Source: Candidatus Bilamarchaeum dharawalense (GTDB lineage Archaea; Micrarchaeota; Micrarchaeia; Anstonellales; Bilamarchaeaceae). Taken from it: 64,000 nucleotides of DNA. Position numbers and translations under genes: made by a program. The stretch spans positions 32,939-96,938 of the forward strand of contig CABMJJ010000003.1 in the NCBI GenBank assembly GCA_902386555.1, written 5' to 3'. Below the pieces are notes generated by a model. It saw only the letters and a list, made by a program, of their open reading frames with translations, was not told where the DNA came from and did not search any database. Positions 1 through 64,000 of this stretch are shown here, piece by piece. Every line of letters starts with the position of its first letter. Position 1 is the stretch's first letter.

Positions 1-462
1 GACTACAGCCCAGCAGCCTACGGTCCAAGAGTAAATGGTGCAGTTGGTTCTGGTTTGATGGTGCAGATAAGTGAGCCTGCGCCCCAGGCAACCTTAACAA
101 CTGACAGTTTACAACAGGATGGACAGGCATTCTTTACTGGCAACAGAATTGGGGGGAAAATAGACAGCGTACTTGAAAGTCTTCTTGCTGATACAGGTGC
201 AGATGGGACTGCGGTAAATGGTGTTCTTACCTCCAGATTTACAGGGAATAAAGAACAGCTATCTGGTGCAGTAAAGGCAAGATGGTATAGGGAACTTTCA
301 ACTGCAGCACAAAATCCAACTGTGCAGGGTTCTCTGAAAAGTGTAGGGATAACAGTTACCAAAACAGAAACAGGATTCGATGTCACTGTGGATTACAGCA
401 GAGCAGAACAGGTAATACGAAGCATGACCCTAACTTATGTAAGAGATCTTAATCCCAAGTAA
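1..462 (+). CDS. 3' end of a hypothetical protein entering from the left edge
   Basis: Frame 1 is open from base 1, with no stop before the listed ATG at 55, and ends at TAA 460-462. The sequence is Gly/Thr/Val-rich and no motif was recognised. Same strand as, and directly upstream of, the giant-gene array. Confidence 0.5.
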   Translation, partial: DYSPAAYGPRVNGAVGSGLMVQISEPAPQATLTTDSLQQDGQAFFTGNRIGGKIDSVLESLLADTGADGTAVNGVLTSRFTGNKEQLSGAVKARWYRELSTAAQNPTVQGSLKSVGITVTKTETGFDVTVDYSRAEQVIRSMTLTYVRDLNPK

Positions 463-505
463 TGCCTTTTTATGTATTTTCTCTTCTTAATTTCAATTCG
501 TCACA

Positions 506-513
506 TTTATAAA
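506..513 (+). promoter_or_regulatory. TATA-box-like element upstream of the small Lys-rich ORF and giant-gene array
   Basis: TTTATAAA sits in an AT-rich spacer roughly 36-43 nt upstream of ATG 549. This is archaeal promoter geometry with a very short leader. Confidence 0.35.
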
Positions 514-548
514 GAACCGGCGATATAATTTTATTGCGGGTGCGTACC

Positions 549-869
549 ATGGCTAAAAAGAAAGTCGTTGTTAAGGTTAAACCAACTAAGGTCGTGAGTG
601 TACCGGTCAAAACGGATGTTGCTTCAGTAGAAGCTGAGACCATAAAACGTGTCGGAAAAACTATTTCTACTCTTGAAGGCTTTCTCTCCAGATGGGATGC
701 GTCAAAGATTAAACCTGACAGCATGTTTCCTCAAGTCGTTAAGATAAGAAAATTCTATCAAGCACTTAATTCTTGGCAGAAGGATGTCACAGACAAAAAA
801 AATGTGGACGATGAGACACGCACACGAAGATTACGCGACTTCGTATTTATTTGTAAATCCTATTCATAA
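549..869 (+). CDS. Small lysine-rich hypothetical protein (106 aa from ATG 549; the track ORF starts at TTG 534)
   Basis: ORF with N-terminal AKKKVVVKVKPTKVV. Its stop, TAA 867-869, lies inside the Shine-Dalgarno-like AAGGTGGTGG of the next gene. No family recognised. Confidence 0.5.
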   Translation: MAKKKVVVKVKPTKVVSVPVKTDVASVEAETIKRVGKTISTLEGFLSRWDASKIKPDSMFPQVVKIRKFYQALNSWQKDVTDKKNVDDETRTRRLRDFVFICKSYS

Positions 870-878
870 GGTGGTGGC

Positions 879-3800
879 ATGTCACAAACAGAACGTCAAC
901 CTGACAAAAAAGATAGATTAGTCATACACATAACATATAATCAAGCTGAAATAGCAGAATTACAACAATTTCTGAGAGAAGCACAAGGAGCCATTCAAGG
1001 TCTTAGAGAATATGCTCAGCGAGTTTCTGGTGGACCTGCACCCAGAACTGTTACTGACCTTGAAAAAGAAGTGGTCACATTAATGGGAATATTACGTTCA
1101 ATGAAATTAGAATCAGTGCCTATTTTTAAGGAGAGATTTGACTTTGAAATACACCAAATAGAGAAGTATATTACAAGTGCAAGAGAAATGGCTGGCACTG
1201 ATCCTGCCAAAGCATGGATAATGCTGACAGAAGCACAACAAAGAATGGAAGCACTTGGTGTTGTTTTCGTATCTGCAGTAAAATTTGTGGAAAGAGGATT
1301 GCCAGAAACCTATAGAAGAGGCGAACTTAATCCAGAAGAGACCATGTCGCGAGTACAGGATGCTGCAGAATGGGCTGCTTTGCAACTCGGAGGTAAATAT
1401 GACCGATTGGCAAAAGCTATTTTGAGAGCACACAAAGCACTTACTGATAACTTTGATTGCTATGTTTTTGATGATGATAACACAGTTAGAATTTATGATA
1501 ACCTGACAGCGTTTATTTTAGAACGCCACCAGATTGGTGACAGAAACGGAGTGTACAGTGAAGATCAGGCAAGAGCCGATGATAAGGCATTGGAAAAATT
1601 TGAAGGTAATTTCGTTGAATTAAGAGTTCAGGTAAAGGAAAGAAGTATTGCATTTTTGGAAAGCATGTCAGCAGCCTTGTTGCCATCACGACAATTAAGA
1701 GAAGGTGCAGCTGCATTGGCCGCAGAACAATATCATACCTGGCGGGATGAAGTTGACACATTAGTAAGAAAACTCAGAGGGGAAGACAGACCACTCGCAA
1801 CCTACGATGAAATGTGTAGAATCACTGCAGGGTATTTTGCACTAGTTGGAACGTTGGATGCTCCAGTAATGGGAGAAAAGGTGGCTGTTCTCCGAGATAG
1901 TGCAAAATTACTAAGAGGAAAAACAAGAGAAGGGGAGATAAGAGAAGGAACACCAGAGTGGTTTGGTCTTAGAGCATTGCAAGCCCTGGACCAGGGAAAT
2001 ACTAAGATGGCTGCTCTTTGCATAATGGTTGGAAACTTAGATAGACAATCATTTGACAGACTAAGAGACTATCTTCCATCCTACGAAGAGATAATGAGTG
2101 TGATAAGAAATAACAGAACGCCCACACCGGGTATGCTGGTTAGATTCACAAGTGAATTGCAATTTGCAAATGTTAAAGCAGAAACAGATGGACTTGTTGG
2201 CCAATATGTTGGCAAACAGGGTGAAAAAAATGAGAGGATACGGGCAGTGCTGACCACCATACTTGAACGAATAGAAAGAGGGGAGTTGGCAGATGCAAGA
2301 CGATTGCTTCTCATGGTTAAAACATACATTGAAATGATTAAAAAATACAAGAAAGAATGGGCTGGTTCTGGAGGTATGGAATCGGCAATTGATACCGAAA
2401 TACGAGGAGGAAATGGCCAGGAAGAGTTCAACAAAAGCATGGTCTACCATCAGTTCCAATTGGATTCTGCAAGAGTAAGAGAGACCTGGGCAGATTGGGG
2501 AACCGGAATGGTGATGCAGAAAAAAGTCATACGAACCGCATTGGATTATGCAGAATCATTGGCACGGGAAGGGAAAGGCCAGGAAGCTGCAAAAGTTTTG
2601 ACTCTGCTCACAATGTATGTGGATGCAGTGGAATTATTGGCAGTCAAAAAAGGAGGAAAAATCGCCTCACTGCGACAGGCAGACTTACCAAAATTACGAG
2701 GGATGGAAAGGGCATTGGCTGCAACAGCAAGAGGGGAAACCCAGGTTGATGAACTTGGTGTGGATGATGTGTTTGTTAGAAGTTTCAATGATGCACGTGA
2801 TCTTTACGTAGAACGAGAAATAAGCAGATTGGAAAAATTGGCTGTAGCACGACCAAACGGAAAAGAAACTGTGGTGCAGGCAATTGGAGTAGTAAAATCA
2901 AGATTAGCAAAAAAGAATTATGATGGTGCATTTACACTTTTGGCTTTACTCAGTGATTACTATGGTGGGGAAGTTGAAGCAGATCCTGCCAAAAAAATTC
3001 CAGCAAAAAGTGAAGGATGGAGATATGAGATATTTGCTGGCAGCAGTGTTTCGGGTATTGTGCAGGGTAGAGACAGGATGCTCGAAGCCATTAGATTGGA
3101 AATGGCTGCAAAAACAATAACTCAACATAAAACTGCAAATTCGAAATTTTTAGAAGGCGTTGATCTTGTTGGAATGAGTCATGCGCTCACAGTAGAATAC
3201 GACAGAATACTTGCAATGTATAATGGAAAAGAAAGAATGCAGGAAAAAGCACCACCTGGAAAAGTAATTGCCGGAAGAAGTGCAACTGGCCAGGATGTTC
3301 TGGTGGACATTGCAGATGTTACTGCCTATGAAAGAAGAGAAGCAGCCGAACCAAGAGACCCATTGCTTAAGGGAACACGACCACTTAGAGAAATTCTTGA
3401 AGACATGAGACGAGCAGCTGCAACAGGTAATCTTGTTGCATTCAATTCGTCAGTGGTTGAATTCAATATACGATTTGGAAATGCTGTGGCCGCATCCACC
3501 CGATCTATGATGTTCGATCAGATGATCGAGGGTTTGGATCAACTTCACACAGGAATGGCTTCGGTCTATGGAATGTATGATAATGTTCCTGAATTTAAAA
3601 TCGGTAAACGTAGCATTGTTGGTTACAAGTGGCGCGGAGACGGGGTAGTTAGAGAGGAATGGCAGGAAACTTCCAGAAGTACGTCCTTACATTACATGTC
3701 TCTGGATATGCCGCCAGAAGCTGTTGCAAGATTAACAGCACTGGAACAGAGAAGAGTACAATTGCAAAAAAGAATTGAAGATTTCAGAGCAGGACGAGGG

Positions 3801-6800
3801 GGGGATGAAGCCAGAATTATTCAGGATTATCAAAAATACATTGATGATTTCCAAGCAGAACAGAGACTTGCAACGGCCTATGTTGCCATTGATGGCCAGC
3901 TTAAACTCAATCCAGTCTACCGAAGCATGGTAGCACAAACATCAGGTCTTTTGGATGACGCAGTTGGAGGACCAACATCTGAAACTAGAACTTCCCTTGA
4001 TAGGTGTGCCCAGGCACTTGAACAGGCGAAAAAAGCCATACTGGCTGGAGACACTAAAGGAGCAGAACTTCAGTACCAAGTAGCAATGCAATACCGAGTT
4101 GCAGCAATGAAAAAGTATGGTATGGAAGGTTCCTATTATGTTCAACCCTCAATGGATGAGACCTGGGGATCAACACCATTTGAAGACATGGTAAATGAGG
4201 GAAGACAACGAGCATTGAGAGAACGGGATGGACAATATGAAGCCTATTTCCAACTTCAGATGGGTGCCTTCCGTGAAACATTATACGGAAAAGCAGAAGG
4301 AAGAAAAGAAAGATTAGAACTACAAAAAAGATTAGTTGATTCGGCCAGACTGATGGAACTTGCAATTTTTAGCATCCCTGGTAGAAACATTAGCCAGCAG
4401 GGCGTTGACTATGTAAATGAACAACACCGAATACGCACTGCAGTTATGCAGGCAGTTGGCGCTTTCCGAGCTGGAGATGTGCGAGCAGGTGAAGCTGCTC
4501 TTGCTCAGGCTGAAGCATCATGGAAAGATATACAAAAAATTTCCGGATATGTTGGATGGGGTGCAAATGCAGCATACACACTTATTGCATTGGGCATTAC
4601 GTTTGTTCAACCAGAAATAGGTATTGGTATGATTTTAGCTCAGCAGGCAGATGGTGCCTATGTTGAACATCATGTGAATGGTGCAGTTTCAGCTGAGACC
4701 TGGGTTATGATGGGATTAACAGTTGCAACAGGGGGATTAGGAAGAGCCTATGGAGTTTACAGAACTGCAGCAACAGCAGCAAGAATTGCAGAAGAAACAG
4801 AAGCTGCAGTAAGATTAACGAACGTAGCAACAACACTCGGAAGAACATCCATAACTGTTGGAGCAGGAATGACAGTATATATGGGTGCTCAATCCTACGA
4901 AGCATTTGAAAGGGGAGATATCAAAAACGGATTATTCAACGCAGGTATGGCATTATTCCCCTGGTTGCATATGGGTGGAGCCTACTTACGGTCAAGAAGC
5001 GCAGCAGTACCAGAAGTTAGGTTGGACGCAGCAGCAGAAGAATTGGCACCAACAGTTCCAAAACCAGTTGTTGATGTTGACCCAACAGTGGTTCCAGAAA
5101 CACCAGCAGTTGCAAGACTTCGCAATCCAAAAGTTTTATTGGAATTTTTAAGAGGATATGTTCGTGCAGCTCCAGCAGTTAGAGAATCAATGATAGCTGG
5201 ATTGCCTGAACATGTTCGAGGTGCGGTAGATAGTCTTATACAAAACCCTGCAATGCAGCAGGCACTTAAAGCACCTGATTCTTCAGTTGTTTATCTTTCA
5301 GCAGAAGATGCAATGGCTAAGGCCATAAGAACATTTGAGAAACCACCAACAACACCTGGTCCAACAGGAATTGGACCATTCCAGGAAGCAGCAAATTGGC
5401 TGGCAACTAAAGGAGTCACATTGCAAGGATTTGTTGGTGATCTTTTAGCAGGACAATCAGTTGCAAAAGCAAGATTAGCAGAAATCCGAGCACAGAGTCC
5501 AGAGGTGGCAGCAATCATTGATGGGTTGCTTGAAAATACCACGGTGCAGTATGCAGCTAAAAAAGGACCAAATCCAATTTCTGAAGCAATCTACAGAAAA
5601 GCATTGGCAGATTTAGAAAGAATTGTTCCAAGAGATATTGTACAGCAGGAAGTGCAAGCACTTGAAGTTTACGAAGTACAAGTAGTTGGTGGAGAACCAA
5701 TTCAGATGATTGGACGAGTTCCGCCAGGTGACATGCCTGGAACCAGAACTCCAACAATGATGGGAGGACGATCACCAGAAATGGGAGGTAGAGCACCACA
5801 GATCGTTGGAAGTGCTGAAGGAACAGGTGGTGGTAGACCCCCAGTACCAAGAGCAGGGGCTGGAGATACTGGAGGACCAGTTGTAACCGACGGTGGTGGA
5901 ACTGGAGGGAGACCATTACCACCTAGTCGTGGAACAGTTCGTAGAACAATAGACGCAGTAACTCCTGATTTCATTTTGGATAGAGTAGCTGAGCTTAAAG
6001 CAAAAAGAGCAGCAGAAAAAGCAGCAAAGGCACGAGGTCCCCAGGACATTCAGGCTCCAGAAAGTTTTGTAGAACAAGCCGCAGGTGATCTTGAAGGAGT
6101 ATTGACAAGAGTGGGAACAACAGAACAACGTGCAAGAGCATTGGCAGAAATACGATCACGACCAGAATACCTGGATAGAACAGGTGCACTTACAGAGGAA
6201 GGAATTCGGGAAGCCGAGGGAATTCATGCAGCCACTGGTGAAGTTGTAGGACTTTTCAAAGGACTCTATGAAAGAGCAAATGATTCAAGACTTGCACCAG
6301 GATTAAGAGAACACGCAAGAACATTGATGGAAAGATTATATGCAAGAGAAAATGTTCGTGCAGCATTGGAAGAAGCTGCATTTGATGACCCTGCTCTTGC
6401 ACGCGCATTTAGAGAAACCGAAACAAGAAGTGCATTGGCAAAAGGTGGACGCACTGATGCTGAATATTATGGTAGTTTAAGAGAGGCAGGTTTCAAACCA
6501 GAGGATATAACTGCAATTGTGGATGTTCTAGAAACACCTGTGCTTAAACAGGTAGTGGAAGCAAGAACAAAAATTGCTGAAGCAAATAAACGAGGAGCAG
6601 AACTAACAGGCCAGATTGTAGAAGCGCAACCGAAATTAGTTAAAGCAGATGCGGCTCCGAGAAAAGCATTTGTAGAAAAAAGTGGGAGAGCAGTAGAAGA
6701 AGCTCAAGCACAATATGAAAAATTAGTTGCCGAGCGTGACGCAATTGATGTGGTACAAGTACAGGATGAACTAGGAGGAGTACCCCCAGGTTCACCTGAA

Positions 6801-9800
6801 GCATCACGATTGCAAGCAACCATTGACAGGGCAGCAGCACTTGATGCTGTATTACCAGAACTAAGACAGCAATTGGACGGAGCAGGATACATGATAGAAG
6901 GGGTGGGACAGGTTAGATTGGATAGAGTCGCCCCAAGAGATTTAGCACAGAGAACACAGGAAATTAGATTGGGATTGGAAACTATTGAAGCACAATTAGC
7001 TAGAGCAGACCAATTGCTTAGAAGTGTTGGTGAGGAGGGAGTCGTTAAAAAACCTGCTAAGATTCCCGGGAAAGTAGCCTGGGTACCGAAAGTGGAGGAA
7101 TTAACAGATGGTGCCAGAGTTGCATGGGAAAAAGCAGTGAGAAAACCATTGGATAGAGTAGTAGAACTTACCCAGGGATTAAGACAAACAAATCAAGTTA
7201 TAGCAGATGCAGGAGAACTGTTGGCAAGACCAGAAGCCCAACCATTGGCAACAACTGAAAGAGTACTTGGGATAGAAATTGGATCAAAAGCAAGAGCGGA
7301 AATGTTGGTTAAATTAGCAGACACAGGCAAACTTCCAAAAGAGATGTTGGATGGAGAAGCAAATGGACTGGTTAGAGGAACACAGGAAGCAATAGGCAGA
7401 ATTCCAATACCAGATGAAGCTCCAATAACCCGATTAATACGGGAAAGAATAATGGAAAGAGCCAGACAAGGTGGAGAGATAAAAGAGATAATTCTTAAAG
7501 TTTTGAGAAGTGACGAGGTTGCAAGAGAGATCGGAGCTAGATACGGGCCAGAGATGGAAGCAGATTATCGAAGAGCAGTATCAAGCGACGTTGTTGATAC
7601 TGCATTGGCTGAGTGGAATCAGAAAAACCCAAGACAGCAAAGAACAGCTTTTGATCAAGTGATGTTTAATTTACGAGCAATGGAAAATGGACAGGTATCC
7701 AATTTTGTTACAACAATGACAACCAACTTTAGTGATGTGTTTGGTGCAATACAAGTTTACACCGACGCCCCAGTGCTTACTGCCTATCGCGCAGAGGTTT
7801 TGGCTAGAGGAGGACAGGTTGCACCTGAATTTGGAAGTGCAACTGGTGCTGCCTGGCGCTGGGTACGGGAAAAAGCACCGAGTGGTTTGGTTACCGTAGT
7901 TGACTATGGTTTTGGTCCTGTTAGAGGTTGGAGAGCAAAACCAGGAGAACCATTAAGTGGTAAGATCGGTCCCCTTCGTAGAAAAGGACTTGCGAGGATA
8001 CAGGAAGCTGTTGATGCAGGCCAGACTGTCGAGGGTGCAAAAATTGCATGGGGTAGGGCATTCATTGCTGCTCAATATGCTTTGTGGATCGGTAATGCTG
8101 CATTCTTTGAATATTATTGGGGACCATGGGTTGGACAAAAAGTTGCAAACATTTTCACAGAACCAAATGTAAAAATAGAACGCGGTCCTGGTAGATGGCT
8201 ATGGAGCCAAGCTGGAGATTTGATAAATGAAATATTTGGCACCTCAACCTCAGCAAAAGAAGGGCGTAGATTGGTTAGAGAGAAATTAGGTGTGGATATT
8301 TCAGAAGAAAATGCTGAAGCAATTATAAAAGACCCTAATGTTAGGATGTTCCTGGATAGATGGAGATTCCTATTCCCACAAAACCAGGGAGAGCAGCAAG
8401 GAGAAAGTCCAGAGCGCAGACCAATGAATATGCAGGAAGCACTGAAAAAAGAGGGCGGATTTATTCACCCTGCAATGTTGGACAAGGTACTTGATGATGT
8501 TAGAGAAATGTCTGAGCAGATGGGTGATGTAAACAAATATATTACCAGAATCGAATCCGGTCAAGATACGGATGGAGAGACCAGAAAGAAATTAGATGCC
8601 ATAGTAAACAGATGGGGAATTTCAACAGAGGCCATATTAGAATTAGTAAGGCAGAGAAGAACCTACGAACCAGGATATAATTTAACAGTGGTTGACCTGG
8701 CAGAGATCAGAAAAACCGGAGACTGGCTTGCAAAAGGGTACTATTATACTTTTGGCAGCACTCTTGTCCATACCTTCCTTAGCGACTGTGGCATAACTGA
8801 CCACCAGAGAGAAGTTGGTGTACTTCAGAAAAATCCTGATGCCTACGGGGTATTATGGAATCTGATTCAAAGTGGCCAGATACCCTATGCCTATGCTCAA
8901 CGAGCAGTGCAGATTCTAACTGGAGTTGGTGTGATTGAACAGCTAAGATTACAAGCTGAAGTCAATGATACCAAATTAGAATCACTAATAACTGAGATGT
9001 TTAAAGCATATGGAATGATCGTCCCGAATCCAACTAGACCAAGCGGCGTGACTAAAGAATCATTCCTTAGGGATCTTCAGGCTCAGGCAACTGCAGAAGG
9101 ATCCTATCCAGAAAAGGTTGCAATGTTTGTTGGAGAACAGAAAGATGTGTTCATTGCACTTTGGGGATTTGTCAATAATGGAGATGTGCCAGTTGTATAC
9201 GCACAACAAGCAATAATTGAATTAGGCAAACCTGGAAGCATAGCAGCCATACAGGCAAAAGTGCAGGCAGGACAAAAAATCGAAGACGCAGTTTATGAAT
9301 TTTTAAATGGAAAAGGACTGATCATTGCAATACCAACAGCAGATGGAACACGGGGAGTATCCCAGACTTCTGCTCTTGGATATTTGGATGAACAGGCTAG
9401 TTACTACAATCCAGAATTACTGCCAGCAGTACGAGCAATTTTCGATAGATACAAAGGAGATCCGGTTGCCCTTGCTGCTTTGGAACAAATTGAAATTCGT
9501 GACTCGGAAAGAGTGTACGGCGATCCTGAGAAATTTGTTGAATGGTTAGTAAGAAAAGTTACTGAAAGAAATGCTCTGGTAGCTGAAGCAACTAGAACAG
9601 GAAAACCAGCACCTCCGATGGTGAATTACAGAGATGAGGCAATTAGAGAAGGATGGATTGGAAGAAGATCATTTGCAGAACTTGATTCAAATGTTCTCAG
9701 ATTCCCAGAGCTTATGACTTTTGCTGGTCAACATCCAGGAGTAATGGACTGGGTTGAAAAACAAGCTGACAAGTATGACATAAATCTTGTGGCTATTCTA

Positions 9801-10439
9801 GGTGATTTGAAATTACATTCAGAGAACATACCAACCAACCCACAAGCACTTAGCGCATATTTGGATAGCCTAGCAGCAGATTATCAAGCAAGAGGCTTGC
9901 TGAAATTAAAGACAGTAAGAACTGCTGCAGAAGCAATAGCAGACAGAGGACAAAAAAGCGGGGTAAAACGTCCAGAACAGATAAGAAGAGAAGAGGAAAG
10001 ACTGCATTACCCAAGAGGAGAAGCACCTGCAACCACTCGAGCTGCTAAGGCACCAGAAGACGTAACTGCTGAACCAGTTCAGATTTCAGATGAGGAAGTT
10101 GCTGCATTTATTGAACGACGCATGGTACCAGCAAGACAGATTAGGGCAAATTTTGTAGACTTATTAGCTGAAATGAGAAAAGCTCAGGAGAAAGATCTGA
10201 TTGCTGCAGTTGGCGCTAAATACCAGAAACCTGGAGTTTCTGAAGACGATGTGATATGGACAGAGTTCATAAGGTATATTATGAAAGAGATTCAAAACCC
10301 GGTAACTGCAGGGATATATACAAAAAATGGAATAATAGTCGAAGGCGGAGCCATAACAAGACTGGACAGCGGCAAATATGAGACTTTCTTGAGAGGCAAA
10401 ATAGGAGAAGCCTTACTGAGCTTGAATCCAACTAAGTAG
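879..10439 (+). CDS. Giant hypothetical protein, 3186 aa, mostly helical with a central hydrophobic block
   Basis: Single uninterrupted ORF with AAGGTGGTGG at 868-877. Central hydrophobic block at about nt 4546-4990. Gly/Pro/Arg-rich tract at about 5721-5935. Tandem about 70-aa repeat at 8826-9035 and 9135-9338. No known domain recognised. Confidence 0.9.
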   Translation: MSQTERQPDKKDRLVIHITYNQAEIAELQQFLREAQGAIQGLREYAQRVSGGPAPRTVTDLEKEVVTLMGILRSMKLESVPIFKERFDFEIHQIEKYITSAREMAGTDPAKAWIMLTEAQQRMEALGVVFVSAVKFVERGLPETYRRGELNPEETMSRVQDAAEWAALQLGGKYDRLAKAILRAHKALTDNFDCYVFDDDNTVRIYDNLTAFILERHQIGDRNGVYSEDQARADDKALEKFEGNFVELRVQVKERSIAFLESMSAALLPSRQLREGAAALAAEQYHTWRDEVDTLVRKLRGEDRPLATYDEMCRITAGYFALVGTLDAPVMGEKVAVLRDSAKLLRGKTREGEIREGTPEWFGLRALQALDQGNTKMAALCIMVGNLDRQSFDRLRDYLPSYEEIMSVIRNNRTPTPGMLVRFTSELQFANVKAETDGLVGQYVGKQGEKNERIRAVLTTILERIERGELADARRLLLMVKTYIEMIKKYKKEWAGSGGMESAIDTEIRGGNGQEEFNKSMVYHQFQLDSARVRETWADWGTGMVMQKKVIRTALDYAESLAREGKGQEAAKVLTLLTMYVDAVELLAVKKGGKIASLRQADLPKLRGMERALAATARGETQVDELGVDDVFVRSFNDARDLYVEREISRLEKLAVARPNGKETVVQAIGVVKSRLAKKNYDGAFTLLALLSDYYGGEVEADPAKKIPAKSEGWRYEIFAGSSVSGIVQGRDRMLEAIRLEMAAKTITQHKTANSKFLEGVDLVGMSHALTVEYDRILAMYNGKERMQEKAPPGKVIAGRSATGQDVLVDIADVTAYERREAAEPRDPLLKGTRPLREILEDMRRAAATGNLVAFNSSVVEFNIRFGNAVAASTRSMMFDQMIEGLDQLHTGMASVYGMYDNVPEFKIGKRSIVGYKWRGDGVVREEWQETSRSTSLHYMSLDMPPEAVARLTALEQRRVQLQKRIEDFRAGRGGDEARIIQDYQKYIDDFQAEQRLATAYVAIDGQLKLNPVYRSMVAQTSGLLDDAVGGPTSETRTSLDRCAQALEQAKKAILAGDTKGAELQYQVAMQYRVAAMKKYGMEGSYYVQPSMDETWGSTPFEDMVNEGRQRALRERDGQYEAYFQLQMGAFRETLYGKAEGRKERLELQKRLVDSARLMELAIFSIPGRNISQQGVDYVNEQHRIRTAVMQAVGAFRAGDVRAGEAALAQAEASWKDIQKISGYVGWGANAAYTLIALGITFVQPEIGIGMILAQQADGAYVEHHVNGAVSAETWVMMGLTVATGGLGRAYGVYRTAATAARIAEETEAAVRLTNVATTLGRTSITVGAGMTVYMGAQSYEAFERGDIKNGLFNAGMALFPWLHMGGAYLRSRSAAVPEVRLDAAAEELAPTVPKPVVDVDPTVVPETPAVARLRNPKVLLEFLRGYVRAAPAVRESMIAGLPEHVRGAVDSLIQNPAMQQALKAPDSSVVYLSAEDAMAKAIRTFEKPPTTPGPTGIGPFQEAANWLATKGVTLQGFVGDLLAGQSVAKARLAEIRAQSPEVAAIIDGLLENTTVQYAAKKGPNPISEAIYRKALADLERIVPRDIVQQEVQALEVYEVQVVGGEPIQMIGRVPPGDMPGTRTPTMMGGRSPEMGGRAPQIVGSAEGTGGGRPPVPRAGAGDTGGPVVTDGGGTGGRPLPPSRGTVRRTIDAVTPDFILDRVAELKAKRAAEKAAKARGPQDIQAPESFVEQAAGDLEGVLTRVGTTEQRARALAEIRSRPEYLDRTGALTEEGIREAEGIHAATGEVVGLFKGLYERANDSRLAPGLREHARTLMERLYARENVRAALEEAAFDDPALARAFRETETRSALAKGGRTDAEYYGSLREAGFKPEDITAIVDVLETPVLKQVVEARTKIAEANKRGAELTGQIVEAQPKLVKADAAPRKAFVEKSGRAVEEAQAQYEKLVAERDAIDVVQVQDELGGVPPGSPEASRLQATIDRAAALDAVLPELRQQLDGAGYMIEGVGQVRLDRVAPRDLAQRTQEIRLGLETIEAQLARADQLLRSVGEEGVVKKPAKIPGKVAWVPKVEELTDGARVAWEKAVRKPLDRVVELTQGLRQTNQVIADAGELLARPEAQPLATTERVLGIEIGSKARAEMLVKLADTGKLPKEMLDGEANGLVRGTQEAIGRIPIPDEAPITRLIRERIMERARQGGEIKEIILKVLRSDEVAREIGARYGPEMEADYRRAVSSDVVDTALAEWNQKNPRQQRTAFDQVMFNLRAMENGQVSNFVTTMTTNFSDVFGAIQVYTDAPVLTAYRAEVLARGGQVAPEFGSATGAAWRWVREKAPSGLVTVVDYGFGPVRGWRAKPGEPLSGKIGPLRRKGLARIQEAVDAGQTVEGAKIAWGRAFIAAQYALWIGNAAFFEYYWGPWVGQKVANIFTEPNVKIERGPGRWLWSQAGDLINEIFGTSTSAKEGRRLVREKLGVDISEENAEAIIKDPNVRMFLDRWRFLFPQNQGEQQGESPERRPMNMQEALKKEGGFIHPAMLDKVLDDVREMSEQMGDVNKYITRIESGQDTDGETRKKLDAIVNRWGISTEAILELVRQRRTYEPGYNLTVVDLAEIRKTGDWLAKGYYYTFGSTLVHTFLSDCGITDHQREVGVLQKNPDAYGVLWNLIQSGQIPYAYAQRAVQILTGVGVIEQLRLQAEVNDTKLESLITEMFKAYGMIVPNPTRPSGVTKESFLRDLQAQATAEGSYPEKVAMFVGEQKDVFIALWGFVNNGDVPVVYAQQAIIELGKPGSIAAIQAKVQAGQKIEDAVYEFLNGKGLIIAIPTADGTRGVSQTSALGYLDEQASYYNPELLPAVRAIFDRYKGDPVALAALEQIEIRDSERVYGDPEKFVEWLVRKVTERNALVAEATRTGKPAPPMVNYRDEAIREGWIGRRSFAELDSNVLRFPELMTFAGQHPGVMDWVEKQADKYDINLVAILGDLKLHSENIPTNPQALSAYLDSLAADYQARGLLKLKTVRTAAEAIADRGQKSGVKRPEQIRREEERLHYPRGEAPATTRAAKAPEDVTAEPVQISDEEVAAFIERRMVPARQIRANFVDLLAEMRKAQEKDLIAAVGAKYQKPGVSEDDVIWTEFIRYIMKEIQNPVTAGIYTKNGIIVEGGAITRLDSGKYETFLRGKIGEALLSLNPTK

Positions 10440-10449
10440 GTGGTATTAC

Positions 10450-12603
10450 ATGCCAAAACCAACTGCAGGGATAGCACTTAGCGGAAATACAATAGTGATA
10501 ATATTTACTGATGGTGAAAGGTTTTCCACTAGCCAAACCCTAAGTGCACAAGAAAGAGAAGACCGCAGCAAGGTTGATGCCAAAGTAAATGCTGCCTTAG
10601 ATGAAGCATATAGACATGCACAGACACAAGCCAAGAAAGATGAATTGCTTAATGATAAAAGAATCCAGCAAGCTTTATGGGATAAGCTTCACCCAAAAGT
10701 AGTGGGTGCACCTAAGAAAACAGGTCCTGGTATTGTGGAGAGAGTTATAGACAAAGGACAGGAACTTGCTGCAGAAGCAGAGAGAAGAAGGCAAGAACAA
10801 GCACGGAAAAGAGAAGAAACCAGGAGACCAACCGATAGAACTGCATCTCCAGGTCTCAAAAAAGTAGACCAGAGATACATATTACAACAGATAGCAGCAA
10901 CTGACCGAGCAGGAACTGCAACCACGCTTGTAACTAGAAAAGAAGAAATTGATGGCTTTCTGAAGCAAGACCAAAGGGGAACGGAAAGAACAAAACAACA
11001 AAGAGAGACAACAGTTGCCATATTCAATGAATTGGCTGCCAATGTGCCTGCATTCAAAGCCTATCTTAAGCAAATGGCTGCAACTCAAAGAAGCGAATAT
11101 CCGGAATTTGTCCAGTTGTTTGTATTCACCCAAGATCAGAATGCCAAACTGGACATATCAACCCAAGCCGAGATTTTACGTGCTGCAGATTTATTCATAA
11201 GATATTTCCTAATAAATTTTGGAGCCAATACTGATCCAAGTTTCCGAAGAGAAATAGAACAGTTGGTTGGACTAAAAGCAATTTTAGATGAATCAAAACC
11301 ATTGGCAAAAAGACTTGCCATGGGCGGTACCATTGATAGTGACACCATGGCGGCTGCTGAATTATATATTAGAAGATGGCAGTTGATTCATCCAAAAAAA
11401 GGTGCAGCACAAAAAGCAGATGAAATTCCAGTATGGGAAGCACCCAGAGTGGTAGTTGAAGAAGCACCAGCAGAAGCAATGAGAAGAGTGGCGATAATTG
11501 GTGACTCCATAAGCGCAGATGGAGTATATGGACAGGAACTTCAAAAATTATTAAGGCAGGGCGGAGCCAAGGCAGCTGTTGAGGTCTACGGAGTAAACGG
11601 GGACACTTCCTACGGGGCAAAAACAAGATTTAGAAGAGATGTACTTGGAAAAAAACCACCCTACGATACTGTGATAATACAAATCGGGGTTAATGATATT
11701 GCACAAAGAAGACCAGTAACTGAGATTCAAAAAAACATTAGAGAGATGATAGAAGCTGCACAACAAGCAGGAATGCGAGTGGTAATCCTAACTGTTACAC
11801 CATGGCAAGGAACAGGAAGTGCAACTGAACGAGCCATTAGAGACACGGCCCAGTTGAATGAATGGCTACTTGCAAAAACAGATCCTGCACTTAAGGATGT
11901 TACTGTGGTTGACATGAAAAGTTTGGGGAATCCAACTAACCCAGCAGAATTGGCTCCGGCATATAGAGATGGAGCAGAAAGATTGCACCCAAATGAAGCT
12001 GGAAAACGAGAGATGGCAAGAGTAATTGCAGCATCCCCGGCTTTTGGAGTAACAGATGACCGACCAGTCGTTGGAACAGTTGTCCAAACAACAGACCTGG
12101 CAAATGCAGCCCGATCAGGATCTCCAGACCCTGCAAAAATTGTTGAATTAACTCAAGCACCTACAGCTTTGAAAAAAGAGGAGATAGGAAGATCGTTTGT
12201 AACTGTAATAAATGAAGACTTGCTCAAGGATGGCCAGTTTGTTGAATTTATGAAAAGAAAATACCCTCAATATTGTAAAAAAGGAGAAGTAATTAGACTT
12301 GCAAGTGATGCACCAGAGGCAGCTGTTCGTGTTTATGTCAAAGCAGTCCAGGAATTTTTAAATGAACAGGCAACCGCAGATTACAGACTAGGAAAAGATA
12401 TCGCAAAGTTGTATCAAAAATTAGGAATGCCTGCAGAAGAACGCATTAGACCAGACCCTGCAAATCAATTGTTAACATTAAATATGATTGCACTTTATCA
12501 ATGGAGAAAACTTCACAGAACCGAAGAACCAGGAAAATGGGGCGAAAGAATCGGTGTACCAGTGGACAAACCAAATCAACCATTGGAGATTCATGGCTTT
12601 TAA
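10450..12603 (+). CDS. 717-aa protein with a central SGNH/GDSL hydrolase domain flanked by unknown modules
   Basis: AGGTGGT at 10438-10444 overlaps the giant ORF stop (TAG 10437-10439). SGNH blocks are IIGDSIS (I), GVNGDTS (II), IQIGVNDI (III) and DGAERLHPNEAG (V), at about nt 11488-12035. No obvious N-terminal signal peptide. Confidence 0.85.
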   Translation: MPKPTAGIALSGNTIVIIFTDGERFSTSQTLSAQEREDRSKVDAKVNAALDEAYRHAQTQAKKDELLNDKRIQQALWDKLHPKVVGAPKKTGPGIVERVIDKGQELAAEAERRRQEQARKREETRRPTDRTASPGLKKVDQRYILQQIAATDRAGTATTLVTRKEEIDGFLKQDQRGTERTKQQRETTVAIFNELAANVPAFKAYLKQMAATQRSEYPEFVQLFVFTQDQNAKLDISTQAEILRAADLFIRYFLINFGANTDPSFRREIEQLVGLKAILDESKPLAKRLAMGGTIDSDTMAAAELYIRRWQLIHPKKGAAQKADEIPVWEAPRVVVEEAPAEAMRRVAIIGDSISADGVYGQELQKLLRQGGAKAAVEVYGVNGDTSYGAKTRFRRDVLGKKPPYDTVIIQIGVNDIAQRRPVTEIQKNIREMIEAAQQAGMRVVILTVTPWQGTGSATERAIRDTAQLNEWLLAKTDPALKDVTVVDMKSLGNPTNPAELAPAYRDGAERLHPNEAGKREMARVIAASPAFGVTDDRPVVGTVVQTTDLANAARSGSPDPAKIVELTQAPTALKKEEIGRSFVTVINEDLLKDGQFVEFMKRKYPQYCKKGEVIRLASDAPEAAVRVYVKAVQEFLNEQATADYRLGKDIAKLYQKLGMPAEERIRPDPANQLLTLNMIALYQWRKLHRTEEPGKWGERIGVPVDKPNQPLEIHGF

Positions 12604-12639
12604 TTTGTTTTTTTTCTCTGAAGGGGCTGACGCCCCTTC
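12604..12639 (+). terminator. Oligo-T tract plus perfect 8-bp GC-rich hairpin after the SGNH gene
   Basis: TTTGTTTTTTTTCTC at 12605-12619 is followed by GAAGGGGC-TGAC-GCCCCTTC at 12620-12639. Archaeal termination typically uses oligo-T. Confidence 0.45.
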
Positions 12640-12766
12640 AAAACCCCACGCGCGAAGTGCGTCATCTAACAAAAAAACACGAGCGGTAGCGAGTGCAATA
12701 AAAAGAAACACACCTTTTAATGTCTTCGCACACAATATTATTAGGGGGAATTCGTGAAGGGAGAGG

Positions 12767-15700
12767 ATGGCAGGTACAAGAATATATCGAAGTGGCCAGA
12801 ACGATTTAGGCGAATTGCCCTCGCAACAAAGAAAGCGATCAATTTTTGGAAGATGTCATACTGTGGCAGCTGCAGCACTTGTTGGTGTGCTGACGTTGAC
12901 CAGCGGAACAAATATAAAGAATCTTGGAGGTAATATTGCTATGGCACAAACTCATCCTGTGGCTGAAAGAACCCTGACTAGAAAAGCAGAAGACGCAGTC
13001 AAATCCTACAAAGAATATATGCTTACCGGAAATCCTGCAGCAAAAGCTCGCGTCGTGGAATATCTACAGGATAGATCACCGCAGGCTGTACAGGCATTTA
13101 CTACGGAATTTCTCAAACAATTAAGACCAGACCCAACAGGACCGATAATACGATCCTATGTGGCAATCGTCGGCTCGCTTAAAGTAGAAGACTTTTTGAC
13201 ATTGCTTGAAAAAGTACATGAAGCTGTAAAAGCAGGTAGACCAGCAGTACTTGCACTAAAAGGAACTGGAACAAAAGATCAGGAACTATTTGAAGAGGTT
13301 ATTACCCCACTGGTTAATCTTATTGGCCGGGCAGATTTATTGGATGTTTCTGCAGAAACCCGTTCCTCTGCCAGAACATGTGCAACCATGTTTGTCAGCC
13401 TGATTCAAACAAGAGAAAAGGAAACAAGAGACCAGATAGCAATCGACCTATGGAAACGAATGAAAAAGGACCTTGATGCCAATGGTGGTGTTTTTCCAGC
13501 AGGGTATATGGAAGAATTTTACGCGGTTGTTAAATCCACAAATCCAGAAATGGCTGCCATACTGATGGGTTACGCCAGAGATAAAAAATTGAGTGGACTA
13601 GACAAACTAACTCCTGCAGATGTAAAGGAATTATTTGAAGATCATTTGCTTCAGGTCATGGCCCAACTATGGGTTGGCCAGGCTGATCGTGGAGTACTGG
13701 CAAGAGTACATGGAAATGGACTAACAACTGCAGTAAATAGTTACATTGTAAGTGTCTCGACGATCAAAAAAGCAATAACAGTTCAAGAACTTTTAACACG
13801 AATTGATGAAGTTGAAGCATTCCTGAAAGAAAGAGGAATTACATTACCAACCATCACAGGATCAGTTGTTGGACGAGTGCCAACACCAGAAGAAAATTTA
13901 GCTGGGCTTTTGAAATCATGGAGAGATAAGCTAACCGCATCTCCTCCTCCAGATCAAAAAGCACTGGAAATTTTAAGCTACCAAATCCCCAATCGTGCGG
14001 AAGTAGAAGAAGTGGAAAAAGTAACAACCATTAGAGCAGGAAGAATAGAAAATATGATTGAAGGAAACGGCAGTTTCTACGAAGTACTGGGTGCAAAAAT
14101 ATTCGTACCAAGATTGGAAAGTTATCTTGCTCAAGTGGATTATTACGTGATGGATCCAAGAATTGGGAACTTTGCTGGCGTGTTCATGAGAACACACCAT
14201 GTTGATAGAGATGCAATGAAACAACTTTTGGATACAGTAAAATCTGTTAATACTGCAATCCCAGCAGCAATAGAAACATTGGATACTGACCTACTTGTAT
14301 TTGCAGCTCAGGATGCTGCAGGAACAACAGGTGGGGAAGCTCTTAGATTAGAACGCATAGCACAGTTCAGACAACTGTTGAATAGCCAGATAGATTTGAT
14401 CACGGATAAGATGGCTGCTTTCAAAGGGATAATAAGTCACACTCCAGAATGGGACGAACTCAGAAAAAAAGTTGCGACTAGAGTTATGAGACAATATGTT
14501 GCAGTTGGATCGTTTGTCCCTGGACAGATTGATCCGGCAACAGATAGAGTGATAACCCAGCCCAAGGATCCTGTTGAACTATTGGTCAGACAATATGAAA
14601 TGATAGCGCGAGATCAGGGTTATCTTAATTTCCGAGCAACTTTCACCGATGCACTCGGGGTATATATGACTGACCTAACTGCATCACCTGCTGCCACAGA
14701 AGGAGAAAAATTCATGGCAGCTTCAAGAATTTCAACAGCCCAACAGGCAATCCAAATGTTTTCCGGACTTCCATTGCAATCAAGCTATGCACTTTATCAA
14801 GCACTCCAGGCGACCTATGGAAGCCTAAGTTCCCATTATAGAAATACTGAAGAAATGGCAAGAGTTTGTTCTTTGATTGTGGGGTATAGCCAATTGCCGC
14901 CAGCCTATGCAGCACTTGCCTATAGGGAAACAACTGCACCACTTCTCAAAACCTATGATGAAGCTTCTATTCTTGCGATTACCAAAGCAATTAGCGGATA
15001 TAGTCAAATGTACATTGCAGGTGATCATTACAGGCTGATGGAAGAGTATTACGGAACATTGGCAGAGAAAATAGCCAAACTATTTCCAGATATAACTGCA
15101 ATGCAGGCAGATCGTAGAGAGTTAACAAAAGATGTTCGAGTTAGAATGCCGCCAGAAGCAGAATACGGTGAAGTAATGATACCCGGTGCGCAACTAACAA
15201 TCCACATTCCAAAAAGAATATACACCACCTGGGCCCAGAAATATGGCCTAACAGTAAGTGCAGCCCCCAGGATTATTGAAAATCCTGCAGCTGCAGCAGA
15301 TTTGTTCCAGGCCATGGGTAGATATTTTGGGGAACCGATGGTATCTGCACGTACCAACATCCCATTCCCTTGGATGAGATTGCCAATTTTGTTAAATAAC
15401 TTGGGTGTGCTAGCACCAGAAACATTCCCACCGGTTGGTGAATTTATTGCGTTACACATGGGAGGAGATGTAACCTATAAATTGAACAAGGTGGATACCT
15501 CAGCTCCTGAAGGGGATACAACCACAAGATCTGATCAAGGTAATATTGGTGTTTTTGCTGAGGCAACACGAGAAGGTCAGGTAACAACTGCAAAAGCAAG
15601 ATATGCAATAACTGCCAATACAACAACCGGACCAGATGGTGTAACAACTGGAGATAGAACCCATGTTGGAACACTTGAATTGCAACAACTCAGACTGCAC

Positions 15701-17737
15701 ACCGATGCAGCAGGAGATTATAACGTACATGGTTTCTCTGCAGATATTACAGTTATAGAAGAACCACCAGTGGTAAAAGCAGGAGAACCGCCAGGAACAG
15801 GATTGGACAGTAGAGTTGCTGCCGTAGGTACCTTGTGGTCAGGTGCAGCACCTGCTGGTGCAGACACATTAATCTACTTCAAACGATTACAGGCACGAGA
15901 CACCGTTGGACCAGATGGAAATGTTGTACCGGGTGATGTTTCCCTTGTTGCGCACATATTCCAAAGATTACCAAATGGAAGTTTTGGTGAGGTGGATACA
16001 GTAACCATACCTAAGGAACAAGCTGAAGCATTGTACTGGAAGACAATGCAAAAACCAATGCAAAGATTATATGGGGCTGCAAGAGTGCAGACCGGAGATG
16101 TGCTGGTTCAGATGGATGGTGCATTCCTATTCTCAGGACCATTTAGCGGACAACCAGAATCAGAATGGGATCAGTTCCAAGGTGCGGGTGTGGCAGCCCA
16201 GAAAGGAGAATGGGGCGGCTATGTGGACTATGAAGAAACCAGAGGAAGAAGAGGAGCTGCTGCATTTGGAAGATTTAGACCAGAGGAACGATCATTGTGG
16301 ATTGGAAGATTTTCAATGGATATGTTCAAATACGGAGATGAGGGTGCAGGCAACAAATATTACGCAGAAGGACAGTACATAAAAGTAGATAAAATGGAGG
16401 TTAAGGCATTTGTTGGCTTTAGCGATAGAAAAGAAGATATGCCTAAAAAAGACCTTCAGGGAGTTGTAATTCTAAATTATGTTTTCGGTGAAAGTGTTCT
16501 TGGTTATAGATATGGTGGTCTTGGAGGAGGAAGGCTTATTAGAAGAAGCGGAGCTCCAGGAAGCCAATTTACCGACGATATGAGTGGTGGTAGAGCATAC
16601 GGAATCCAGGATGACCTGATGGGCGGTATTGTTGTATCTGGATTATATAGAAGGTTCACAATGCAACAGGGAGCTCCAGCACAAACACCACTCGGAGATC
16701 TTGGTATCCCATCAACAAATCCTGCACTGGATGAGGCAATTGCATCGCAACATCCTGAACTGGGTGAAGCAGCACCAACTGATGTTCCGGTTGCAGAGCA
16801 AAAACTTGTTGCCGCAGGATTTAGAAGATTATTATCAGCACAACACGGCCTTGAGCTTGGTGCACTTTGGGACTTTACACCAAATGAAGGTGCTGCCTTT
16901 GTACAATATGACTGGACCCCAATGGGGAGAACATTTACAAGTATGAGATTAACTGCAGCCATTGTTTACAAGAAAATAGGTGGCGATCCGCTTGAATCTG
17001 GAGGAGAGCACATTGCAATACCTTTAGTTGGTGGCGCAACTGATTGGATTGCAAATGACAAAGTTAGATTGAAACTCGAGGCCTTCTATCCAGGAATAGG
17101 AGAGATGAAGATATTTGCACCACCAGTGGATACGGTATTTGGTGGAGGTTACCTGGACAGAATAGCAACTGGTGGTCATATCGGTTTTAGAATACCACTT
17201 ACCTTGGACAGACGATTGATTCTTGGAATACTTGGCAGTGGAAGCAGAGACTATGACACTGGTGCAACCATCCAGGCAACTCCAACAGGTGAACTAGCCG
17301 AGACCGAGGGTGGAACCACTCAGGGTGAAGGTGCAGTTGGATTGTTCTACACATTCCCAACATCAGGTACTGGATTGCAATTGGGTAATGTTTACGGATG
17401 GGTAACTGGAATGTACCAAGACGATTTGTTAACCCGAGGTCGTTCCTATCAACTTGATGCTGTGGGAGGCGCGATGTTTACTGATGCCACCACTCAAGTT
17501 AGAGGACAACTAGGATTCCAGCACTGGCAATCCTGGATGCCAGAAGTTGATACAACCCAGATGAGAGATGCCCTTACCACAAGTCTGGTTATTTCAAAGA
17601 GAGGATTCCTTGGTAAATATATAGATCCGTTCTTGAAATTTGACTTTAGCTTTGGAAGAAGGGTTAGAGATGTTGGTCCAACTAGAACTGAAGAAATGGA
17701 CATCCAAGGAACATTTGACCTGGGAGCAACATTCTAA
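12767..17737 (+). CDS. Large (1656 aa) predicted secreted or anchored hypothetical protein with a beta-rich C-terminal third
   Basis: GGGAGAGG lies upstream of ATG 12767. The N-terminal hydrophobic segment VAAAALVGVLTLTSG...NIAMA-Q looks like a signal peptide or anchor. The C-terminal about 450 aa is Gly/aromatic-rich with alternating hydrophobic patterns and ends ...IQGTFDLGATF. Confidence 0.85.
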   Translation: MAGTRIYRSGQNDLGELPSQQRKRSIFGRCHTVAAAALVGVLTLTSGTNIKNLGGNIAMAQTHPVAERTLTRKAEDAVKSYKEYMLTGNPAAKARVVEYLQDRSPQAVQAFTTEFLKQLRPDPTGPIIRSYVAIVGSLKVEDFLTLLEKVHEAVKAGRPAVLALKGTGTKDQELFEEVITPLVNLIGRADLLDVSAETRSSARTCATMFVSLIQTREKETRDQIAIDLWKRMKKDLDANGGVFPAGYMEEFYAVVKSTNPEMAAILMGYARDKKLSGLDKLTPADVKELFEDHLLQVMAQLWVGQADRGVLARVHGNGLTTAVNSYIVSVSTIKKAITVQELLTRIDEVEAFLKERGITLPTITGSVVGRVPTPEENLAGLLKSWRDKLTASPPPDQKALEILSYQIPNRAEVEEVEKVTTIRAGRIENMIEGNGSFYEVLGAKIFVPRLESYLAQVDYYVMDPRIGNFAGVFMRTHHVDRDAMKQLLDTVKSVNTAIPAAIETLDTDLLVFAAQDAAGTTGGEALRLERIAQFRQLLNSQIDLITDKMAAFKGIISHTPEWDELRKKVATRVMRQYVAVGSFVPGQIDPATDRVITQPKDPVELLVRQYEMIARDQGYLNFRATFTDALGVYMTDLTASPAATEGEKFMAASRISTAQQAIQMFSGLPLQSSYALYQALQATYGSLSSHYRNTEEMARVCSLIVGYSQLPPAYAALAYRETTAPLLKTYDEASILAITKAISGYSQMYIAGDHYRLMEEYYGTLAEKIAKLFPDITAMQADRRELTKDVRVRMPPEAEYGEVMIPGAQLTIHIPKRIYTTWAQKYGLTVSAAPRIIENPAAAADLFQAMGRYFGEPMVSARTNIPFPWMRLPILLNNLGVLAPETFPPVGEFIALHMGGDVTYKLNKVDTSAPEGDTTTRSDQGNIGVFAEATREGQVTTAKARYAITANTTTGPDGVTTGDRTHVGTLELQQLRLHTDAAGDYNVHGFSADITVIEEPPVVKAGEPPGTGLDSRVAAVGTLWSGAAPAGADTLIYFKRLQARDTVGPDGNVVPGDVSLVAHIFQRLPNGSFGEVDTVTIPKEQAEALYWKTMQKPMQRLYGAARVQTGDVLVQMDGAFLFSGPFSGQPESEWDQFQGAGVAAQKGEWGGYVDYEETRGRRGAAAFGRFRPEERSLWIGRFSMDMFKYGDEGAGNKYYAEGQYIKVDKMEVKAFVGFSDRKEDMPKKDLQGVVILNYVFGESVLGYRYGGLGGGRLIRRSGAPGSQFTDDMSGGRAYGIQDDLMGGIVVSGLYRRFTMQQGAPAQTPLGDLGIPSTNPALDEAIASQHPELGEAAPTDVPVAEQKLVAAGFRRLLSAQHGLELGALWDFTPNEGAAFVQYDWTPMGRTFTSMRLTAAIVYKKIGGDPLESGGEHIAIPLVGGATDWIANDKVRLKLEAFYPGIGEMKIFAPPVDTVFGGGYLDRIATGGHIGFRIPLTLDRRLILGILGSGSRDYDTGATIQATPTGELAETEGGTTQGEGAVGLFYTFPTSGTGLQLGNVYGWVTGMYQDDLLTRGRSYQLDAVGGAMFTDATTQVRGQLGFQHWQSWMPEVDTTQMRDALTTSLVISKRGFLGKYIDPFLKFDFSFGRRVRDVGPTRTEEMDIQGTFDLGATF

Positions 17738-17817
17738 TGGGCCATCATCCCTTTAGAACCCCATCTCAATTCTAACAATAGTAGAGAAGACAGAAAAGGG
17801 AAGTGTGAAACCGTGTT

Positions 17818-17864
17818 GTGAACGTCATAACGTTCACGACAGTCAAGAAAGCACGGCTTTCTTG
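17818..17864. repeat. Two-hairpin intergenic element, copy 1 (GTGAACG..CGTTCAC - GACAGTC - CAAGAAAGC-ACG-GCTTTCTTG)
   Basis: Two perfect stems of 7 bp and 9 bp joined by GACAGTC. It shares the string TTCACGACAGTC and the same architecture with 46535-46575. It lies between convergent genes. Confidence 0.5.
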
Positions 17865-17883
17865 CCATAGGTTTAACAACTAA

Positions 17884-18285
17884 TTATTTTTTCTTTGGTG
17901 TTTCCAATTTAATTTGGATTTTTGGAGAAAGCAACGGCGGAGTCATGGACAATGCTTTTGCCACTAGAACACCGTTGCACTGTGCCTGGAATGTTACGGC
18001 GTTGATGAGCTGTTCGCCCAGTTCTCTTGGAATCAGTTTGTCTTTTTTCCAAACAGTTGCGAGTTGATTAATTTCTGTGCTGGTACCTTCTATGAGCACA
18101 TAGCCATTGAATTTTATGTGTGCAACATAGGGATCATACATCACAGAGAAAATGAAATCAGTGCGAAAATCAGAACCAGCAACTTTAGCATCCTGGATGT
18201 TTAGGTTGACTGCGACATTGGTAAATGCATCCTCTTTGACATGCTCAGCTTCTACCTTATAAAATTTAATTGCCTTCAGTTTCAT
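17884..18285 (-). CDS. Hypothetical protein, 133 aa
   Basis: Clean ORF with no confidently recognised motif. Confidence 0.6.
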   Translation of the reverse strand: MKLKAIKFYKVEAEHVKEDAFTNVAVNLNIQDAKVAGSDFRTDFIFSVMYDPYVAHIKFNGYVLIEGTSTEINQLATVWKKDKLIPRELGEQLINAVTFQAQCNGVLVAKALSMTPPLLSPKIQIKLETPKKK

Positions 18286-18315
18286 GAAACGATAACATAT
18301 TTAAGGTTAAAAAAG

Positions 18316-18870
18316 CTAGCTTTTTCTAAATTTCTTACCTTTTGCACATGGTTCGATTTTGATCCTACTTCCGAAACTCCAGCTGTGCTCCTTGGTTAAT
18401 TCCCTGCCATTAACAATTCTATCCAGGGTAATTGCAAGTGCAGCCACTTCACTATGGGGCTGGTTGGTAACGGAAATATTGAAATCTGCAAGTTCATAGA
18501 CTTCACCCGGCACCTGCTCAGATCCAACAACAATGAGAAGTTTTTTGGAATTTTTTATCTCATTTAATTTTTCTGGTAGAGGAAGACCGTACATGGTAAG
18601 ATGAATTATGGAATAGCCAGAGGCTTTGCATTCTCGCATAAATTTCAAAGCATTCTTCTCATAGCTAATGTCAAAGGGCATGGCACTGCCTTCAACCTGT
18701 CCCCCCCAACTTGCACAAATTTTCTTTACACTTTCTTCCAAGCCTGAATCGTGCTGACCAGAATAGACAACGGAGTTGGCACCGAATGCTCGTGCCACAA
18801 GGCAAACGTGAGTGGAGATGCGTTCATCCCTCGGAAGGCGATGACTGAGACGCAAAACAAAAATTTCCAT
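18316..18870 (-). CDS. trm56: tRNA (cytidine56-2'-O)-methyltransferase aTrm56 (archaeal SPOUT family)
   Basis: VLRLSHRLPRDERISTHVCLVARAFGA, HLTMYGLP, VPGEVYELADFNISVTNQPHSEVAALAI and a C-terminal KGKKF closely follow the archaeal aTrm56 pattern. Confidence 0.9.
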   Translation of the reverse strand: MEIFVLRLSHRLPRDERISTHVCLVARAFGANSVVYSGQHDSGLEESVKKICASWGGQVEGSAMPFDISYEKNALKFMRECKASGYSIIHLTMYGLPLPEKLNEIKNSKKLLIVVGSEQVPGEVYELADFNISVTNQPHSEVAALAITLDRIVNGRELTKEHSWSFGSRIKIEPCAKGKKFRKS

Positions 18871-18928
18871 GGTAATAGATCGTCAGGATTATTTTAAAAA
18901 TCAGGGCCACCTATAATAGCTGGAGATA

Positions 18929-20287
18929 ATGAGCAAATATTTTGGAACTAACGGAGTACGTGGCAGATTCAATGAATTAACGCCAGAACTTACGCTAAAA
19001 CTCTCCCAGGCCATTGGAATCTATTTCAAACGTGGAAAAATAATAGTGGCAAGAGATTGTAGAATCACTGGCGAGGTGTTAAGCTCCTGTGTAATGGCTG
19101 GTCTTGTAAGTGTTGGATGCGAGGTAATTGACATTGGAATTGCAAGTTCTCCAACAGCAGAATTCATGATAAAAAAACTCAAAACCAACGGATGTATAAT
19201 TGTGAGTGCATCCCATAACCCTCCGGAGTGGAACGCACTCAAAATAGTTGATGGAAAGGGAATAGCCATTTCCAAAGAACGCGGAGAGGAGATAGAAAAA
19301 TTATTGGATAGAATAGAATTATCCAGCTGGGATAGGATTGGAAAGGTAAAACGATACGGCAATGCCAGTGAGGACCATGTTAAAGCCATTCTGGAAGCCA
19401 TTGGAATGCTGAAAACTAAAACCAAAAAAACAAAAATCGTTATTGATTGTGGAAATGGAACCGCAGCGCTGATTGCACCAAAGCTTTTCCGTGAAATGGG
19501 AGTGGAATTTTTAAGTTTGAATTCTCATCCAGATGGAAGATTTCCTGGCAGACCGTCAGAACCTACCGAGGTAAATGTAAAGGAACTTCTAGCCATGGTA
19601 AAAAGCAGCAATGCAGATGCCGGCATAGCCTGGGATGGGGATGGGGATAGGGTAATTTTTGTTGATGAAAAGGGAAGATATGTTATCGGGGATAGGGTTT
19701 ATGCCCTTTCCATAATCTGGAAGTTAAATGAACAAAAAAATGGCGATGTGGTTACCACAGTCGCAACCAGTAAAGCTGTTGAAGATGTCGCCAGAAAATA
19801 TGGTGCTAAGGTTCGCTACACTGCCATTGGTGCCCCCTATTTATGCGAAGAGATGGTCAAGGTCAAATCAGTTGATGGAACTGCCAAACCAAATGCAATA
19901 ATAGGCGGGGAGGAAGTTGGCGGGGTGATTTGGCCGGAATTTAGTCTGGCAAAGGATGGTTTTCTTACTGCAGCGGTGATGGTTCAAAAGATTTGTGAAA
20001 AACCATTGAGCGAATGGCTGGAACAGGTACCGGATTATTTTAATGTAAAAATAAAGATGGATGCTGATGCAGAGAGAAAAATAAAAATAGTTGAAAAAGT
20101 GCTTACCCATGCAAAAAACAATAAACTAGATTTTATCGATATTGATGGAGTTCGTATAAACCTACCAGAGGGGTGGGTTATTGTACGAGCGTCTGGAACT
20201 GAAAATTATGTTAGACTTTTTGCTGAAGCCAAAACAAAAGAAGGTGCTGAAAAGTTAGCAGCAGAATATGAAAAAATAGTAAAATAA
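18929..20287 (+). CDS. Phosphoglucosamine/phosphomannomutase-family phosphohexomutase
   Basis: Starts FGTNGVRG. Has the active-site loop SASHNPPEWNALK and the metal loop DGDGDR. Length of 452 aa is typical. Confidence 0.85.
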   Translation: MSKYFGTNGVRGRFNELTPELTLKLSQAIGIYFKRGKIIVARDCRITGEVLSSCVMAGLVSVGCEVIDIGIASSPTAEFMIKKLKTNGCIIVSASHNPPEWNALKIVDGKGIAISKERGEEIEKLLDRIELSSWDRIGKVKRYGNASEDHVKAILEAIGMLKTKTKKTKIVIDCGNGTAALIAPKLFREMGVEFLSLNSHPDGRFPGRPSEPTEVNVKELLAMVKSSNADAGIAWDGDGDRVIFVDEKGRYVIGDRVYALSIIWKLNEQKNGDVVTTVATSKAVEDVARKYGAKVRYTAIGAPYLCEEMVKVKSVDGTAKPNAIIGGEEVGGVIWPEFSLAKDGFLTAAVMVQKICEKPLSEWLEQVPDYFNVKIKMDADAERKIKIVEKVLTHAKNNKLDFIDIDGVRINLPEGWVIVRASGTENYVRLFAEAKTKEGAEKLAAEYEKIVK

Positions 20288-21139
20288 TCAAAACGGACCT
20301 TTTAACAGGGGTAATAGATCTACTTCTGCAACTGGATTTGGAATGGAATTTGTAGTAAAAACCCCATCTGAAATTTTCCTTAATTTGTCCAATGAATCAT
20401 TCAAAAAGAACCCGTGGGTTGCTGCACAAAAAACCTTTTTTGCTCCGCCTTTCTTCACATTTTCCACGGCCTTAATCATGGTACCGCCAGTGGAGATCAT
20501 GTCATCCAGGATAAGAATTGTCTTTCCTTCAACATCGAATTCGCGCTCTACTTTTTGAACAGAACGATAGGCTTCTTCTCCAGATGTGCTGTCATATTGC
20601 CCCCTAACTTTGCTCATGCTTTTTCCACCGAATTCAGAGATAAGATAGTTGGCACCCTGATCCGGAGAGATTATTTCCAGTGGTTCCAATCCGACTTTTT
20701 TTCTAGCATGTTCAACCAACATTTTATTAGCGCTGATATTTTGGATCTTTAGATTGGAGTATTCAGATTCGCCCTCTTTTTTCAAAAAGTGGCAGTCAAC
20801 TGTAACCAACTTAACAGTTCCAAAATCATTCAGGAGCTTACACAGAACCTGGGCAGAGAGAGACTCGCCCATTAGAAATGTTTTGTCCTGCCTTGAGTAG
20901 GGAAGATAGGGAGAAACCAAAGTCACTCTCGCACCAACACGTTTAAGTGTGTGGAGAATCTGGGTGGCATTGAAAATTGCAGTATTCTGCTTTGGATAGA
21001 GGCGATGGAAAAGAGTAACGTCTTCACCCTGGCACTTGTCAATGACATTTATGCGAACATAGCTGTCACCATCAGGAAAAGTTTTGAATTCAATATTTGG
21101 TTCCATTAGGTCTGAGAAATTTGGAGCAATTAGGTACAT
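20288..21139 (-). CDS. prs: Ribose-phosphate pyrophosphokinase (PRPP synthase)
   Basis: FPDGDSYVRI, YLPYSRQDK and the PRPP-binding loop ILILDDMISTGGT. Start trimmed to ATG 21139 (MYLIAPNF...), which removes the overlap with the divergent neighbour. Confidence 0.85.
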   Translation of the reverse strand: MYLIAPNFSDLMEPNIEFKTFPDGDSYVRINVIDKCQGEDVTLFHRLYPKQNTAIFNATQILHTLKRVGARVTLVSPYLPYSRQDKTFLMGESLSAQVLCKLLNDFGTVKLVTVDCHFLKKEGESEYSNLKIQNISANKMLVEHARKKVGLEPLEIISPDQGANYLISEFGGKSMSKVRGQYDSTSGEEAYRSVQKVEREFDVEGKTILILDDMISTGGTMIKAVENVKKGGAKKVFCAATHGFFLNDSLDKLRKISDGVFTTNSIPNPVAEVDLLPLLKGPF

Positions 21140-21189
21140 GGTTAGGATAAGGAAAAAACAATTTAAATATTCAATGTGAATTGAAAAAA

Positions 21190-21705
21190 ATGGCAAAAAT
21201 ACTCATGGTTATTGCTCAGACTGGATTTAGGGATGAAGAACTCCTGGTACCAAAGGAAATGCTTGAGAAAGCCGGGTATACGGTGATGGTGGCCAGTATT
21301 ACACGGTCAAAGGCAACTGGTGCAAGAGGATTGGTCCTCCAACCAGATATGGCAATATTTGAAGCCAACCCAGATTTCTTTGAAGCAGTCATTGTTGTTG
21401 GTGGACCTGGTTCGCCCAGTTTGGCAGGTAGAAAAGATGTAAATGATATCGTTTCCGGAGCAAATGCCAAGGGAAAGGTTATCGGTGGGATTTGTCTTGG
21501 AGTGATGGCAGTGGCAACCTCCGGCATTCTTGCAAATAAATCAGCAACGGTTTTTCCAGATAGACAGGCAGTATTGCTCTTACGAGATAACGGTGCCAGA
21601 TATGTCAACCAACCGGTAGTTGTGGATGGAAAAATCGTGACTGCAGATGGACCTGCCAATGCGGGAAAATTCGGCACTGCGATTCTTGAATTGTTGAAGA
21701 AATAA
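21190..21705 (+). CDS. DJ-1/PfpI family protein
   Basis: VVGGPG and the nucleophile-elbow-like GGICLGVMAV. Size of about 170 aa fits. ATG 21190 preferred over TTG 21181. Confidence 0.8.
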   Translation: MAKILMVIAQTGFRDEELLVPKEMLEKAGYTVMVASITRSKATGARGLVLQPDMAIFEANPDFFEAVIVVGGPGSPSLAGRKDVNDIVSGANAKGKVIGGICLGVMAVATSGILANKSATVFPDRQAVLLLRDNGARYVNQPVVVDGKIVTADGPANAGKFGTAILELLKK

Positions 21706-21760
21706 ACCGAACTAATAAAAATTGATTATTAGAATTTATTCTGTTTAATCAGGTGGCATT

Positions 21761-21976
21761 ATGATAACCATAAAACATGACGGATGTATCCTTTGTGTTG
21801 GCTGTTCTTCCGTATGTCCGGCCAGTGCAATTGAAGTTGTTGGAACAAGGATGAAACACTTTCCGGAAAAATGTATTGACTGCGGACTTTGTGTGAAAAT
21901 TTGCCCTGCAAATGTGATTTGCATGTATAAAGGGGTAAAAAATCCAAAGGACCTTCCTCCAGAAGCAAGAGGGTGA
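21761..21976 (+). CDS. 2x[4Fe-4S] ferredoxin
   Basis: Two cluster motifs, CILCVGCSSVCP and CIDCGLCVKICP, in 71 aa. The stop overlaps the start region of the reductase gene. Confidence 0.8.
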   Translation: MITIKHDGCILCVGCSSVCPASAIEVVGTRMKHFPEKCIDCGLCVKICPANVICMYKGVKNPKDLPPEARG

Positions 21977-21981
21977 GTTTT

Positions 21982-23211
21982 ATGACCAAAAACGATCATG
22001 ATGTTATTGTAATAGGCGGGGGACCAGCAGGTGCAACATTTGCACGTTTGGCAGCTCAGGGCGGGATGGATGTCCTAGTTATTGATAAGAGAAAGGAAAT
22101 CGGTGTTCCGGTCAGATGTGGTGAGGGGCTCGGTGTTGGCGAACTGGTAAAACAGGGACTGGATATTCCAAAAAGATGCTATTCCACTCAGGTGGAAGGA
22201 TCCAAAGTAGTTGGACCAAATGGTAGGGAGATAATCTGGAAAACAGATGACACCAAAGGATGGATACTGGAAAGAAAAATATTTGATAAATGGCTTTGCG
22301 AACTGGCAGTTGAAAAAGGGGCAAAGGTAAAAACCTACACACGAGCAGTTGAGGTTCTCAAAGACGGAAAGGGGAAACCAACTGGGGTGAAAATTAGCCA
22401 TGGTGGAAGAGAATCATATGATGTTCATGCACCGCTTATTGTCTCTGCTGAAGGAATGGAATCCATGATGGCAAGGCAGATGGGTTTCAAAACAGTTCAT
22501 TCACTTTATGACGTAGATACCTGCTATGAATATGAGATGAAACCCTACGATCATGAAAATTTGATTGAATTATATTTTGGCAACAAAATTGCACCACGAG
22601 GCTATGTTTGGATTTTCCCTAAGGCTGATAAAAAAGCAAATGTGGGAATCGGCATTGGTGGGAATGTTGTCAATGGAAAAAAACTTGGAGGTGTGGATGG
22701 AGCTGCACCGAAGGTTTTGCTTGATGAATTCATAAAGAATAATGATCAGCTCAAGGATGCAAGTACGCTTCTGGATTTTGGTGGAGTCATTTCAGTTGGC
22801 GCACCGATCAATGAATTTGTACAGGATAATTGCATGGTAATTGGAACTGCAGCAAAGCAGGTCGATCCGATTCATGGCGGTGGAATTGGCCTTGCCATGG
22901 AATGCGGGGTTATGGCTGCCGCTGTTGCCATAAAAGCCCATGAGAAAAAAGATTATAGCAAGAAAATGCTCATGGAATATGACAAAGTCTGGAGAGCAGA
23001 ACCAGGTAAGGTTGTTGCTGAAAGATTATTGCTTAGGAAAGTCATTGAAAAAGTCAGCGATGATGATTTTAATCATATTTTCAACACACTTACCGACCAT
23101 GATTTGAAAGCCATAATGGATGGGAAGTTTGCTGGGCCTGTGACTAAGGTTCTTGCAGGAAGACCTCAGCTAATTGGTATTCTGAGTGCATTGATACCTG
23201 GAAAGAAATGA
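21982..23211 (+). CDS. Geranylgeranyl reductase (digeranylgeranylglycerophospholipid reductase family)
   Basis: FAD fold DVIVIGGGPAGA, then the RCGEGL motif and GYVWIFPK. About 410 aa, typical of the archaeal lipid-saturating flavoenzyme. Confidence 0.85.
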   Translation: MTKNDHDVIVIGGGPAGATFARLAAQGGMDVLVIDKRKEIGVPVRCGEGLGVGELVKQGLDIPKRCYSTQVEGSKVVGPNGREIIWKTDDTKGWILERKIFDKWLCELAVEKGAKVKTYTRAVEVLKDGKGKPTGVKISHGGRESYDVHAPLIVSAEGMESMMARQMGFKTVHSLYDVDTCYEYEMKPYDHENLIELYFGNKIAPRGYVWIFPKADKKANVGIGIGGNVVNGKKLGGVDGAAPKVLLDEFIKNNDQLKDASTLLDFGGVISVGAPINEFVQDNCMVIGTAAKQVDPIHGGGIGLAMECGVMAAAVAIKAHEKKDYSKKMLMEYDKVWRAEPGKVVAERLLLRKVIEKVSDDDFNHIFNTLTDHDLKAIMDGKFAGPVTKVLAGRPQLIGILSALIPGKK

Positions 23212-23841
23212 TTATCCTTCGCCTTCCTTAAACTCAAATGACTGAGGTGGAGGAGTTAACTTAGACAACATAATCAGATCGTTTTCTTTTAGTGTTATCT
23301 CTACAGGTAGTTGTGTTTTACCAGTTGAAAATACCTGAGTAAGTTTGGTTGAAAAATTAGCTAGAAGTTCTGCATCAATATCTTTTAGAGTGAGGGATTT
23401 GCCTCGGACTTCTGGATTGGAAAGAGCAACAAGATCCGAAACAACCGAATCACGAACTGGTTTGAAAAATTCTCTTAATGAGGCATGAAGTTCTTTAAGA
23501 TTAAACTCAATACGATTGCCCTTATGAAAACAGGCTGGATCACCAGTAGCGCGATAATATTTGGCTATGACAGTGTCCGGATTATCTCTTACATATTCAT
23601 CAAGAACGGCATTAAGATCAACATCCTGACCGGTTTTAGTTATTTCAGTTACCATTTTTCTAAGAGTGTCCATTTCTGATTTCGGTGGAGGTTGGCTGTA
23701 CTGCTCTTTAATTAATTTAGCCAATGCAAGATCGAAACCCACCTCAGCTCTTCTTTGAGTCTCCCTCTCACCTATTCTCGGGATAGTAACGTCTGCTTCT
23801 GCTTCCTTTCGCGGTTTTTTAAAGCCTGGTGGTTGTGCCAT
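23212..23841 (-). CDS. Hypothetical protein, 209 aa
   Basis: Clean ORF starting MAQPPGFKKPRKE. No motif recognised. Confidence 0.6.
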   Translation of the reverse strand: MAQPPGFKKPRKEAEADVTIPRIGERETQRRAEVGFDLALAKLIKEQYSQPPPKSEMDTLRKMVTEITKTGQDVDLNAVLDEYVRDNPDTVIAKYYRATGDPACFHKGNRIEFNLKELHASLREFFKPVRDSVVSDLVALSNPEVRGKSLTLKDIDAELLANFSTKLTQVFSTGKTQLPVEITLKENDLIMLSKLTPPPQSFEFKEGEG

Positions 23842-23863
23842 GGATTAGAATTAGTAAAATAGA

Positions 23864-24427
23864 CTAATAAACCTTCCAACCAGCAAACGGATCAGTGAGA
23901 TTTAGTCGCCAGTTGTTTCCATTTAACGAAGTGATAGTAAGAATATTATCGGAAATATCGGCCGTTCTAATCCCGCCATCTTCGAGAATTGGCTTGAGTT
24001 TCACTTGATAGGAATTGGCAGCAACAAAACGTCCTCCGATAACTCCAATGGAGGGGTTGCCTTCCAATATTTTTAAAGCGCCCAAGGCGACCACAATAAA
24101 ATTATTGTCAAAAATTACAGTAAAATCATCAGAGCAGGATATGCTTTGTGGTTTGAAAACAGTGGCATCAAGCTTGGTTTCACCATTTAGATTGCCCTTT
24201 GTTTGAGCATAGGTTACATATCCACCAGAATAGGTGCAAATGCCATCTTTCCAAAAACTCATAACATGATCTTCGTGAAGAGGTGCACCAACCTGAGCAG
24301 AAACTCGTGGTGGTACTCTAGCATCAGACTTTAGACCATTGGCAAGAACGCCACAACCATGGAGTGCAAGAACAACTGAGGCTGCGAGTACAAATTTGTT
24401 AGGTTGGGAAAATTGCAATCCACGCAT
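23864..24427 (-). CDS. Hypothetical secreted protein, 187 aa (signal peptide, possible lipobox)
   Basis: N-terminal FVLAASVVLALHGC resembles a signal peptide with a lipobox-like Cys. The rest looks beta-rich. Confidence 0.6.
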   Translation of the reverse strand: MRGLQFSQPNKFVLAASVVLALHGCGVLANGLKSDARVPPRVSAQVGAPLHEDHVMSFWKDGICTYSGGYVTYAQTKGNLNGETKLDATVFKPQSISCSDDFTVIFDNNFIVVALGALKILEGNPSIGVIGGRFVAANSYQVKLKPILEDGGIRTADISDNILTITSLNGNNWRLNLTDPFAGWKVY

Positions 24428-24443
24428 TAAACCACATTAGTAG

Positions 24444-24462
24444 TTAAACTGAAACAGTTTAA
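24444..24462. promoter_or_regulatory. Perfect inverted repeat TTAAACTG-AAA-CAGTTTAA in a divergent promoter region
   Basis: 8-bp arms with a 3-nt spacer, located between the divergent orphan genes 23864-24427 (-) and 24531-25349 (+). Candidate operator site. Confidence 0.3.
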
Positions 24463-24530
24463 AATAGTTCCGAATGATGGATTTACATTATTAAACATAT
24501 TTATAAACATAATGTACTACATATACTCAC

Positions 24531-25349
24531 ATGAGAAGGCTAGGCGCTGCAGTTTTATTGGTTTCATTGACAGTAGCAACGCCTAATTGTGCTTACGCAA
24601 ACAGAACTGCTTTTCAGGATCCGCACTCATCAAAAACTCCTTTGGTTTCTATTTACAAGGATGATGACCAAGTAAGTGCAAACTATAATAGACAGGTAGC
24701 TAAACCAGCACCTCCGGTTGTGAGATCATCACAGAGAATTGAAAATAGATGTAGATATGACGATCAGAACGGAGCAATAATTACACCAAATGGACAGAGA
24801 GTGGAGTTGGATGCATTTGGAATTGGAGGAAAGGTCATAGACCATGCCTCAGGAAAAGACGGGGTTACTCTACTAACCCAGGACAACATTTTGTTATTGG
24901 TCTATTGTGAGGATACGATGGACGCTGGAGCAGTTGGATCAGTCTCGATGAGGGTAACATTTAGAGAAAGAGGAGTAAAAACAGGTAAAGTAATAAACGA
25001 ACATGAAATTATTGCGATTTTTACTAATGGAGATGTGGCAAAGGTAACTCTTGATCCAGAAACCAGAACGGCTGTATCAGACAATATCCATATATTTCAA
25101 TCAGATATTAAAAAAGAGCAGAACCCACGAGTGGAAGTTTACGATAGTACGCACTTCTTGCTTGTGCTACCATCTAGCAAAAAAGCAGTTGTGTTGAGAA
25201 TGACAGATGAGAGCACAACACAAACCACACTTTCCTTAGCTGGATCTTTTGGGGGTAAAAGCAGCATAAATAAGATAGATGGAGCATTTCAGATACGATT
25301 TGACGATGGTTCAATTCAAACAATAAGAGTAGCGATGGAGGGGAAGTAG
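24531..25349 (+). CDS. Hypothetical secreted protein, 272 aa
   Basis: N-terminal MRRLGAAVLLVSLTVATPNCAYA is signal-peptide-like. No motif recognised. Confidence 0.6.
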   Translation: MRRLGAAVLLVSLTVATPNCAYANRTAFQDPHSSKTPLVSIYKDDDQVSANYNRQVAKPAPPVVRSSQRIENRCRYDDQNGAIITPNGQRVELDAFGIGGKVIDHASGKDGVTLLTQDNILLLVYCEDTMDAGAVGSVSMRVTFRERGVKTGKVINEHEIIAIFTNGDVAKVTLDPETRTAVSDNIHIFQSDIKKEQNPRVEVYDSTHFLLVLPSSKKAVVLRMTDESTTQTTLSLAGSFGGKSSINKIDGAFQIRFDDGSIQTIRVAMEGK

Positions 25350-25394
25350 ATTTTTATATAGTAGGTGATAAAAAATCAATATTGAGGTGTAGAT

Positions 25395-25850
25395 ATGGCC
25401 CAATCAGTACCGAAAGAGAGAAGAGGAGAGGAAGTTGGTGTACAGTACGCTGCTGTTTTGCCTGGTGGAAGGGTATTAACATTAACAATGACCCCAGAGG
25501 CTGAAAGAATGTTGATGGCCTCTATGTATCAAGCAAAGAGCGGACGCACATTGGAAAAAGACCCACAGCTTGGGAAAACAGCTGATGGGAGACCATTGAT
25601 CCAGGCTCAATTTGCAATGAGCATATTGCAGAACCTTGCAAGACACAATACTAGCGAGGGGGAGGTTCCTGTGAGACTCACTGGCAGGGATGAACCATTA
25701 ATGGTCACAGTTAGAGTAACAAATCCCAAAGGCCAGATGGTTAACCCAACGAATATTGCAGCAGTAAGAGATGAGATGCAAACGGATATTGGTAAGCAAG
25801 AAGACAAAAGGTCTTACGGATACCAAGCAAAACGCGTTGAAAAATCCTAG
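25395..25850 (+). CDS. Hypothetical protein, 151 aa
   Basis: ORF preceded by GAGGTG. No motif recognised. Confidence 0.55.
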   Translation: MAQSVPKERRGEEVGVQYAAVLPGGRVLTLTMTPEAERMLMASMYQAKSGRTLEKDPQLGKTADGRPLIQAQFAMSILQNLARHNTSEGEVPVRLTGRDEPLMVTVRVTNPKGQMVNPTNIAAVRDEMQTDIGKQEDKRSYGYQAKRVEKS

Positions 25851-25874
25851 ATTTATTTTTTCTGTTTGAAAAGT

Positions 25875-25905
25875 ATGCGGAACTTCTTCCGCATCTTATT
25901 TTTAA
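25875..25905 (+). terminator. Hairpin ATGCGGAA-CTTC-TTCCGCAT followed by a T-run
   Basis: Perfect 8-bp stem at 25875-25894, then CTTATTTTT. It lies downstream of 25395-25850. Confidence 0.45.
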
Positions 25906-25941
25906 TTATATCCACCCTAGTTTACCTAAAAGGGGAGTACG

Positions 25942-27549
25942 ATGGATTCTTTTACTTCAGAAGAGAAAGCACTATTAGAAAATTTCGTTTCGAATACTTC
26001 TAGCAGCGTATTTGTACTGAAAAATCTTCCTGAAGTTGTAAAAGGTGCTTTATTTTCACGATATAGCCGAAGCGCCAAATCACTGCGCCGAGTACTGCTT
26101 GATGAATTTATGCTCGCACCGGAAATTGGCCTTGGGGAAGGTCTGGAAGTTTTACAAAAAAAACAACAAGACCCAGTGCAAACAAGGAAGGCAGAGGAAT
26201 TTTACGAAAGAGTGTTGGTTGGCTATGGCGATGACTCTGTGGCTGAACTAGCAGGAGCGCATATTGCAATGGAAGATATCTCCATTCTTGCAACAAAGAT
26301 AGTTGAGGATGCGAGAATAGGTTTGTCACCGCTTGAGAAATCAACACGGTACGTTTATTTTGATACAAAAAAAGACGGAAGATGGATGTATCTTCAAGAG
26401 AAAACTTTGATGGGTTCGGAATTTGCAGAACTCTATCAAGAAAGCTGCGACTTTTGTTTTGAAACCTATGCTGACCTTATCCCGAAGGTATCCGAATGGG
26501 TGATGAAAAAATCACCAAAAGACAAGGACACTACGGATCGTGCTTACAAATCAACAATACGAGCAAAGACCTGCGATTTACTTAGAGGGCTATTACCTGC
26601 ATCAACATTGACAAACATGGGTTTCTTTGGTGATGGTAGGGCCTATGAATATCTCTTAACGAAGATGTTTGGTGATGATCTGGCAGAGGTAAAGGACCTG
26701 GCTACTATGATGCAAACAGAACTTGCAGAGATCATACCATCATTTGTAAAAAGATCAAATGGCGAATTTGGTATTCTAATGCAGAATTACCTTAAAAAAG
26801 TAGCAGAGGATACTGATGCTTTGGCTAGCAGATATGCCGGTGCAAGTGGCGGTGAGGGAGTTACCCTAGTTGAATATGATAAAGATGCTGAAAGAAAGAT
26901 TGTTGTTTCGATTCTCTACCCACATTTACAAAAACCAATGGATGAAATTGGAAAAATCGTAGAAAAAATGACAAAAGAAGAAAAAGAAAAAATAATCAAA
27001 CTATATATTGGTGAAAGACAAAATCGCAGGCACAAACCAGGAAGAGCATTCGAACATGTTTTCTATACCTTTGATGTTTGTGGAAATTATGGCGCCTATC
27101 GGGATCTTCATCGTCATAGAATTCTAACCCAACAACGCCAGCCCCTAACCCCATTTCTTGGTTATAAAATACCGCATGAAATTGTTGAGGCAGGTTTTGA
27201 AAAAGAATTCAAAGCAGTTATGGATAGATCAAAGGAAGCCTATGGGAAGATTGTAAAAAAATATCCGAAAGAAGCACAGTACGTTGTTCCGCTTGCCTAC
27301 AATATAAGATGGTATATGAGATTCAATGTAAGAGAGGCATATCATTTGCTTGAATTGAGAAGTTCAATGCAGGGGCATAGAGATTATCGTGAAATAGCCC
27401 AACAAATGTTCAAAGAAATTGAAAGGGTCCATCCGCTTTTGGCATCTGGGATGAAATTCATGGATATGAAGGAATATGAATTTGAACGTCTGGAAGCAGA
27501 AAAAAGAATAGATATTAGATTAGAGGAGATTGCGAAAAAATATGGCTAG
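25942..27549 (+). CDS. thyX: Long-form ThyX-like (Thy1 family) flavin-dependent thymidylate synthase homologue
   Basis: GALFSRYSRS occurs near the N-terminus. The signature-like YRDLHRHRILTQQRQ has Thr where the RHRxxS motif has Ser. 535 aa, about twice a canonical ThyX. Confidence 0.6.
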   Translation: MDSFTSEEKALLENFVSNTSSSVFVLKNLPEVVKGALFSRYSRSAKSLRRVLLDEFMLAPEIGLGEGLEVLQKKQQDPVQTRKAEEFYERVLVGYGDDSVAELAGAHIAMEDISILATKIVEDARIGLSPLEKSTRYVYFDTKKDGRWMYLQEKTLMGSEFAELYQESCDFCFETYADLIPKVSEWVMKKSPKDKDTTDRAYKSTIRAKTCDLLRGLLPASTLTNMGFFGDGRAYEYLLTKMFGDDLAEVKDLATMMQTELAEIIPSFVKRSNGEFGILMQNYLKKVAEDTDALASRYAGASGGEGVTLVEYDKDAERKIVVSILYPHLQKPMDEIGKIVEKMTKEEKEKIIKLYIGERQNRRHKPGRAFEHVFYTFDVCGNYGAYRDLHRHRILTQQRQPLTPFLGYKIPHEIVEAGFEKEFKAVMDRSKEAYGKIVKKYPKEAQYVVPLAYNIRWYMRFNVREAYHLLELRSSMQGHRDYREIAQQMFKEIERVHPLLASGMKFMDMKEYEFERLEAEKRIDIRLEEIAKKYG

Positions 27550-28441
27550 CATCTACATAACTGGCGCAAGCGGTAGATTGGGAAGTGCGGTTTTCCCAAA
27601 GGTACATGCCATACCGCTTGTCCTTTACCCAAGTGGCTTGAAAAACGAGATTGTAACGGATTTTTCAGAAGGGGAACTGAAGAAAATTCTAAATGATGCA
27701 AAAATTATTATACACATTGCCGGATCCGTGGATACCTTCGACAGGAAAAAACTCCAGAATGGAAATGTCGAACTTACTAGAAAAATAGTTCAGGCCGCAC
27801 CAAAAAATAGCAGAATAATATTTGCCAGTTCAATCTCAGTTTATGGAAAACAACTAAATGAAAATCCTGCCAATGAAAATACAGTTGCAATGCCAGATTC
27901 GGATTATTCAAAAACAAAACTTGAAGCAGAAAAACTAGTTGCACAACATCCGGATCATGTTATTCTTAGAATAGGAACCGTCTATGGCCCGCAATTTTCG
28001 GATTATCAGAAAATTTTATCTAAGATAAAAAAAGGCAAAATGAAGATAGTGGGTAATGGTGAAAACCATGTTCCGTTTGTTCATGCGGATGATGTTGCCG
28101 AGGTTTTCAAAAAAGCCGTAGAAAAAGGCAGTGGAACCTATGTTGTTACCGGTGAAGCACTCACCCAAAATGAGATTTACAAAATTGCAGCAAACGCACT
28201 GCAAGTAGAACCACCAGGGAAACATGTTTCCATTGCACTAACCATGTTCATGGCTGGCCTGGGTGAGTTCTGGTACAAACTAACAGGTAAGAGACCATCT
28301 CTGAGCAAAGAGCATATTAGTGTATTGGCCTATGACCGAGTTTTCGACTGTTCAAAAGCAAAAAAAGAGCTTGGATTCAAACCAAGAACATTAAAAAAAG
28401 GCATAGAAGAAATCGTCAGCACTCTGGGTAGCCAATTATAA
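27542..28441 (+). CDS. NAD-dependent epimerase/dehydratase (extended SDR)
   Basis: IYITGASGRLGSAV Rossmann motif and YSKTKLEAE (YxxxK). ATG 27542 overlaps the ThyX stop by 8 nt. Confidence 0.8.
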   Translation: MASIYITGASGRLGSAVFPKVHAIPLVLYPSGLKNEIVTDFSEGELKKILNDAKIIIHIAGSVDTFDRKKLQNGNVELTRKIVQAAPKNSRIIFASSISVYGKQLNENPANENTVAMPDSDYSKTKLEAEKLVAQHPDHVILRIGTVYGPQFSDYQKILSKIKKGKMKIVGNGENHVPFVHADDVAEVFKKAVEKGSGTYVVTGEALTQNEIYKIAANALQVEPPGKHVSIALTMFMAGLGEFWYKLTGKRPSLSKEHISVLAYDRVFDCSKAKKELGFKPRTLKKGIEEIVSTLGSQL

Positions 28442-28454
28442 AACTTATCTTGGA

Positions 28455-29201
28455 ATGATTGTCATGAAAAGAGCAATATTGGCTTTGCTTATTTTATCAA
28501 TGGTAGTGTTTTCTTCATTCGATCAAACCTATACACAGAAAATGAGCAGAAATGGAGAATCGACAATTGAAAAAACGGCAGATATGTCTATTTTTGCAGG
28601 ACAGCTTAGCGAAAACGCTTTCAAAAAAATGGATGAATATTGTAGAGGTACTTTAGACGTAGAATGCAAAGTTGATGTTGAAAAAAAGGTAGTAACCATA
28701 ACAGAAAAGTTTTCGCCTAATTTCTACTATCGTCTTACTGGTGATTATGGCATTCCCTATACCACCTATACTCTGACAATAGATAGGGTACCAACAGATA
28801 AATTCAGTGAAACACTGGAAAAAATATTGGTGGCCATTGGAGAGGGTACAACCACCAGTCAACCCATACCACCCCTGGACCTTTTGGATAAAACCAACAA
28901 CCAGGCAAATGTGGAGACTCTTAGGATACTGGGTGTAAGTCTTGATTATGTGGTAGAGATGCCATCCCAAATAGATAGTGCAGCTGCAGGTAAAGTACCA
29001 GGTATTATTGAGGGAAATACAGTAAGATTTAACATGGTGGATGTTCTTGGTGAATCAGAACCCATGATTGTTACCAGTAGAGAGATGAATTATGGATACC
29101 TGGTTGCAATTCTGGGTGCCGTGGTGCTTATTGCTCTGGCTTATATGTTCATGGTCTCTTCAAGGCCACGAGCATCAAAAAAAGGTACTATTAAAAAATA
29201 A
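28455..29201 (+). CDS. Hypothetical exported protein with a C-terminal membrane anchor
   Basis: N-terminal signal-like AILALLILSMVVFSS. C-terminal hydrophobic helix LVAILGAVVLIALAYMFMV followed by a basic tail. Confidence 0.6.
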   Translation: MIVMKRAILALLILSMVVFSSFDQTYTQKMSRNGESTIEKTADMSIFAGQLSENAFKKMDEYCRGTLDVECKVDVEKKVVTITEKFSPNFYYRLTGDYGIPYTTYTLTIDRVPTDKFSETLEKILVAIGEGTTTSQPIPPLDLLDKTNNQANVETLRILGVSLDYVVEMPSQIDSAAAGKVPGIIEGNTVRFNMVDVLGESEPMIVTSREMNYGYLVAILGAVVLIALAYMFMVSSRPRASKKGTIKK

Positions 29202-29270
29202 AAATACCTGAATTAGTTTTCGTTAATACTAAATTTTTAGATAGAATTACTTGAGGTTATAGCAAGATGA

Positions 29271-29334
29271 GGTGAAAAAATGCAGATGCATTTTTTCTTT
29301 ATAAAAATCGGAATTTTTATGAGGTGAAAAAATG
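29271..29334 (+). repeat. Hairpin/TATA/leader cassette, copy A (in front of the HMG-CoA synthase gene)
   Basis: GGTGAAAAAATG (29271-29282), CATTTTTTCTTTATAA (29289-29304) and GGAATTTTTATGAGGTGAAAAAATG (29310-29334) recur verbatim at 46497-46609. GAAAAAATGCA/TGCATTTTTTC form a hairpin at 29274-29297. Confidence 0.6.
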
Positions 29335-30372
29335 TCAGGGATTGTTGGTTACGGTGCTTATGTTCCCATTTACAGAATAAAAAGCGCAGATATCGCAAAA
29401 GTCTGGGGCGAGGACAGTGACAGAATAGAGAAAGGCCTTGGAATAATAGAGAAGGCAGCAGGCGGAGTGGATGAGGATACTGCCACAATTGCCGTAGAAG
29501 CTGCAAGAAACGCGCTATTACGGGCAGGCATAGTAGCCACAAAACTAGGTGCACTTTACGTTGGGAGCGAATCCCACCCATATGCAGTCAAACCAACTGG
29601 AACAGTGGTTGCTGAGGCAATAGGCGCAACACCAAACCTTACCTGTGCTGATCTTGAATTTGCATGCAAAGCCGGAACCGCAGGCATACAAATGGCAATG
29701 GGAATGGTAGATTCCGGAATGATTCAATATGGTATGGCAATAGGTGCAGACACGGCCCAGGGTCGTCCAGGAGATGCATTGGAATATTCTGCAGCATCGG
29801 GTGGAGCGGCATTTATCATTGGTCCTAATAAGGAATCTGCAGTGCTAATCGAATCGACTTTTTCCTACACAACAGACACTCCAGATTTCTGGAGAAGACA
29901 ACATGCAGATTACCCTTCCCACGGTGGTAGATTCACAGGAAAACCAGCATATTTCAAACATGTAAGTGCAGCTACAAAAGGTCTTTTGGAAAAAACAGGA
30001 ACAACAATAGCAGACTATGATTATGTTGTTTTCCACCAGCCAAATGGAAGGTTTCCACTGGAAGCTGGAAAACAGTTTGGTGTTCCAATAGAAAAGATGA
30101 AAACAGGATTACTTACACCATTGATCGGAAATACTTATTCTGGTGCTTCCATGCTTGGACTTTCCGCAGTATTGGATGAAGCAAAACCTGGAAAGAGAAT
30201 TTTAGTTACATCCTACGGATCTGGTGCTGGTAGTGACTCCTTTGCCATGACGGTGACTGATAAAATTGAAGATATAAGAAATAGGGCTCCAAAAACAAAG
30301 GATTACATTGACAAGAAAAAATACATTGACTATGCAACCTATATCAAATTTAGAAAAAAGATTAAGGATTAG
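29332..30372 (+). CDS. Hydroxymethylglutaryl-CoA synthase, archaeal type (mevalonate pathway)
   Basis: [36 protein letters not shown] and [11 protein letters not shown]. About 346 aa. Confidence 0.85.
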
Positions 30373-30914
30373 ATGGTCTTGAACAGATCGGCCTTTGTAA
30401 TTATTCCTTTTATTATTCCATTTTTTTCTACCAACACTGCAGAATAGTGTTTTAACAGTTCGATAACAACATCAGATGAAGAACTAGATGGCACGGATGG
30501 AAAACAATCGCCCATAACGTCAGAAACGTGAGCCTCCTGGAGATTGATCTTACTGTCTGATAAAATAGAAACAATAATACTATCAATCATGCTCCCCACA
30601 CATTTACCGTGATCTAGAACAGGTAATTGGGAAATATTTCTAGAACGCATTAGAGTGATTACCCTGGTAAGTTTATCAGAGGGATGTACAAAAATGATGG
30701 GGGAGGACATAATTTGTTCTGTGGATTTCTTATCTCTTTTCTGCTCTATTTCAAGAGCAGATAGTATTTGGACTACTTTCGAGTAGGCGGGATCGATCTT
30801 GCCGGATTCGATCTTTGCTATCAATGATTGCGAAACCCCTGCCAACTTTGCAAGTTGCTTTTGTGTGAATCCGATCTGTTTTCTTAATTTACCTATACTT
30901 CTTACATCAAACAA
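30369..30914 (-). CDS. XRE-type HTH plus CBS-pair transcriptional regulator
   Basis: N-terminal [30 protein letters not shown] is followed by two CBS-like repeats. Confidence 0.8.
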
Positions 30915-30993
30915 ACGATTACCTCTAAGAAAATTCCAAACGGAATATTTTATTCATAAATATATAAATATAGGAATATTTTTAATCAGATCT

Positions 30994-31923
30994 ATGATTC
31001 AAAATCAGGGATTGGGATTTTCAACACAACTTGCAATTGCCACTGCCAGAGCTAGGAATGTTTTTGGATCGAAGAGACCACAGTTATCACTGATCACCGA
31101 TTTTGGGGATGGGGATGAGGCAGTATTCGCAGTAAAATCAGCTGCCAGGTTTGTTAATCCGCGCATTGAAATAATAGACATCTGCCATAATGTGCCTGCA
31201 TTCAATGTCTTGATTGGTGCCCACAGACTTAAGCGCAATGTCGCATTGCCAACTGAACCCGAAGGGGCGGTTTACGTTGCAGTTGTAGATCCGGGAGTTG
31301 GTGGTTCACGCGATTGTATTATTGTGAAAACTCGAACTGGGAAATATTTGGTTGGACCTGATAACGGAGTTCTCTCTCTGGCGTTTGCAACTGAAGGAAT
31401 TCACAGGGTAGTATTGATAGAAAACAGAGACCTGACACTTTTGGATAAAGCGCAGTCGAAAACATTTCATGGGAGAGATGTTTTTGCTCCAGTAGCTGCA
31501 CATATTTTGAGGGGAGTTCCGTTGCGAGAATTTGGTTCTGATCTTGACCCAGGTACGATCGTGAAAATAGCGATAAGCACAGATAGCACGGCCACATCAC
31601 GAGCAGGTTGGATTGTAGATGGGGATGGTTTTGGAGTAATAAGAACCAATGTACCAAACCATGTCCCACGACAAGCCATCGGTAGGTTAGTAGCGTTTAC
31701 CTTGAACGGTGGACAAGTTGACATAACAGACCGAGCAAGATTGGTTGAAACATTTGATGATTCAAAACCTGGAGAAACAGTTCTGGTGTTATCATCCACA
31801 GGTTGTCTGGATTTGGCAGTAAACAGAGGCAATGCTTTGGAAAGATTTGGAATTAATTTTGATCAAATTACATTAGATGGATTGCAGCCAAGATTAAAAG
31901 TAAGCGTGCGGTTCGACAATTGA
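30994..31923 (+). CDS. SAM hydrolase / SAM hydroxide adenosyltransferase family (DUF62)
   Basis: LITDFGDGDEAVFAVKSA, VAVVDPGVGGSR and VGPDNGVLS. Start trimmed to ATG 30994; the longer track ORF overlaps the divergent regulator gene. Confidence 0.75.
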   Translation: MIQNQGLGFSTQLAIATARARNVFGSKRPQLSLITDFGDGDEAVFAVKSAARFVNPRIEIIDICHNVPAFNVLIGAHRLKRNVALPTEPEGAVYVAVVDPGVGGSRDCIIVKTRTGKYLVGPDNGVLSLAFATEGIHRVVLIENRDLTLLDKAQSKTFHGRDVFAPVAAHILRGVPLREFGSDLDPGTIVKIAISTDSTATSRAGWIVDGDGFGVIRTNVPNHVPRQAIGRLVAFTLNGGQVDITDRARLVETFDDSKPGETVLVLSSTGCLDLAVNRGNALERFGINFDQITLDGLQPRLKVSVRFDN

Positions 31924-32673
31924 AACAGGTAAATCAAAAAAGGCTTCGAGGGTTAGAATATATGCCTTCAAAACCACACTACCAACTCTGCTTAGTACTC
32001 CTGGATCAATTGACGTTCTATCAGAGTGACTGCCAAAGAATAGAATAAGATCAGCCGGATCGATTGAAAGCCCAACATTAGGATTAAATGTAAAATCAGG
32101 CATCCATTCGACGGTCCCACCTAGATCAAGTCTACCAATTCTCTCACCAAGAAAATGAATAAGGACTGCCGGCTGTTCGATATCAAGTCCATGAGTAAAC
32201 ATCCATTTTGGAAGTACTGGAAAATGGGGAATTACGTCAAGATCAAGAGTAATTGCAACTTCATTAGGTCCGAATCTGGCACCAATACCCATGGCACGAC
32301 ATAGAAAGGTGTAGTGGGGTAGGTCACTGGAAAGATCTCCCATGGATGGCACCACGATCTCCATACCACTGTTTCTAGATGCAGTCATGTGATTAAAATA
32401 CGAGATAAATCTCACATCTTCACAATCAGTATGGTGATCAAGGTTAATTTTCAGTTTAGCCCTATCACGAGTGAAGAAATGGGATTCATGATGGCTTTCC
32501 CCATCACCCCAAAGAAATGCAGCTCTACCCTCAATCCTTGAAAGCTGACCAACCCGTTCGATTTGATCTTCAGCAAGTGGAAGGAAAATCACATTCCTAA
32601 ATTTAGGCATGTCCTTCATTTTTGAAACTAGGACTCTGTTAGTTTGAGTAGGGGAATAGTAAACCTGCATCAT
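31894..32673 (-). CDS. Divergent ureohydrolase (arginase/agmatinase) fold-like protein
   Basis: WGDGESHH (cf. GGDHS), INLDHHTD (cf. DAHxD), TLDLDVIPHFP (cf. SxDxDxxDP) and DLGGTVEWMP. The motifs are degenerate. The 3' end overlaps the convergent gene by 30 nt. Confidence 0.45.
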   Translation of the reverse strand: MMQVYYSPTQTNRVLVSKMKDMPKFRNVIFLPLAEDQIERVGQLSRIEGRAAFLWGDGESHHESHFFTRDRAKLKINLDHHTDCEDVRFISYFNHMTASRNSGMEIVVPSMGDLSSDLPHYTFLCRAMGIGARFGPNEVAITLDLDVIPHFPVLPKWMFTHGLDIEQPAVLIHFLGERIGRLDLGGTVEWMPDFTFNPNVGLSIDPADLILFFGSHSDRTSIDPGVLSRVGSVVLKAYILTLEAFFDLPVSIVEPHAYF

Positions 32674-32851
32674 ATTAATTGTTTTAAATAGTGTTTATAA
32701 ATGTTGATAATTCTGGATTTCCCTGTTTTGTTTGATGATGCGAGCAGTAGCTTGCATGGGGATTCGAAGGGAGATTACAAAGAACCACAGGTTCTTTGAA
32801 TTAAACAAAAACAAGTTCATGTGCACTCGGCAATAGCAATCCACTTTTTTG

Positions 32852-32874
32852 CTTCTTTTTTAGTAAAAAAGAAG
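32852..32874 (-). terminator. 10-bp hairpin with T-run immediately 3' of tRNA-Arg(CCU)
   Basis: On the minus strand: CTTCTTTTTT-ACT-AAAAAAGAAG directly after the discriminator base. Confidence 0.4.
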
Positions 32875-32875
32875 A

Positions 32876-33142
32876 CGGGCCCGGTGAGATTTGAACTCAC
32901 GACCTTCGCCTTTCCCGCTTCCCTATGAAAAGATGTTTCTTTCCATGGGCACAGGAAACGTTGTTTCCTGCTGTTTGGAAAAAAGCGGGGCAAAAACTGA
33001 TTTGCTACTTTTTCCAAAAAGATAGGAGAGCGTCGCTCTATCCAAGTTTCTCTAAGTTTTGCATTTTTCGCGTTTCGATTTGCGAGCAAGATTGCGAGCA
33101 AATCAATGAAACAAAAGCAAAACAAAACTGAGCTACGAGCCC
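32876..33142 (-). tRNA. tRNA-Arg(CCU) interrupted by two introns (D-loop and anticodon loop)
   Basis: Exons are 33142-33128 (GGGCTCGTAGCTCAG), 33046-33023 (CTTGGATAGAGCGACGCTCTCCTA) and 32911-32876 (AGGCGAAGGTCGTGAGTTCAAATCTCACCGGGCCCG). The fold has a 7-bp acceptor, D stem GCTC/GAGC and T arm GTGAG-TTCAAAT-CTCAC. The anticodon loop is CUCCUAA. There is an A27-A43 mismatch. Spliced length is 75 nt and no CCA is encoded. Confidence 0.8.
32915..32987 (-). repeat. 73-nt intron core identical to 52415-52487
   Basis: Base-for-base identity between the anticodon-loop introns of the two tRNA-Arg genes. The sense strand folds as a closing helix CGCTT/AAGCG plus hairpins CAGGAAA-CAACG-TTTCCTG and CCATGGAAAG..CTTTTCATAGG. 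Confidence 0.85.
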
Positions 33143-33170
33143 ATTCAGAATATAACTTGTATAAGTAACG

Positions 33171-33177
33171 TTTATAA
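33171..33177. promoter_or_regulatory. Single TATA-like box between the divergent tRNA-Arg(CCU) gene and a probably leaderless CDS
   Basis: TTTATAA lies about 29-35 nt from tRNA position +1 (33142, minus strand) and about 25-31 nt from ATG 33202 (plus strand). Confidence 0.35.
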
Positions 33178-33201
33178 TTTGCACTTCCTTAATCTCGTTC
33201 T

Positions 33202-33978
33202 ATGATTCTGGAATTGACTGAGTTGCTTAGCCGTGCTGTCGAAGAAAAATTAGAGGACAGACTGGCAATTGCATTTTCAGCGGGTTTGGATTCTACTGTA
33301 ATTGCAGCCATTGCAAAAAAACATGTTCATGTTGAACTTTTCACTGTAGGAGTAAAAGATAGTGAGGACATGGAATGTTCAGAAAGAGTTGCCGGGGAAA
33401 TGGGTTTGCCATTAATTCCAGTTTACCTAGATGAAAAAATTGCAACAAATGCATACGAAAAATGCTATGACATGCTTAAACTTGATTTTCATAGATTGGA
33501 GATAATGGTCCCTGTTTATTGTGTGGCCGAAGCAGCTGCACAAAAAGGTCACCGGGTTCTACTTTTTGGAACAGCGGCAGAAGAACTTTTTGTTGGATAT
33601 GAAAGATATTATCAATACAAAAACGAAGGAAAGGATCTTGATTCGTTATTAAAAGAAGAGTACAAAACGCTTCCACAAAGAGAGATTGCCTGGACGAAAA
33701 AATTATGTAACAAGTTTGATATTGAGTCTAGATTTCCACTCTACAATAAAGAATTGGCAGAACTAATGTTTTCCGTCCCGTTGGATGAAAGAATGCACGA
33801 CAGGGAATTGAAAAAAGGGATTTTAAGAGAAGCTGGAAAAATTTTGAAAGTACCGGAATGCGTCTTAAAACGAAGGAAAAAAGCAATGCAATATGGCTCT
33901 GGAGTACACAAAATATTATTACGCAAGAGAGCTGAACTGGACCGACTCTACCCCAAAGAAGAACCTAACGGTGGATAG
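33202..33978 (+). CDS. Asparagine synthase C-terminal-domain-like PP-loop ATPase (no glutaminase domain)
   Basis: PP-loop-like AFSAGLDST and LLFGTAAEELFVGYERY (cf. AsnB LLSGEGADELFGGY). Confidence 0.6.
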   Translation: MILELTELLSRAVEEKLEDRLAIAFSAGLDSTVIAAIAKKHVHVELFTVGVKDSEDMECSERVAGEMGLPLIPVYLDEKIATNAYEKCYDMLKLDFHRLEIMVPVYCVAEAAAQKGHRVLLFGTAAEELFVGYERYYQYKNEGKDLDSLLKEEYKTLPQREIAWTKKLCNKFDIESRFPLYNKELAELMFSVPLDERMHDRELKKGILREAGKILKVPECVLKRRKKAMQYGSGVHKILLRKRAELDRLYPKEEPNGG

Positions 33979-34515
33979 ATGGACCCCTACCTATTAGGCT
34001 TAATTATGATTGCTATAATAGTTCCTGTGGCGTGGTATATTGTGACTAGAATAAAAACAAAAATCCTAGAGGAAAAAAGAAACACCTATTCTGAAGGAGA
34101 ATATTTGGAGATCGGCGGATTTAGATTTACTGAGAATAGTAAACAAATACCCGAGGAAAATGTTTTGATTAGACATGAGGTCCATGGTTGGCCAGTTTAT
34201 CAAAGCGGAACCCTGATCAAATCAAATGGAGAGGTTTGGACTCTGGAAAGTGAAGGGCACCAGGGCGAGTCTGGAAAATGGGGAAAAATAAAAAAGATTA
34301 GTAAGGCCAGACTGGATAGGATAAAAGATATAATAAAAAATTCCGGTTTTTTCAAACTACCAGCAAAAATAAGTGAGCAATTGAGAGATGGTTCAGCTGA
34401 GGTCTGGTTTGTTAATTTAAACGGAGAGGACCACAAAGTGCTCGTACGACTTTTTAATGAAGAGAAAAAACCAGATGCACTAAAAAAATTAGATGACGTG
34501 CTTGATACCCTATAG
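33979..34515 (+). CDS. Hypothetical membrane-anchored protein, 178 aa
   Basis: N-terminal TM LLGLIMIAIIVPVAWYIV. ATG directly follows the upstream stop. Confidence 0.55.
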   Translation: MDPYLLGLIMIAIIVPVAWYIVTRIKTKILEEKRNTYSEGEYLEIGGFRFTENSKQIPEENVLIRHEVHGWPVYQSGTLIKSNGEVWTLESEGHQGESGKWGKIKKISKARLDRIKDIIKNSGFFKLPAKISEQLRDGSAEVWFVNLNGEDHKVLVRLFNEEKKPDALKKLDDVLDTL

Positions 34516-35343
34516 GCGCATTTTGGCAGCTTTCACAGTATTGTGAAGCAGCATGGCTATGGTCATGGGACCAACACCGTGAGGCACTGGAGAGCAGTTA
34601 GCTTTTTTTATAACATTCTCGTAATCCACGTCGCCCCTAATTCTATCGCCAACTCTAGTGGTGCCAACATCAATAACAAATGCCCCCTCTTTCACCATAT
34701 CTGCTTTGACTAAACCGGGAACACCAGCTGCAGATACCAAAATGTCTGCAGTTCGTGTATGCTCGGCCAGATTCTTGGTCTTTGAATGACAAATGGTTAC
34801 CGTTGCATGTCTTGCAAGAAGCAGAAACGCCAACGGTTTTCCAACAACATTTCCTCGACCAATAACGGTTGCGTTTTTTCCCACTAGATCAACGCCGTAA
34901 AATTCCAGCATCCTTATCACACCTATGGGCGTTGCTGGAAGAAAGGAATCGCCAAAACCAAGAAACATTTTTCCGATGTTTGTTGAGGTCCAGCCATCAA
35001 CATCTTTTTTCGGATCGATCGTTTCCACAACAGTAAAATAGTTAATATGTTTTGGAAGAGGGTATTGAACGATGAAACCATCCACCGAGTCGTCTGTGTT
35101 GAGTTTATGAACTAGATCAATCAGGCTTTTTTCACTTATATTCTCGGGCAGCTTCTCAAGCCTGGTTTCGATGCCAACTTCATCGGCCCGTTTTATTTTC
35201 TTTTTAACATAAACTTCCGAAGCAGGATCATTTCCGGCAAGAACAATGGCCAGACGAGGTTTCCTTTTTAGCTTGGAAAGTAATTTTTTAGTATCTTCCA
35301 TAATACTGGCTGCAGGCTCCTTACCAGTAAGTGATTTGTACAT
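34510..35343 (-). CDS. folD: Bifunctional methylenetetrahydrofolate dehydrogenase/cyclohydrolase
   Basis: YVKKKIK, GFIVQYPLP, GRGNVVGKPLAFLL, TICHSKT and PVPHGVGPMTIAML. Confidence 0.9.
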   Translation of the reverse strand: MYKSLTGKEPAASIMEDTKKLLSKLKRKPRLAIVLAGNDPASEVYVKKKIKRADEVGIETRLEKLPENISEKSLIDLVHKLNTDDSVDGFIVQYPLPKHINYFTVVETIDPKKDVDGWTSTNIGKMFLGFGDSFLPATPIGVIRMLEFYGVDLVGKNATVIGRGNVVGKPLAFLLLARHATVTICHSKTKNLAEHTRTADILVSAAGVPGLVKADMVKEGAFVIDVGTTRVGDRIRGDVDYENVIKKANCSPVPHGVGPMTIAMLLHNTVKAAKMRL

Positions 35344-35395
35344 ACAAAGTCTTTGTGGTGCGCTATTTTTATTACTATTTTAAGAGAATATAGTT

Positions 35396-36976
35396 ATGTC
35401 AGAAAGACTTGTCCCATCTGAAGAAAGAAGAGGAAGTGTACAACAGCCAGTTTACACAGTAGCTCGCACACAGACTGAGATGATAGGAAACCAAGTGGGG
35501 CATTTTTTTGAAAGAGAATCAAGAATGTACACGCTGGGCGGTGTTCCAAGCGGTGATTTCCAACAGACCATGGAAAAAATAAGAGAAGAGAAAAACCCTG
35601 CACAGCGAGCCAGAATGTTTTTGGATTTTGTATATCAATTATCCGAAATTTATCGAGTCAGCCCGGATAAGGTAAATGGTTTTGGGATTAAATATGAAAA
35701 GGAAGCGTCTGACCCAACAAAAATACTTGAAACAAGACAGTTTAATTGCCTATCAGGAAATTTTTCTTTTGGCTGCTTTGTAAAAACATTGGCAGCTGAT
35801 GCGGACGTAGAAGCAACAGTTGTGATGAGAGAGGTAGTATCCGTAAGCGGTTCAGACTATGCCGGGCATGTATGTGGACAGATAACAATTAAGGGAGCAG
35901 AATTGATTTTTGATATTACCAATGGAGATAAAAAACCACTCAAATTCGAAAGACAGGAAAAACCAAACGAGTACAAGACAGGTGGATTCAGATATGTGTT
36001 TGGGGCAAGCTACGATATAAATGACACCACCTTATATGCAGCACAGATACAGGAAAAACTTGTAGCCGGACGGGAACTTGCACCAAAAGAAGTTGCCTTC
36101 TTAATGAAAATGGATGCTGTATTTCTTACTTATATTATAGGGTCCATAGAACTCACTAGTCCACAAACCATGGAAAAAATTGCAGCGCGAATTGACGAAA
36201 TAACGAACCCGAATGCAAGATTAAGACTGTCTTTATACATGGTGGAATATTACAATGAAAAAGGAGAAGTAGAAAAAGCAAAGAAATATGCACGAATTGC
36301 AGCTAAAGCATTGAACCAGGTCATTGACCAGGGCAAGGCCAATGAATTGAAGTTGAGTCCCTATTTAACAAACGCTGCCATTGCATTCACGCTTATTGCC
36401 GACGAAAAAAAAGTGGAGACTGCGATTTTGTACAAAATGATGATTGTAACTTTAGGATTGGGAAACACCTACGAACTTTCATCGGCACGAACTGATGATG
36501 CCAGATCATCAGAAGAATTTTTTACAACATTGGCAATGACATTTCAAAAAAGAAAGGCATTTGTCTTTAGACCAGAAACCAGAGATGGTATGAAGATGTA
36601 TCTATTGGAAAATATGGCTATAGCAAAAGCATTGAAACTGCTCGAGAAAAATGATTTTGGAAAAACAGATGACGGTAAATTGATAAAGAAACAGCTTACA
36701 GAGAGATTACAAGAAAATTGTAGAGAGATGGGATTGAGTTACACTGCTCTTGCAAATGTCACGGAACAATTACTGTTTAATTTATCAATGCAGGGTGGAT
36801 ACCGTGATAGTCCAGAAACTCGATATCAGGTACTCCTGGCAAAATTCGGAAGGATATGGGATGCTGTAACCGGAGACACCCAGGCCCTGGCCAATCTTGG
36901 GAATCTTTATGTTGGAGATAAGGAAGGATTGGCAGATTTGACAAAATGGATAGATCGAGTGAAAAAGCTTAGTTAG
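35396..36976 (+). CDS. Hypothetical protein with a putative transglutaminase-like Cys-His-Asp core and a helical repeat C-terminus
   Basis: QFNCLSGNFSFGCF (Cys), YAGHVCGQI (His) and LIFDITNG (Asp) occur in the spacing typical of transglutaminase-like peptidases. The C-terminal half is helical. Confidence 0.45.
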   Translation: MSERLVPSEERRGSVQQPVYTVARTQTEMIGNQVGHFFERESRMYTLGGVPSGDFQQTMEKIREEKNPAQRARMFLDFVYQLSEIYRVSPDKVNGFGIKYEKEASDPTKILETRQFNCLSGNFSFGCFVKTLAADADVEATVVMREVVSVSGSDYAGHVCGQITIKGAELIFDITNGDKKPLKFERQEKPNEYKTGGFRYVFGASYDINDTTLYAAQIQEKLVAGRELAPKEVAFLMKMDAVFLTYIIGSIELTSPQTMEKIAARIDEITNPNARLRLSLYMVEYYNEKGEVEKAKKYARIAAKALNQVIDQGKANELKLSPYLTNAAIAFTLIADEKKVETAILYKMMIVTLGLGNTYELSSARTDDARSSEEFFTTLAMTFQKRKAFVFRPETRDGMKMYLLENMAIAKALKLLEKNDFGKTDDGKLIKKQLTERLQENCREMGLSYTALANVTEQLLFNLSMQGGYRDSPETRYQVLLAKFGRIWDAVTGDTQALANLGNLYVGDKEGLADLTKWIDRVKKLS

Positions 36977-37688
36977 AAAACGCATCTCTGAGCCCAGCCA
37001 GCTGGGAGGATGCCACAGTATCCAAAACAAAACCAGGATCGCTCTTGAAACAGCTTAAAAAATAGCCAATTGGCCTTGTTAATTTTGGATCTGAAGTCAT
37101 AATGGATCGTAATTGGGATTCCAGTTCGCTTGCTGAAGATAATGGGTTTGTTGACAGGGCAGCTGTTGCGCTACCGACCATTAGACTTTCATGAACTCTC
37201 AGGGAGAGCATCATAAGTGCTAAAACCCCTAGTTTTTCGTTTTTATCAGCATCTCTATCTGATAGCACACTTAGATACAAAGTTAGATCGTCAAATGGTT
37301 CAACAACACCGAAATTTGCAAGTGGACGTGACGGTGTATTATTTGCAATAAAACCAATCTTGGATATTAGTAACTCTACCGAAGCGTCATCTGTACAGTC
37401 TCTTAGAGCACGACCAATCTGGGCTGATATCTCAGGAAATAGTTTTTCAAAAGCATCAAATTTTTGAAGAGAATCTCTTACTCGAGCTGAACCTAACCAC
37501 TGGGCTCTGTCTTTCACAGATAGAAGAACCTTCTGTGGAAATTCGGATTTACCAGTATCTGATGTCATTACCTGTTCAACTCTAGTCTGGGGCAATGTAT
37601 CGACAAGGATATCTGATGCCCTGCCTTTAGCACAACCACTGAAGATCAAAGCAGAAGAAATTATTAATACGGCTGTGGCCCTACGCAT
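36969..37688 (-). CDS. Hypothetical lipoprotein, 239 aa
   Basis: MRRATAVLIISSALIFSGC is a signal peptide with a lipobox-type Cys. Confidence 0.55.
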   Translation of the reverse strand: MRRATAVLIISSALIFSGCAKGRASDILVDTLPQTRVEQVMTSDTGKSEFPQKVLLSVKDRAQWLGSARVRDSLQKFDAFEKLFPEISAQIGRALRDCTDDASVELLISKIGFIANNTPSRPLANFGVVEPFDDLTLYLSVLSDRDADKNEKLGVLALMMLSLRVHESLMVGSATAALSTNPLSSASELESQLRSIMTSDPKLTRPIGYFLSCFKSDPGFVLDTVASSQLAGLRDAFSN

Positions 37689-37760
37689 GAATAGGATATG
37701 TATGGAAAGTATTAAAAAGTGTAATAATGTGGAACTAAATTAATAAATGGGCGTTGACTA

Positions 37761-38615
37761 GTGGATTTGATGATTTGGGTTTATTTTGCATTACTTGCAT
37801 CCCTGTGCTGGGCAATTGGCAATTTGATAAGCAAATATGCTTTATTCAAAATAAACCATGAAACTGCTACCATTGCAATGCTACTCACCAGTCCGCTGGT
37901 GGTTTTGGTGCTATGGGCATTCTTTCCAATTTCTTTCTCTCCGATTGCACTAATTGCAGGATTGTGTTGGTATAGTGGATATTATTTGTTTTTCAACGGA
38001 TTGGGAAAGGGCGAAGTTTCAAATGCCGTGGCAATCACATTAACAAACCCCATATTCACTGCAATTTTCTCAGCTTTTTTGATTGGGGAGATTCTTACGC
38101 CGACACAGTATCTTGGGGTGGGACTGGCAGTGTTGGGAGCGCTTATTGTTTCCATGGACGGAACAAAAATTAGAAAGGAGTCCATACCATTAATTTTCTC
38201 GAGCATACTTTTTGCATTGAGTGATGTGGCATCAAAAGTTGCCTTATTTGAAATCGATCCGATCAGCACCATGTTCTGGATAAGAGCCGTGGGGGTACCC
38301 TTACTTATTTTATTCTTCTTTATATGGAGACGAAAAATCAAATTCCATTCAGTAAAGATAGGAATGCTTTCGTTAACTACTGGAATTCTTTCTGACTTCG
38401 GGTCCTATATCTTCATTGTTGCCTGTACATTTACATTTGTTTCATTGGTTACTGCATTTGTAACAAGCCAGGCACTATTTGTCTTCCTTGGTGCAATTTT
38501 GATAACCACACTAAATCCGAAATTGCTGAAAGAGGACATTAGTAAAAAAAGTATGGCCCTGAAACTTGGTGCCATGATTCTGCTTATTTTAGGTGTTGTC
38601 CTCGTTGCAACCTGA
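37761..38615 (+). CDS. EamA/DMT-family transporter
   Basis: About 10 hydrophobic helices in two similar halves, which is an EamA-like pattern. GTG 37761 or in-frame ATG 37770 as start. Confidence 0.75.
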   Translation: MDLMIWVYFALLASLCWAIGNLISKYALFKINHETATIAMLLTSPLVVLVLWAFFPISFSPIALIAGLCWYSGYYLFFNGLGKGEVSNAVAITLTNPIFTAIFSAFLIGEILTPTQYLGVGLAVLGALIVSMDGTKIRKESIPLIFSSILFALSDVASKVALFEIDPISTMFWIRAVGVPLLILFFFIWRRKIKFHSVKIGMLSLTTGILSDFGSYIFIVACTFTFVSLVTAFVTSQALFVFLGAILITTLNPKLLKEDISKKSMALKLGAMILLILGVVLVAT

Positions 38616-38658
38616 TCCCCTTCATTTAAAAAAGTTCGGCATCAGAAGTCTGTTGTTG

Positions 38659-38949
38659 GGCCTGTAGCTCAGTCCGCTTTTTAGAAAAAAGCTTGGCAAA
38701 AACCAGCTGTTGAAAAACGCTGCGCGTTTTGGTGCTTTCTAATAAAAAGCGGGAGCAACCAGGTTAGAGCGACGGTCTTATATGGCACGATCTAGCACAG
38801 TAAGACTGGCTGAAACCTATGAAAGCCGTAGGTCCTGAGTCCGCCTTTTAGAAAAAAGCGGCCCAAAATTGGGTCGCTATGAAGGTGTGCAGGAATTCAA
38901 AATGGTATCTAGTTGCGACTAGAAATCATGCGGCTCTCAGCAGGCCCAA
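38659..38949 (+). tRNA. tRNA-Ile(UAU) with insertions in the D-loop, anticodon loop and T-loop
   Basis: Acceptor GGGCCTG (38659-38665) pairs perfectly with CAGGCCC (38942-38948); discriminator A at 38949. D stem is GCTC/GAGC, interrupted by an about 86-nt insert at 38675-38760. The anticodon stem is ACGGT/GCCGT with loop CTTATA-[41-nt intron 38784-38824]-A, giving anticodon TAT at 38780-38782. The T stem CTGAG (38836-38840)/CTCAG (38937-38941) encloses 96 nt instead of 7. T-loop splice junctions were not resolved by eye. Confidence 0.65.
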
Positions 38950-38966
38950 TTTTTTCTATTTTTTAT
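38950..38966 (+). terminator. Oligo-T tracts directly after the tRNA-Ile gene
   Basis: ATTTTTTCTATTTTTT immediately 3' of the discriminator base. Confidence 0.4.
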
Positions 38967-39147
38967 AACGTAAAATCAAATTCAAAAAGAGTTACAAACG
39001 TTTAATAACACTCTTCAAGCCAACGTGATCTGACCACAATTTAAAATCCTTTCCTAGGCCGAAAAATCCTTCGCTCTTTTTAAATTAAAAACATGGCACA
39101 AGCAATACGGGGGGAATTTGTAGGATGACCGTACTGGGGGTGGGGGT

Positions 39148-40701
39148 ATGGCACAGGCATTGGCAAGGGAATTACCTTGCAGGAGGAGGGTGGAGGATAG
39201 GGTTGTAGATGCCATGGCAAGAGCAGGCTTTCCTTTGCTTAGAAGGAATGTGCTCTATGAAAAACCAATAGGACGGATACTTTATCCGGAAAATGAGCTG
39301 ATTTTTAATAGAGGATTGGATGGGAAAAGCTCGAATTTCTGTGTTTTTGCAAAGAGAGAGGAGGACGGAACACTAGTACTGCACCACTATAATCCAGACC
39401 AAACAGCAATAACTCTGAAAAGAGAGCAGTTTATCAGAAAATTTGTCCTAACCGAATCAGCCAGCGATAAGGAAATTGATGATGCAGTTCAGCAAATCAA
39501 AGATGACGCGGCAAAGAAAAAACCAAACCAGTTTTTCTTTGCACCACACAATCACTTTGGCGCAGTAAGTCCGCCCTATGTTGATGACCTGGGAAACGAA
39601 GTGAAACCAAAACCAGTAAAATTCGACGATGGAGTTTCATTTCTAACAGATAATATCCGAAAGGCACTTTTCTATAACATAGATTACTATGCTCTTTCTT
39701 CCCATAACAGCTATGCAAGGAGAATAGCGGATTTCATGCACTGGGTAGGTCATTTGATGGGAATGGCACCCATACCAAGCATGGAACTTACTCTTCCTCT
39801 AAAAGAACCAAACGGACCACATATTCTACTTTGGATGAAGGATGGAAAAGTTGCGGATAGAGTAAAGAGAACGATTCTGGATAAGGGAACAAAACTAGAC
39901 ATGCCTTCCTATTTTGTCGGAATACCAATGGAAAAAATCCTCAAAATATTATTTGACTACCAGAGAAACAACCTGCTTGCCCTTGCATTGGCTCACCCGG
40001 TTAATTTTAATTCACCGAATTTACCGATACCCGTGGTGGGGATGTTTTCTGCAGTGGATACCGATGCATTGTACGAAGACGAACCATTGACATTAAGAAA
40101 AGTACATGAAATCGCACGCCAGTTTGATTCGGTTGCAATGTGGAATACCAGCCTTTACAAAAAAAGACACGAGATGCACATAGGAAACGATGAATTGAGG
40201 GACTATTTGAGATACTTGAATCACAAGCACATTGGCAATAAAAGATTGTGGGTTAACCAAACAAATTTTGCATTGGCCCATGAATTACACCAAAAATACG
40301 GTGTGTACACCCATTTTGAAACTGATGAACATAAAACAATGCCTTTTGTCGATGATCCAAATGGTGGCTATGTGATAGGCGGGGACAGTTTGGGGATGGG
40401 GATGACAGTTATCGAGATACCTGAAAATGTGACCTACATAAAAAAACCTTCACCAAGTCAGATCATTGACCTCATAAGAAGCAAAGCAGTGGATATGTAT
40501 GGCATAGTTTTTGCAGTTAAGAGAGCTGAGGCAATTACCGTCTATTCAGAACGGGCAGCAATTCCTGACGAACTTAGAGCCAAAAATGCCAAGTATGAAC
40601 ACGTTGGGGTCATGAGATATGCAGGCATGCTGATCAAAGATTTGTTTTCATTCCTATTTACGGGACAGGATGAACGAATAGGTCATATGCCAGGGGATTG
40701 A
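39148..40701 (+). CDS. Hypothetical protein with PHP-domain-like metal-binding motifs
   Basis: APHNHFG (HxH), ALSSHNSY, SMELT, LAHPVNF and ETDEHK occur in the order expected for a PHP phosphoesterase fold. The motifs are degenerate. Confidence 0.4.
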   Translation: MAQALARELPCRRRVEDRVVDAMARAGFPLLRRNVLYEKPIGRILYPENELIFNRGLDGKSSNFCVFAKREEDGTLVLHHYNPDQTAITLKREQFIRKFVLTESASDKEIDDAVQQIKDDAAKKKPNQFFFAPHNHFGAVSPPYVDDLGNEVKPKPVKFDDGVSFLTDNIRKALFYNIDYYALSSHNSYARRIADFMHWVGHLMGMAPIPSMELTLPLKEPNGPHILLWMKDGKVADRVKRTILDKGTKLDMPSYFVGIPMEKILKILFDYQRNNLLALALAHPVNFNSPNLPIPVVGMFSAVDTDALYEDEPLTLRKVHEIARQFDSVAMWNTSLYKKRHEMHIGNDELRDYLRYLNHKHIGNKRLWVNQTNFALAHELHQKYGVYTHFETDEHKTMPFVDDPNGGYVIGGDSLGMGMTVIEIPENVTYIKKPSPSQIIDLIRSKAVDMYGIVFAVKRAEAITVYSERAAIPDELRAKNAKYEHVGVMRYAGMLIKDLFSFLFTGQDERIGHMPGD

Positions 40702-40780
40702 GAAGCTCCTTTAAATTCCTTTTCCCCTTAAATCACCTATTACCAATTCTGGCAAACATTCATGCCTTCCAGGTGATTTT

Positions 40781-41029
40781 ATGGATTTAAAAGAAATAAG
40801 CGATATGGTAGGCGATCTCGCTAATGATACGGGTATTCCCAAGAATATACGAAGAGCGTTAACCGAAGCTAAGGTACGCCTTGATAGTCAAGAAGAAGAA
40901 ACTGTCAAGATAAGTGCGGCCATCTATATTATCGAAGGCATTACCGAGGATATAAATATGCCAGCCCATGCAAGAACCCAGATTTGGGCGGTCATAGGCG
41001 CACTGGAAAGCTATAATGAAACCAAGTAG
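40781..41029 (+). CDS. UPF0147 family small archaeal protein
   Basis: IPKNIRRALTEAKVRL ... EDINMPAHARTQIWAVIGALE matches my recollection of the UPF0147 pattern. Confidence 0.7.
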   Translation: MDLKEISDMVGDLANDTGIPKNIRRALTEAKVRLDSQEEETVKISAAIYIIEGITEDINMPAHARTQIWAVIGALESYNETK

Positions 41030-41037
41030 GCGAGGGG

Positions 41038-42468
41038 ATGCACAACGAGTTAGCTGGAAAAGGAATCCGACTTACCGTTGATGCAGAAGAGTTTTTGAAA
41101 TCAAATGATTCTCAAGACTTGGTATACAAAATTATCGCACTGGAAAAGCCACTGATTTCTAGAGAGGATATTGAACAGCTGATTAAACCAAAGGAACAAC
41201 CAAAAGTAGAAGTGATAAGACCGCCAGAATTCATTCCACTGGCCAAAGAGTACTCATCCAACATAAAAATAAACCACACACTGGATGTTACTGGTAAATC
41301 AAGAACAAAAGGGGAAGTTGACAATTTTATTGCTCATTTTAGGAATAGATTTGAACGAATTTCAAAGATGCTGAGAAGAAGTAACTCAGTTCCAACAGCA
41401 GATATAGCAGATGTAAAAAAGCATTTGAATGAACGAGTAAGAGTTATTGCTTTTATTAGTGAAAAAAGGGAGACAAAAAAAGGCAACATCCTATTTGAAA
41501 TCGAAGATATGACTGGTTCTTTTAAGGTTGTGGTGTCATCATCAAAATTCAATGAAAAAGTGATGGACAAGGCGAAATTCATTATTTTGGATGACATAGT
41601 GGCAATAACCGGAAAGGTTCTTGAACCCTATTTGATTGCTGAAGATATAGAATGGCCAGATTTGCCAGTCATAAGAGAAAAGAAAAAAACAGAAAACGAT
41701 GTGGCCATTGCCTATTTATCAGACTTGCATTTTGGAAGCAGGCACTTTTTGGATAAACATTTGAAAACCTTTGTGGATTGGCTTCATGGTAAAGGTGAGG
41801 CAAGGGACCTTGCTGGAAAAGTAAAATATATTGCCATAGCAGGAGATATTGTAGACGGAATAGGAATCTATCCAAATCAGGAAAAAGAATTGATCGTAAA
41901 GGATGTTTTCCAACAATACAAAATGTTTGATGACTTTATCGAGGATATTCCAGATTATATTAAGACCATTGTCGGACCGGGAAACCATGATGCAGTAAGA
42001 AGAGGAGAACCGCAACCGGCCATTGGCAAGGATTACATTTCAAGTGAGGTAACCAGAGTAGGGAACCCATCCTATTTTACAGTGGAAGGGATCAGACATC
42101 TAATGTATCATGGGACATCCATTGATTCCATGATTTCAAGTATACCCCAAACTTCCTACACCCATCCAGAAAAAGTAATGGTGGAATATTTGAAGCGAAG
42201 GCATTTGTCACCAATTTATGGGGGTAATTTGATAATCCCCGAGAACATCGATTACATGGTGATAGACGAACCGCCAGATGTTTTTCATTGTGGACATGTT
42301 CACAAAAATGGTTATACCCAATATCGCGGAACGCTTGTAATAAACTCAGGCACCTTCCAAGATAGAACGGATTTTCAGGTTAAGCAAGGGCATGTACCAA
42401 CGCCTGCACTTGTGCCAGTTTACGAAATGAAAGATGGACGACTTCACACATTGGATTTCAAGTCGTAA
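41038..42468 (+). CDS. DNA polymerase D (PolD) small subunit DP1
   Basis: OB-fold region followed by calcineurin/Mre11-like phosphoesterase motifs: YLSDLHFGS, IAGDIVDG, GNHD and HCGHVH. 476 aa. Confidence 0.85.
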   Translation: MHNELAGKGIRLTVDAEEFLKSNDSQDLVYKIIALEKPLISREDIEQLIKPKEQPKVEVIRPPEFIPLAKEYSSNIKINHTLDVTGKSRTKGEVDNFIAHFRNRFERISKMLRRSNSVPTADIADVKKHLNERVRVIAFISEKRETKKGNILFEIEDMTGSFKVVVSSSKFNEKVMDKAKFIILDDIVAITGKVLEPYLIAEDIEWPDLPVIREKKKTENDVAIAYLSDLHFGSRHFLDKHLKTFVDWLHGKGEARDLAGKVKYIAIAGDIVDGIGIYPNQEKELIVKDVFQQYKMFDDFIEDIPDYIKTIVGPGNHDAVRRGEPQPAIGKDYISSEVTRVGNPSYFTVEGIRHLMYHGTSIDSMISSIPQTSYTHPEKVMVEYLKRRHLSPIYGGNLIIPENIDYMVIDEPPDVFHCGHVHKNGYTQYRGTLVINSGTFQDRTDFQVKQGHVPTPALVPVYEMKDGRLHTLDFKS

Positions 42469-42544
42469 AAAATCATGGTTTAAGGAATATTTATAAAGAT
42501 AAACTGCAAATCGCCTTTAGAACATTTATTTGAATGGTGATAGA

Positions 42545-42802
42545 ATGGCTAAGTATCTTATAGCAAGACAACTCTCTGGAAAAAAATTAGTAACCAATGA
42601 AGGTGACGATTTTGGAAGACTTGTTGACATTGAAGTCAACGAAGTTAGTGGAAAGATTGAGATGTTAGTGGTAGAACCAAACCCAGACAGTGGTCTAGCT
42701 TCAAAGATGAAAAAGGAAGATGGCATGGTCCACATACCCTACGAAAGTGTTCTAGCAGTTGGGGACTTTATCATCGTTGAAAAAAGGAATATGGCATACT
42801 GA
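42545..42802 (+). CDS. PRC-barrel domain protein
   Basis: KLVTNEGDDFGRLVDIEVNEVSGKIEMLVVEP. ATG 42545 preferred over TTG 42530. Confidence 0.7.
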   Translation: MAKYLIARQLSGKKLVTNEGDDFGRLVDIEVNEVSGKIEMLVVEPNPDSGLASKMKKEDGMVHIPYESVLAVGDFIIVEKRNMAY

Positions 42803-42911
42803 TAAAACGGATCCAGGGCCCTCTTTTTAACTCTCATTTTGTGAAGGGCCTTTCAAATATTCTAACTAACCTCTTTATTTTTAAGGGATATTCCCTATAT
42901 ATTTTCTACTT

Positions 42912-43556
42912 ATGTTTTCCTATATTGCTGGACTAGATGAAGCAGGGCGGGGAGCGGTACTCGGTCCGCTGGTAGTTTGCATTGCTGTTTGTAAACGAGA
43001 TAATGAAAAGCTACTGCGAAAATGGGCATCCAAGGATTCCAAAGCACTTACCCCAAATCAACGTGAGACCAGTTATGTCGAACTAAAAAAATTCTGCACT
43101 TTTAGATGGGTGGAGATTAGTGCTACAGATTTGGATAAACTGATGAAAACAATGTCGCTAAATGACATAGAAGCCAAGGTAATGGCAGATCTGATAAAAA
43201 AGGCAGAAGAAGGCGACGTTATGATAGATATGCCAGATCGCTACTCTTGGACATTTAGAAAACGAATGGAAAAATTTGGAGTTACCAAATTCGAAGCAGA
43301 ACATAAAGCTGATGAGAACTACCCAATTGTAGCTGCAGCTTCCATATGTGCAAAAGTAACAAGAGATGCAAAAATAGCTGAGATAAAACAGGCCACCTGT
43401 GATTTTGGAAGCGGCTACCCATCTGATCCAAGAACCATAGAAGCACTTCAGGACAAGGAAAAAAAGAAGATGATTACCCCGTTTATTAGGACGCGATGGA
43501 AAACACTGGACAGAATCAAACAAACCAAACTTTTTGATAGTGAATCAGAGGAATAG
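42912..43556 (+). CDS. rnhB: Ribonuclease HII
   Basis: IAGLDEAGRGAVLGPLVV, DSK and AASICAK motifs. Confidence 0.85.
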   Translation: MFSYIAGLDEAGRGAVLGPLVVCIAVCKRDNEKLLRKWASKDSKALTPNQRETSYVELKKFCTFRWVEISATDLDKLMKTMSLNDIEAKVMADLIKKAEEGDVMIDMPDRYSWTFRKRMEKFGVTKFEAEHKADENYPIVAAASICAKVTRDAKIAEIKQATCDFGSGYPSDPRTIEALQDKEKKKMITPFIRTRWKTLDRIKQTKLFDSESEE

Positions 43557-43558
43557 CC

Positions 43559-43831
43559 ATGGCAAAGGTAAAGATAATAAATGACGGTGGGACCCTTGAA
43601 ATACCAGATGGATCACGACTGCTGGATTATACCAAAGAAACTGGCATGCTTTATGGCTGTGAATCCGGTCAGTGTGGAACGTGTATATGTAAGGTAATAA
43701 AAGGTAAAGAAAATCTTAATAGCCGAAGCGCTTCAGAAGAACTAATTCTAGCTAAAAGAAGTGCACAAACCAATGAGCGATTGGCCTGTCAGATTTGGAT
43801 AAAAAAAGGAGAAGTAGAGATAGAATACTAG
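43559..43831 (+). CDS. Plant-type [2Fe-2S] ferredoxin
   Basis: CESGQCGTC (Cx4Cx2C) plus LACQ in 90 aa. Confidence 0.75.
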   Translation: MAKVKIINDGGTLEIPDGSRLLDYTKETGMLYGCESGQCGTCICKVIKGKENLNSRSASEELILAKRSAQTNERLACQIWIKKGEVEIEY

Positions 43832-44556
43832 TCTGGGGCATTGCTTTCAACAATCACTCTGCCCTTCATTATTGGATGAGTTACAGAGTAATATTCGCAA
43901 TTTAGCATCTGATTCATGGTTAGTGTTACATTCTGACCATGCCCGAGAACATTGGTATCAAACACCTGTTTTCCATCAATGAAACAGGTGGCAGATCTTG
44001 GAAAGTTACCGGTGTTAACAAAAGTAACTCGATCAGAAACCTTAACCGTTAAATCTGCTGGCTCATATGAGAAATCCTTTATTGTGACTGTATAATCTTT
44101 TGGCACATATGGTGGTGGTATTTCCTTTTCAACAATAAATGTAACCTGCTTGTCCATACCATAGGATTTTTGGTCATTTGTCCATAGTGCTACCTTGACT
44201 GTGTGTTCACCAACAGCCAATCCTGCAATCACATAATTCTTGGAAGTGACTGTTATGGCTGGGTTGTTGTCAACAGTGACCTTGAAATGACCCTCTCCCT
44301 TTTTAGGTACTCCCCCGGGTTGCTTAAGAACAAGGTTTTGAGTGTTTAGAGAAAGTGTTACATCCGCAACATTTTCTTGAGTGAGTATCACTTCACCGGA
44401 AGTCGGACTGACAATGGTAAATGAGGGATTTTTATATACCGTTGTATTCTGATCTGTAGTATTGGTTTCATTTGTTTGATTTTGCTCTGGTGGAGGGGTG
44501 AAACATCCTGCCAGGAGCATCCCAAAAACCAGTAAACTTAAGATGACTAATCTCAT
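43828..44556 (-). CDS. Lipoprotein with a C-terminal cupredoxin-like domain
   Basis: Classic lipobox LLAGC and a Thr/Asn-rich linker. The C-terminal TFVNTG...CEYYSVTHPIMKG resembles the type-1 copper C..H..M loop, but the N-terminal His ligand is not evident. Confidence 0.5.
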   Translation of the reverse strand: MRLVILSLLVFGMLLAGCFTPPPEQNQTNETNTTDQNTTVYKNPSFTIVSPTSGEVILTQENVADVTLSLNTQNLVLKQPGGVPKKGEGHFKVTVDNNPAITVTSKNYVIAGLAVGEHTVKVALWTNDQKSYGMDKQVTFIVEKEIPPPYVPKDYTVTIKDFSYEPADLTVKVSDRVTFVNTGNFPRSATCFIDGKQVFDTNVLGHGQNVTLTMNQMLNCEYYSVTHPIMKGRVIVESNAPD

Positions 44557-44621
44557 GATTTTTTATTGTAACCTACGGTTAATAAAATGCATGTTTAGGG
44601 GATGATTTTATCATAAAAGGT

Positions 44622-45251
44622 GTGTTGTTTGATTTTGATGGTGTGATTGTGCAATCAGAACCATTGCATAGAAAAACCTTTCTGGACTTGCTTAGACCAT
44701 ACCAGGTTGATGTGAGTACGGAGAGATGGTACAGAGAATTTGCTGGCACAGGTTCAAGACATATTTTCGAAGTTTTGGTGAAGGAGCACAGTATAAACGA
44801 AAACGTTGATGTGCTGGTTGCAAAACGAAAGAAAAATTACGAAGAGGCAGTGCAAAAGGGAGAGCTTAAACAAACTCCAGGGGTAGAGAAATTTTTAGCA
44901 CTGCTCAAGAGAAAGAAGATAAAAACTGCGATTGTTTCGGGTAGCCACAGAACAAATGTCCAGGCAGCTCTGAAATTTTTTAACCTAGCAGAATTTTTCG
45001 ACATTATCGTAAGCGGGGATGATTTGGAGAAGAGAAAACCAGATCCAGAACCATTTCTATACGCTGCAAGAAAGCTTGGCCTTAAACCTGACGAATGCAT
45101 TGCCATAGAAGATTCTTTTTCAGGTGCAGAAGCGGTAATTGCCGCTGGAATGAAACTCATCATCCTACGCTCACCTGCAAAAATTCCACGTGAGAACGCT
45201 GTTGCTGTGATCGATAATTTCGAAAATATCGACTTAGATAACTTTTTATAG
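44622..45251 (+). CDS. HAD-superfamily hydrolase (beta-phosphoglucomutase-like subfamily)
   Basis: LFDFDGVIV (DxD), VSGS and EDSFSGAEA motifs. Confidence 0.8.
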   Translation: MLFDFDGVIVQSEPLHRKTFLDLLRPYQVDVSTERWYREFAGTGSRHIFEVLVKEHSINENVDVLVAKRKKNYEEAVQKGELKQTPGVEKFLALLKRKKIKTAIVSGSHRTNVQAALKFFNLAEFFDIIVSGDDLEKRKPDPEPFLYAARKLGLKPDECIAIEDSFSGAEAVIAAGMKLIILRSPAKIPRENAVAVIDNFENIDLDNFL

Positions 45252-45302
45252 GGTTTTTTACAAAAACAAATAGTTCGGAGTTTCCGCTCGAGAGGTTTTA
45301 AG

Positions 45303-46478
45303 ATGATAAAGCTTGAGCTGGACCGAAAAAAACATAGTTTAATGGTGAAGGAACAATCTGATGTTTCCTCATTGCAGAACGGTTTTTACGGCCAGATGAA
45401 AAGAGGAATAATTTACCTATCCCCAGAAGAAGCGCTTTATGTAATGGACATCAGAAATGGCAGATGCTATGATGATGTCGGCAATGAGTTTGCATTCAAT
45501 GATGTTGCAGCTCTTTTTGTGAAAAATAAAAAATTACTTGCCAGATATCTAACCTATAAGGATTATCGGGATAAGGGTTTGATTTTAAGAAATGCAACAG
45601 AAGCAGAGGGAAACTATGGTAGGTCCATTTCAGTAAAATATAAGGGGGGGCATTTTGAACTGGATGCCTATTCTTTTGAAGGCCTGTTTTTCCCCAATGA
45701 TCTCATAACCCTGGTGGATGAGGAGAAAGTTGGAAAAGAACTTTATGAAAGATATTGGATCGGACAGTTTGGCACCTACAAGGCTGCCCATCGCGGTAAG
45801 ATATCAAAATTAGACATCTACGAAACGATTTATCTATTAAAACATGGCGAGCTTCATTTGAAAAACTCCAATCTTGAACAGGTAGAGAAATTTGCCAAGA
45901 AGAGAATCAAGTTTTTCACTGATATGTACCTTGTCTATGAAGATTGGCGCAAACGTGGCTATGTAATCAAAACAGGATTCAAATTTGGAACCCATTTCAG
46001 AATCTACTTCCCTGGTGCGTCTCCAGTGAGAAGTGAGGATGAGTGGATGCATTCCAAGCACGTAATCCACGTTTTCCCGAGAAAACATAAACAGATAATT
46101 TCCGAGTGGGCAAGAGCCATTCGGGTTGCACATAGTGTAAAGAAAACATTTATTTTAGCAATTCCAGGAAAGAAAGCAGAGATAAAAGTCAATCCAAAAA
46201 AACCAAGACTTGATTTTGTTGCCTACCACCGTAAGAAAGGAGGAATCGAAACCCCCAAGGATGGAACACCAAGATATCTTATGTATTCTCTTACCGAAGA
46301 TGAATACATAGGGGGAGAAGAATTGGCAAAGGCATTGGCAGAATGCAACCAATACGGTCTTGAGATGATTATGGGAATAAGTGACAGGGAGAGCAGCGTC
46401 ACCTATTATGTGATAAAAGCAATCGATCTTCCTGGCAGCGAATATGAATATTATGAGATAGAATGGATTCAACCATAG
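45303..46478 (+). CDS. endA: tRNA-splicing endonuclease with three-unit architecture
   Basis: The catalytic unit is in the middle: YLVYEDWRKRGYVIKTGFKFGTHFRIY, HSKHVIHV and AHSVKK (Tyr/His/Lys triad). It is preceded by a degenerate unit (YLTYKDYRDKGLILRN) and followed by an extra about 95-aa unit. 391 aa. Confidence 0.8.
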   Translation: MIKLELDRKKHSLMVKEQSDVSSLQNGFYGQMKRGIIYLSPEEALYVMDIRNGRCYDDVGNEFAFNDVAALFVKNKKLLARYLTYKDYRDKGLILRNATEAEGNYGRSISVKYKGGHFELDAYSFEGLFFPNDLITLVDEEKVGKELYERYWIGQFGTYKAAHRGKISKLDIYETIYLLKHGELHLKNSNLEQVEKFAKKRIKFFTDMYLVYEDWRKRGYVIKTGFKFGTHFRIYFPGASPVRSEDEWMHSKHVIHVFPRKHKQIISEWARAIRVAHSVKKTFILAIPGKKAEIKVNPKKPRLDFVAYHRKKGGIETPKDGTPRYLMYSLTEDEYIGGEELAKALAECNQYGLEMIMGISDRESSVTYYVIKAIDLPGSEYEYYEIEWIQP

Positions 46479-46496
46479 TTTTATCCATAAACAAAA

Positions 46497-46609
46497 GGTG
46501 AAAAAATGTGCAAACATTTTTTCTTTATAATGGAGTGAAATGAGATTTCACGACAGTCGCGAAGCTTTGCTTCGCAACAAAATAGGAATTTTTATGAGGT
46601 GAAAAAATG
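46497..46609 (+). repeat. Hairpin/TATA/leader cassette, copy B (in front of the parvulin gene), carrying the two-hairpin insert
   Basis: The same three blocks as 29271-29334 occur at 46497-46508, 46515-46530 and 46585-46609. The stretch between blocks 2 and 3 is expanded by about 50 nt that contains the two-hairpin element. Confidence 0.6.
46535..46575. repeat. Two-hairpin intergenic element, copy 2 (GTGAAAT-GAG-ATTTCAC - GACAGTC - GCGAAGC-TTT-GCTTCGC)
   Basis: Same architecture and the same TTCACGACAGTC junction as 17818-17864. Confidence 0.5.
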
Positions 46610-46882
46610 CAGGTACGAGCAAGCCATATTTTAGTTAATGAGGAAAAAACAGCAAAAAAGATCAAAGCGGACATTGATGCTGGAGCAGATTTCAAGAAAA
46701 TGGCCAAAAAACACTCCAAATGCCCAAGCGGTGAACAGGGTGGAGATTTGGGATTTTTCGGTAAAGGCCAGATGGTAAAGGAATTTGAAGATGCGGCATT
46801 TTCATTGCCAGTTGGTGTTGTTTCCCAACCAATAAAAACCGAATTTGGCTACCACCTAATAGTTGTTACGGCTAAGAGGTAG
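46607..46882 (+). CDS. Parvulin-type peptidyl-prolyl cis-trans isomerase
   Basis: [29 protein letters not shown] and FGYHLI in 91 aa. Confidence 0.85.
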
Positions 46883-46912
46883 ATTTTTAATTTGCCTGTT
46901 TCATAACTTGAT

Positions 46913-47539
46913 ATGATGTGTATGTACAAACACACTATATTACTAGTTTTGATGTTGTCGCTTAGCTCTGCTGCCATATGGGAGTCAGGCGACGCAGGAA
47001 AGGCATTTGCAAAGAACACTGCCACAGCAATGTGTAATGAACCTGATGTGGCAGCGGTGTATATTTGTAATGGAAATGTTGTCAGAGTTGTTTCATCCTT
47101 ACTAGGAGCTGGAAGCACATTCTACAAACCTGATGGTAGAGTAGTCAAATGTCCAGTTGTTGCTCCAACTGCCATGGGTGCCGAGTGTTTACAGATGATG
47201 ACCCCGAATTACTGTCCTCAAGAAGAAAAATGCGGCGATTCAAATGTAACTGATATTTTCCCTGGCCAAAATGACACCCAACCAGAAGAACCAGTGGTTA
47301 CACCTTCAGAACCACCAGAAACTAAACCACCTGAAGACACTGGACCGAAACCGCCAGAAAATAATGTGATCCAACCGGCAGATGACCTACCGGAGGAGGT
47401 TCCACCTGGAACCACAGTGATCAAAACAGGCACTGAAAACCCAATTGGATTCCTTTTACCAGTTGTTCTGCTTTTGGGAGTTGCTGCGGTGATAATTCTA
47501 TTCCTGCTATTTAAAAATAGCATCCAGCACGACGTTTAA
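46913..47539 (+). CDS. Exported Cys-rich protein with a Pro/Glu-rich linker and C-terminal anchor
   Basis: Signal-like ILLVLMLSLSSAA and several Cys. Linker PEEPVVTPSEPPETKPPEDTGPKPPEN. C-terminal ENPIGFLLPVVLLLGVAAVIILFLLF helix. Confidence 0.6.
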   Translation: MMCMYKHTILLVLMLSLSSAAIWESGDAGKAFAKNTATAMCNEPDVAAVYICNGNVVRVVSSLLGAGSTFYKPDGRVVKCPVVAPTAMGAECLQMMTPNYCPQEEKCGDSNVTDIFPGQNDTQPEEPVVTPSEPPETKPPEDTGPKPPENNVIQPADDLPEEVPPGTTVIKTGTENPIGFLLPVVLLLGVAAVIILFLLFKNSIQHDV

Positions 47540-47543
47540 TTTT

Positions 47544-48755
47544 TTATTTTAATTCATCTTCAAGATATTTTCCTTCTTTTTGGAGTTTTTTTACCAAACT
47601 ACCTACTTTTTCATGGGCCTCTCGAAAAGACATGCCTTCCATTGCCAGTTTATCTGCCAGAAGGGTTGCCTTGGCATAGCCCTGGTCAATCAACTCCTTA
47701 GCCTTTTTCTGATTCCACTTGATAAGTACAATAATTTCAGCTGACATTTGCAAACAAGATTTTACAATTTCCACTGAATCCATAGCCAATCTTTTGGTTT
47801 CCTGGGTATCAGCGTTATGACCAGTTGGGGTTGCCTTCATAATGGTCAAAAGAGCCAGTAAATTCCCGTAAACCCGACCGGTTCTGCCTCGTATTAGTTC
47901 AAGTGGATCTGGATTCATTTTATTTGGCATTATACTGCTGCCAGTACAATATTCCTCTGGAAGTTCTATCAACCCAACATAGCTTAGCCAAATTAAATCT
48001 TCAGCTATTCGTGAAAGTTGAGTTGCAACCAAGGAACAAACAAAAACCAATTCCGATTCAAGCTCACCACGAGAACTTATGGTTTCCAGTGAATTTTCTT
48101 CAACAGAATCAAAACCAAGAAGTTTTGCCGTGTAGTCTCGATCAATATTCCAGCTGGTACCAGAAATGGCACATGCTCCAAGAGGATTTTTATTTACCCG
48201 TTTGTAGAGTTGCTCCAATCTTTCAATATCTTTTTCAAATGAAACCGAATAGCCGTCGCCCCAGAATTTATTGGTTATGGGTTGTGCAACTCGCGTATGA
48301 GTATGGGCAGGGATATCCACCTTTAGTTTTCCCTGGATCTCCAGTGATTTTTGCAGGTTTTTTAAAAAACCAATTAGATTTTTTATCTCGTCACGCATGT
48401 ATAATCGCAGGTCGAGATTGACCTGATCATTGCGCGAGCGAGCAGTGTGCATTTTTTTTCCATGGGGTGTTTTTTTTGTCACTGCAACTTCCACATTCAT
48501 ATGCACATCTTCCAAATTTGGATCAAGCTTGAATTTACCTGTTTTCCACTCTTGTAAAAGTTCATTCAGGGCACGGAGTAGTTCTTCTGTCTCCTCTGCC
48601 TTTAGGATCTTTTGCTTACCCAACATTTTTACATGAGCAATGCTACCAAGAATATCGTATTCAACCAATTTTTCATCAACAAGAATGTTCTCAGCACTGT
48701 TGAATAGAAGAACATTCTTTTTTGGATCCTTGGAAAATCTTCCGCCCCAAAGCAT
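47544..48755 (-). CDS. argH: Argininosuccinate lyase (short form)
   Basis: MLWGGRFS start at ATG 48755 (the track ORF starts 5 codons earlier at GTG). Has the fumarate-lyase signature GSSIMPNKMNPDPLE. About 403 aa, shorter than typical. Confidence 0.85.
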   Translation of the reverse strand: MLWGGRFSKDPKKNVLLFNSAENILVDEKLVEYDILGSIAHVKMLGKQKILKAEETEELLRALNELLQEWKTGKFKLDPNLEDVHMNVEVAVTKKTPHGKKMHTARSRNDQVNLDLRLYMRDEIKNLIGFLKNLQKSLEIQGKLKVDIPAHTHTRVAQPITNKFWGDGYSVSFEKDIERLEQLYKRVNKNPLGACAISGTSWNIDRDYTAKLLGFDSVEENSLETISSRGELESELVFVCSLVATQLSRIAEDLIWLSYVGLIELPEEYCTGSSIMPNKMNPDPLELIRGRTGRVYGNLLALLTIMKATPTGHNADTQETKRLAMDSVEIVKSCLQMSAEIIVLIKWNQKKAKELIDQGYAKATLLADKLAMEGMSFREAHEKVGSLVKKLQKEGKYLEDELK

Positions 48756-48769
48756 GTAATCACAACACA

Positions 48770-50008
48770 CTACTGCTTTTTACCTTTTTTCTTATGGTGG
48801 GTAATGGCATGATGTGCCATCAAACGTACAGCGTTTATCTTGATAAAACCAAGCGAGTCCATTTGATTGAACCCTCCCTCGATATTCATACTGGAAAGAT
48901 CCTGATCGTACAAAGAACTTGGAGATTCACGCCCCTTGATATTCACATTTCCCTTGTAAAGCGAGAGATAGACTACACCGTCGATTAATTCCTGACTTTT
49001 TTCAATGGCAGCCATGAGAAAATCCATTTCTGGACTGAACCAAAAACCATAGTAGACGATTTCTGAAAACTTTGGTTCAAGCATATCTCTTAAACGCATT
49101 ACTTCTCGATCCATGGCAATGGATTCGATGTCCATATGTGCAGCGCGCAATATGGTTGCTCCTGGGCTTTCGTAGATGCCACGTGATTTGATACCGACAA
49201 AACGGTTTTCAACCATATCCACTCTGCCGATTCCGTTCTGGCTTCCCAATTCATTTAGGTACATGAAAAGCTCCAGTGGATCGGTTTTCACCACCCCGTT
49301 TTCCCTATTTACAACTTTAATCGGGGTACCATCCTTGAAATGAATTTCTATGTGAGTTTCCTTATCCGGAGCTTTCTTTGGAGAGACTGTTTTGCTATAA
49401 ACCGATTCTTCTGGTTGCAACTTTGGATCTTCCAATATTCCTGCCTCATGACTAATATGCATCAGATTATCATCTTCGCTGTAGGGCTTGGAGAGTGTGG
49501 CTTTGATCGGTATGCCTTTTTCCTTTGCATAATTAATCAAATCGGTTCGTCCCTTGAATTTGACTAAAAATTCTGGATCTTTCCAGGGTGCAATAATTTT
49601 GATTTTTGGATTTAATGCGTAGTAGGTAAGTTCAAAACGAACCTGATCATTACCCTTTCCAGTAGCTCCGTGGGAAACATATTCTGCCCCTTCTTTTTCA
49701 GCAATTTCGATTTGTTTTTTTGCAATTACCGGACGGGCAAGGGAAGTGCCCAGGAGATATCTACCCTCGTAAATTGCATTGGCCTTAATAGCAGGAAAAA
49801 TAAAATCAGTTACAAACTCTTTCTTTAAATCCTCGATATAGACCTTGGATGCGCCAATCTGAAGTGCTTTGGCCTTAACAGCGTCGAAATCCTCATCTTG
49901 ACCCACATCTGCAACATAGGCGATTACAGTATAACCCTTATCAACCAGCCATTTCAAAATGCACGACGTGTCCAAACCTCCTGAATATGCCAAGATAACT
50001 TTTTTCAT
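48770..50008 (-). CDS. argG: Argininosuccinate synthase
   Basis: [25 protein letters not shown] and SRGIYESPG. Confidence 0.9.
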
Positions 50009-50012
50009 AATA

Positions 50013-50963
50013 TCAATCCTCTCTTACTAGGGGTGCGGTGCAGCATCGTGGCGCACCTTGCCCGGTCAATATTCCATCAAAAGGTAATTCAATTACCTTG
50101 AATCCTAATTTTTTCAGTTGCAAATTTACATCATGAGACGCAGTGGTGGATATTACAGTTTCTGGATTTATAAAGAAAACATTGGTCCACCCATTTGCAT
50201 AATCTGTTTTTGGAACGATGATAACATTTTTGATACTCAAACGAGAGATAAGTGTTGGAAGCGAGGTTTGATCGCTGTATAGCTCAGGACATGCAAGCAT
50301 GGTTCGCATACCATTTCGACCACCAATGGTAGTGGTGTAATCCAAATGAAGTGCACCTGGTTTGAGAGGCACTTGAATTATTTCACGATCCAGATGGGAA
50401 TCGAGAGTTTGTGCTGCGTTTCTGTTAGTTCGATCACTAATACCAACCAGAACCACATCTGAAAAAACTAGGACATCACCGAACTCTACAACATCGCTTC
50501 TTTTCCACGGTGATTCTGCACCGGAAATGATGTTTATTTCACCTTGACGAACCGGAAAGCGAAATTTGGCTGCGAATGCCCGATCACCTATAACTGCAAT
50601 TGAATCTCTTTGATAAACCGCTTCGGGTAGATGGGGTTTTGGTTCTACCATAATAACATCAACCCCTTCACCAAGCAATGCTTCCACCAGAAGATTGTGT
50701 TCCATAAGAACCTGAGAAATTGGCGGAGGTTGGTGAGTACTCTCAACCTCGTTTATGGCGCTGTCTGGGGTCCAGCTAAGAAAATTCGGCGGGTGTACCA
50801 ACACTTTTTTCAACTGCCCATCTTCAGAATCACATTTCACTCTAACACCATGAAGATTAATGGTTTCCACAAGTGTGAGTTTGCTTGTTGGACCCAATGC
50901 TTTTTGGACTGGATGGGGACCAGAACAGGCAGGAAATTTTGTAGCGTGTGCTAAATTTTGCAT
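50013..50963 (-). CDS. Amidinotransferase-superfamily enzyme (DDAH / arginine deiminase-like)
   Basis: The C-terminal [14 protein letters not shown] resembles the catalytic-Cys motif of the guanidino-modifying superfamily. It sits 4 nt upstream of argG. ATG 50963 preferred. Confidence 0.6.
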
Positions 50964-51075
50964 TATTATCACTCGTTGTTTGAATACTTTCAGTTAGAGC
51001 ATAATGGGTTTATATAATTTTCGTCATAAATGTTACAAACAGATAGTTAAATGTTACATTTGGAACAGTGATGAA

Positions 51076-51672
51076 ATGAGAAAGGTATCTGAGTTGGTTT
51101 GGTTATATGTAAAGAGACGTCCATTTCTGAAAGAGATTATACGGGATGGGGCAGTAAATTTTTCTGCACTCGCAAGAAAAATATCCATTGATGCTTTTGG
51201 AAATAAAAAAAATCAGAATGCAGTAAAGATGGCATTAATCAGAATGAACAGTAGGCTTGCTAAAGTTGAAGACAGCTTAGAAGATAAGATCAATTACCTG
51301 TTGAAAAAAAGTTCAATGGTAATCAAAAACAAAGTGGTGGTTGTGATAGGCAAAAAAGAAATAGATGGTTTGAAACCGCTTTCCTATGCAAGATCAGGAC
51401 GGCATGTTACCTATATCCTTGAACAAAAAGATTTCGAGAACATACCAAAAAAGTTGATTTGGAAAAGCGAGGAAAACCTTAATCTGATCACAATTGAAAG
51501 CCCGGAAACTTTAGAAGAGGTGCCAGGTGTCATATCCCATATTCTAAGTGCATTGGCATCCGAGGGAATAAATGTGGTGGAATTGATTTCCTGCTACACG
51601 GATACAATTCTGGTTGTTAAACAGGCAGATACCGCAAGAGCCTACCAGATATTATCCGAGTTAACAGCATAG
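51076..51672 (+). CDS. ACT-domain protein with an N-terminal wHTH-like region (amino-acid-responsive regulator type)
   Basis: The C-terminal VPGVISHILSALASEGINVVELISCYTDTILVV is ACT-like. ATG 51076 lies downstream of TTTATATAA at about 51009. Confidence 0.6.
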   Translation: MRKVSELVWLYVKRRPFLKEIIRDGAVNFSALARKISIDAFGNKKNQNAVKMALIRMNSRLAKVEDSLEDKINYLLKKSSMVIKNKVVVVIGKKEIDGLKPLSYARSGRHVTYILEQKDFENIPKKLIWKSEENLNLITIESPETLEEVPGVISHILSALASEGINVVELISCYTDTILVVKQADTARAYQILSELTA

Positions 51673-51705
51673 TTTTTAAACACATTTTTACATGTTTTAT
51701 AATAT

Positions 51706-52365
51706 ATGAGGATAGAAAGAAGTTCGGAAACGCAATTGAACCGACAAAAATTTTCCAGATATATGGTACCACTGGCAGCAGGCCTGGCAATAGTTCTTTT
51801 TGCAGCAACTAGTAATGATAGGTTGCCTCCACGACCGAAGATCGAACACTCAGTGGTCCCCCCTAAAAGCACTAAACAAGAGGAACCAATGGGCCACAGA
51901 GTGACTGACTTCAGCGGAATCAAAAAACTAAAAGCAGAGGAACCTAGACCGGCAGAAATTGAAGACGAGGCACTTGCAAATAATACTGTAATGGTTATGG
52001 ACTTTGGTGAATATTCTGGTATTCCTCACGTCAAAAGAGTGACCGTGGAAGGAGTGGAGATGGAAATACGCGGGGACAGGGGAACGGAAACAATAGTGAT
52101 GGAATTCGGCCAGCCCTTTTATGTAAGTGTTATTGACTTGAGTCTTGATGGATATTATTCCATGCCCATGGAATTGGAAAGAGCAGGAGATTGGTATGAG
52201 GTAAAACCATCCTGCAAAGCTGCAACCATGTTTGTTATTTTTGGAAATGCATCTTCTGGATTGTTGCCCCATTGTCGCACGGGAATTGAAACAGAGGGAG
52301 GACCATTGGCAGAAAAAGAAATGACAAAAACAGTTATGACCAATCTTGAGATGAATTCCTGGTAA
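51706..52365 (+). CDS. Hypothetical membrane-anchored protein, 219 aa
   Basis: N-terminal TM VPLAAGLAIVLFAA. No motif recognised. Confidence 0.5.
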   Translation: MRIERSSETQLNRQKFSRYMVPLAAGLAIVLFAATSNDRLPPRPKIEHSVVPPKSTKQEEPMGHRVTDFSGIKKLKAEEPRPAEIEDEALANNTVMVMDFGEYSGIPHVKRVTVEGVEMEIRGDRGTETIVMEFGQPFYVSVIDLSLDGYYSMPMELERAGDWYEVKPSCKAATMFVIFGNASSGLLPHCRTGIETEGGPLAEKEMTKTVMTNLEMNSW

Positions 52366-52376
52366 TTTTAAAAATT

Positions 52377-52556
52377 CGGGCCCGGCGAGATTTGAACTCG
52401 CGACCTACAGCTTTCCGCTTCCCTATGAAAAGATGTTTCTTTCCATGGGCACAGGAAACGTTGTTTCCTGCTGTTTGGAAAAAAGCGAACCAAAAATCGG
52501 TTTGCTATTTCCCAGATTAGAAGGCTGCCGCTCTATCCAAGCTGAGCTACGAGCCC
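52377..52556 (-). tRNA. tRNA-Arg(UCU) with one long (about 105 nt) anticodon-loop intron
   Basis: Exons are 52556-52518 (GGGCTCGTAGCTCAGCTTGGATAGAGCGGCAGCCTTCTA) and 52412-52377 (AGCTGTAGGTCGCGAGTTCAAATCTCGCCGGGCCCG). The fold is a canonical cloverleaf with anticodon loop CUUCUAA. The junction is ambiguous by 1 nt. Confidence 0.85.
52415..52487 (-). repeat. 73-nt intron core identical to 32915-32987
   Basis: See 32915-32987. Similarity continues more weakly for about 20 nt beyond the identical block. Confidence 0.85.
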
Positions 52557-52712
52557 AAGATTAAATAAGTTTCAATCCTGCTTAACGAACCCGTTTTGGC
52601 TCCATCTTTTGCTAAAAGGTGAAAGCTACGAGTCCATTTGAGATCATACTAAGTAAAGTAATATTTAACAACATTAGTTTTCTGCAAAATTAGAAAAATA
52701 AAAGTAGGGGAA

Positions 52713-52796
52713 TTATTCGTCGTCTTCTCCCCAATCCTCATCCTCGAAGTCTTCGTCCTCATCGAAGTCTTCTTCTTCATCTACCCTAAGTATCAT
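52713..52796 (-). CDS. Putative hyper-acidic micro-ORF B (27 aa: MILRVDEEEDFDEDEDFEDEDWGEDDE)
   Basis: ATG 52796 lies 1 nt after the stop of micro-ORF A. It is a paralogue of A, with a shared (I/V)DEEED..D.E.D...EDEW motif. It is too short to call confidently. Confidence 0.3.
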   Translation of the reverse strand: MILRVDEEEDFDEDEDFEDEDWGEDDE

Positions 52797-52797
52797 A

Positions 52798-52884
52798 TTA
52801 CTCGTCTCCTTCATCCCACTCGTCTTCCTCGGAATCTTCTTCGTCGTCTAAATCCTCTTCTTCGTCTATAGACATTGGTTTCAT
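52798..52884 (-). CDS. Putative hyper-acidic micro-ORF A (28 aa: MKPMSIDEEEDLDDEEDSEEDEWDEGDE)
   Basis: This is the internal ATG of the 60-aa track ORF, whose N-terminal extension looks non-coding. AGGTAG lies about 8 nt upstream. Confidence 0.3.
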   Translation of the reverse strand: MKPMSIDEEEDLDDEEDSEEDEWDEGDE

Positions 52885-53117
52885 AGTATCTACCTGAGAG
52901 TTGATGGTATAACGTAAAAAGTCTTTTAAAGGTTCCCCATAATGCCCAAGCACAAATAAAAAGCTAAATGTGGCCAACAAACTATGGGAAAAGGCGCAAA
53001 AACAGATTTTGTATTCATTCGGACAAAGAATTGGAAGGAAATAGACAAAAAAATGAAACGGCTAAAATGTTTACGCAGCGGGGTTATTAGAGTAGAAAAA
53101 ACAGGGGTCACGATATT

Positions 53118-54119
53118 ATGTGCCCGTTCATAACATCGTTAATGATTCCGACCGGAGTGAAAGCTTCTGTCGGCGGGTACTTGGGTGACGCCACTCCGTT
53201 TGCAAATCTCATGGCTTCGATTTCTGATTATACAATAACACACCCCAATGTTGTAAACGGCGGGGTACTTAATCTTATGAAAGATAATATTCTGTACACT
53301 GAAGGAACGCTTTTTGACATGTTTTTCCGGGGAGAGATAACACTTACTCCATCAAAAGGAAATCGAATTGGTGTTGTGATTGAAAAAACCAGTGATAGGG
53401 GTGCAGTGGCATTGATAAAAAATACCATAAACGGATTGCACGCAGATGGGGGAGTAAGTGTTGTTGGAACTGAGATGACTGGGAGGATAGTTGGTGCCAA
53501 AGCACTGATAAAGGATGGGGTTGCCTATGGTAGCATAGCTGATCTGACGCAACTCGACAAACCAATAAAAAAATTAATTGCAGCTGGTGCGCAGAGCATA
53601 GCGTTGAGTATTAACATAGAATCTGATCCCAATCTATGGGAACAATATTACCAAGGAAAATTACCAAACCCGGTTGGTGCATTGGAAGCTGTGGTTTCTC
53701 ATTATGTTGTCAAAAAATACAGAATACCTGCAGCCCATGCTCCGCTTGTTTGTGAAAAAGATTGGAAGGTGAATCTTAGGGATAAAGAAGTGTTTTGGAG
53801 AGCTGGCGAAGAAGCCATATCCCCAGCCTACCTAGGGTGTATTTTAATTGGTCTTTCAAGAGCACCAAAAATATCAAAAAAAGGCGCGGGAGTTGGAATC
53901 GGGGATGTTTCAGCCCTGGTTGTTCCCCACTCTGCCTGCGGTGGAATACCTGTTTTCGAATGCATGAAGAGAAAAATACCAGTAATCGCAGTAAAGGAAA
54001 TAGCTACCAATTTGAATGTTACACCAAGAACCATTGGAATTAACGCCATTGAAGTGGACACCATGGATGATGCACTTGGAAAACTAATCGAAATAAAAGA
54101 AGGAATAAAATTAGAGTGA
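53118..54119 (+). CDS. Conserved hypothetical protein (DUF3326-like by recollection)
   Basis: The N-terminal IPTGVKASVGGYLGDATP resembles the IPTGIGAxIGGxAGDA start I associate with DUF3326. Not verified. Confidence 0.4.
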   Translation: MCPFITSLMIPTGVKASVGGYLGDATPFANLMASISDYTITHPNVVNGGVLNLMKDNILYTEGTLFDMFFRGEITLTPSKGNRIGVVIEKTSDRGAVALIKNTINGLHADGGVSVVGTEMTGRIVGAKALIKDGVAYGSIADLTQLDKPIKKLIAAGAQSIALSINIESDPNLWEQYYQGKLPNPVGALEAVVSHYVVKKYRIPAAHAPLVCEKDWKVNLRDKEVFWRAGEEAISPAYLGCILIGLSRAPKISKKGAGVGIGDVSALVVPHSACGGIPVFECMKRKIPVIAVKEIATNLNVTPRTIGINAIEVDTMDDALGKLIEIKEGIKLE

Positions 54120-56024
54120 TTATTTTAATCTTACAGCTTCCAGATCTCCCAGTGCACGAGAATCTTTTCTCATCATCATGCTGATGGAGCGGGCAAACTC
54201 TTCTGTTTTGCCCCAGTCACCATGCATGGTCATAATGCGTTCTGGAGTTGGTCGCAGATTTTTCAGATATGCCATGAGCTGTGCACGATCGCTGTGACCA
54301 GAGAAACCTTCGGCAGTCTCTACACGCATGTTAATATTGAGTGATTTCATCTTACCATCATCACCCAGAATAGGAAGCTCTTTCATACCCTGTTGGATTT
54401 TACTACCAAGCGAAAGTGCACTCTGATAACCAACAAATACAAGTGTATTATTTGGATTGTCAGCCATGAGTTTCAAATATTCATAGGATGGACCACCGGT
54501 AAGCATACCAGATGGAGCAAGGATAATTGCTGGTTCGCCATTAACGATTTCTTCTTTTGACGTTCCCTTGGCAACTTTTATCATTGGTGACTCGAAAGGA
54601 CTGCGGTCAGATAGAATTCTGCGCTGGAGTTGTTCGCGTAGATATTCAGGGTAGGCAGTGTGGATTGCAGATGCTTCCAAAATCATACCATCGATGTAAA
54701 TTGGAACATTGAAATCAGGCTCTCTTCTGGCAAGATCTTCAAGAACCAACAAAATTTCCTGGGATCGACCAACTGAGAAAACTGGTATGAGTACCTTTCC
54801 TCGTTTGGCAACGGTTTCTTTGATAATGCTAAATAGTTTTGTTTCACTGTCAAAGCGATTAACTGAAATGTCATTTCTGCCACCATAGGTACTTTCAATC
54901 AACAGAGTTTCAAGTCTTGGAAAATGAGTCGTTGCTGGATCGAATAATCTAGTAAAACCAAATTTTATATCTCCAGAATAGACAAGATTGTGTGCACCTT
55001 CACCAATGTGAAGATGGATGCTTGCACTTCCAAGAATGTGACCGGCATTGTAGAGAGTCATTTTTATTTCTGGTGTGATATCCACAACTTCTTCGTAATC
55101 AACAGTAATAACATTTCTGAGTTCTTTGTAGATGTCTTTTTTGGTATATGGTGCATCAACATTGAATGCTTTTTTGCAAAGGTTGATGTAGTCCTGTTGT
55201 AGAAGGACCATGAAATCTCTTGTTGGCGGTGTACAATAAACAGGTCCGTCATATCCGTAGGCATACAAATAGGGTAGGAAACCCATGTGATCCATATGTC
55301 CATGGCTAATGACAACTGCGTCGATTTCTTCAAGTGAGAATCCAGCCATGTTCAAATAGGGATAGGCGCGGGTGGGATCCGAGGTTGCCGTGTTGACACC
55401 AACATCTAGCAAAACCTTACTGTTTGGTGTTTGAACAAGTAGGCAGGATCGACCAACTTCCCTAAAACCACCAAGGGCCATAATCCTAATCCAATCTCCT
55501 GCTGGAGTTGGCTGGCATATTTTTTTACCGATATTAACTAAAAATTTCTTGCGCTCTGATGCTTCGAGAACATTTATTTTGCGAATACCATCGATGGTTG
55601 CGGATGGCATGGTAGGTGCACGTAGAGTCACCGGTGCCCATCGTGTCTTGAGCATTATTTCCTTGAGAATGGATCCTCCCTTGCCAATAACTAGACCGGG
55701 TTTGATTGCTTCGATTCGCACTTCACACATTTCCGGTACAAACGTGATGTTCTTTATTTCTGCTTCCTTTGGAACCGTGGATTCTATAAGAGCCTTGGCT
55801 TCGCCCATGTCAGTTAGTTCGCTGGGATCTACTCTGATGGTAACTTTTTTCTTAAGAGCGCTTGCCAATTCTTTTATCAAACGATCATTGGAATAGAAAG
55901 CTTCAATATTTCTTATGTAAATAACCGTGGACAGACCTTCTGGCTCAACCTTCGTAACCTCGCATTGGGGTGGCATGATTTCGCTTATTCGTTTTACAAT
56001 ATCTTTGTAGTGCAATGAAAACAC
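54120..56024 (-). CDS. fttA: aCPSF1/FttA: KH-domain plus metallo-beta-lactamase/beta-CASP ribonuclease (archaeal termination factor)
   Basis: Two N-terminal KH-like segments (GLVIGKGGSILKEI), then VISHGHMDHMG and beta-CASP motifs. 634 aa. GTG start. Confidence 0.9.
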   Translation of the reverse strand: MFSLHYKDIVKRISEIMPPQCEVTKVEPEGLSTVIYIRNIEAFYSNDRLIKELASALKKKVTIRVDPSELTDMGEAKALIESTVPKEAEIKNITFVPEMCEVRIEAIKPGLVIGKGGSILKEIMLKTRWAPVTLRAPTMPSATIDGIRKINVLEASERKKFLVNIGKKICQPTPAGDWIRIMALGGFREVGRSCLLVQTPNSKVLLDVGVNTATSDPTRAYPYLNMAGFSLEEIDAVVISHGHMDHMGFLPYLYAYGYDGPVYCTPPTRDFMVLLQQDYINLCKKAFNVDAPYTKKDIYKELRNVITVDYEEVVDITPEIKMTLYNAGHILGSASIHLHIGEGAHNLVYSGDIKFGFTRLFDPATTHFPRLETLLIESTYGGRNDISVNRFDSETKLFSIIKETVAKRGKVLIPVFSVGRSQEILLVLEDLARREPDFNVPIYIDGMILEASAIHTAYPEYLREQLQRRILSDRSPFESPMIKVAKGTSKEEIVNGEPAIILAPSGMLTGGPSYEYLKLMADNPNNTLVFVGYQSALSLGSKIQQGMKELPILGDDGKMKSLNINMRVETAEGFSGHSDRAQLMAYLKNLRPTPERIMTMHGDWGKTEEFARSISMMMRKDSRALGDLEAVRLK

Positions 56025-56105
56025 CTCGAAATTTTATTTAATTTACTTGGATTACCTGGAGGTAATAAGTATTAGAGAGAGAACAAATTCAAAAAAACAA
56101 AAAGA

Positions 56106-56741
56106 TTATGCGTTCAAGAGTTTGGAGACTTCGTCTTTTGTAAGTCTCTTGAAACCGGATTTTGTGACCATGGTTAGGTCAACACGTTCACCACTTGCTG
56201 CGTCTCTTTTCATAGCAGCACTCACAGCCTTTGCAGCAATTGTGAGGTTGGTAGTGATATCCTTATCTTCCCGATAAAGTTCTTCAAGTACACCGTAGGC
56301 GATTGGAGAACCACTGCCTGTTGATGTAAGTTTTTCTTCAGTGACACCACCTAGCATATCAACTGAAAAAAGTCTTGGTCTTTCATCCATGCCGCCAATA
56401 AGCAGCTGGACAAAGAAGGGATAGAACTTATATTGAGTGAGTATATTTGCAAGTAAAGTTGCAGCTGCTTCCACGGTAGCTGGTTTCTCATTTTTAAGCT
56501 CGTAGAGTTTCAGTTCGGCAGTCATCCATCGGATCAATGTTTGAGCATCTCCGACGCCACCTGCAATGGTCATAGCAATGCGATCAGATACCTGATATAC
56601 CTTATCGATATCTTTGCTTGCGATAAGATATCCCATGGTAGCTCTTCGATCACTGGCAAGAACAATTCCGTCTTTACATACTAAACCGACTGTTGTGGTG
56701 CCGGTTTGTTTAGCTTCTTTTTGATTATCCATCAAAATCAC
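56106..56741 (-). CDS. psmB: Proteasome subunit beta
   Basis: A propeptide is followed by the catalytic TTTVGLVCKDGIVLASDRRAT. Confidence 0.9.
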   Translation of the reverse strand: MILMDNQKEAKQTGTTTVGLVCKDGIVLASDRRATMGYLIASKDIDKVYQVSDRIAMTIAGGVGDAQTLIRWMTAELKLYELKNEKPATVEAAATLLANILTQYKFYPFFVQLLIGGMDERPRLFSVDMLGGVTEEKLTSTGSGSPIAYGVLEELYREDKDITTNLTIAAKAVSAAMKRDAASGERVDLTMVTKSGFKRLTKDEVSKLLNA

Positions 56742-56790
56742 TTCGGGAGAACAAGTAATGGATAGATGTACATGGGAGAATTTTTAAATG

Positions 56791-58173
56791 CTACCAGTGG
56801 CTCTCAGCGATCTGGTTGATTGCCAGTATTGCCCTGTGGGCATCGCTTATATTATTATAAAATGCAAATGAAGCACGAACTGCTCCTGGAAGCATGCTTT
56901 GGTCTCCACCGACTGTGCCAAGCATCATTGCCATCATATCCATAAATTCCGGTGGCTTCCCCAAGAATCTGGACATGAGAATGTGAGCACAGAAACACCC
57001 ATCCCGAACGCTGATGCCTTCTTGATCCAAGGCACGGGCAAATGCATCATAACGAAGATCTCGTGAATTAAACACGAATATGGGTATTCGTCCCATATAT
57101 CCTGCTGGCGAATGCATCACTATACCTGGAATTTTTTCAAGTTCATTGCCAAAATACTTACCTAGTTCTTCATCATGTGCAGCAATTCTATCCATCCCAA
57201 TTGCAGAAAGATAATCAAGTGCAAATCCCCATTCAACTGCTCCTTCGAGGTTCTGAGTACCTGGTTCAAATCGGTCTGGACTTCGTGAATATGCAGTTTC
57301 ATGCATTGATACTAATTGCACTGCACCGCCGCCACTTACCAGGTTTGTTAGGTACTCTTCACCACTTCCACTTATGAAAAATGCCCCAATGCCAGTTGGC
57401 CCATACATTTTATGTGCCGATACTCCTGCAAAATCAACATCAAGACGATCAAGATCAATTGGAATGTGGCCAGCAGATTGGGCCATATCAAGATAGATTA
57501 GAACCCTGTCACCCACCAGCTCGCGGATTCTTTGAACATTGTTAACAGTACCAGTTACATTGGAAGCATGAACAAGATTAAGTAGAATTGGACCATCAAA
57601 ACGCATTACAACATCTCTAAGAACATTCAGATCCAGAGCGCCATCTCGAGTCACTGGAATGATGGCAAATTTAACACCTGCTGCTCCAGCAAAATTACGT
57701 GCAGTTACTATTTGGGAATTGTGTTCGGCTTCAGTAGCCAAAACCAAGGTATCCCTACCATAGGCAAATCTAGTTGCTAGAAGGTTCGAAGTTCCAGTGG
57801 TTCCGCTAGTAAATGCGACATGATAGTTATGGGCATGGAAAAAGGCACTGATTTTTTCTTTTGCAGCATCATATTCCTCTTGAGCTCTGCGGGCTTCGGT
57901 GGTGTTTCTTGAATGGTTGCTACCTCGCAAATGGCTGAGCCGGTGCTCATGCATACGTTCAATGACAGCTACTGGCTCTTGGCTGGTTGCACCAGAATCA
58001 AGATAAACTCGTCTGTCTCTTTCAAAAAGTGGGAAATCTCTTTTTCTAATATCTTCTATATTTGGTAGAAGACCTGGAAAAAATTCTCCAACTCTCCCTT
58101 CTTTAACGATTCTTGGAACATCAATAAAGCCATTTACTAAGGGCGGCCTTGATACTGATTGCCTAGGATTCAT
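56791..58173 (-). CDS. Class V aminotransferase / cysteine desulfurase (SufS/CsdA-like)
   Basis: PLP-lysine motif SAHKMYGPTGIGAF and C-terminal VRDGCFCAH (cf. RxGxHCA). Confidence 0.8.
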   Translation of the reverse strand: MNPRQSVSRPPLVNGFIDVPRIVKEGRVGEFFPGLLPNIEDIRKRDFPLFERDRRVYLDSGATSQEPVAVIERMHEHRLSHLRGSNHSRNTTEARRAQEEYDAAKEKISAFFHAHNYHVAFTSGTTGTSNLLATRFAYGRDTLVLATEAEHNSQIVTARNFAGAAGVKFAIIPVTRDGALDLNVLRDVVMRFDGPILLNLVHASNVTGTVNNVQRIRELVGDRVLIYLDMAQSAGHIPIDLDRLDVDFAGVSAHKMYGPTGIGAFFISGSGEEYLTNLVSGGGAVQLVSMHETAYSRSPDRFEPGTQNLEGAVEWGFALDYLSAIGMDRIAAHDEELGKYFGNELEKIPGIVMHSPAGYMGRIPIFVFNSRDLRYDAFARALDQEGISVRDGCFCAHILMSRFLGKPPEFMDMMAMMLGTVGGDQSMLPGAVRASFAFYNNISDAHRAILAINQIAESHW

Positions 58174-58273
58174 GTGATATAATGTGGGTGCTAGTGTTTA
58201 TAAAGATTAATTTTAACAATACCCCTCTCCAAGCCGAACGAGTTTTTATAAAACATAGTGGAGAGTATCTGCC

Positions 58274-58990
58274 ATGGAAGACTCTTGTGGCTTTAAACGA
58301 ATCCCTTCCGGTATCCAGGGCCTGGATAGTATGATCGGTGGGGGTTTCCCTGAAAATAGTGCCATAATGGTACGCGGAGGAACTGGAACCTGTAAAACAA
58401 ACCTCTGTATTCAATATCTTTATGTTGGAGCATTGAAGTACAAAGATCCAGGCGTAATGATAACCTTTGCAGAATCAAAAACAAGAATACACCAGCATGC
58501 CCATGGTTTTGACTGGGACCTGGATGCACTTGAAAAAAAAGGAATGTTTACCATAATTCGCTATGAGCCCCATGAAGTACTGAAAGTTATGGAAGAAGGC
58601 GGAGGTTCAGTAAGAGACACCATAGAATCTCTAGGTGCAAAAAGAGTAGTCATCGATTCGATTACTGCCTATGAAATGTTATTTGAGAAAAGATATAGAG
58701 CCAATGAGTCCATATTAAATTTATTTGAAATGCTTAGAAGTTGGAAGGCAACAACTTTAGTAACATCAGAATCACCAGTTGCTCCAAATGAGGACTACCG
58801 GGGAAGAACAGGATTCTTGAGTGACGGTATTATTCACATGTATAATCTTAGACTAGGCCAGCATAGACTTAGAGCACTGGAAGTGATAAAAATGCGTGAT
58901 ACCACGCACACTGACCAGGTGAGAATGTTCAAACTAGGAAAGAATGGTGTAGAAATAGGAAAGGAATTGAAAAATGTTGCAAAATTCTAA
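58274..58990 (+). CDS. KaiC/RecA-superfamily ATPase, ArlH(FlaH)-like, first gene of the pilus-like operon
   Basis: GIQGLDSMIGGGFPENSAIMVRGGTGTCKT contains a P-loop with Cys where the GK[ST] glycine is expected. Walker B-like RVVIDSI. Confidence 0.7.
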   Translation: MEDSCGFKRIPSGIQGLDSMIGGGFPENSAIMVRGGTGTCKTNLCIQYLYVGALKYKDPGVMITFAESKTRIHQHAHGFDWDLDALEKKGMFTIIRYEPHEVLKVMEEGGGSVRDTIESLGAKRVVIDSITAYEMLFEKRYRANESILNLFEMLRSWKATTLVTSESPVAPNEDYRGRTGFLSDGIIHMYNLRLGQHRLRALEVIKMRDTTHTDQVRMFKLGKNGVEIGKELKNVAKF

Positions 58991-61220
58991 AGCCCAAGCC
59001 AGTGTAGAGTTTTTGATACTTCTTGCAGCCACATTACTAATAATAACAATTGTGGTGATGATGTCCCAGGGCCAGGTCACCAGCGTACAAAATATAAAAG
59101 ACCAAACAGATGCACAAAATTCTCTTCTTGATTTGAGTTCAGCTGCAAAGGAAGTGTACGCCCAGGGTGAAGGTTCCAAGAAGCATGTTTACATACAATT
59201 ACCAAGTAGCTACGAACCAACCAATTCTTCTGTTGGCAATAGAACCATAAGAATAAGAGCTGCTGGGACCGACCATGTTGCCATAGAAAATTTCAAAGTC
59301 CGCGGCTATCTTCCAGCTACCCCAGGTGGACATTGGGTGTGGGTGGTCTCTGAAGGCAACAGAGTGCGTATAGGAGATGCCATGATGGAGCTTGATAGAA
59401 ACAGAATTTTTATTGTAATGGAATGTAACACAACAACAACCACGTCCTTTTCTGTAAAAAATATATGGAGCAAAAATATCAATATTAGTACCATTACCGA
59501 GTGGACCAATGAGGACGTACCCATGAGTGGAGTACCATCTGCATTTTCTCTGAGCACCAATGACATACATACAATAGATTTACAGTTCGCAGCAGGCCCT
59601 GATTCAGGGGGAAGCTATTATGGACAAATAGAACTTAATGCAGTGGATGAAACTGGCAGTAGTGAGAGCGTAGATATACCAGTCACTGTGGAAGTAATTG
59701 CATGTGGACAACAACAACCAACCATAGATATTTTGGGGCCGTTTATCACCTGGATGTATCACGATCCAAGTCCTGCGATCAAATTACAACCACTTGTCAT
59801 GTTTGTTAATGCAAGTGATGTTCTTACTGGCAATCATTCAATCAAAGGCTGCCAGATTGATGCTGACAATGCAAACAATTGGACAAATATGTTACCCACA
59901 GACGGAGCCTATGACCAGACAATTGAACTGTCGCAATACAATTACACAAACGGTTTTGTTCTGGGACCACATATTATCAGAGCCAAATGCACAGATTCGT
60001 TGAATAACACCGGGCCGACAGCCTACTACTATTTCAATGTAAGTGAGATTGACATGCTCGGACCGATTATGATAAAGATGAATCACACCGAATGGCCAAC
60101 AACTCTTTCAAATATTTCCATTGCCGGAATTACAACCGATGCCTATACTGGAAATAACAACATACAGACTTGTAATGTAAAAATAGATTCTGGATTGTGG
60201 AACACTGCAATACCAGTAGATGGGGCCTGGGATTCACCAACAGAGAATTTGACCTATAATGTGGGACCACTGGGAGTGGGATATCATACAGCCTATTACC
60301 AGTGTACAGATTCTTTGGGAAACATTGGTGGGATTTACAATGACAGTTTTGGCATAGTTGATGTAGATATGATGATCGTACTAGACCGATCAGGTTCCAT
60401 GGATTGGAATGTTACCAATCAAACTAACAACAATATTGTTTCAGCCTCAAGCACTGGCTGGTCCTGGGTAAAAAATATGACCGTGGAACAAAAAAATGGA
60501 GATACAGCAAACCTTACCGTGGAGACACGAGCAAGTGCAAGTGGATGCACAGTATATTACAATGCAACAATTAACGGGGTCCAGGTTGCAACTGGCAGTA
60601 GAACATCAACATCCTATGGCAGTGCAACTACAGAGATCAATATTTCAAATTATGAACCACCATACACCGTTACATTATGGCTTAAGAAGGTCGGAAGCTC
60701 GTGTACCGTATATGACCGACTCCTTTCTGTTCAACAGCTACCAAAAAAGATGGATGCAGTTAAAGTTTCATCAAAAAGCTTCCTTGATATTGCAGGAAAC
60801 AATATCCTGGCTGGTCTTGTTTCCTACAGCACCAGTGCAACAACAGATAGAACACTTGCACTCATGGGCACATCCAACCAAACTGCATTGAAGAATTCCA
60901 TTGATGCACTAAGCCCTTACGGAAGTACGTGTATTGAGTGTGGATTGGATAATGCATGCGCTGAGCTGGTTTCGTCAAGGGCAAGACCATTGGCAAACAA
61001 AGTAGTAATATTACTTACAGATGGTGTAAGCAATGTTGGCGATTCGGTCAGCGGTGCAGTTTACTGCAGAGATAGAGACGTGGTTGTTTATACGATAGGG
61101 TTTGGTAATGATGTAAATGATGTTGAACTTACCAATATTGCCCTGCTTACTCATGGTGACTATTACTTTGCACCCAATGCACAAACTCTCACAGCCATAT
61201 TCAATAATATAGGTAGGTAA
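58974..61220 (+). CDS. Large modular prepilin-like protein (748 aa) with a C-terminal vWA domain
   Basis: Class III signal peptide MLQNSKAQ/ASVEFLILLAATLLIITIVVMM. Many N-x-S/T sequons. MIDAS-like VLDRSGSMD at about 60380, then LLTDG, TIGFG and FAPN... at the C-terminus. The start overlaps the upstream gene by 17 nt. Confidence 0.75.
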   Translation: MLQNSKAQASVEFLILLAATLLIITIVVMMSQGQVTSVQNIKDQTDAQNSLLDLSSAAKEVYAQGEGSKKHVYIQLPSSYEPTNSSVGNRTIRIRAAGTDHVAIENFKVRGYLPATPGGHWVWVVSEGNRVRIGDAMMELDRNRIFIVMECNTTTTTSFSVKNIWSKNINISTITEWTNEDVPMSGVPSAFSLSTNDIHTIDLQFAAGPDSGGSYYGQIELNAVDETGSSESVDIPVTVEVIACGQQQPTIDILGPFITWMYHDPSPAIKLQPLVMFVNASDVLTGNHSIKGCQIDADNANNWTNMLPTDGAYDQTIELSQYNYTNGFVLGPHIIRAKCTDSLNNTGPTAYYYFNVSEIDMLGPIMIKMNHTEWPTTLSNISIAGITTDAYTGNNNIQTCNVKIDSGLWNTAIPVDGAWDSPTENLTYNVGPLGVGYHTAYYQCTDSLGNIGGIYNDSFGIVDVDMMIVLDRSGSMDWNVTNQTNNNIVSASSTGWSWVKNMTVEQKNGDTANLTVETRASASGCTVYYNATINGVQVATGSRTSTSYGSATTEINISNYEPPYTVTLWLKKVGSSCTVYDRLLSVQQLPKKMDAVKVSSKSFLDIAGNNILAGLVSYSTSATTDRTLALMGTSNQTALKNSIDALSPYGSTCIECGLDNACAELVSSRARPLANKVVILLTDGVSNVGDSVSGAVYCRDRDVVVYTIGFGNDVNDVELTNIALLTHGDYYFAPNAQTLTAIFNNIGR

Positions 61221-61222
61221 TT

Positions 61223-61606
61223 ATGAGAGCACAACTGTCCTCAGAATTCATGATTGTGTACTCAGCCCTGCTTATGATATTTCTTGTGGTGTTTGTCATA
61301 TATTTTGGAGGTAGCACCAATCTCTTTCAGGCTCAGGATAGTGTGATTGCGCTTCGTAATGCTCAGGCAGTTGCAGCAGCAGTGAACTATGTTTATCTTG
61401 CAGGTGATGGTGCCAGTTATAATATGGCACTGTCGCACATGGCAAATGATGAGAATATTTCCATATCAGATTACTCAATAACATCCATGAGACCAGATTC
61501 TTCAGCAAGTGCACCTATACTTACGGCAAATGTAAATGAAACTACCCTAACCCGCGGAGATATTGTCATAACTAATAATAGGGGTGAGATCGATATTGAA
61601 CAATAA
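61223..61606 (+). CDS. Prepilin-like protein (class III signal peptide)
   Basis: MRAQLSSEFMIVYSALLMIFLVVFVIYF. Confidence 0.6.
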   Translation: MRAQLSSEFMIVYSALLMIFLVVFVIYFGGSTNLFQAQDSVIALRNAQAVAAAVNYVYLAGDGASYNMALSHMANDENISISDYSITSMRPDSSASAPILTANVNETTLTRGDIVITNNRGEIDIEQ

Positions 61607-62114
61607 TCGCAAATGCCTTCGTGGGCAAATTTGGACAGTTGATTTTATCACAGGGTTAGTTGCACTATCGTTTATACTCATGCTTTATTTGATTATGTGG
61701 AACACCATTGCCATAAGATGGGGATGGGCAGGCAAACAAACATCGATGGAAGCAAGTGCCTATTTTGCATCTGAATCTCTTTTGGCAACATCAGGAGAAC
61801 CGGAAAGTTGGGAAATGCTTCCACATATCGATGAGAATGTAAGTGCCATTGGACTGGTCAATGGACGTAATGAACTTAATAAAATGAAATTGGAAAAATT
61901 TGTAGCGGAAAATGCAACTGCCTATTCCACCATCAAAGCACGGTTAGGTATGCAACGCTATGAATTTGGAATGCGCATTACAGATATTGGAGATAATACG
62001 GTATATTACGAATTTGGAAAATTTTCTGCACTCAACAATTCATTGAATTTTGATAGACTGGCTATTTTAGACGGAGAACCGGTTATTGTTCACATGGAGG
62101 TTTGGGGCGGATGA
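61584..62114 (+). CDS. Prepilin-like protein
   Basis: ..KCLRGQIWTVDFITGLVALSFILMLYLIMW. GTG start overlapping the upstream gene. Confidence 0.55.
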   Translation: MRSILNNNRKCLRGQIWTVDFITGLVALSFILMLYLIMWNTIAIRWGWAGKQTSMEASAYFASESLLATSGEPESWEMLPHIDENVSAIGLVNGRNELNKMKLEKFVAENATAYSTIKARLGMQRYEFGMRITDIGDNTVYYEFGKFSALNNSLNFDRLAILDGEPVIVHMEVWGG

Positions 62115-62518
62115 AAGGATTTATCATAAATCTGGATGCCGCAGTGGCAGTATCCTTTATCCTATTTGCAATGATAATAATTGCAAGTCAAAGCTATAAC
62201 CCACGGGCGCCAACGGGAATTTATCTAAAGCAGCTGACATTGGATACCATAACAGTTCTGGAAAAAACAGGAAGATTGGAACAGGCACTTGACGGGAACA
62301 GTAGTGCACTCAATGAAGTTGTTGAAGCAACCCCGAAGCTTGCCTGCATAAGCCTTACCGTAAGTGATATTAAAGGAAATGTGATGACCACCACAACAAA
62401 AAGCGATTGCACTGACCACAGTGATTTGAATATACAGGTAACTGCAAGACCAATTATTTACAATGGAACAAGCTATGTGATCACATCAGAATCGTGGCTA
62501 AGAAAGGAGCCAAATTAG
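62111..62518 (+). CDS. Prepilin-like protein
   Basis: MKGFIINLDAAVAVSFILFAMIIIA. ATGA start/stop overlap with the upstream gene. Confidence 0.55.
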   Translation: MKGFIINLDAAVAVSFILFAMIIIASQSYNPRAPTGIYLKQLTLDTITVLEKTGRLEQALDGNSSALNEVVEATPKLACISLTVSDIKGNVMTTTTKSDCTDHSDLNIQVTARPIIYNGTSYVITSESWLRKEPN

Positions 62519-62527
62519 GAGGAGAAA

Positions 62528-63358
62528 ATGCGCGGTTTTGTGATAACCATTTTGTCTGTGAGCCTGATCATGATATTGGTCATGCTTGCCATGTCATTTC
62601 GCAATGCCCAGCTTAGCACAGAACGGGCACTCATGGAACCATTGCCCATGATTTATGCAGCGTTTTTGTTGGATGATATTGCCTATGAATTAAATTCCAT
62701 CATTGGCCCGGATTTATATTTAGATGAAAGAAATGACAGCATGATAATAACAATTAAAGACAAACTCGAAAGCTACAATTATTCTCCAGAACTCCTTGCC
62801 TATGAACCACTTTTAACAGGTGAGATAGCAGACAGAACTGCAAGTGAAATTAGTGCAAATTTCAGCAATCTAACAGACGGAGAGATCACATTATTCATAA
62901 ATGACGATTATAGCTACACCAATAACCATATCACCAACGAATCCATATTTACTAGAGACGGAAGCACCGGAGTCGCTGCCTACGAAATTAATTTCACCAT
63001 AACAGCAGTTCGGACAAACGTTACACACATGGCATTTGATGATAATGGTTCTGTGAATGTTACAATAATTTATACAGATTTGAACAGCACAGAAACAGAA
63101 CAGGGAAAAATTTTACCAGATCGGGTGAACACCTTCAAAGTGGATTATGTTGGAGGTGGGAGCATGACTGTGATAATTGGATTGAAAAGCGGTAACAGTG
63201 GATCTCTTTCGATGAAATCAACGGGTATTGGAGCTGAGATCGCATGGACTGCCACCCTGCCCAGACTAAACGCAACAAAAAGACTGGGATATGAATATGA
63301 TGCAACAATAGATTACACGCAGGGACCAGTAAGGATATCAAAAAGGATTGGGAAATAA
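62528..63358 (+). CDS. Prepilin-like protein
   Basis: MRGFVITILSVSLIMILVMLAM, preceded by a strong AGGAGG. Many N-x-S/T sequons. Confidence 0.55.
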   Translation: MRGFVITILSVSLIMILVMLAMSFRNAQLSTERALMEPLPMIYAAFLLDDIAYELNSIIGPDLYLDERNDSMIITIKDKLESYNYSPELLAYEPLLTGEIADRTASEISANFSNLTDGEITLFINDDYSYTNNHITNESIFTRDGSTGVAAYEINFTITAVRTNVTHMAFDDNGSVNVTIIYTDLNSTETEQGKILPDRVNTFKVDYVGGGSMTVIIGLKSGNSGSLSMKSTGIGAEIAWTATLPRLNATKRLGYEYDATIDYTQGPVRISKRIGK

Positions 63359-63385
63359 TTAAAACCTAGCAGGAGATGGAATGAT

Positions 63386-64000
63386 ATGATCATCACCACG
63401 ATAATAGACAAAATGGTTGAGATCGTCCAGAAAAATAAGAAGATGGACTTTAAAAAAATTGCAAAGGAACTTTCCTGGGATGAGGAATCCGTAGAAAAGA
63501 TTGCACTTTTATTTCACAAAGCAGGACTGGGAATGGTTCATTACCCGGTGAATATGGTTGAACAGCCATGGATAACAATACTGTCCACAGTGCCACCAGA
63601 ATCAAAACATGAAGAAGGAAAAAAAGTAGATGAGTACGTTGTTCCGGCCACTGGAAATCATACCAGCGAATCGGTTTGGATACTGCAATCAGAAAGTGAA
63701 CGCAGACCCCTGTACAGCATCAGAAGACCAAGAGTCAGCCCCTATACCAGAGTGTATATTGAATACTTGAAAACAGATATTGCAAAAGATCTTCCAATTG
63801 AAACTAGTTTTAGCGAGGAGGGGGCAACTGAAAAATTTCATTTAAGAAGGGAAATGATAAAAGAAAGAATAAAAAAAGACTTGAACCCAAAAGCGGATTT
63901 CCTAGAACTTATTTCTGATCTTATAGTAAACGAGATGTACGGTCTTGGAGAACTGGAATTGCTAATAGGAGATGCAAGACTAGAAGAGATAGTTGTCAAT
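63386..64000 (+). CDS. N-terminal part of a PilB/ArlI(FlaI)-type secretion ATPase; runs off the right edge
   Basis: Not in the ORF track because there is no stop in the window. I translated by hand from ATG 63386 and the frame is open to 64000. It ends ...NEMYGLGELELLIGDARLEEIVVN, the motif that precedes the ATPase core in archaeal GspE/VirB11-family ATPases. Confidence 0.6.
   Translation, partial: MIITTIIDKMVEIVQKNKKMDFKKIAKELSWDEESVEKIALLFHKAGLGMVHYPVNMVEQPWITILSTVPPESKHEEGKKVDEYVVPATGNHTSESVWILQSESERRPLYSIRRPRVSPYTRVYIEYLKTDIAKDLPIETSFSEEGATEKFHLRREMIKERIKKDLNPKADFLELISDLIVNEMYGLGELELLIGDARLEEIVVN

Follow-up and report, generated by a model that had tools for sequence, protein, structure and literature searches.

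The attachment organelle of Mycoplasma pneumoniae includes the cytoskeletal proteins HMW1, HMW2 and HMW3 and the products of the P1 adhesin operon. Among DPANN archaea, SPEARE proteins have serine-protease, adhesion and restriction-endonuclease domains as their recognisable hallmark. DPANN archaea other than those considered here are also known to have giant surface proteins (PMC6642349). For Micrarchaeota themselves, SLP_Mh, the S-layer protein of Ca. Micrarchaeum harzensis, is a 101 kDa protein with S-layer-domain homology and many predicted glycosylation sites (bioRxiv 10.1101/2021.04.28.441871), and cryo-ET has shown, inside ARMAN and ARM-1 cells, large protein cages, also described as 'tubular organelles', with a length of more than 100 nm and a width of 50-70 nm (PMC11329633).

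The window analysed here, a 64-kb stretch of DNA, comes from the chromosome of a Micrarchaeota (DPANN) archaeon: it carries archaeal markers and all named relatives are Micrarchaeota MAGs, in agreement with an earlier sequence-only reading that had spoken of a small-genome archaeon. Five plus-strand ORFs (a partial U, S, G, E and B) occupy 27.7% of the window, and their existence, sizes and coordinates are as given in that reading. We consider it highly probable that these genes constitute one co-functional, membrane-associated module. To the fuller explanation that we prefer, a vertically inherited Micrarchaeota module of U, S, G, E and B plus a small protein, T, which would build a membrane-associated assembly, we give an even chance, and host contact or exchange as the role of the module is a more tentative proposal. 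The features of the array, in window coordinates, are as follows.

1-462, plus strand: U (partial), the last 153 residues of a protein of ~1,300 aa, truncated by the window edge
505-544, plus strand: promoter-like block upstream of S, conserved across the window, L002 and L013
549-869, plus strand: S, 106 aa, basic
879-10439, plus strand: G, 3186 aa, 352 kDa
2244-3248, plus strand: helical repeats of G, residues 456-790 (hhalign of sub-alignments)
4551-4988, plus strand: hydrophobic cluster of G, residues 1225-1370, four conserved Gly-rich segments
8196-10436, plus strand: C-terminal region of G, residues 2440-3186, all-alpha, conserved family-wide
10041-10436, plus strand: domain common to G and U, G residues ~3055-3186 (hhalign, blastp)
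10450-12603, plus strand: E, 717 aa, with an SGNH/GDSL core
11482-12024, plus strand: SGNH/GDSL core of E, residues ~345-525 (PF13472)
12608-12639, plus strand: E-B gap, terminator-like element made up of an oligo-T run plus a GC hairpin of 9 bp
12767-17737, plus strand: B, 1656 aa, 181 kDa
12842-12946, plus strand: hydrophobic, signal-like N-terminus of B, residues ~26-60, ending AMA
17884-18285, minus strand: T, 133 aa, with a Lys-rich C-terminal tail

The stop codon of S lies inside TAAGGTGGTGGCATG (867-881) and that of G inside TAGGTGGTATTACATG (10437-10452), each within the ribosome-binding site of the following gene, and the S/G and G/E gaps measure 9-10 nt. The tight coupling previously proposed for the first four ORFs therefore holds for S-G-E, but not for the partial ORF and S, which are 86 nt apart. 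Within this spacer, a TATA-like ATTTATAAA occurs at 505-513, and a leader, ATAATTTTATTGCGGGTGCG, follows at 525-544 upstream of S; both are near-invariant in the window, L002 and L013, whose spacers cannot otherwise be aligned. Judged by the archaeal TATA consensus, the TATA-like block, behind which S-G-E sits, probably acts as a promoter. In the E-B gap of 163 nt, an oligo-T run at 12608-12615 may serve as a terminator together with a GC hairpin of 9 bp at 12620-12639, and the fold of 12598-12770 has an MFE of -46.3 kcal/mol (z = -2.15).

In 13 Micrarchaeota lineages, whose GC contents range from 37 to 66%, we find the order U (~1,300 aa), S (~105 aa, basic), G (2,700-3,600 aa), E and B (~1,600 aa) again, and it is kept even though module proteins are only 25-40% identical between lineages. 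S is immediately 5' of G in all 13 lineages examined, and E orthologues are located 3' of G in 11. A complete U-S-G-E-B set is present in the window and L001-2, L013 and L014; L009 possesses S-G-E-B, with a U-like fragment of 899 aa and an unrelated 540-aa gene upstream, L010 possesses S-G only, and L011 has no recognisable U or E. The usual site of the array is directly 3' of a ribosomal-protein/prefoldin/FtsY cluster (FtsY is upstream in seven lineages), and lineages spanning GC contents of 37-66% carry it between FtsY and Trm56 at the same chromosomal place. Toxin-antitoxin and TnpB genes are inserted within or beside the array in some lineages.

One potential explanation for this pattern is that the genes are mere neighbours, fast-evolving orphans retained by the FtsY cluster with no shared function, which would accommodate both such insertions and the variable presence and position of U and B among lineages. 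However, order and strand have been kept over very deep divergence, including in L009, L010 and L012, where the neighbours of the array differ; furthermore, S-G-E is translationally coupled, U and G have a domain in common, and T accompanies the array even where Trm56 does not. We thus regard simple adjacency as quite improbable. The sequence-only reading had made its proposal of one multi-component apparatus dependent on conservation of gene order in relatives, and the order is indeed conserved in distant ones, which supports the view that the genes act as one module. From the same gene order, the module proteins might be expected to form a complex. No ATPase, secretion or pilus gene occurs within the module, and so nothing points to an energised machine.

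The array is native to its genome, given that its codon usage resembles that of the rest of the window (within-amino-acid codon fractions, r = 0.96; GC3 of 0.28 in the array and 0.35 elsewhere), which places on a quantitative footing what had earlier been judged by eye. The flanking genes are housekeeping genes, and neither mobile-element nor virion genes (capsid, terminase, portal, tube, integrase) were found among the ~35 window proteins scanned, over which the earlier observation that capsid, terminase, integrase and transposase genes are absent nearby also stands. Identities to the nearest relative are 42% for G, 40% for E, 40% for U, 59% for B and 76% for S, compared with 67-89% for the flanking Trm56, PGM, PRPP synthase, GGR and ThyX in the same relative; by these alignments, the module proteins diverge about twice as fast as the adjacent housekeeping genes.

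Outside the esterase core, we find no clear match in Pfam, NCBIfam, PHROGs, PADLOC, PDB sequences or viral contigs. G, B and U have no match in PHROGs or Pfam, and S, G, E, B and T have none among the PADLOC anti-phage defence models, the sole PADLOC match of U being LmuB at 12.6 bits (E 0.009). The SGNH esterase core is therefore, as first claimed, the only recognisable domain, and the homology to S-layer, adhesin or virus-tail families that had been named as evidence against a novel system was not found. The module is lineage-restricted, so far only to Micrarchaeota, and has no known homologues save the esterase domain; taken with the conserved order, this suggests that it probably builds a lineage-specific cell-envelope structure.

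A HMMER scan of 1.84 billion proteins recovered 57 relatives of G at 50% clustering, mostly of 1,700-3,600 aa and otherwise fragment-like, and all those with names derive from Micrarchaeota MAGs. No Pfam domain was detected in G or in 16 diverse members of its family, nor any PDB sequence match for a 7-sequence G profile. Residues 456-790 comprise at least three tandem helical repeats of ~100 aa each (hhalign of 456-550 vs 666-790, probability 95.5%, E 1.4e-8; of 456-550 vs 551-665, probability 64%, E 6.5e-5). The central hydrophobic cluster remarked upon earlier is real, consisting of four hydrophobic, Gly-rich segments at residues ~1225-1370 that are kept in seven lineages and are taken here as a putative membrane anchor. 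In all seven lineages, the loop after segment 1 is acidic, and Arg and Lys are abundant in the loop that follows segment 2 and in the flank beyond segment 4; this charge pattern fits a cytoplasmic location of both large domains, and on balance we lean slightly towards G being mostly cytoplasmic. A Gly/Pro-rich linker follows at residues ~1,600-1,690, conservation is lowest at 1,700-2,300, and the C-terminal stretch 2,440-2,960 is conserved family-wide, with the region 2440-3186 found by hmmsearch in ~27 distinct giants. An AlphaFold2 model of these C-terminal 747 residues, built from a 16-sequence alignment, is all-alpha (mean pLDDT 83.3, pTM 0.68), and Foldseek returned no match for it (best E 0.48 in PDB and 0.09 in BFVD, TM ~0.1).

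The partial U of the window is 40% identical to residues 1144-1296 of a 1296-aa protein upstream of S in L002, and orthologues of 1261-1463 aa lie 5' of S in L006, L008, L013, L014 and L015. Both U and G have conserved central hydrophobic segments and a common C-terminal domain of ~120 aa, which is included in the window's partial U (hhalign probability 98.2%, E 4e-14; blastp E 1e-8 to 1e-16). U has a single clear hydrophobic segment, and its C-terminal domain would thus lie on the opposite side of the membrane from that predicted for G.

This bears on the possibility that G is a surface fibre of anchor, stalk and head, with an odd number of membrane passes and residues ~1,400-3,186 outside (a conserved domain, the Gly/Pro-rich linker, a helical stalk of low conservation and, at the C-terminus, a conserved head), which would bind the host through the S-layer. 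Such a layout suits the domain order and conservation profile, the linker itself, the weak hydrophobicity of segments 3 and 4, and the apparent single pass of U, which would likewise put the common domain outside; giant surface proteins of other DPANN (PMC6642349) offer a parallel. It is nonetheless unlikely, as the flank after segment 4, strongly Arg/Lys-rich in all lineages, favours the cytoplasm, G has just 10 N-glycosylation sequons in 3,186 aa, adhesin, Ig-like, lectin and protease domains were not found, and the C-terminus, modelled with confidence as all-alpha, matched nothing that resembles an adhesin. More generally, the surface and host-contact interpretation of the sequence-only reading is not supported: besides the loop charges, signal peptides are missing from G, E, S and U (and from T), and sequon density among module members is 0.2-0.3 per 100 aa, unlike that of typical archaeal surface proteins. 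The breaching of a partner envelope, which has the conserved esterase as its sole argument, is not supported.

The N-terminal half of B is helical and the C-terminal half rich in Gly and aromatic residues, and orthologues of B lie 3' of E in L001 (59% identity), L014 (25% over 1,330 aa, E 5e-69), L009 (24%, E 1e-32) and L013 (N-terminal 190 aa, E 7e-20). The signal-like N-terminus previously noticed is real: a hydrophobic segment with a NINxxG...AMA motif is present in five of six lineages (the window, L001, L013, L014 and L015) and absent from L009. The terminal residue is Phe in three of five orthologues (the window, L001 and L009), L013 ending in ...GRRGE and L014 in ...RLLNM, and the conserved C-terminal aromatic (beta-signal) of an outer-membrane-type barrel is thus not universal in B. 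AlphaFold2 prediction of residues 881-1656 from an alignment of two sequences only gave an unusable model (pLDDT 27.8), and the barrel-like C-terminus of the sequence-only reading is thus a putative feature. Neither B nor its L001 orthologue matches an S-layer domain in Pfam or NCBIfam.

The E core matches PF13472 over residues 350-520 (E 9.6e-25), scoring 88.5 bits where the curated threshold is 32.9, as do the orthologues of L001, L004, L006, L009, L012 and L014. The block I Ser (GDS) and block V His (DxxH) are conserved in all seven full-length orthologues and the block III Asn (GxND) in six, the acid residue being Asp except in the window protein, which has Glu. Profile and catalytic blocks together assign E to the predicted SGNH/GDSL hydrolases; its core is flanked by family-specific N-terminal (residues 1-340) and C-terminal (190 aa) domains.

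S, with a pI of 10, 16% Lys and a Lys-rich N-terminal tail, is the best-conserved member of the module. A search of 5.8 billion proteins yielded a family of 43, of ~100-125 aa, all named members being Micrarchaeota; E28, R34, W49, L73, W76, R94, L95 and Y105 are invariant, and S has no match in PDB or Pfam. A role of S as a chaperone would be conjecture. T is a probable sixth member, as judged from its position: homologues lie directly beside the array, on either strand, in L001 (70% identity), L009, L011, L013 and L014, and remain there even where Trm56 or the next neighbour differs. No Pfam or PDB match was found for T, including by PDB profile search. A SecB-like chaperone was considered for T and rejected, with an hhalign probability of 0.1% against E. 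coli SecB (an approximate sequence) and an empty PDB profile search.

The succession of a small gene, a very long, helical protein whose centre holds hydrophobic segments and an SGNH protein superficially recalls a virus tail, and the array could be read as a remnant or domesticated one in which G is the tape-measure, S the chaperone, E the tail esterase and B the receptor-binding protein. In PHROGs, the esterase core weakly matches tail proteins (E 1e-3) and S weakly matches phrog_1435 (E 5e-4), and tape-measure proteins head the BFVD list for the G C-terminal 747 aa; the latter matches are non-significant (E of at least 0.24) with TM values of 0.08-0.10. Moreover, 2.9 million viral contigs (IMG/VR) and 50,697 phage genomes (INPHARED) yielded no relative of G, B or S, and the missing virion genes, native codon usage and constant FtsY-Trm56 site across 37-66% GC all argue against a viral source, which is close to refuted.

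Under the membrane-associated assembly that we prefer, G and its smaller partner U would be inserted in the cytoplasmic membrane via helical hairpins, with the N-terminal helical-repeat part (~1,200 aa) and C-terminal part (~1,800 aa) of G forming a scaffold on the cytoplasmic face, perhaps resembling the cytoskeletal proteins, giant and restricted to their lineage, in the attachment organelle of Mycoplasma. B would be exported by Sec as the outer part, beneath or within the S-layer; E, held in place by its own N- and C-terminal domains, may strip acyl or acetyl esters off a putative substrate; and S, with its production keeping pace with that of G, would act as a partner that binds G or as an assembly factor. 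Such an assembly would most likely serve contact or exchange with a host cell.

Alternatively, the module may build an intracellular structure such as the cages or 'tubular organelles', with G and U as a membrane-tethered or self-assembling scaffold. The lack of signal peptides on G, U, S, E and T, loop charges that put both large G domains in the cytoplasm, sparse sequons, the helical, tandem-repeat character of G and the report of cages of unassigned composition in Micrarchaeota (PMC11329633) are all compatible with this. We nevertheless hold it to be improbable, to about the same degree as the surface fibre, in view of the signal-like N-terminus of B in most lineages, the esterase, which has no obvious role in a cage, and the rapid divergence of the module, which is commoner for interface proteins than for internal scaffolds. 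Rather less probable again is the specific suggestion that U, G and B are structural proteins of a large Micrarchaeota assembly seen by cryo-ET, either a 21-nm, barrel-shaped platform that sits in the symbiont envelope and docks the intercellular nanotube of the host, or the cytoplasmic protein cages >100 nm long. E would then process incoming or envelope material, and, if this were true, the module would be the genetic basis of the DPANN side of a host-symbiont cytoplasmic bridge, with folds without known relatives.

Among described systems, SLP_Mh is a Micrarchaeota envelope protein which B resembles in its ambiguous N-terminal signal peptide/TM segment, acidic pI and few Cys, but B is larger (181 kDa), matches no S-layer domain and has only 3 sequons in 1,656 aa. 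G recalls the SPEARE and giant Nanohaloarchaeota-DPANN surface proteins (PMC6642349; PMC10266531), which exceed 3,000 aa, occur in episymbiotic DPANN, are proposed to act in host contact and take up, as does this array, a large share of a small genome. In contrast to these, no domain is recognisable in G, U or B (by Pfam, G and 16 diverse members of its family contain no protease, adhesion or endonuclease domain), G has no signal peptide, and the Micrarchaeota module forms a fixed multi-gene operon that keeps its place in the chromosome. Phage tail tape-measure proteins are, like G, long and helical with central hydrophobic segments and a small gene upstream, but G has no sequence, profile or significant structural similarity to them and belongs to a chromosomal, vertically inherited locus. 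E has the core and Ser/Asn/His blocks of PF13472 hydrolases, which include phage tail-fibre and cell-surface glycan deacetylases, and differs in its family-only flanking domains, lack of a signal peptide and a gene translationally coupled to that of a giant membrane protein. From the Mycoplasma attachment organelle, the module, known here from genes alone, differs in having no sequence or fold similarity and no Pfam matches, in belonging to an archaeon with an S-layer, in its SGNH esterase and conserved small basic protein, and in a G that is predicted to be membrane-embedded. The two have in common a genome-reduced, host-dependent cell, very large, lineage-restricted, fast-evolving and largely helical or repeat proteins that lack homologues elsewhere and are encoded in operons, and, as we infer for the module, a membrane-proximal cytoplasmic scaffold paired with an exported protein of ~1,600 aa.

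We find five same-strand ORFs across positions 1-17737 of the window, as the sequence-only reading had described, and a sixth ORF on the opposite strand that lies outside the coordinates of that reading:

1-462, + strand: partial ORF open at the window edge (U)
549-869, + strand: small Lys-rich ORF of 106 aa (S)
879-10439, + strand: giant ORF of 3186 aa (G)
10450-12603, + strand: ORF of 717 aa with an SGNH/GDSL core, the esterase (E)
12767-17737, + strand: ORF of 1656 aa, the last of the array (B)
17884-18285, - strand: ORF of 133 aa with a Lys-rich C-terminal tail (T)

The stop codons of S and G both fall within a ribosome-binding site of GGTGG type, 9-10 nt ahead of the next start codon, and S-G-E is translationally coupled. 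Tight coupling had been proposed for the first four ORFs, and this holds for S-G-E but not for the partial U, which is separated from S by 86 nt; since B in turn begins 163 nt beyond E (spacer 12604-12766), after an oligo-T run and a hairpin, the tightly coupled unit is S-G-E. Upstream of S lies a block (505-544) made up of a TATA-like ATTTATAAA and a leader of 20 nt. It is nearly invariant in the window and in two loci from Micrarchaeota relatives (L002 and L013), although no other part of the spacer can be aligned, and it is likely to serve S-G-E as promoter and 5' UTR. The E-B spacer contains the oligo-T run (12608-12615), a perfect 9-bp GC hairpin (12620-12639) and additional small hairpins, with a fold z-score of -2.15; it looks like a terminator, a small RNA being a possible alternative, and Rfam gave no match anywhere in the window.

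The earlier remark that only an SGNH core is recognisable is borne out: PF13472 matches the 717-aa E (E 9.6e-25), and nothing else was detected in Pfam, NCBIfam or PHROGs. Pfam domains are absent from G, U, B, S and T, as well as from 16 diverse members of the G family; NCBIfam, PHROG and PADLOC yielded no match beyond the esterase core, and searches of PDB sequences gave no meaningful match, whether with single sequences (G, B, S, T) or with profiles of the G, S and T families. Full-text literature searches found no paper describing the G family or the module. Neither the protein families nor their arrangement in the module match anything known, the SGNH core excepted. A defence system was rejected, there being no PADLOC match beyond the esterase core. 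S as a toxin of restriction-endonuclease fold was rejected, its sole support being a below-threshold, 17-bit Tox-REase-7 match in one orthologue (E 0.006), and profile comparison rejected T as a SecB-like chaperone. A virus or tape-measure origin was also rejected: PHROGs gave no support, G, B and S have no relatives among 2.9 million viral contigs, nor G any in 50,697 phage genomes, and a Foldseek search of the viral fold library BFVD with a model of the C-terminal region of G found nothing significant. That the array is the remnant of a virus tail is extremely improbable.

Named relatives of the array have so far come from one group of archaea. With G residues 520-1620 as the query, HMMER recovered 57 proteins among 1.84 billion representatives (53 with E < 1e-10), mostly of 1,700-3,600 aa and otherwise fragment-like, of which all those named are Micrarchaeota hypothetical proteins. 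The S profile search recovered 43 proteins of about 100-125 aa, the named members all being Micrarchaeota, Micrarchaeia or Ca. Bilamarchaeum. The sole relative of B in an index of 5.8 billion proteins is from a Candidatus Micrarchaeota MAG (59% identity). In that index the N-terminal 1,400 aa of G gave no match, since the window protein's cluster is represented there by a 273-aa fragment and the word filter was swamped by low-complexity candidates. Contig scans of genomes and of metagenomes gave one locus each. The genome of this MAG, the nearest relative, keeps the whole order, with U (1296 aa), S (106), G (3134), E (732), B (1624) and T, then the Trm56, PGM, PRPP synthase and GGR genes that also lie beyond T in the window; a ribosomal-protein/eIF6/prefoldin/FtsY cluster precedes the array. 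The flanking enzymes are 67-89% identical between the two, while identity is 40% for U and E, 42% for G, 59% for B and 76% for S.

We compared the gene context of the window with those of 12 further lineages, of GC 37 to 66%.

Recurrence of module members and associated genes (L numbers denote loci retrieved from Micrarchaeota relatives)
S directly before G: all lineages examined
E after G: 11 lineages
U before S: 8 lineages, and a U-like fragment in L009
B after E: window, L001, L009, L013, L014
B-like N-terminal module, at the B position or just past B: L009, L012, L014, L015
T adjoining the array: 6 lineages
FtsY upstream of the array: 7 lineages
Toxin-antitoxin or TnpB insertions: L008 4456-5431; L011 8520-9514 and 25947-26210; L012 7394-8593 and 22924-23513
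Extra B-like proteins: L009 22543-24984; L012 23637-30107; L014 27773-28406; L015 21598-28703

That the array might prove neither syntenic nor conserved in relatives is clearly not borne out, because S-G occurs in all lineages and the other members in many, so that the order recurs across this GC range. T, whose homologues adjoin the array on either strand in five lineages besides the window, is probably a sixth member. The high-GC Micrarchaeia MAG locus L004 (1363-19025) carries two tandem copies of G (2825 aa and 2895 aa), which share 51% identity and have S between them. Several lineages carry extra very large proteins (1,500 to >3,000 aa) with the N-terminal module of B, after E or past B, and the module can therefore hold additional B-like paralogues. 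In several relatives the array is flanked, or its genes are separated, by toxin-antitoxin pairs (NTP_transf_2/HEPN, MazEF, ParE) and a TnpB/IS605 gene, none of which occurs in the window. In L010 S-G alone is present, and in L011 neither U nor E is recognisable. A reading of the array genes as mere neighbours without a common function is, in our view, very unlikely, and the deep synteny supports the earlier proposal of one apparatus.

The remaining genes of the window are archaeal housekeeping genes (aTrm56, geranylgeranyl reductase, PolD small subunit, tRNA-intron endonuclease, FttA/aCPSF1, ThyX, ArgG/ArgH), with no mobile-element genes among the proteins outside the array. The ThyX (25942-27549, + strand) is a 535-aa protein with two Thy1 stretches, roughly double the usual length, and the nearest relative has this long form too (534 aa, with 84% identity). 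A 748-aa protein (58974-61220, + strand) combines a class III (type IV pilin-like) signal peptide with a von Willebrand factor A domain at its C-terminus. It is a candidate adhesin, of a pilus tip or of the surface, and bears no relation to the array.

The native-looking codon choice noted by eye is upheld, within-amino-acid codon fractions of the array correlating at r = 0.96 with those of 40 other window genes. The synonymous codons of the array are even more AT-rich (GC3 0.28 vs 0.35), and its coding strand has unusually high GC and AT skew. Its overall GC is nevertheless slightly higher than elsewhere in the window, because its proteins are rich in Ala, Arg, Gly and Gln; given this source and the lower GC3, raised GC is ruled out as a sign of foreign origin. 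Against the rest of the proteome (1-17737 vs 17738-64000), the enrichment of these four residues is strong, and Lys, Ile, Asn, Ser and Cys are depleted. The array is native to the host genome, and the module is vertically inherited, fast evolving and found so far in Micrarchaeota only.

G lacks a signal peptide. Its N-terminal ~1,200 residues are helical, and residues 456-790 within them contain three or more tandem repeats of ~100 aa (hhalign probability up to 95.5%). Four Gly-rich hydrophobic segments (residues 1225-1370) are kept in seven lineages; as the loop following segment 1 is acidic in 7/7 and both the loop following segment 2 and the flank following segment 4 are Arg/Lys-rich, the positive-inside rule predicts an N-in/C-in topology with short external loops only. 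A Gly/Pro-rich linker, a poorly conserved helical stretch and a C-terminal region conserved across the family follow. An AlphaFold2 model of residues 2440-3186 (16-sequence alignment; pLDDT 83.3, pTM 0.68) is all-alpha, ending in a beta-hairpin and helix. Foldseek gave no significant match to this confident model in the PDB (best E 0.48) or BFVD (0.09), with TM-scores near 0.1, and the model extends known fold space.

U has a single clear hydrophobic segment, then a Trp-rich stretch and, downstream, four invariant cysteines (CX10C...X28CC; L002 5567-9457 and orthologues) in a family otherwise nearly Cys-free. They may form a metal site or disulfides, a point that bears on the side of the membrane where this part lies. 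U and G are alike solely over their last ~120 residues (blastp E 1e-8 to 1e-16; hhalign probability 98.2%), which rules out whole-length paralogy; the shared domain was sought in B and E and is absent from both. In L014, a 213-aa ORF overlapping the end of G (18369-19010) bears this domain, probably through a frameshift or assembly error splitting G, or else as a free-standing copy. G and U are two large, putatively membrane-anchored proteins with a common terminal domain, on whose location they conflict: the charges of G predict it inside, whereas the apparent single pass of U predicts it outside. The latter would suit G as a true surface fibre, with its C-terminal 1,800 residues outside the cell, which we consider unlikely; the evidence is partly against surface exposure of G.

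E is predicted to be catalytically intact, as the SGNH nucleophile Ser and the His are present in 7/7 orthologues and the block III Asn in 6/7, and family-specific domains flank its core on both sides. B, a protein of ~1,600 aa, has a signal-like N-terminus in most lineages, and a conserved NINxxG...AMA motif follows the hydrophobic N-terminus in 5/6, being absent from the L009 orthologue. The window protein does end in Phe, yet this residue is kept in only 3/5 orthologues compared, and an AlphaFold model of the C-terminal half, from a two-sequence alignment only, has a pLDDT of 27.8, too low for use. N-glycosylation sequons are sparse in all module members.

The products of the module probably form a single membrane-associated assembly, in which G and U would be a scaffold at the cytoplasmic membrane and B would be exported to form the outer part; E would act as an accessory enzyme, and S would pair with G. 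The role that we tentatively favour is host contact, given the lifestyle of the organism, rapid divergence and an exported partner. An intracellular structure, with which the predicted topology of G would agree and the putatively exported B would not, is unlikely. Surface exposure, chaperone activity, a barrel and envelope breaching are unproven, proposed roles only. Micrarchaeota genomes are ~1 Mb, of which the ~21 kb module occupies about 2%. That a reduced genome keeps it, at a fixed site beside core genes for translation and targeting, points to an important function that defines the lineage. S, being small and highly conserved, offers a convenient marker for the module in metagenomes.

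The attachment organelle of Mycoplasma, a genome-reduced, host-dependent cell, is built with giant clade-restricted proteins, and this common feature makes it perhaps the closest nameable functional analogy to the module, although there is no homology between the two. The S-layer protein of Ca. Micrarchaeum harzensis (101 kDa, with S-layer-domain homology; 10.1101/2021.04.28.441871) is distinct from the module proteins. In ARM-1, a Micrarchaeota-related symbiont, cryo-ET has revealed a 21-nm barrel-shaped envelope complex that docks host nanotubes, and cytoplasmic protein cages >100 nm long, the components of both being unassigned (PMC11329633). Speculatively, the module is a candidate source of such a barrel complex or of such cages, and it supplies a short, concrete list of candidate components for the cryo-ET assemblies of Micrarchaeota-host pairs.
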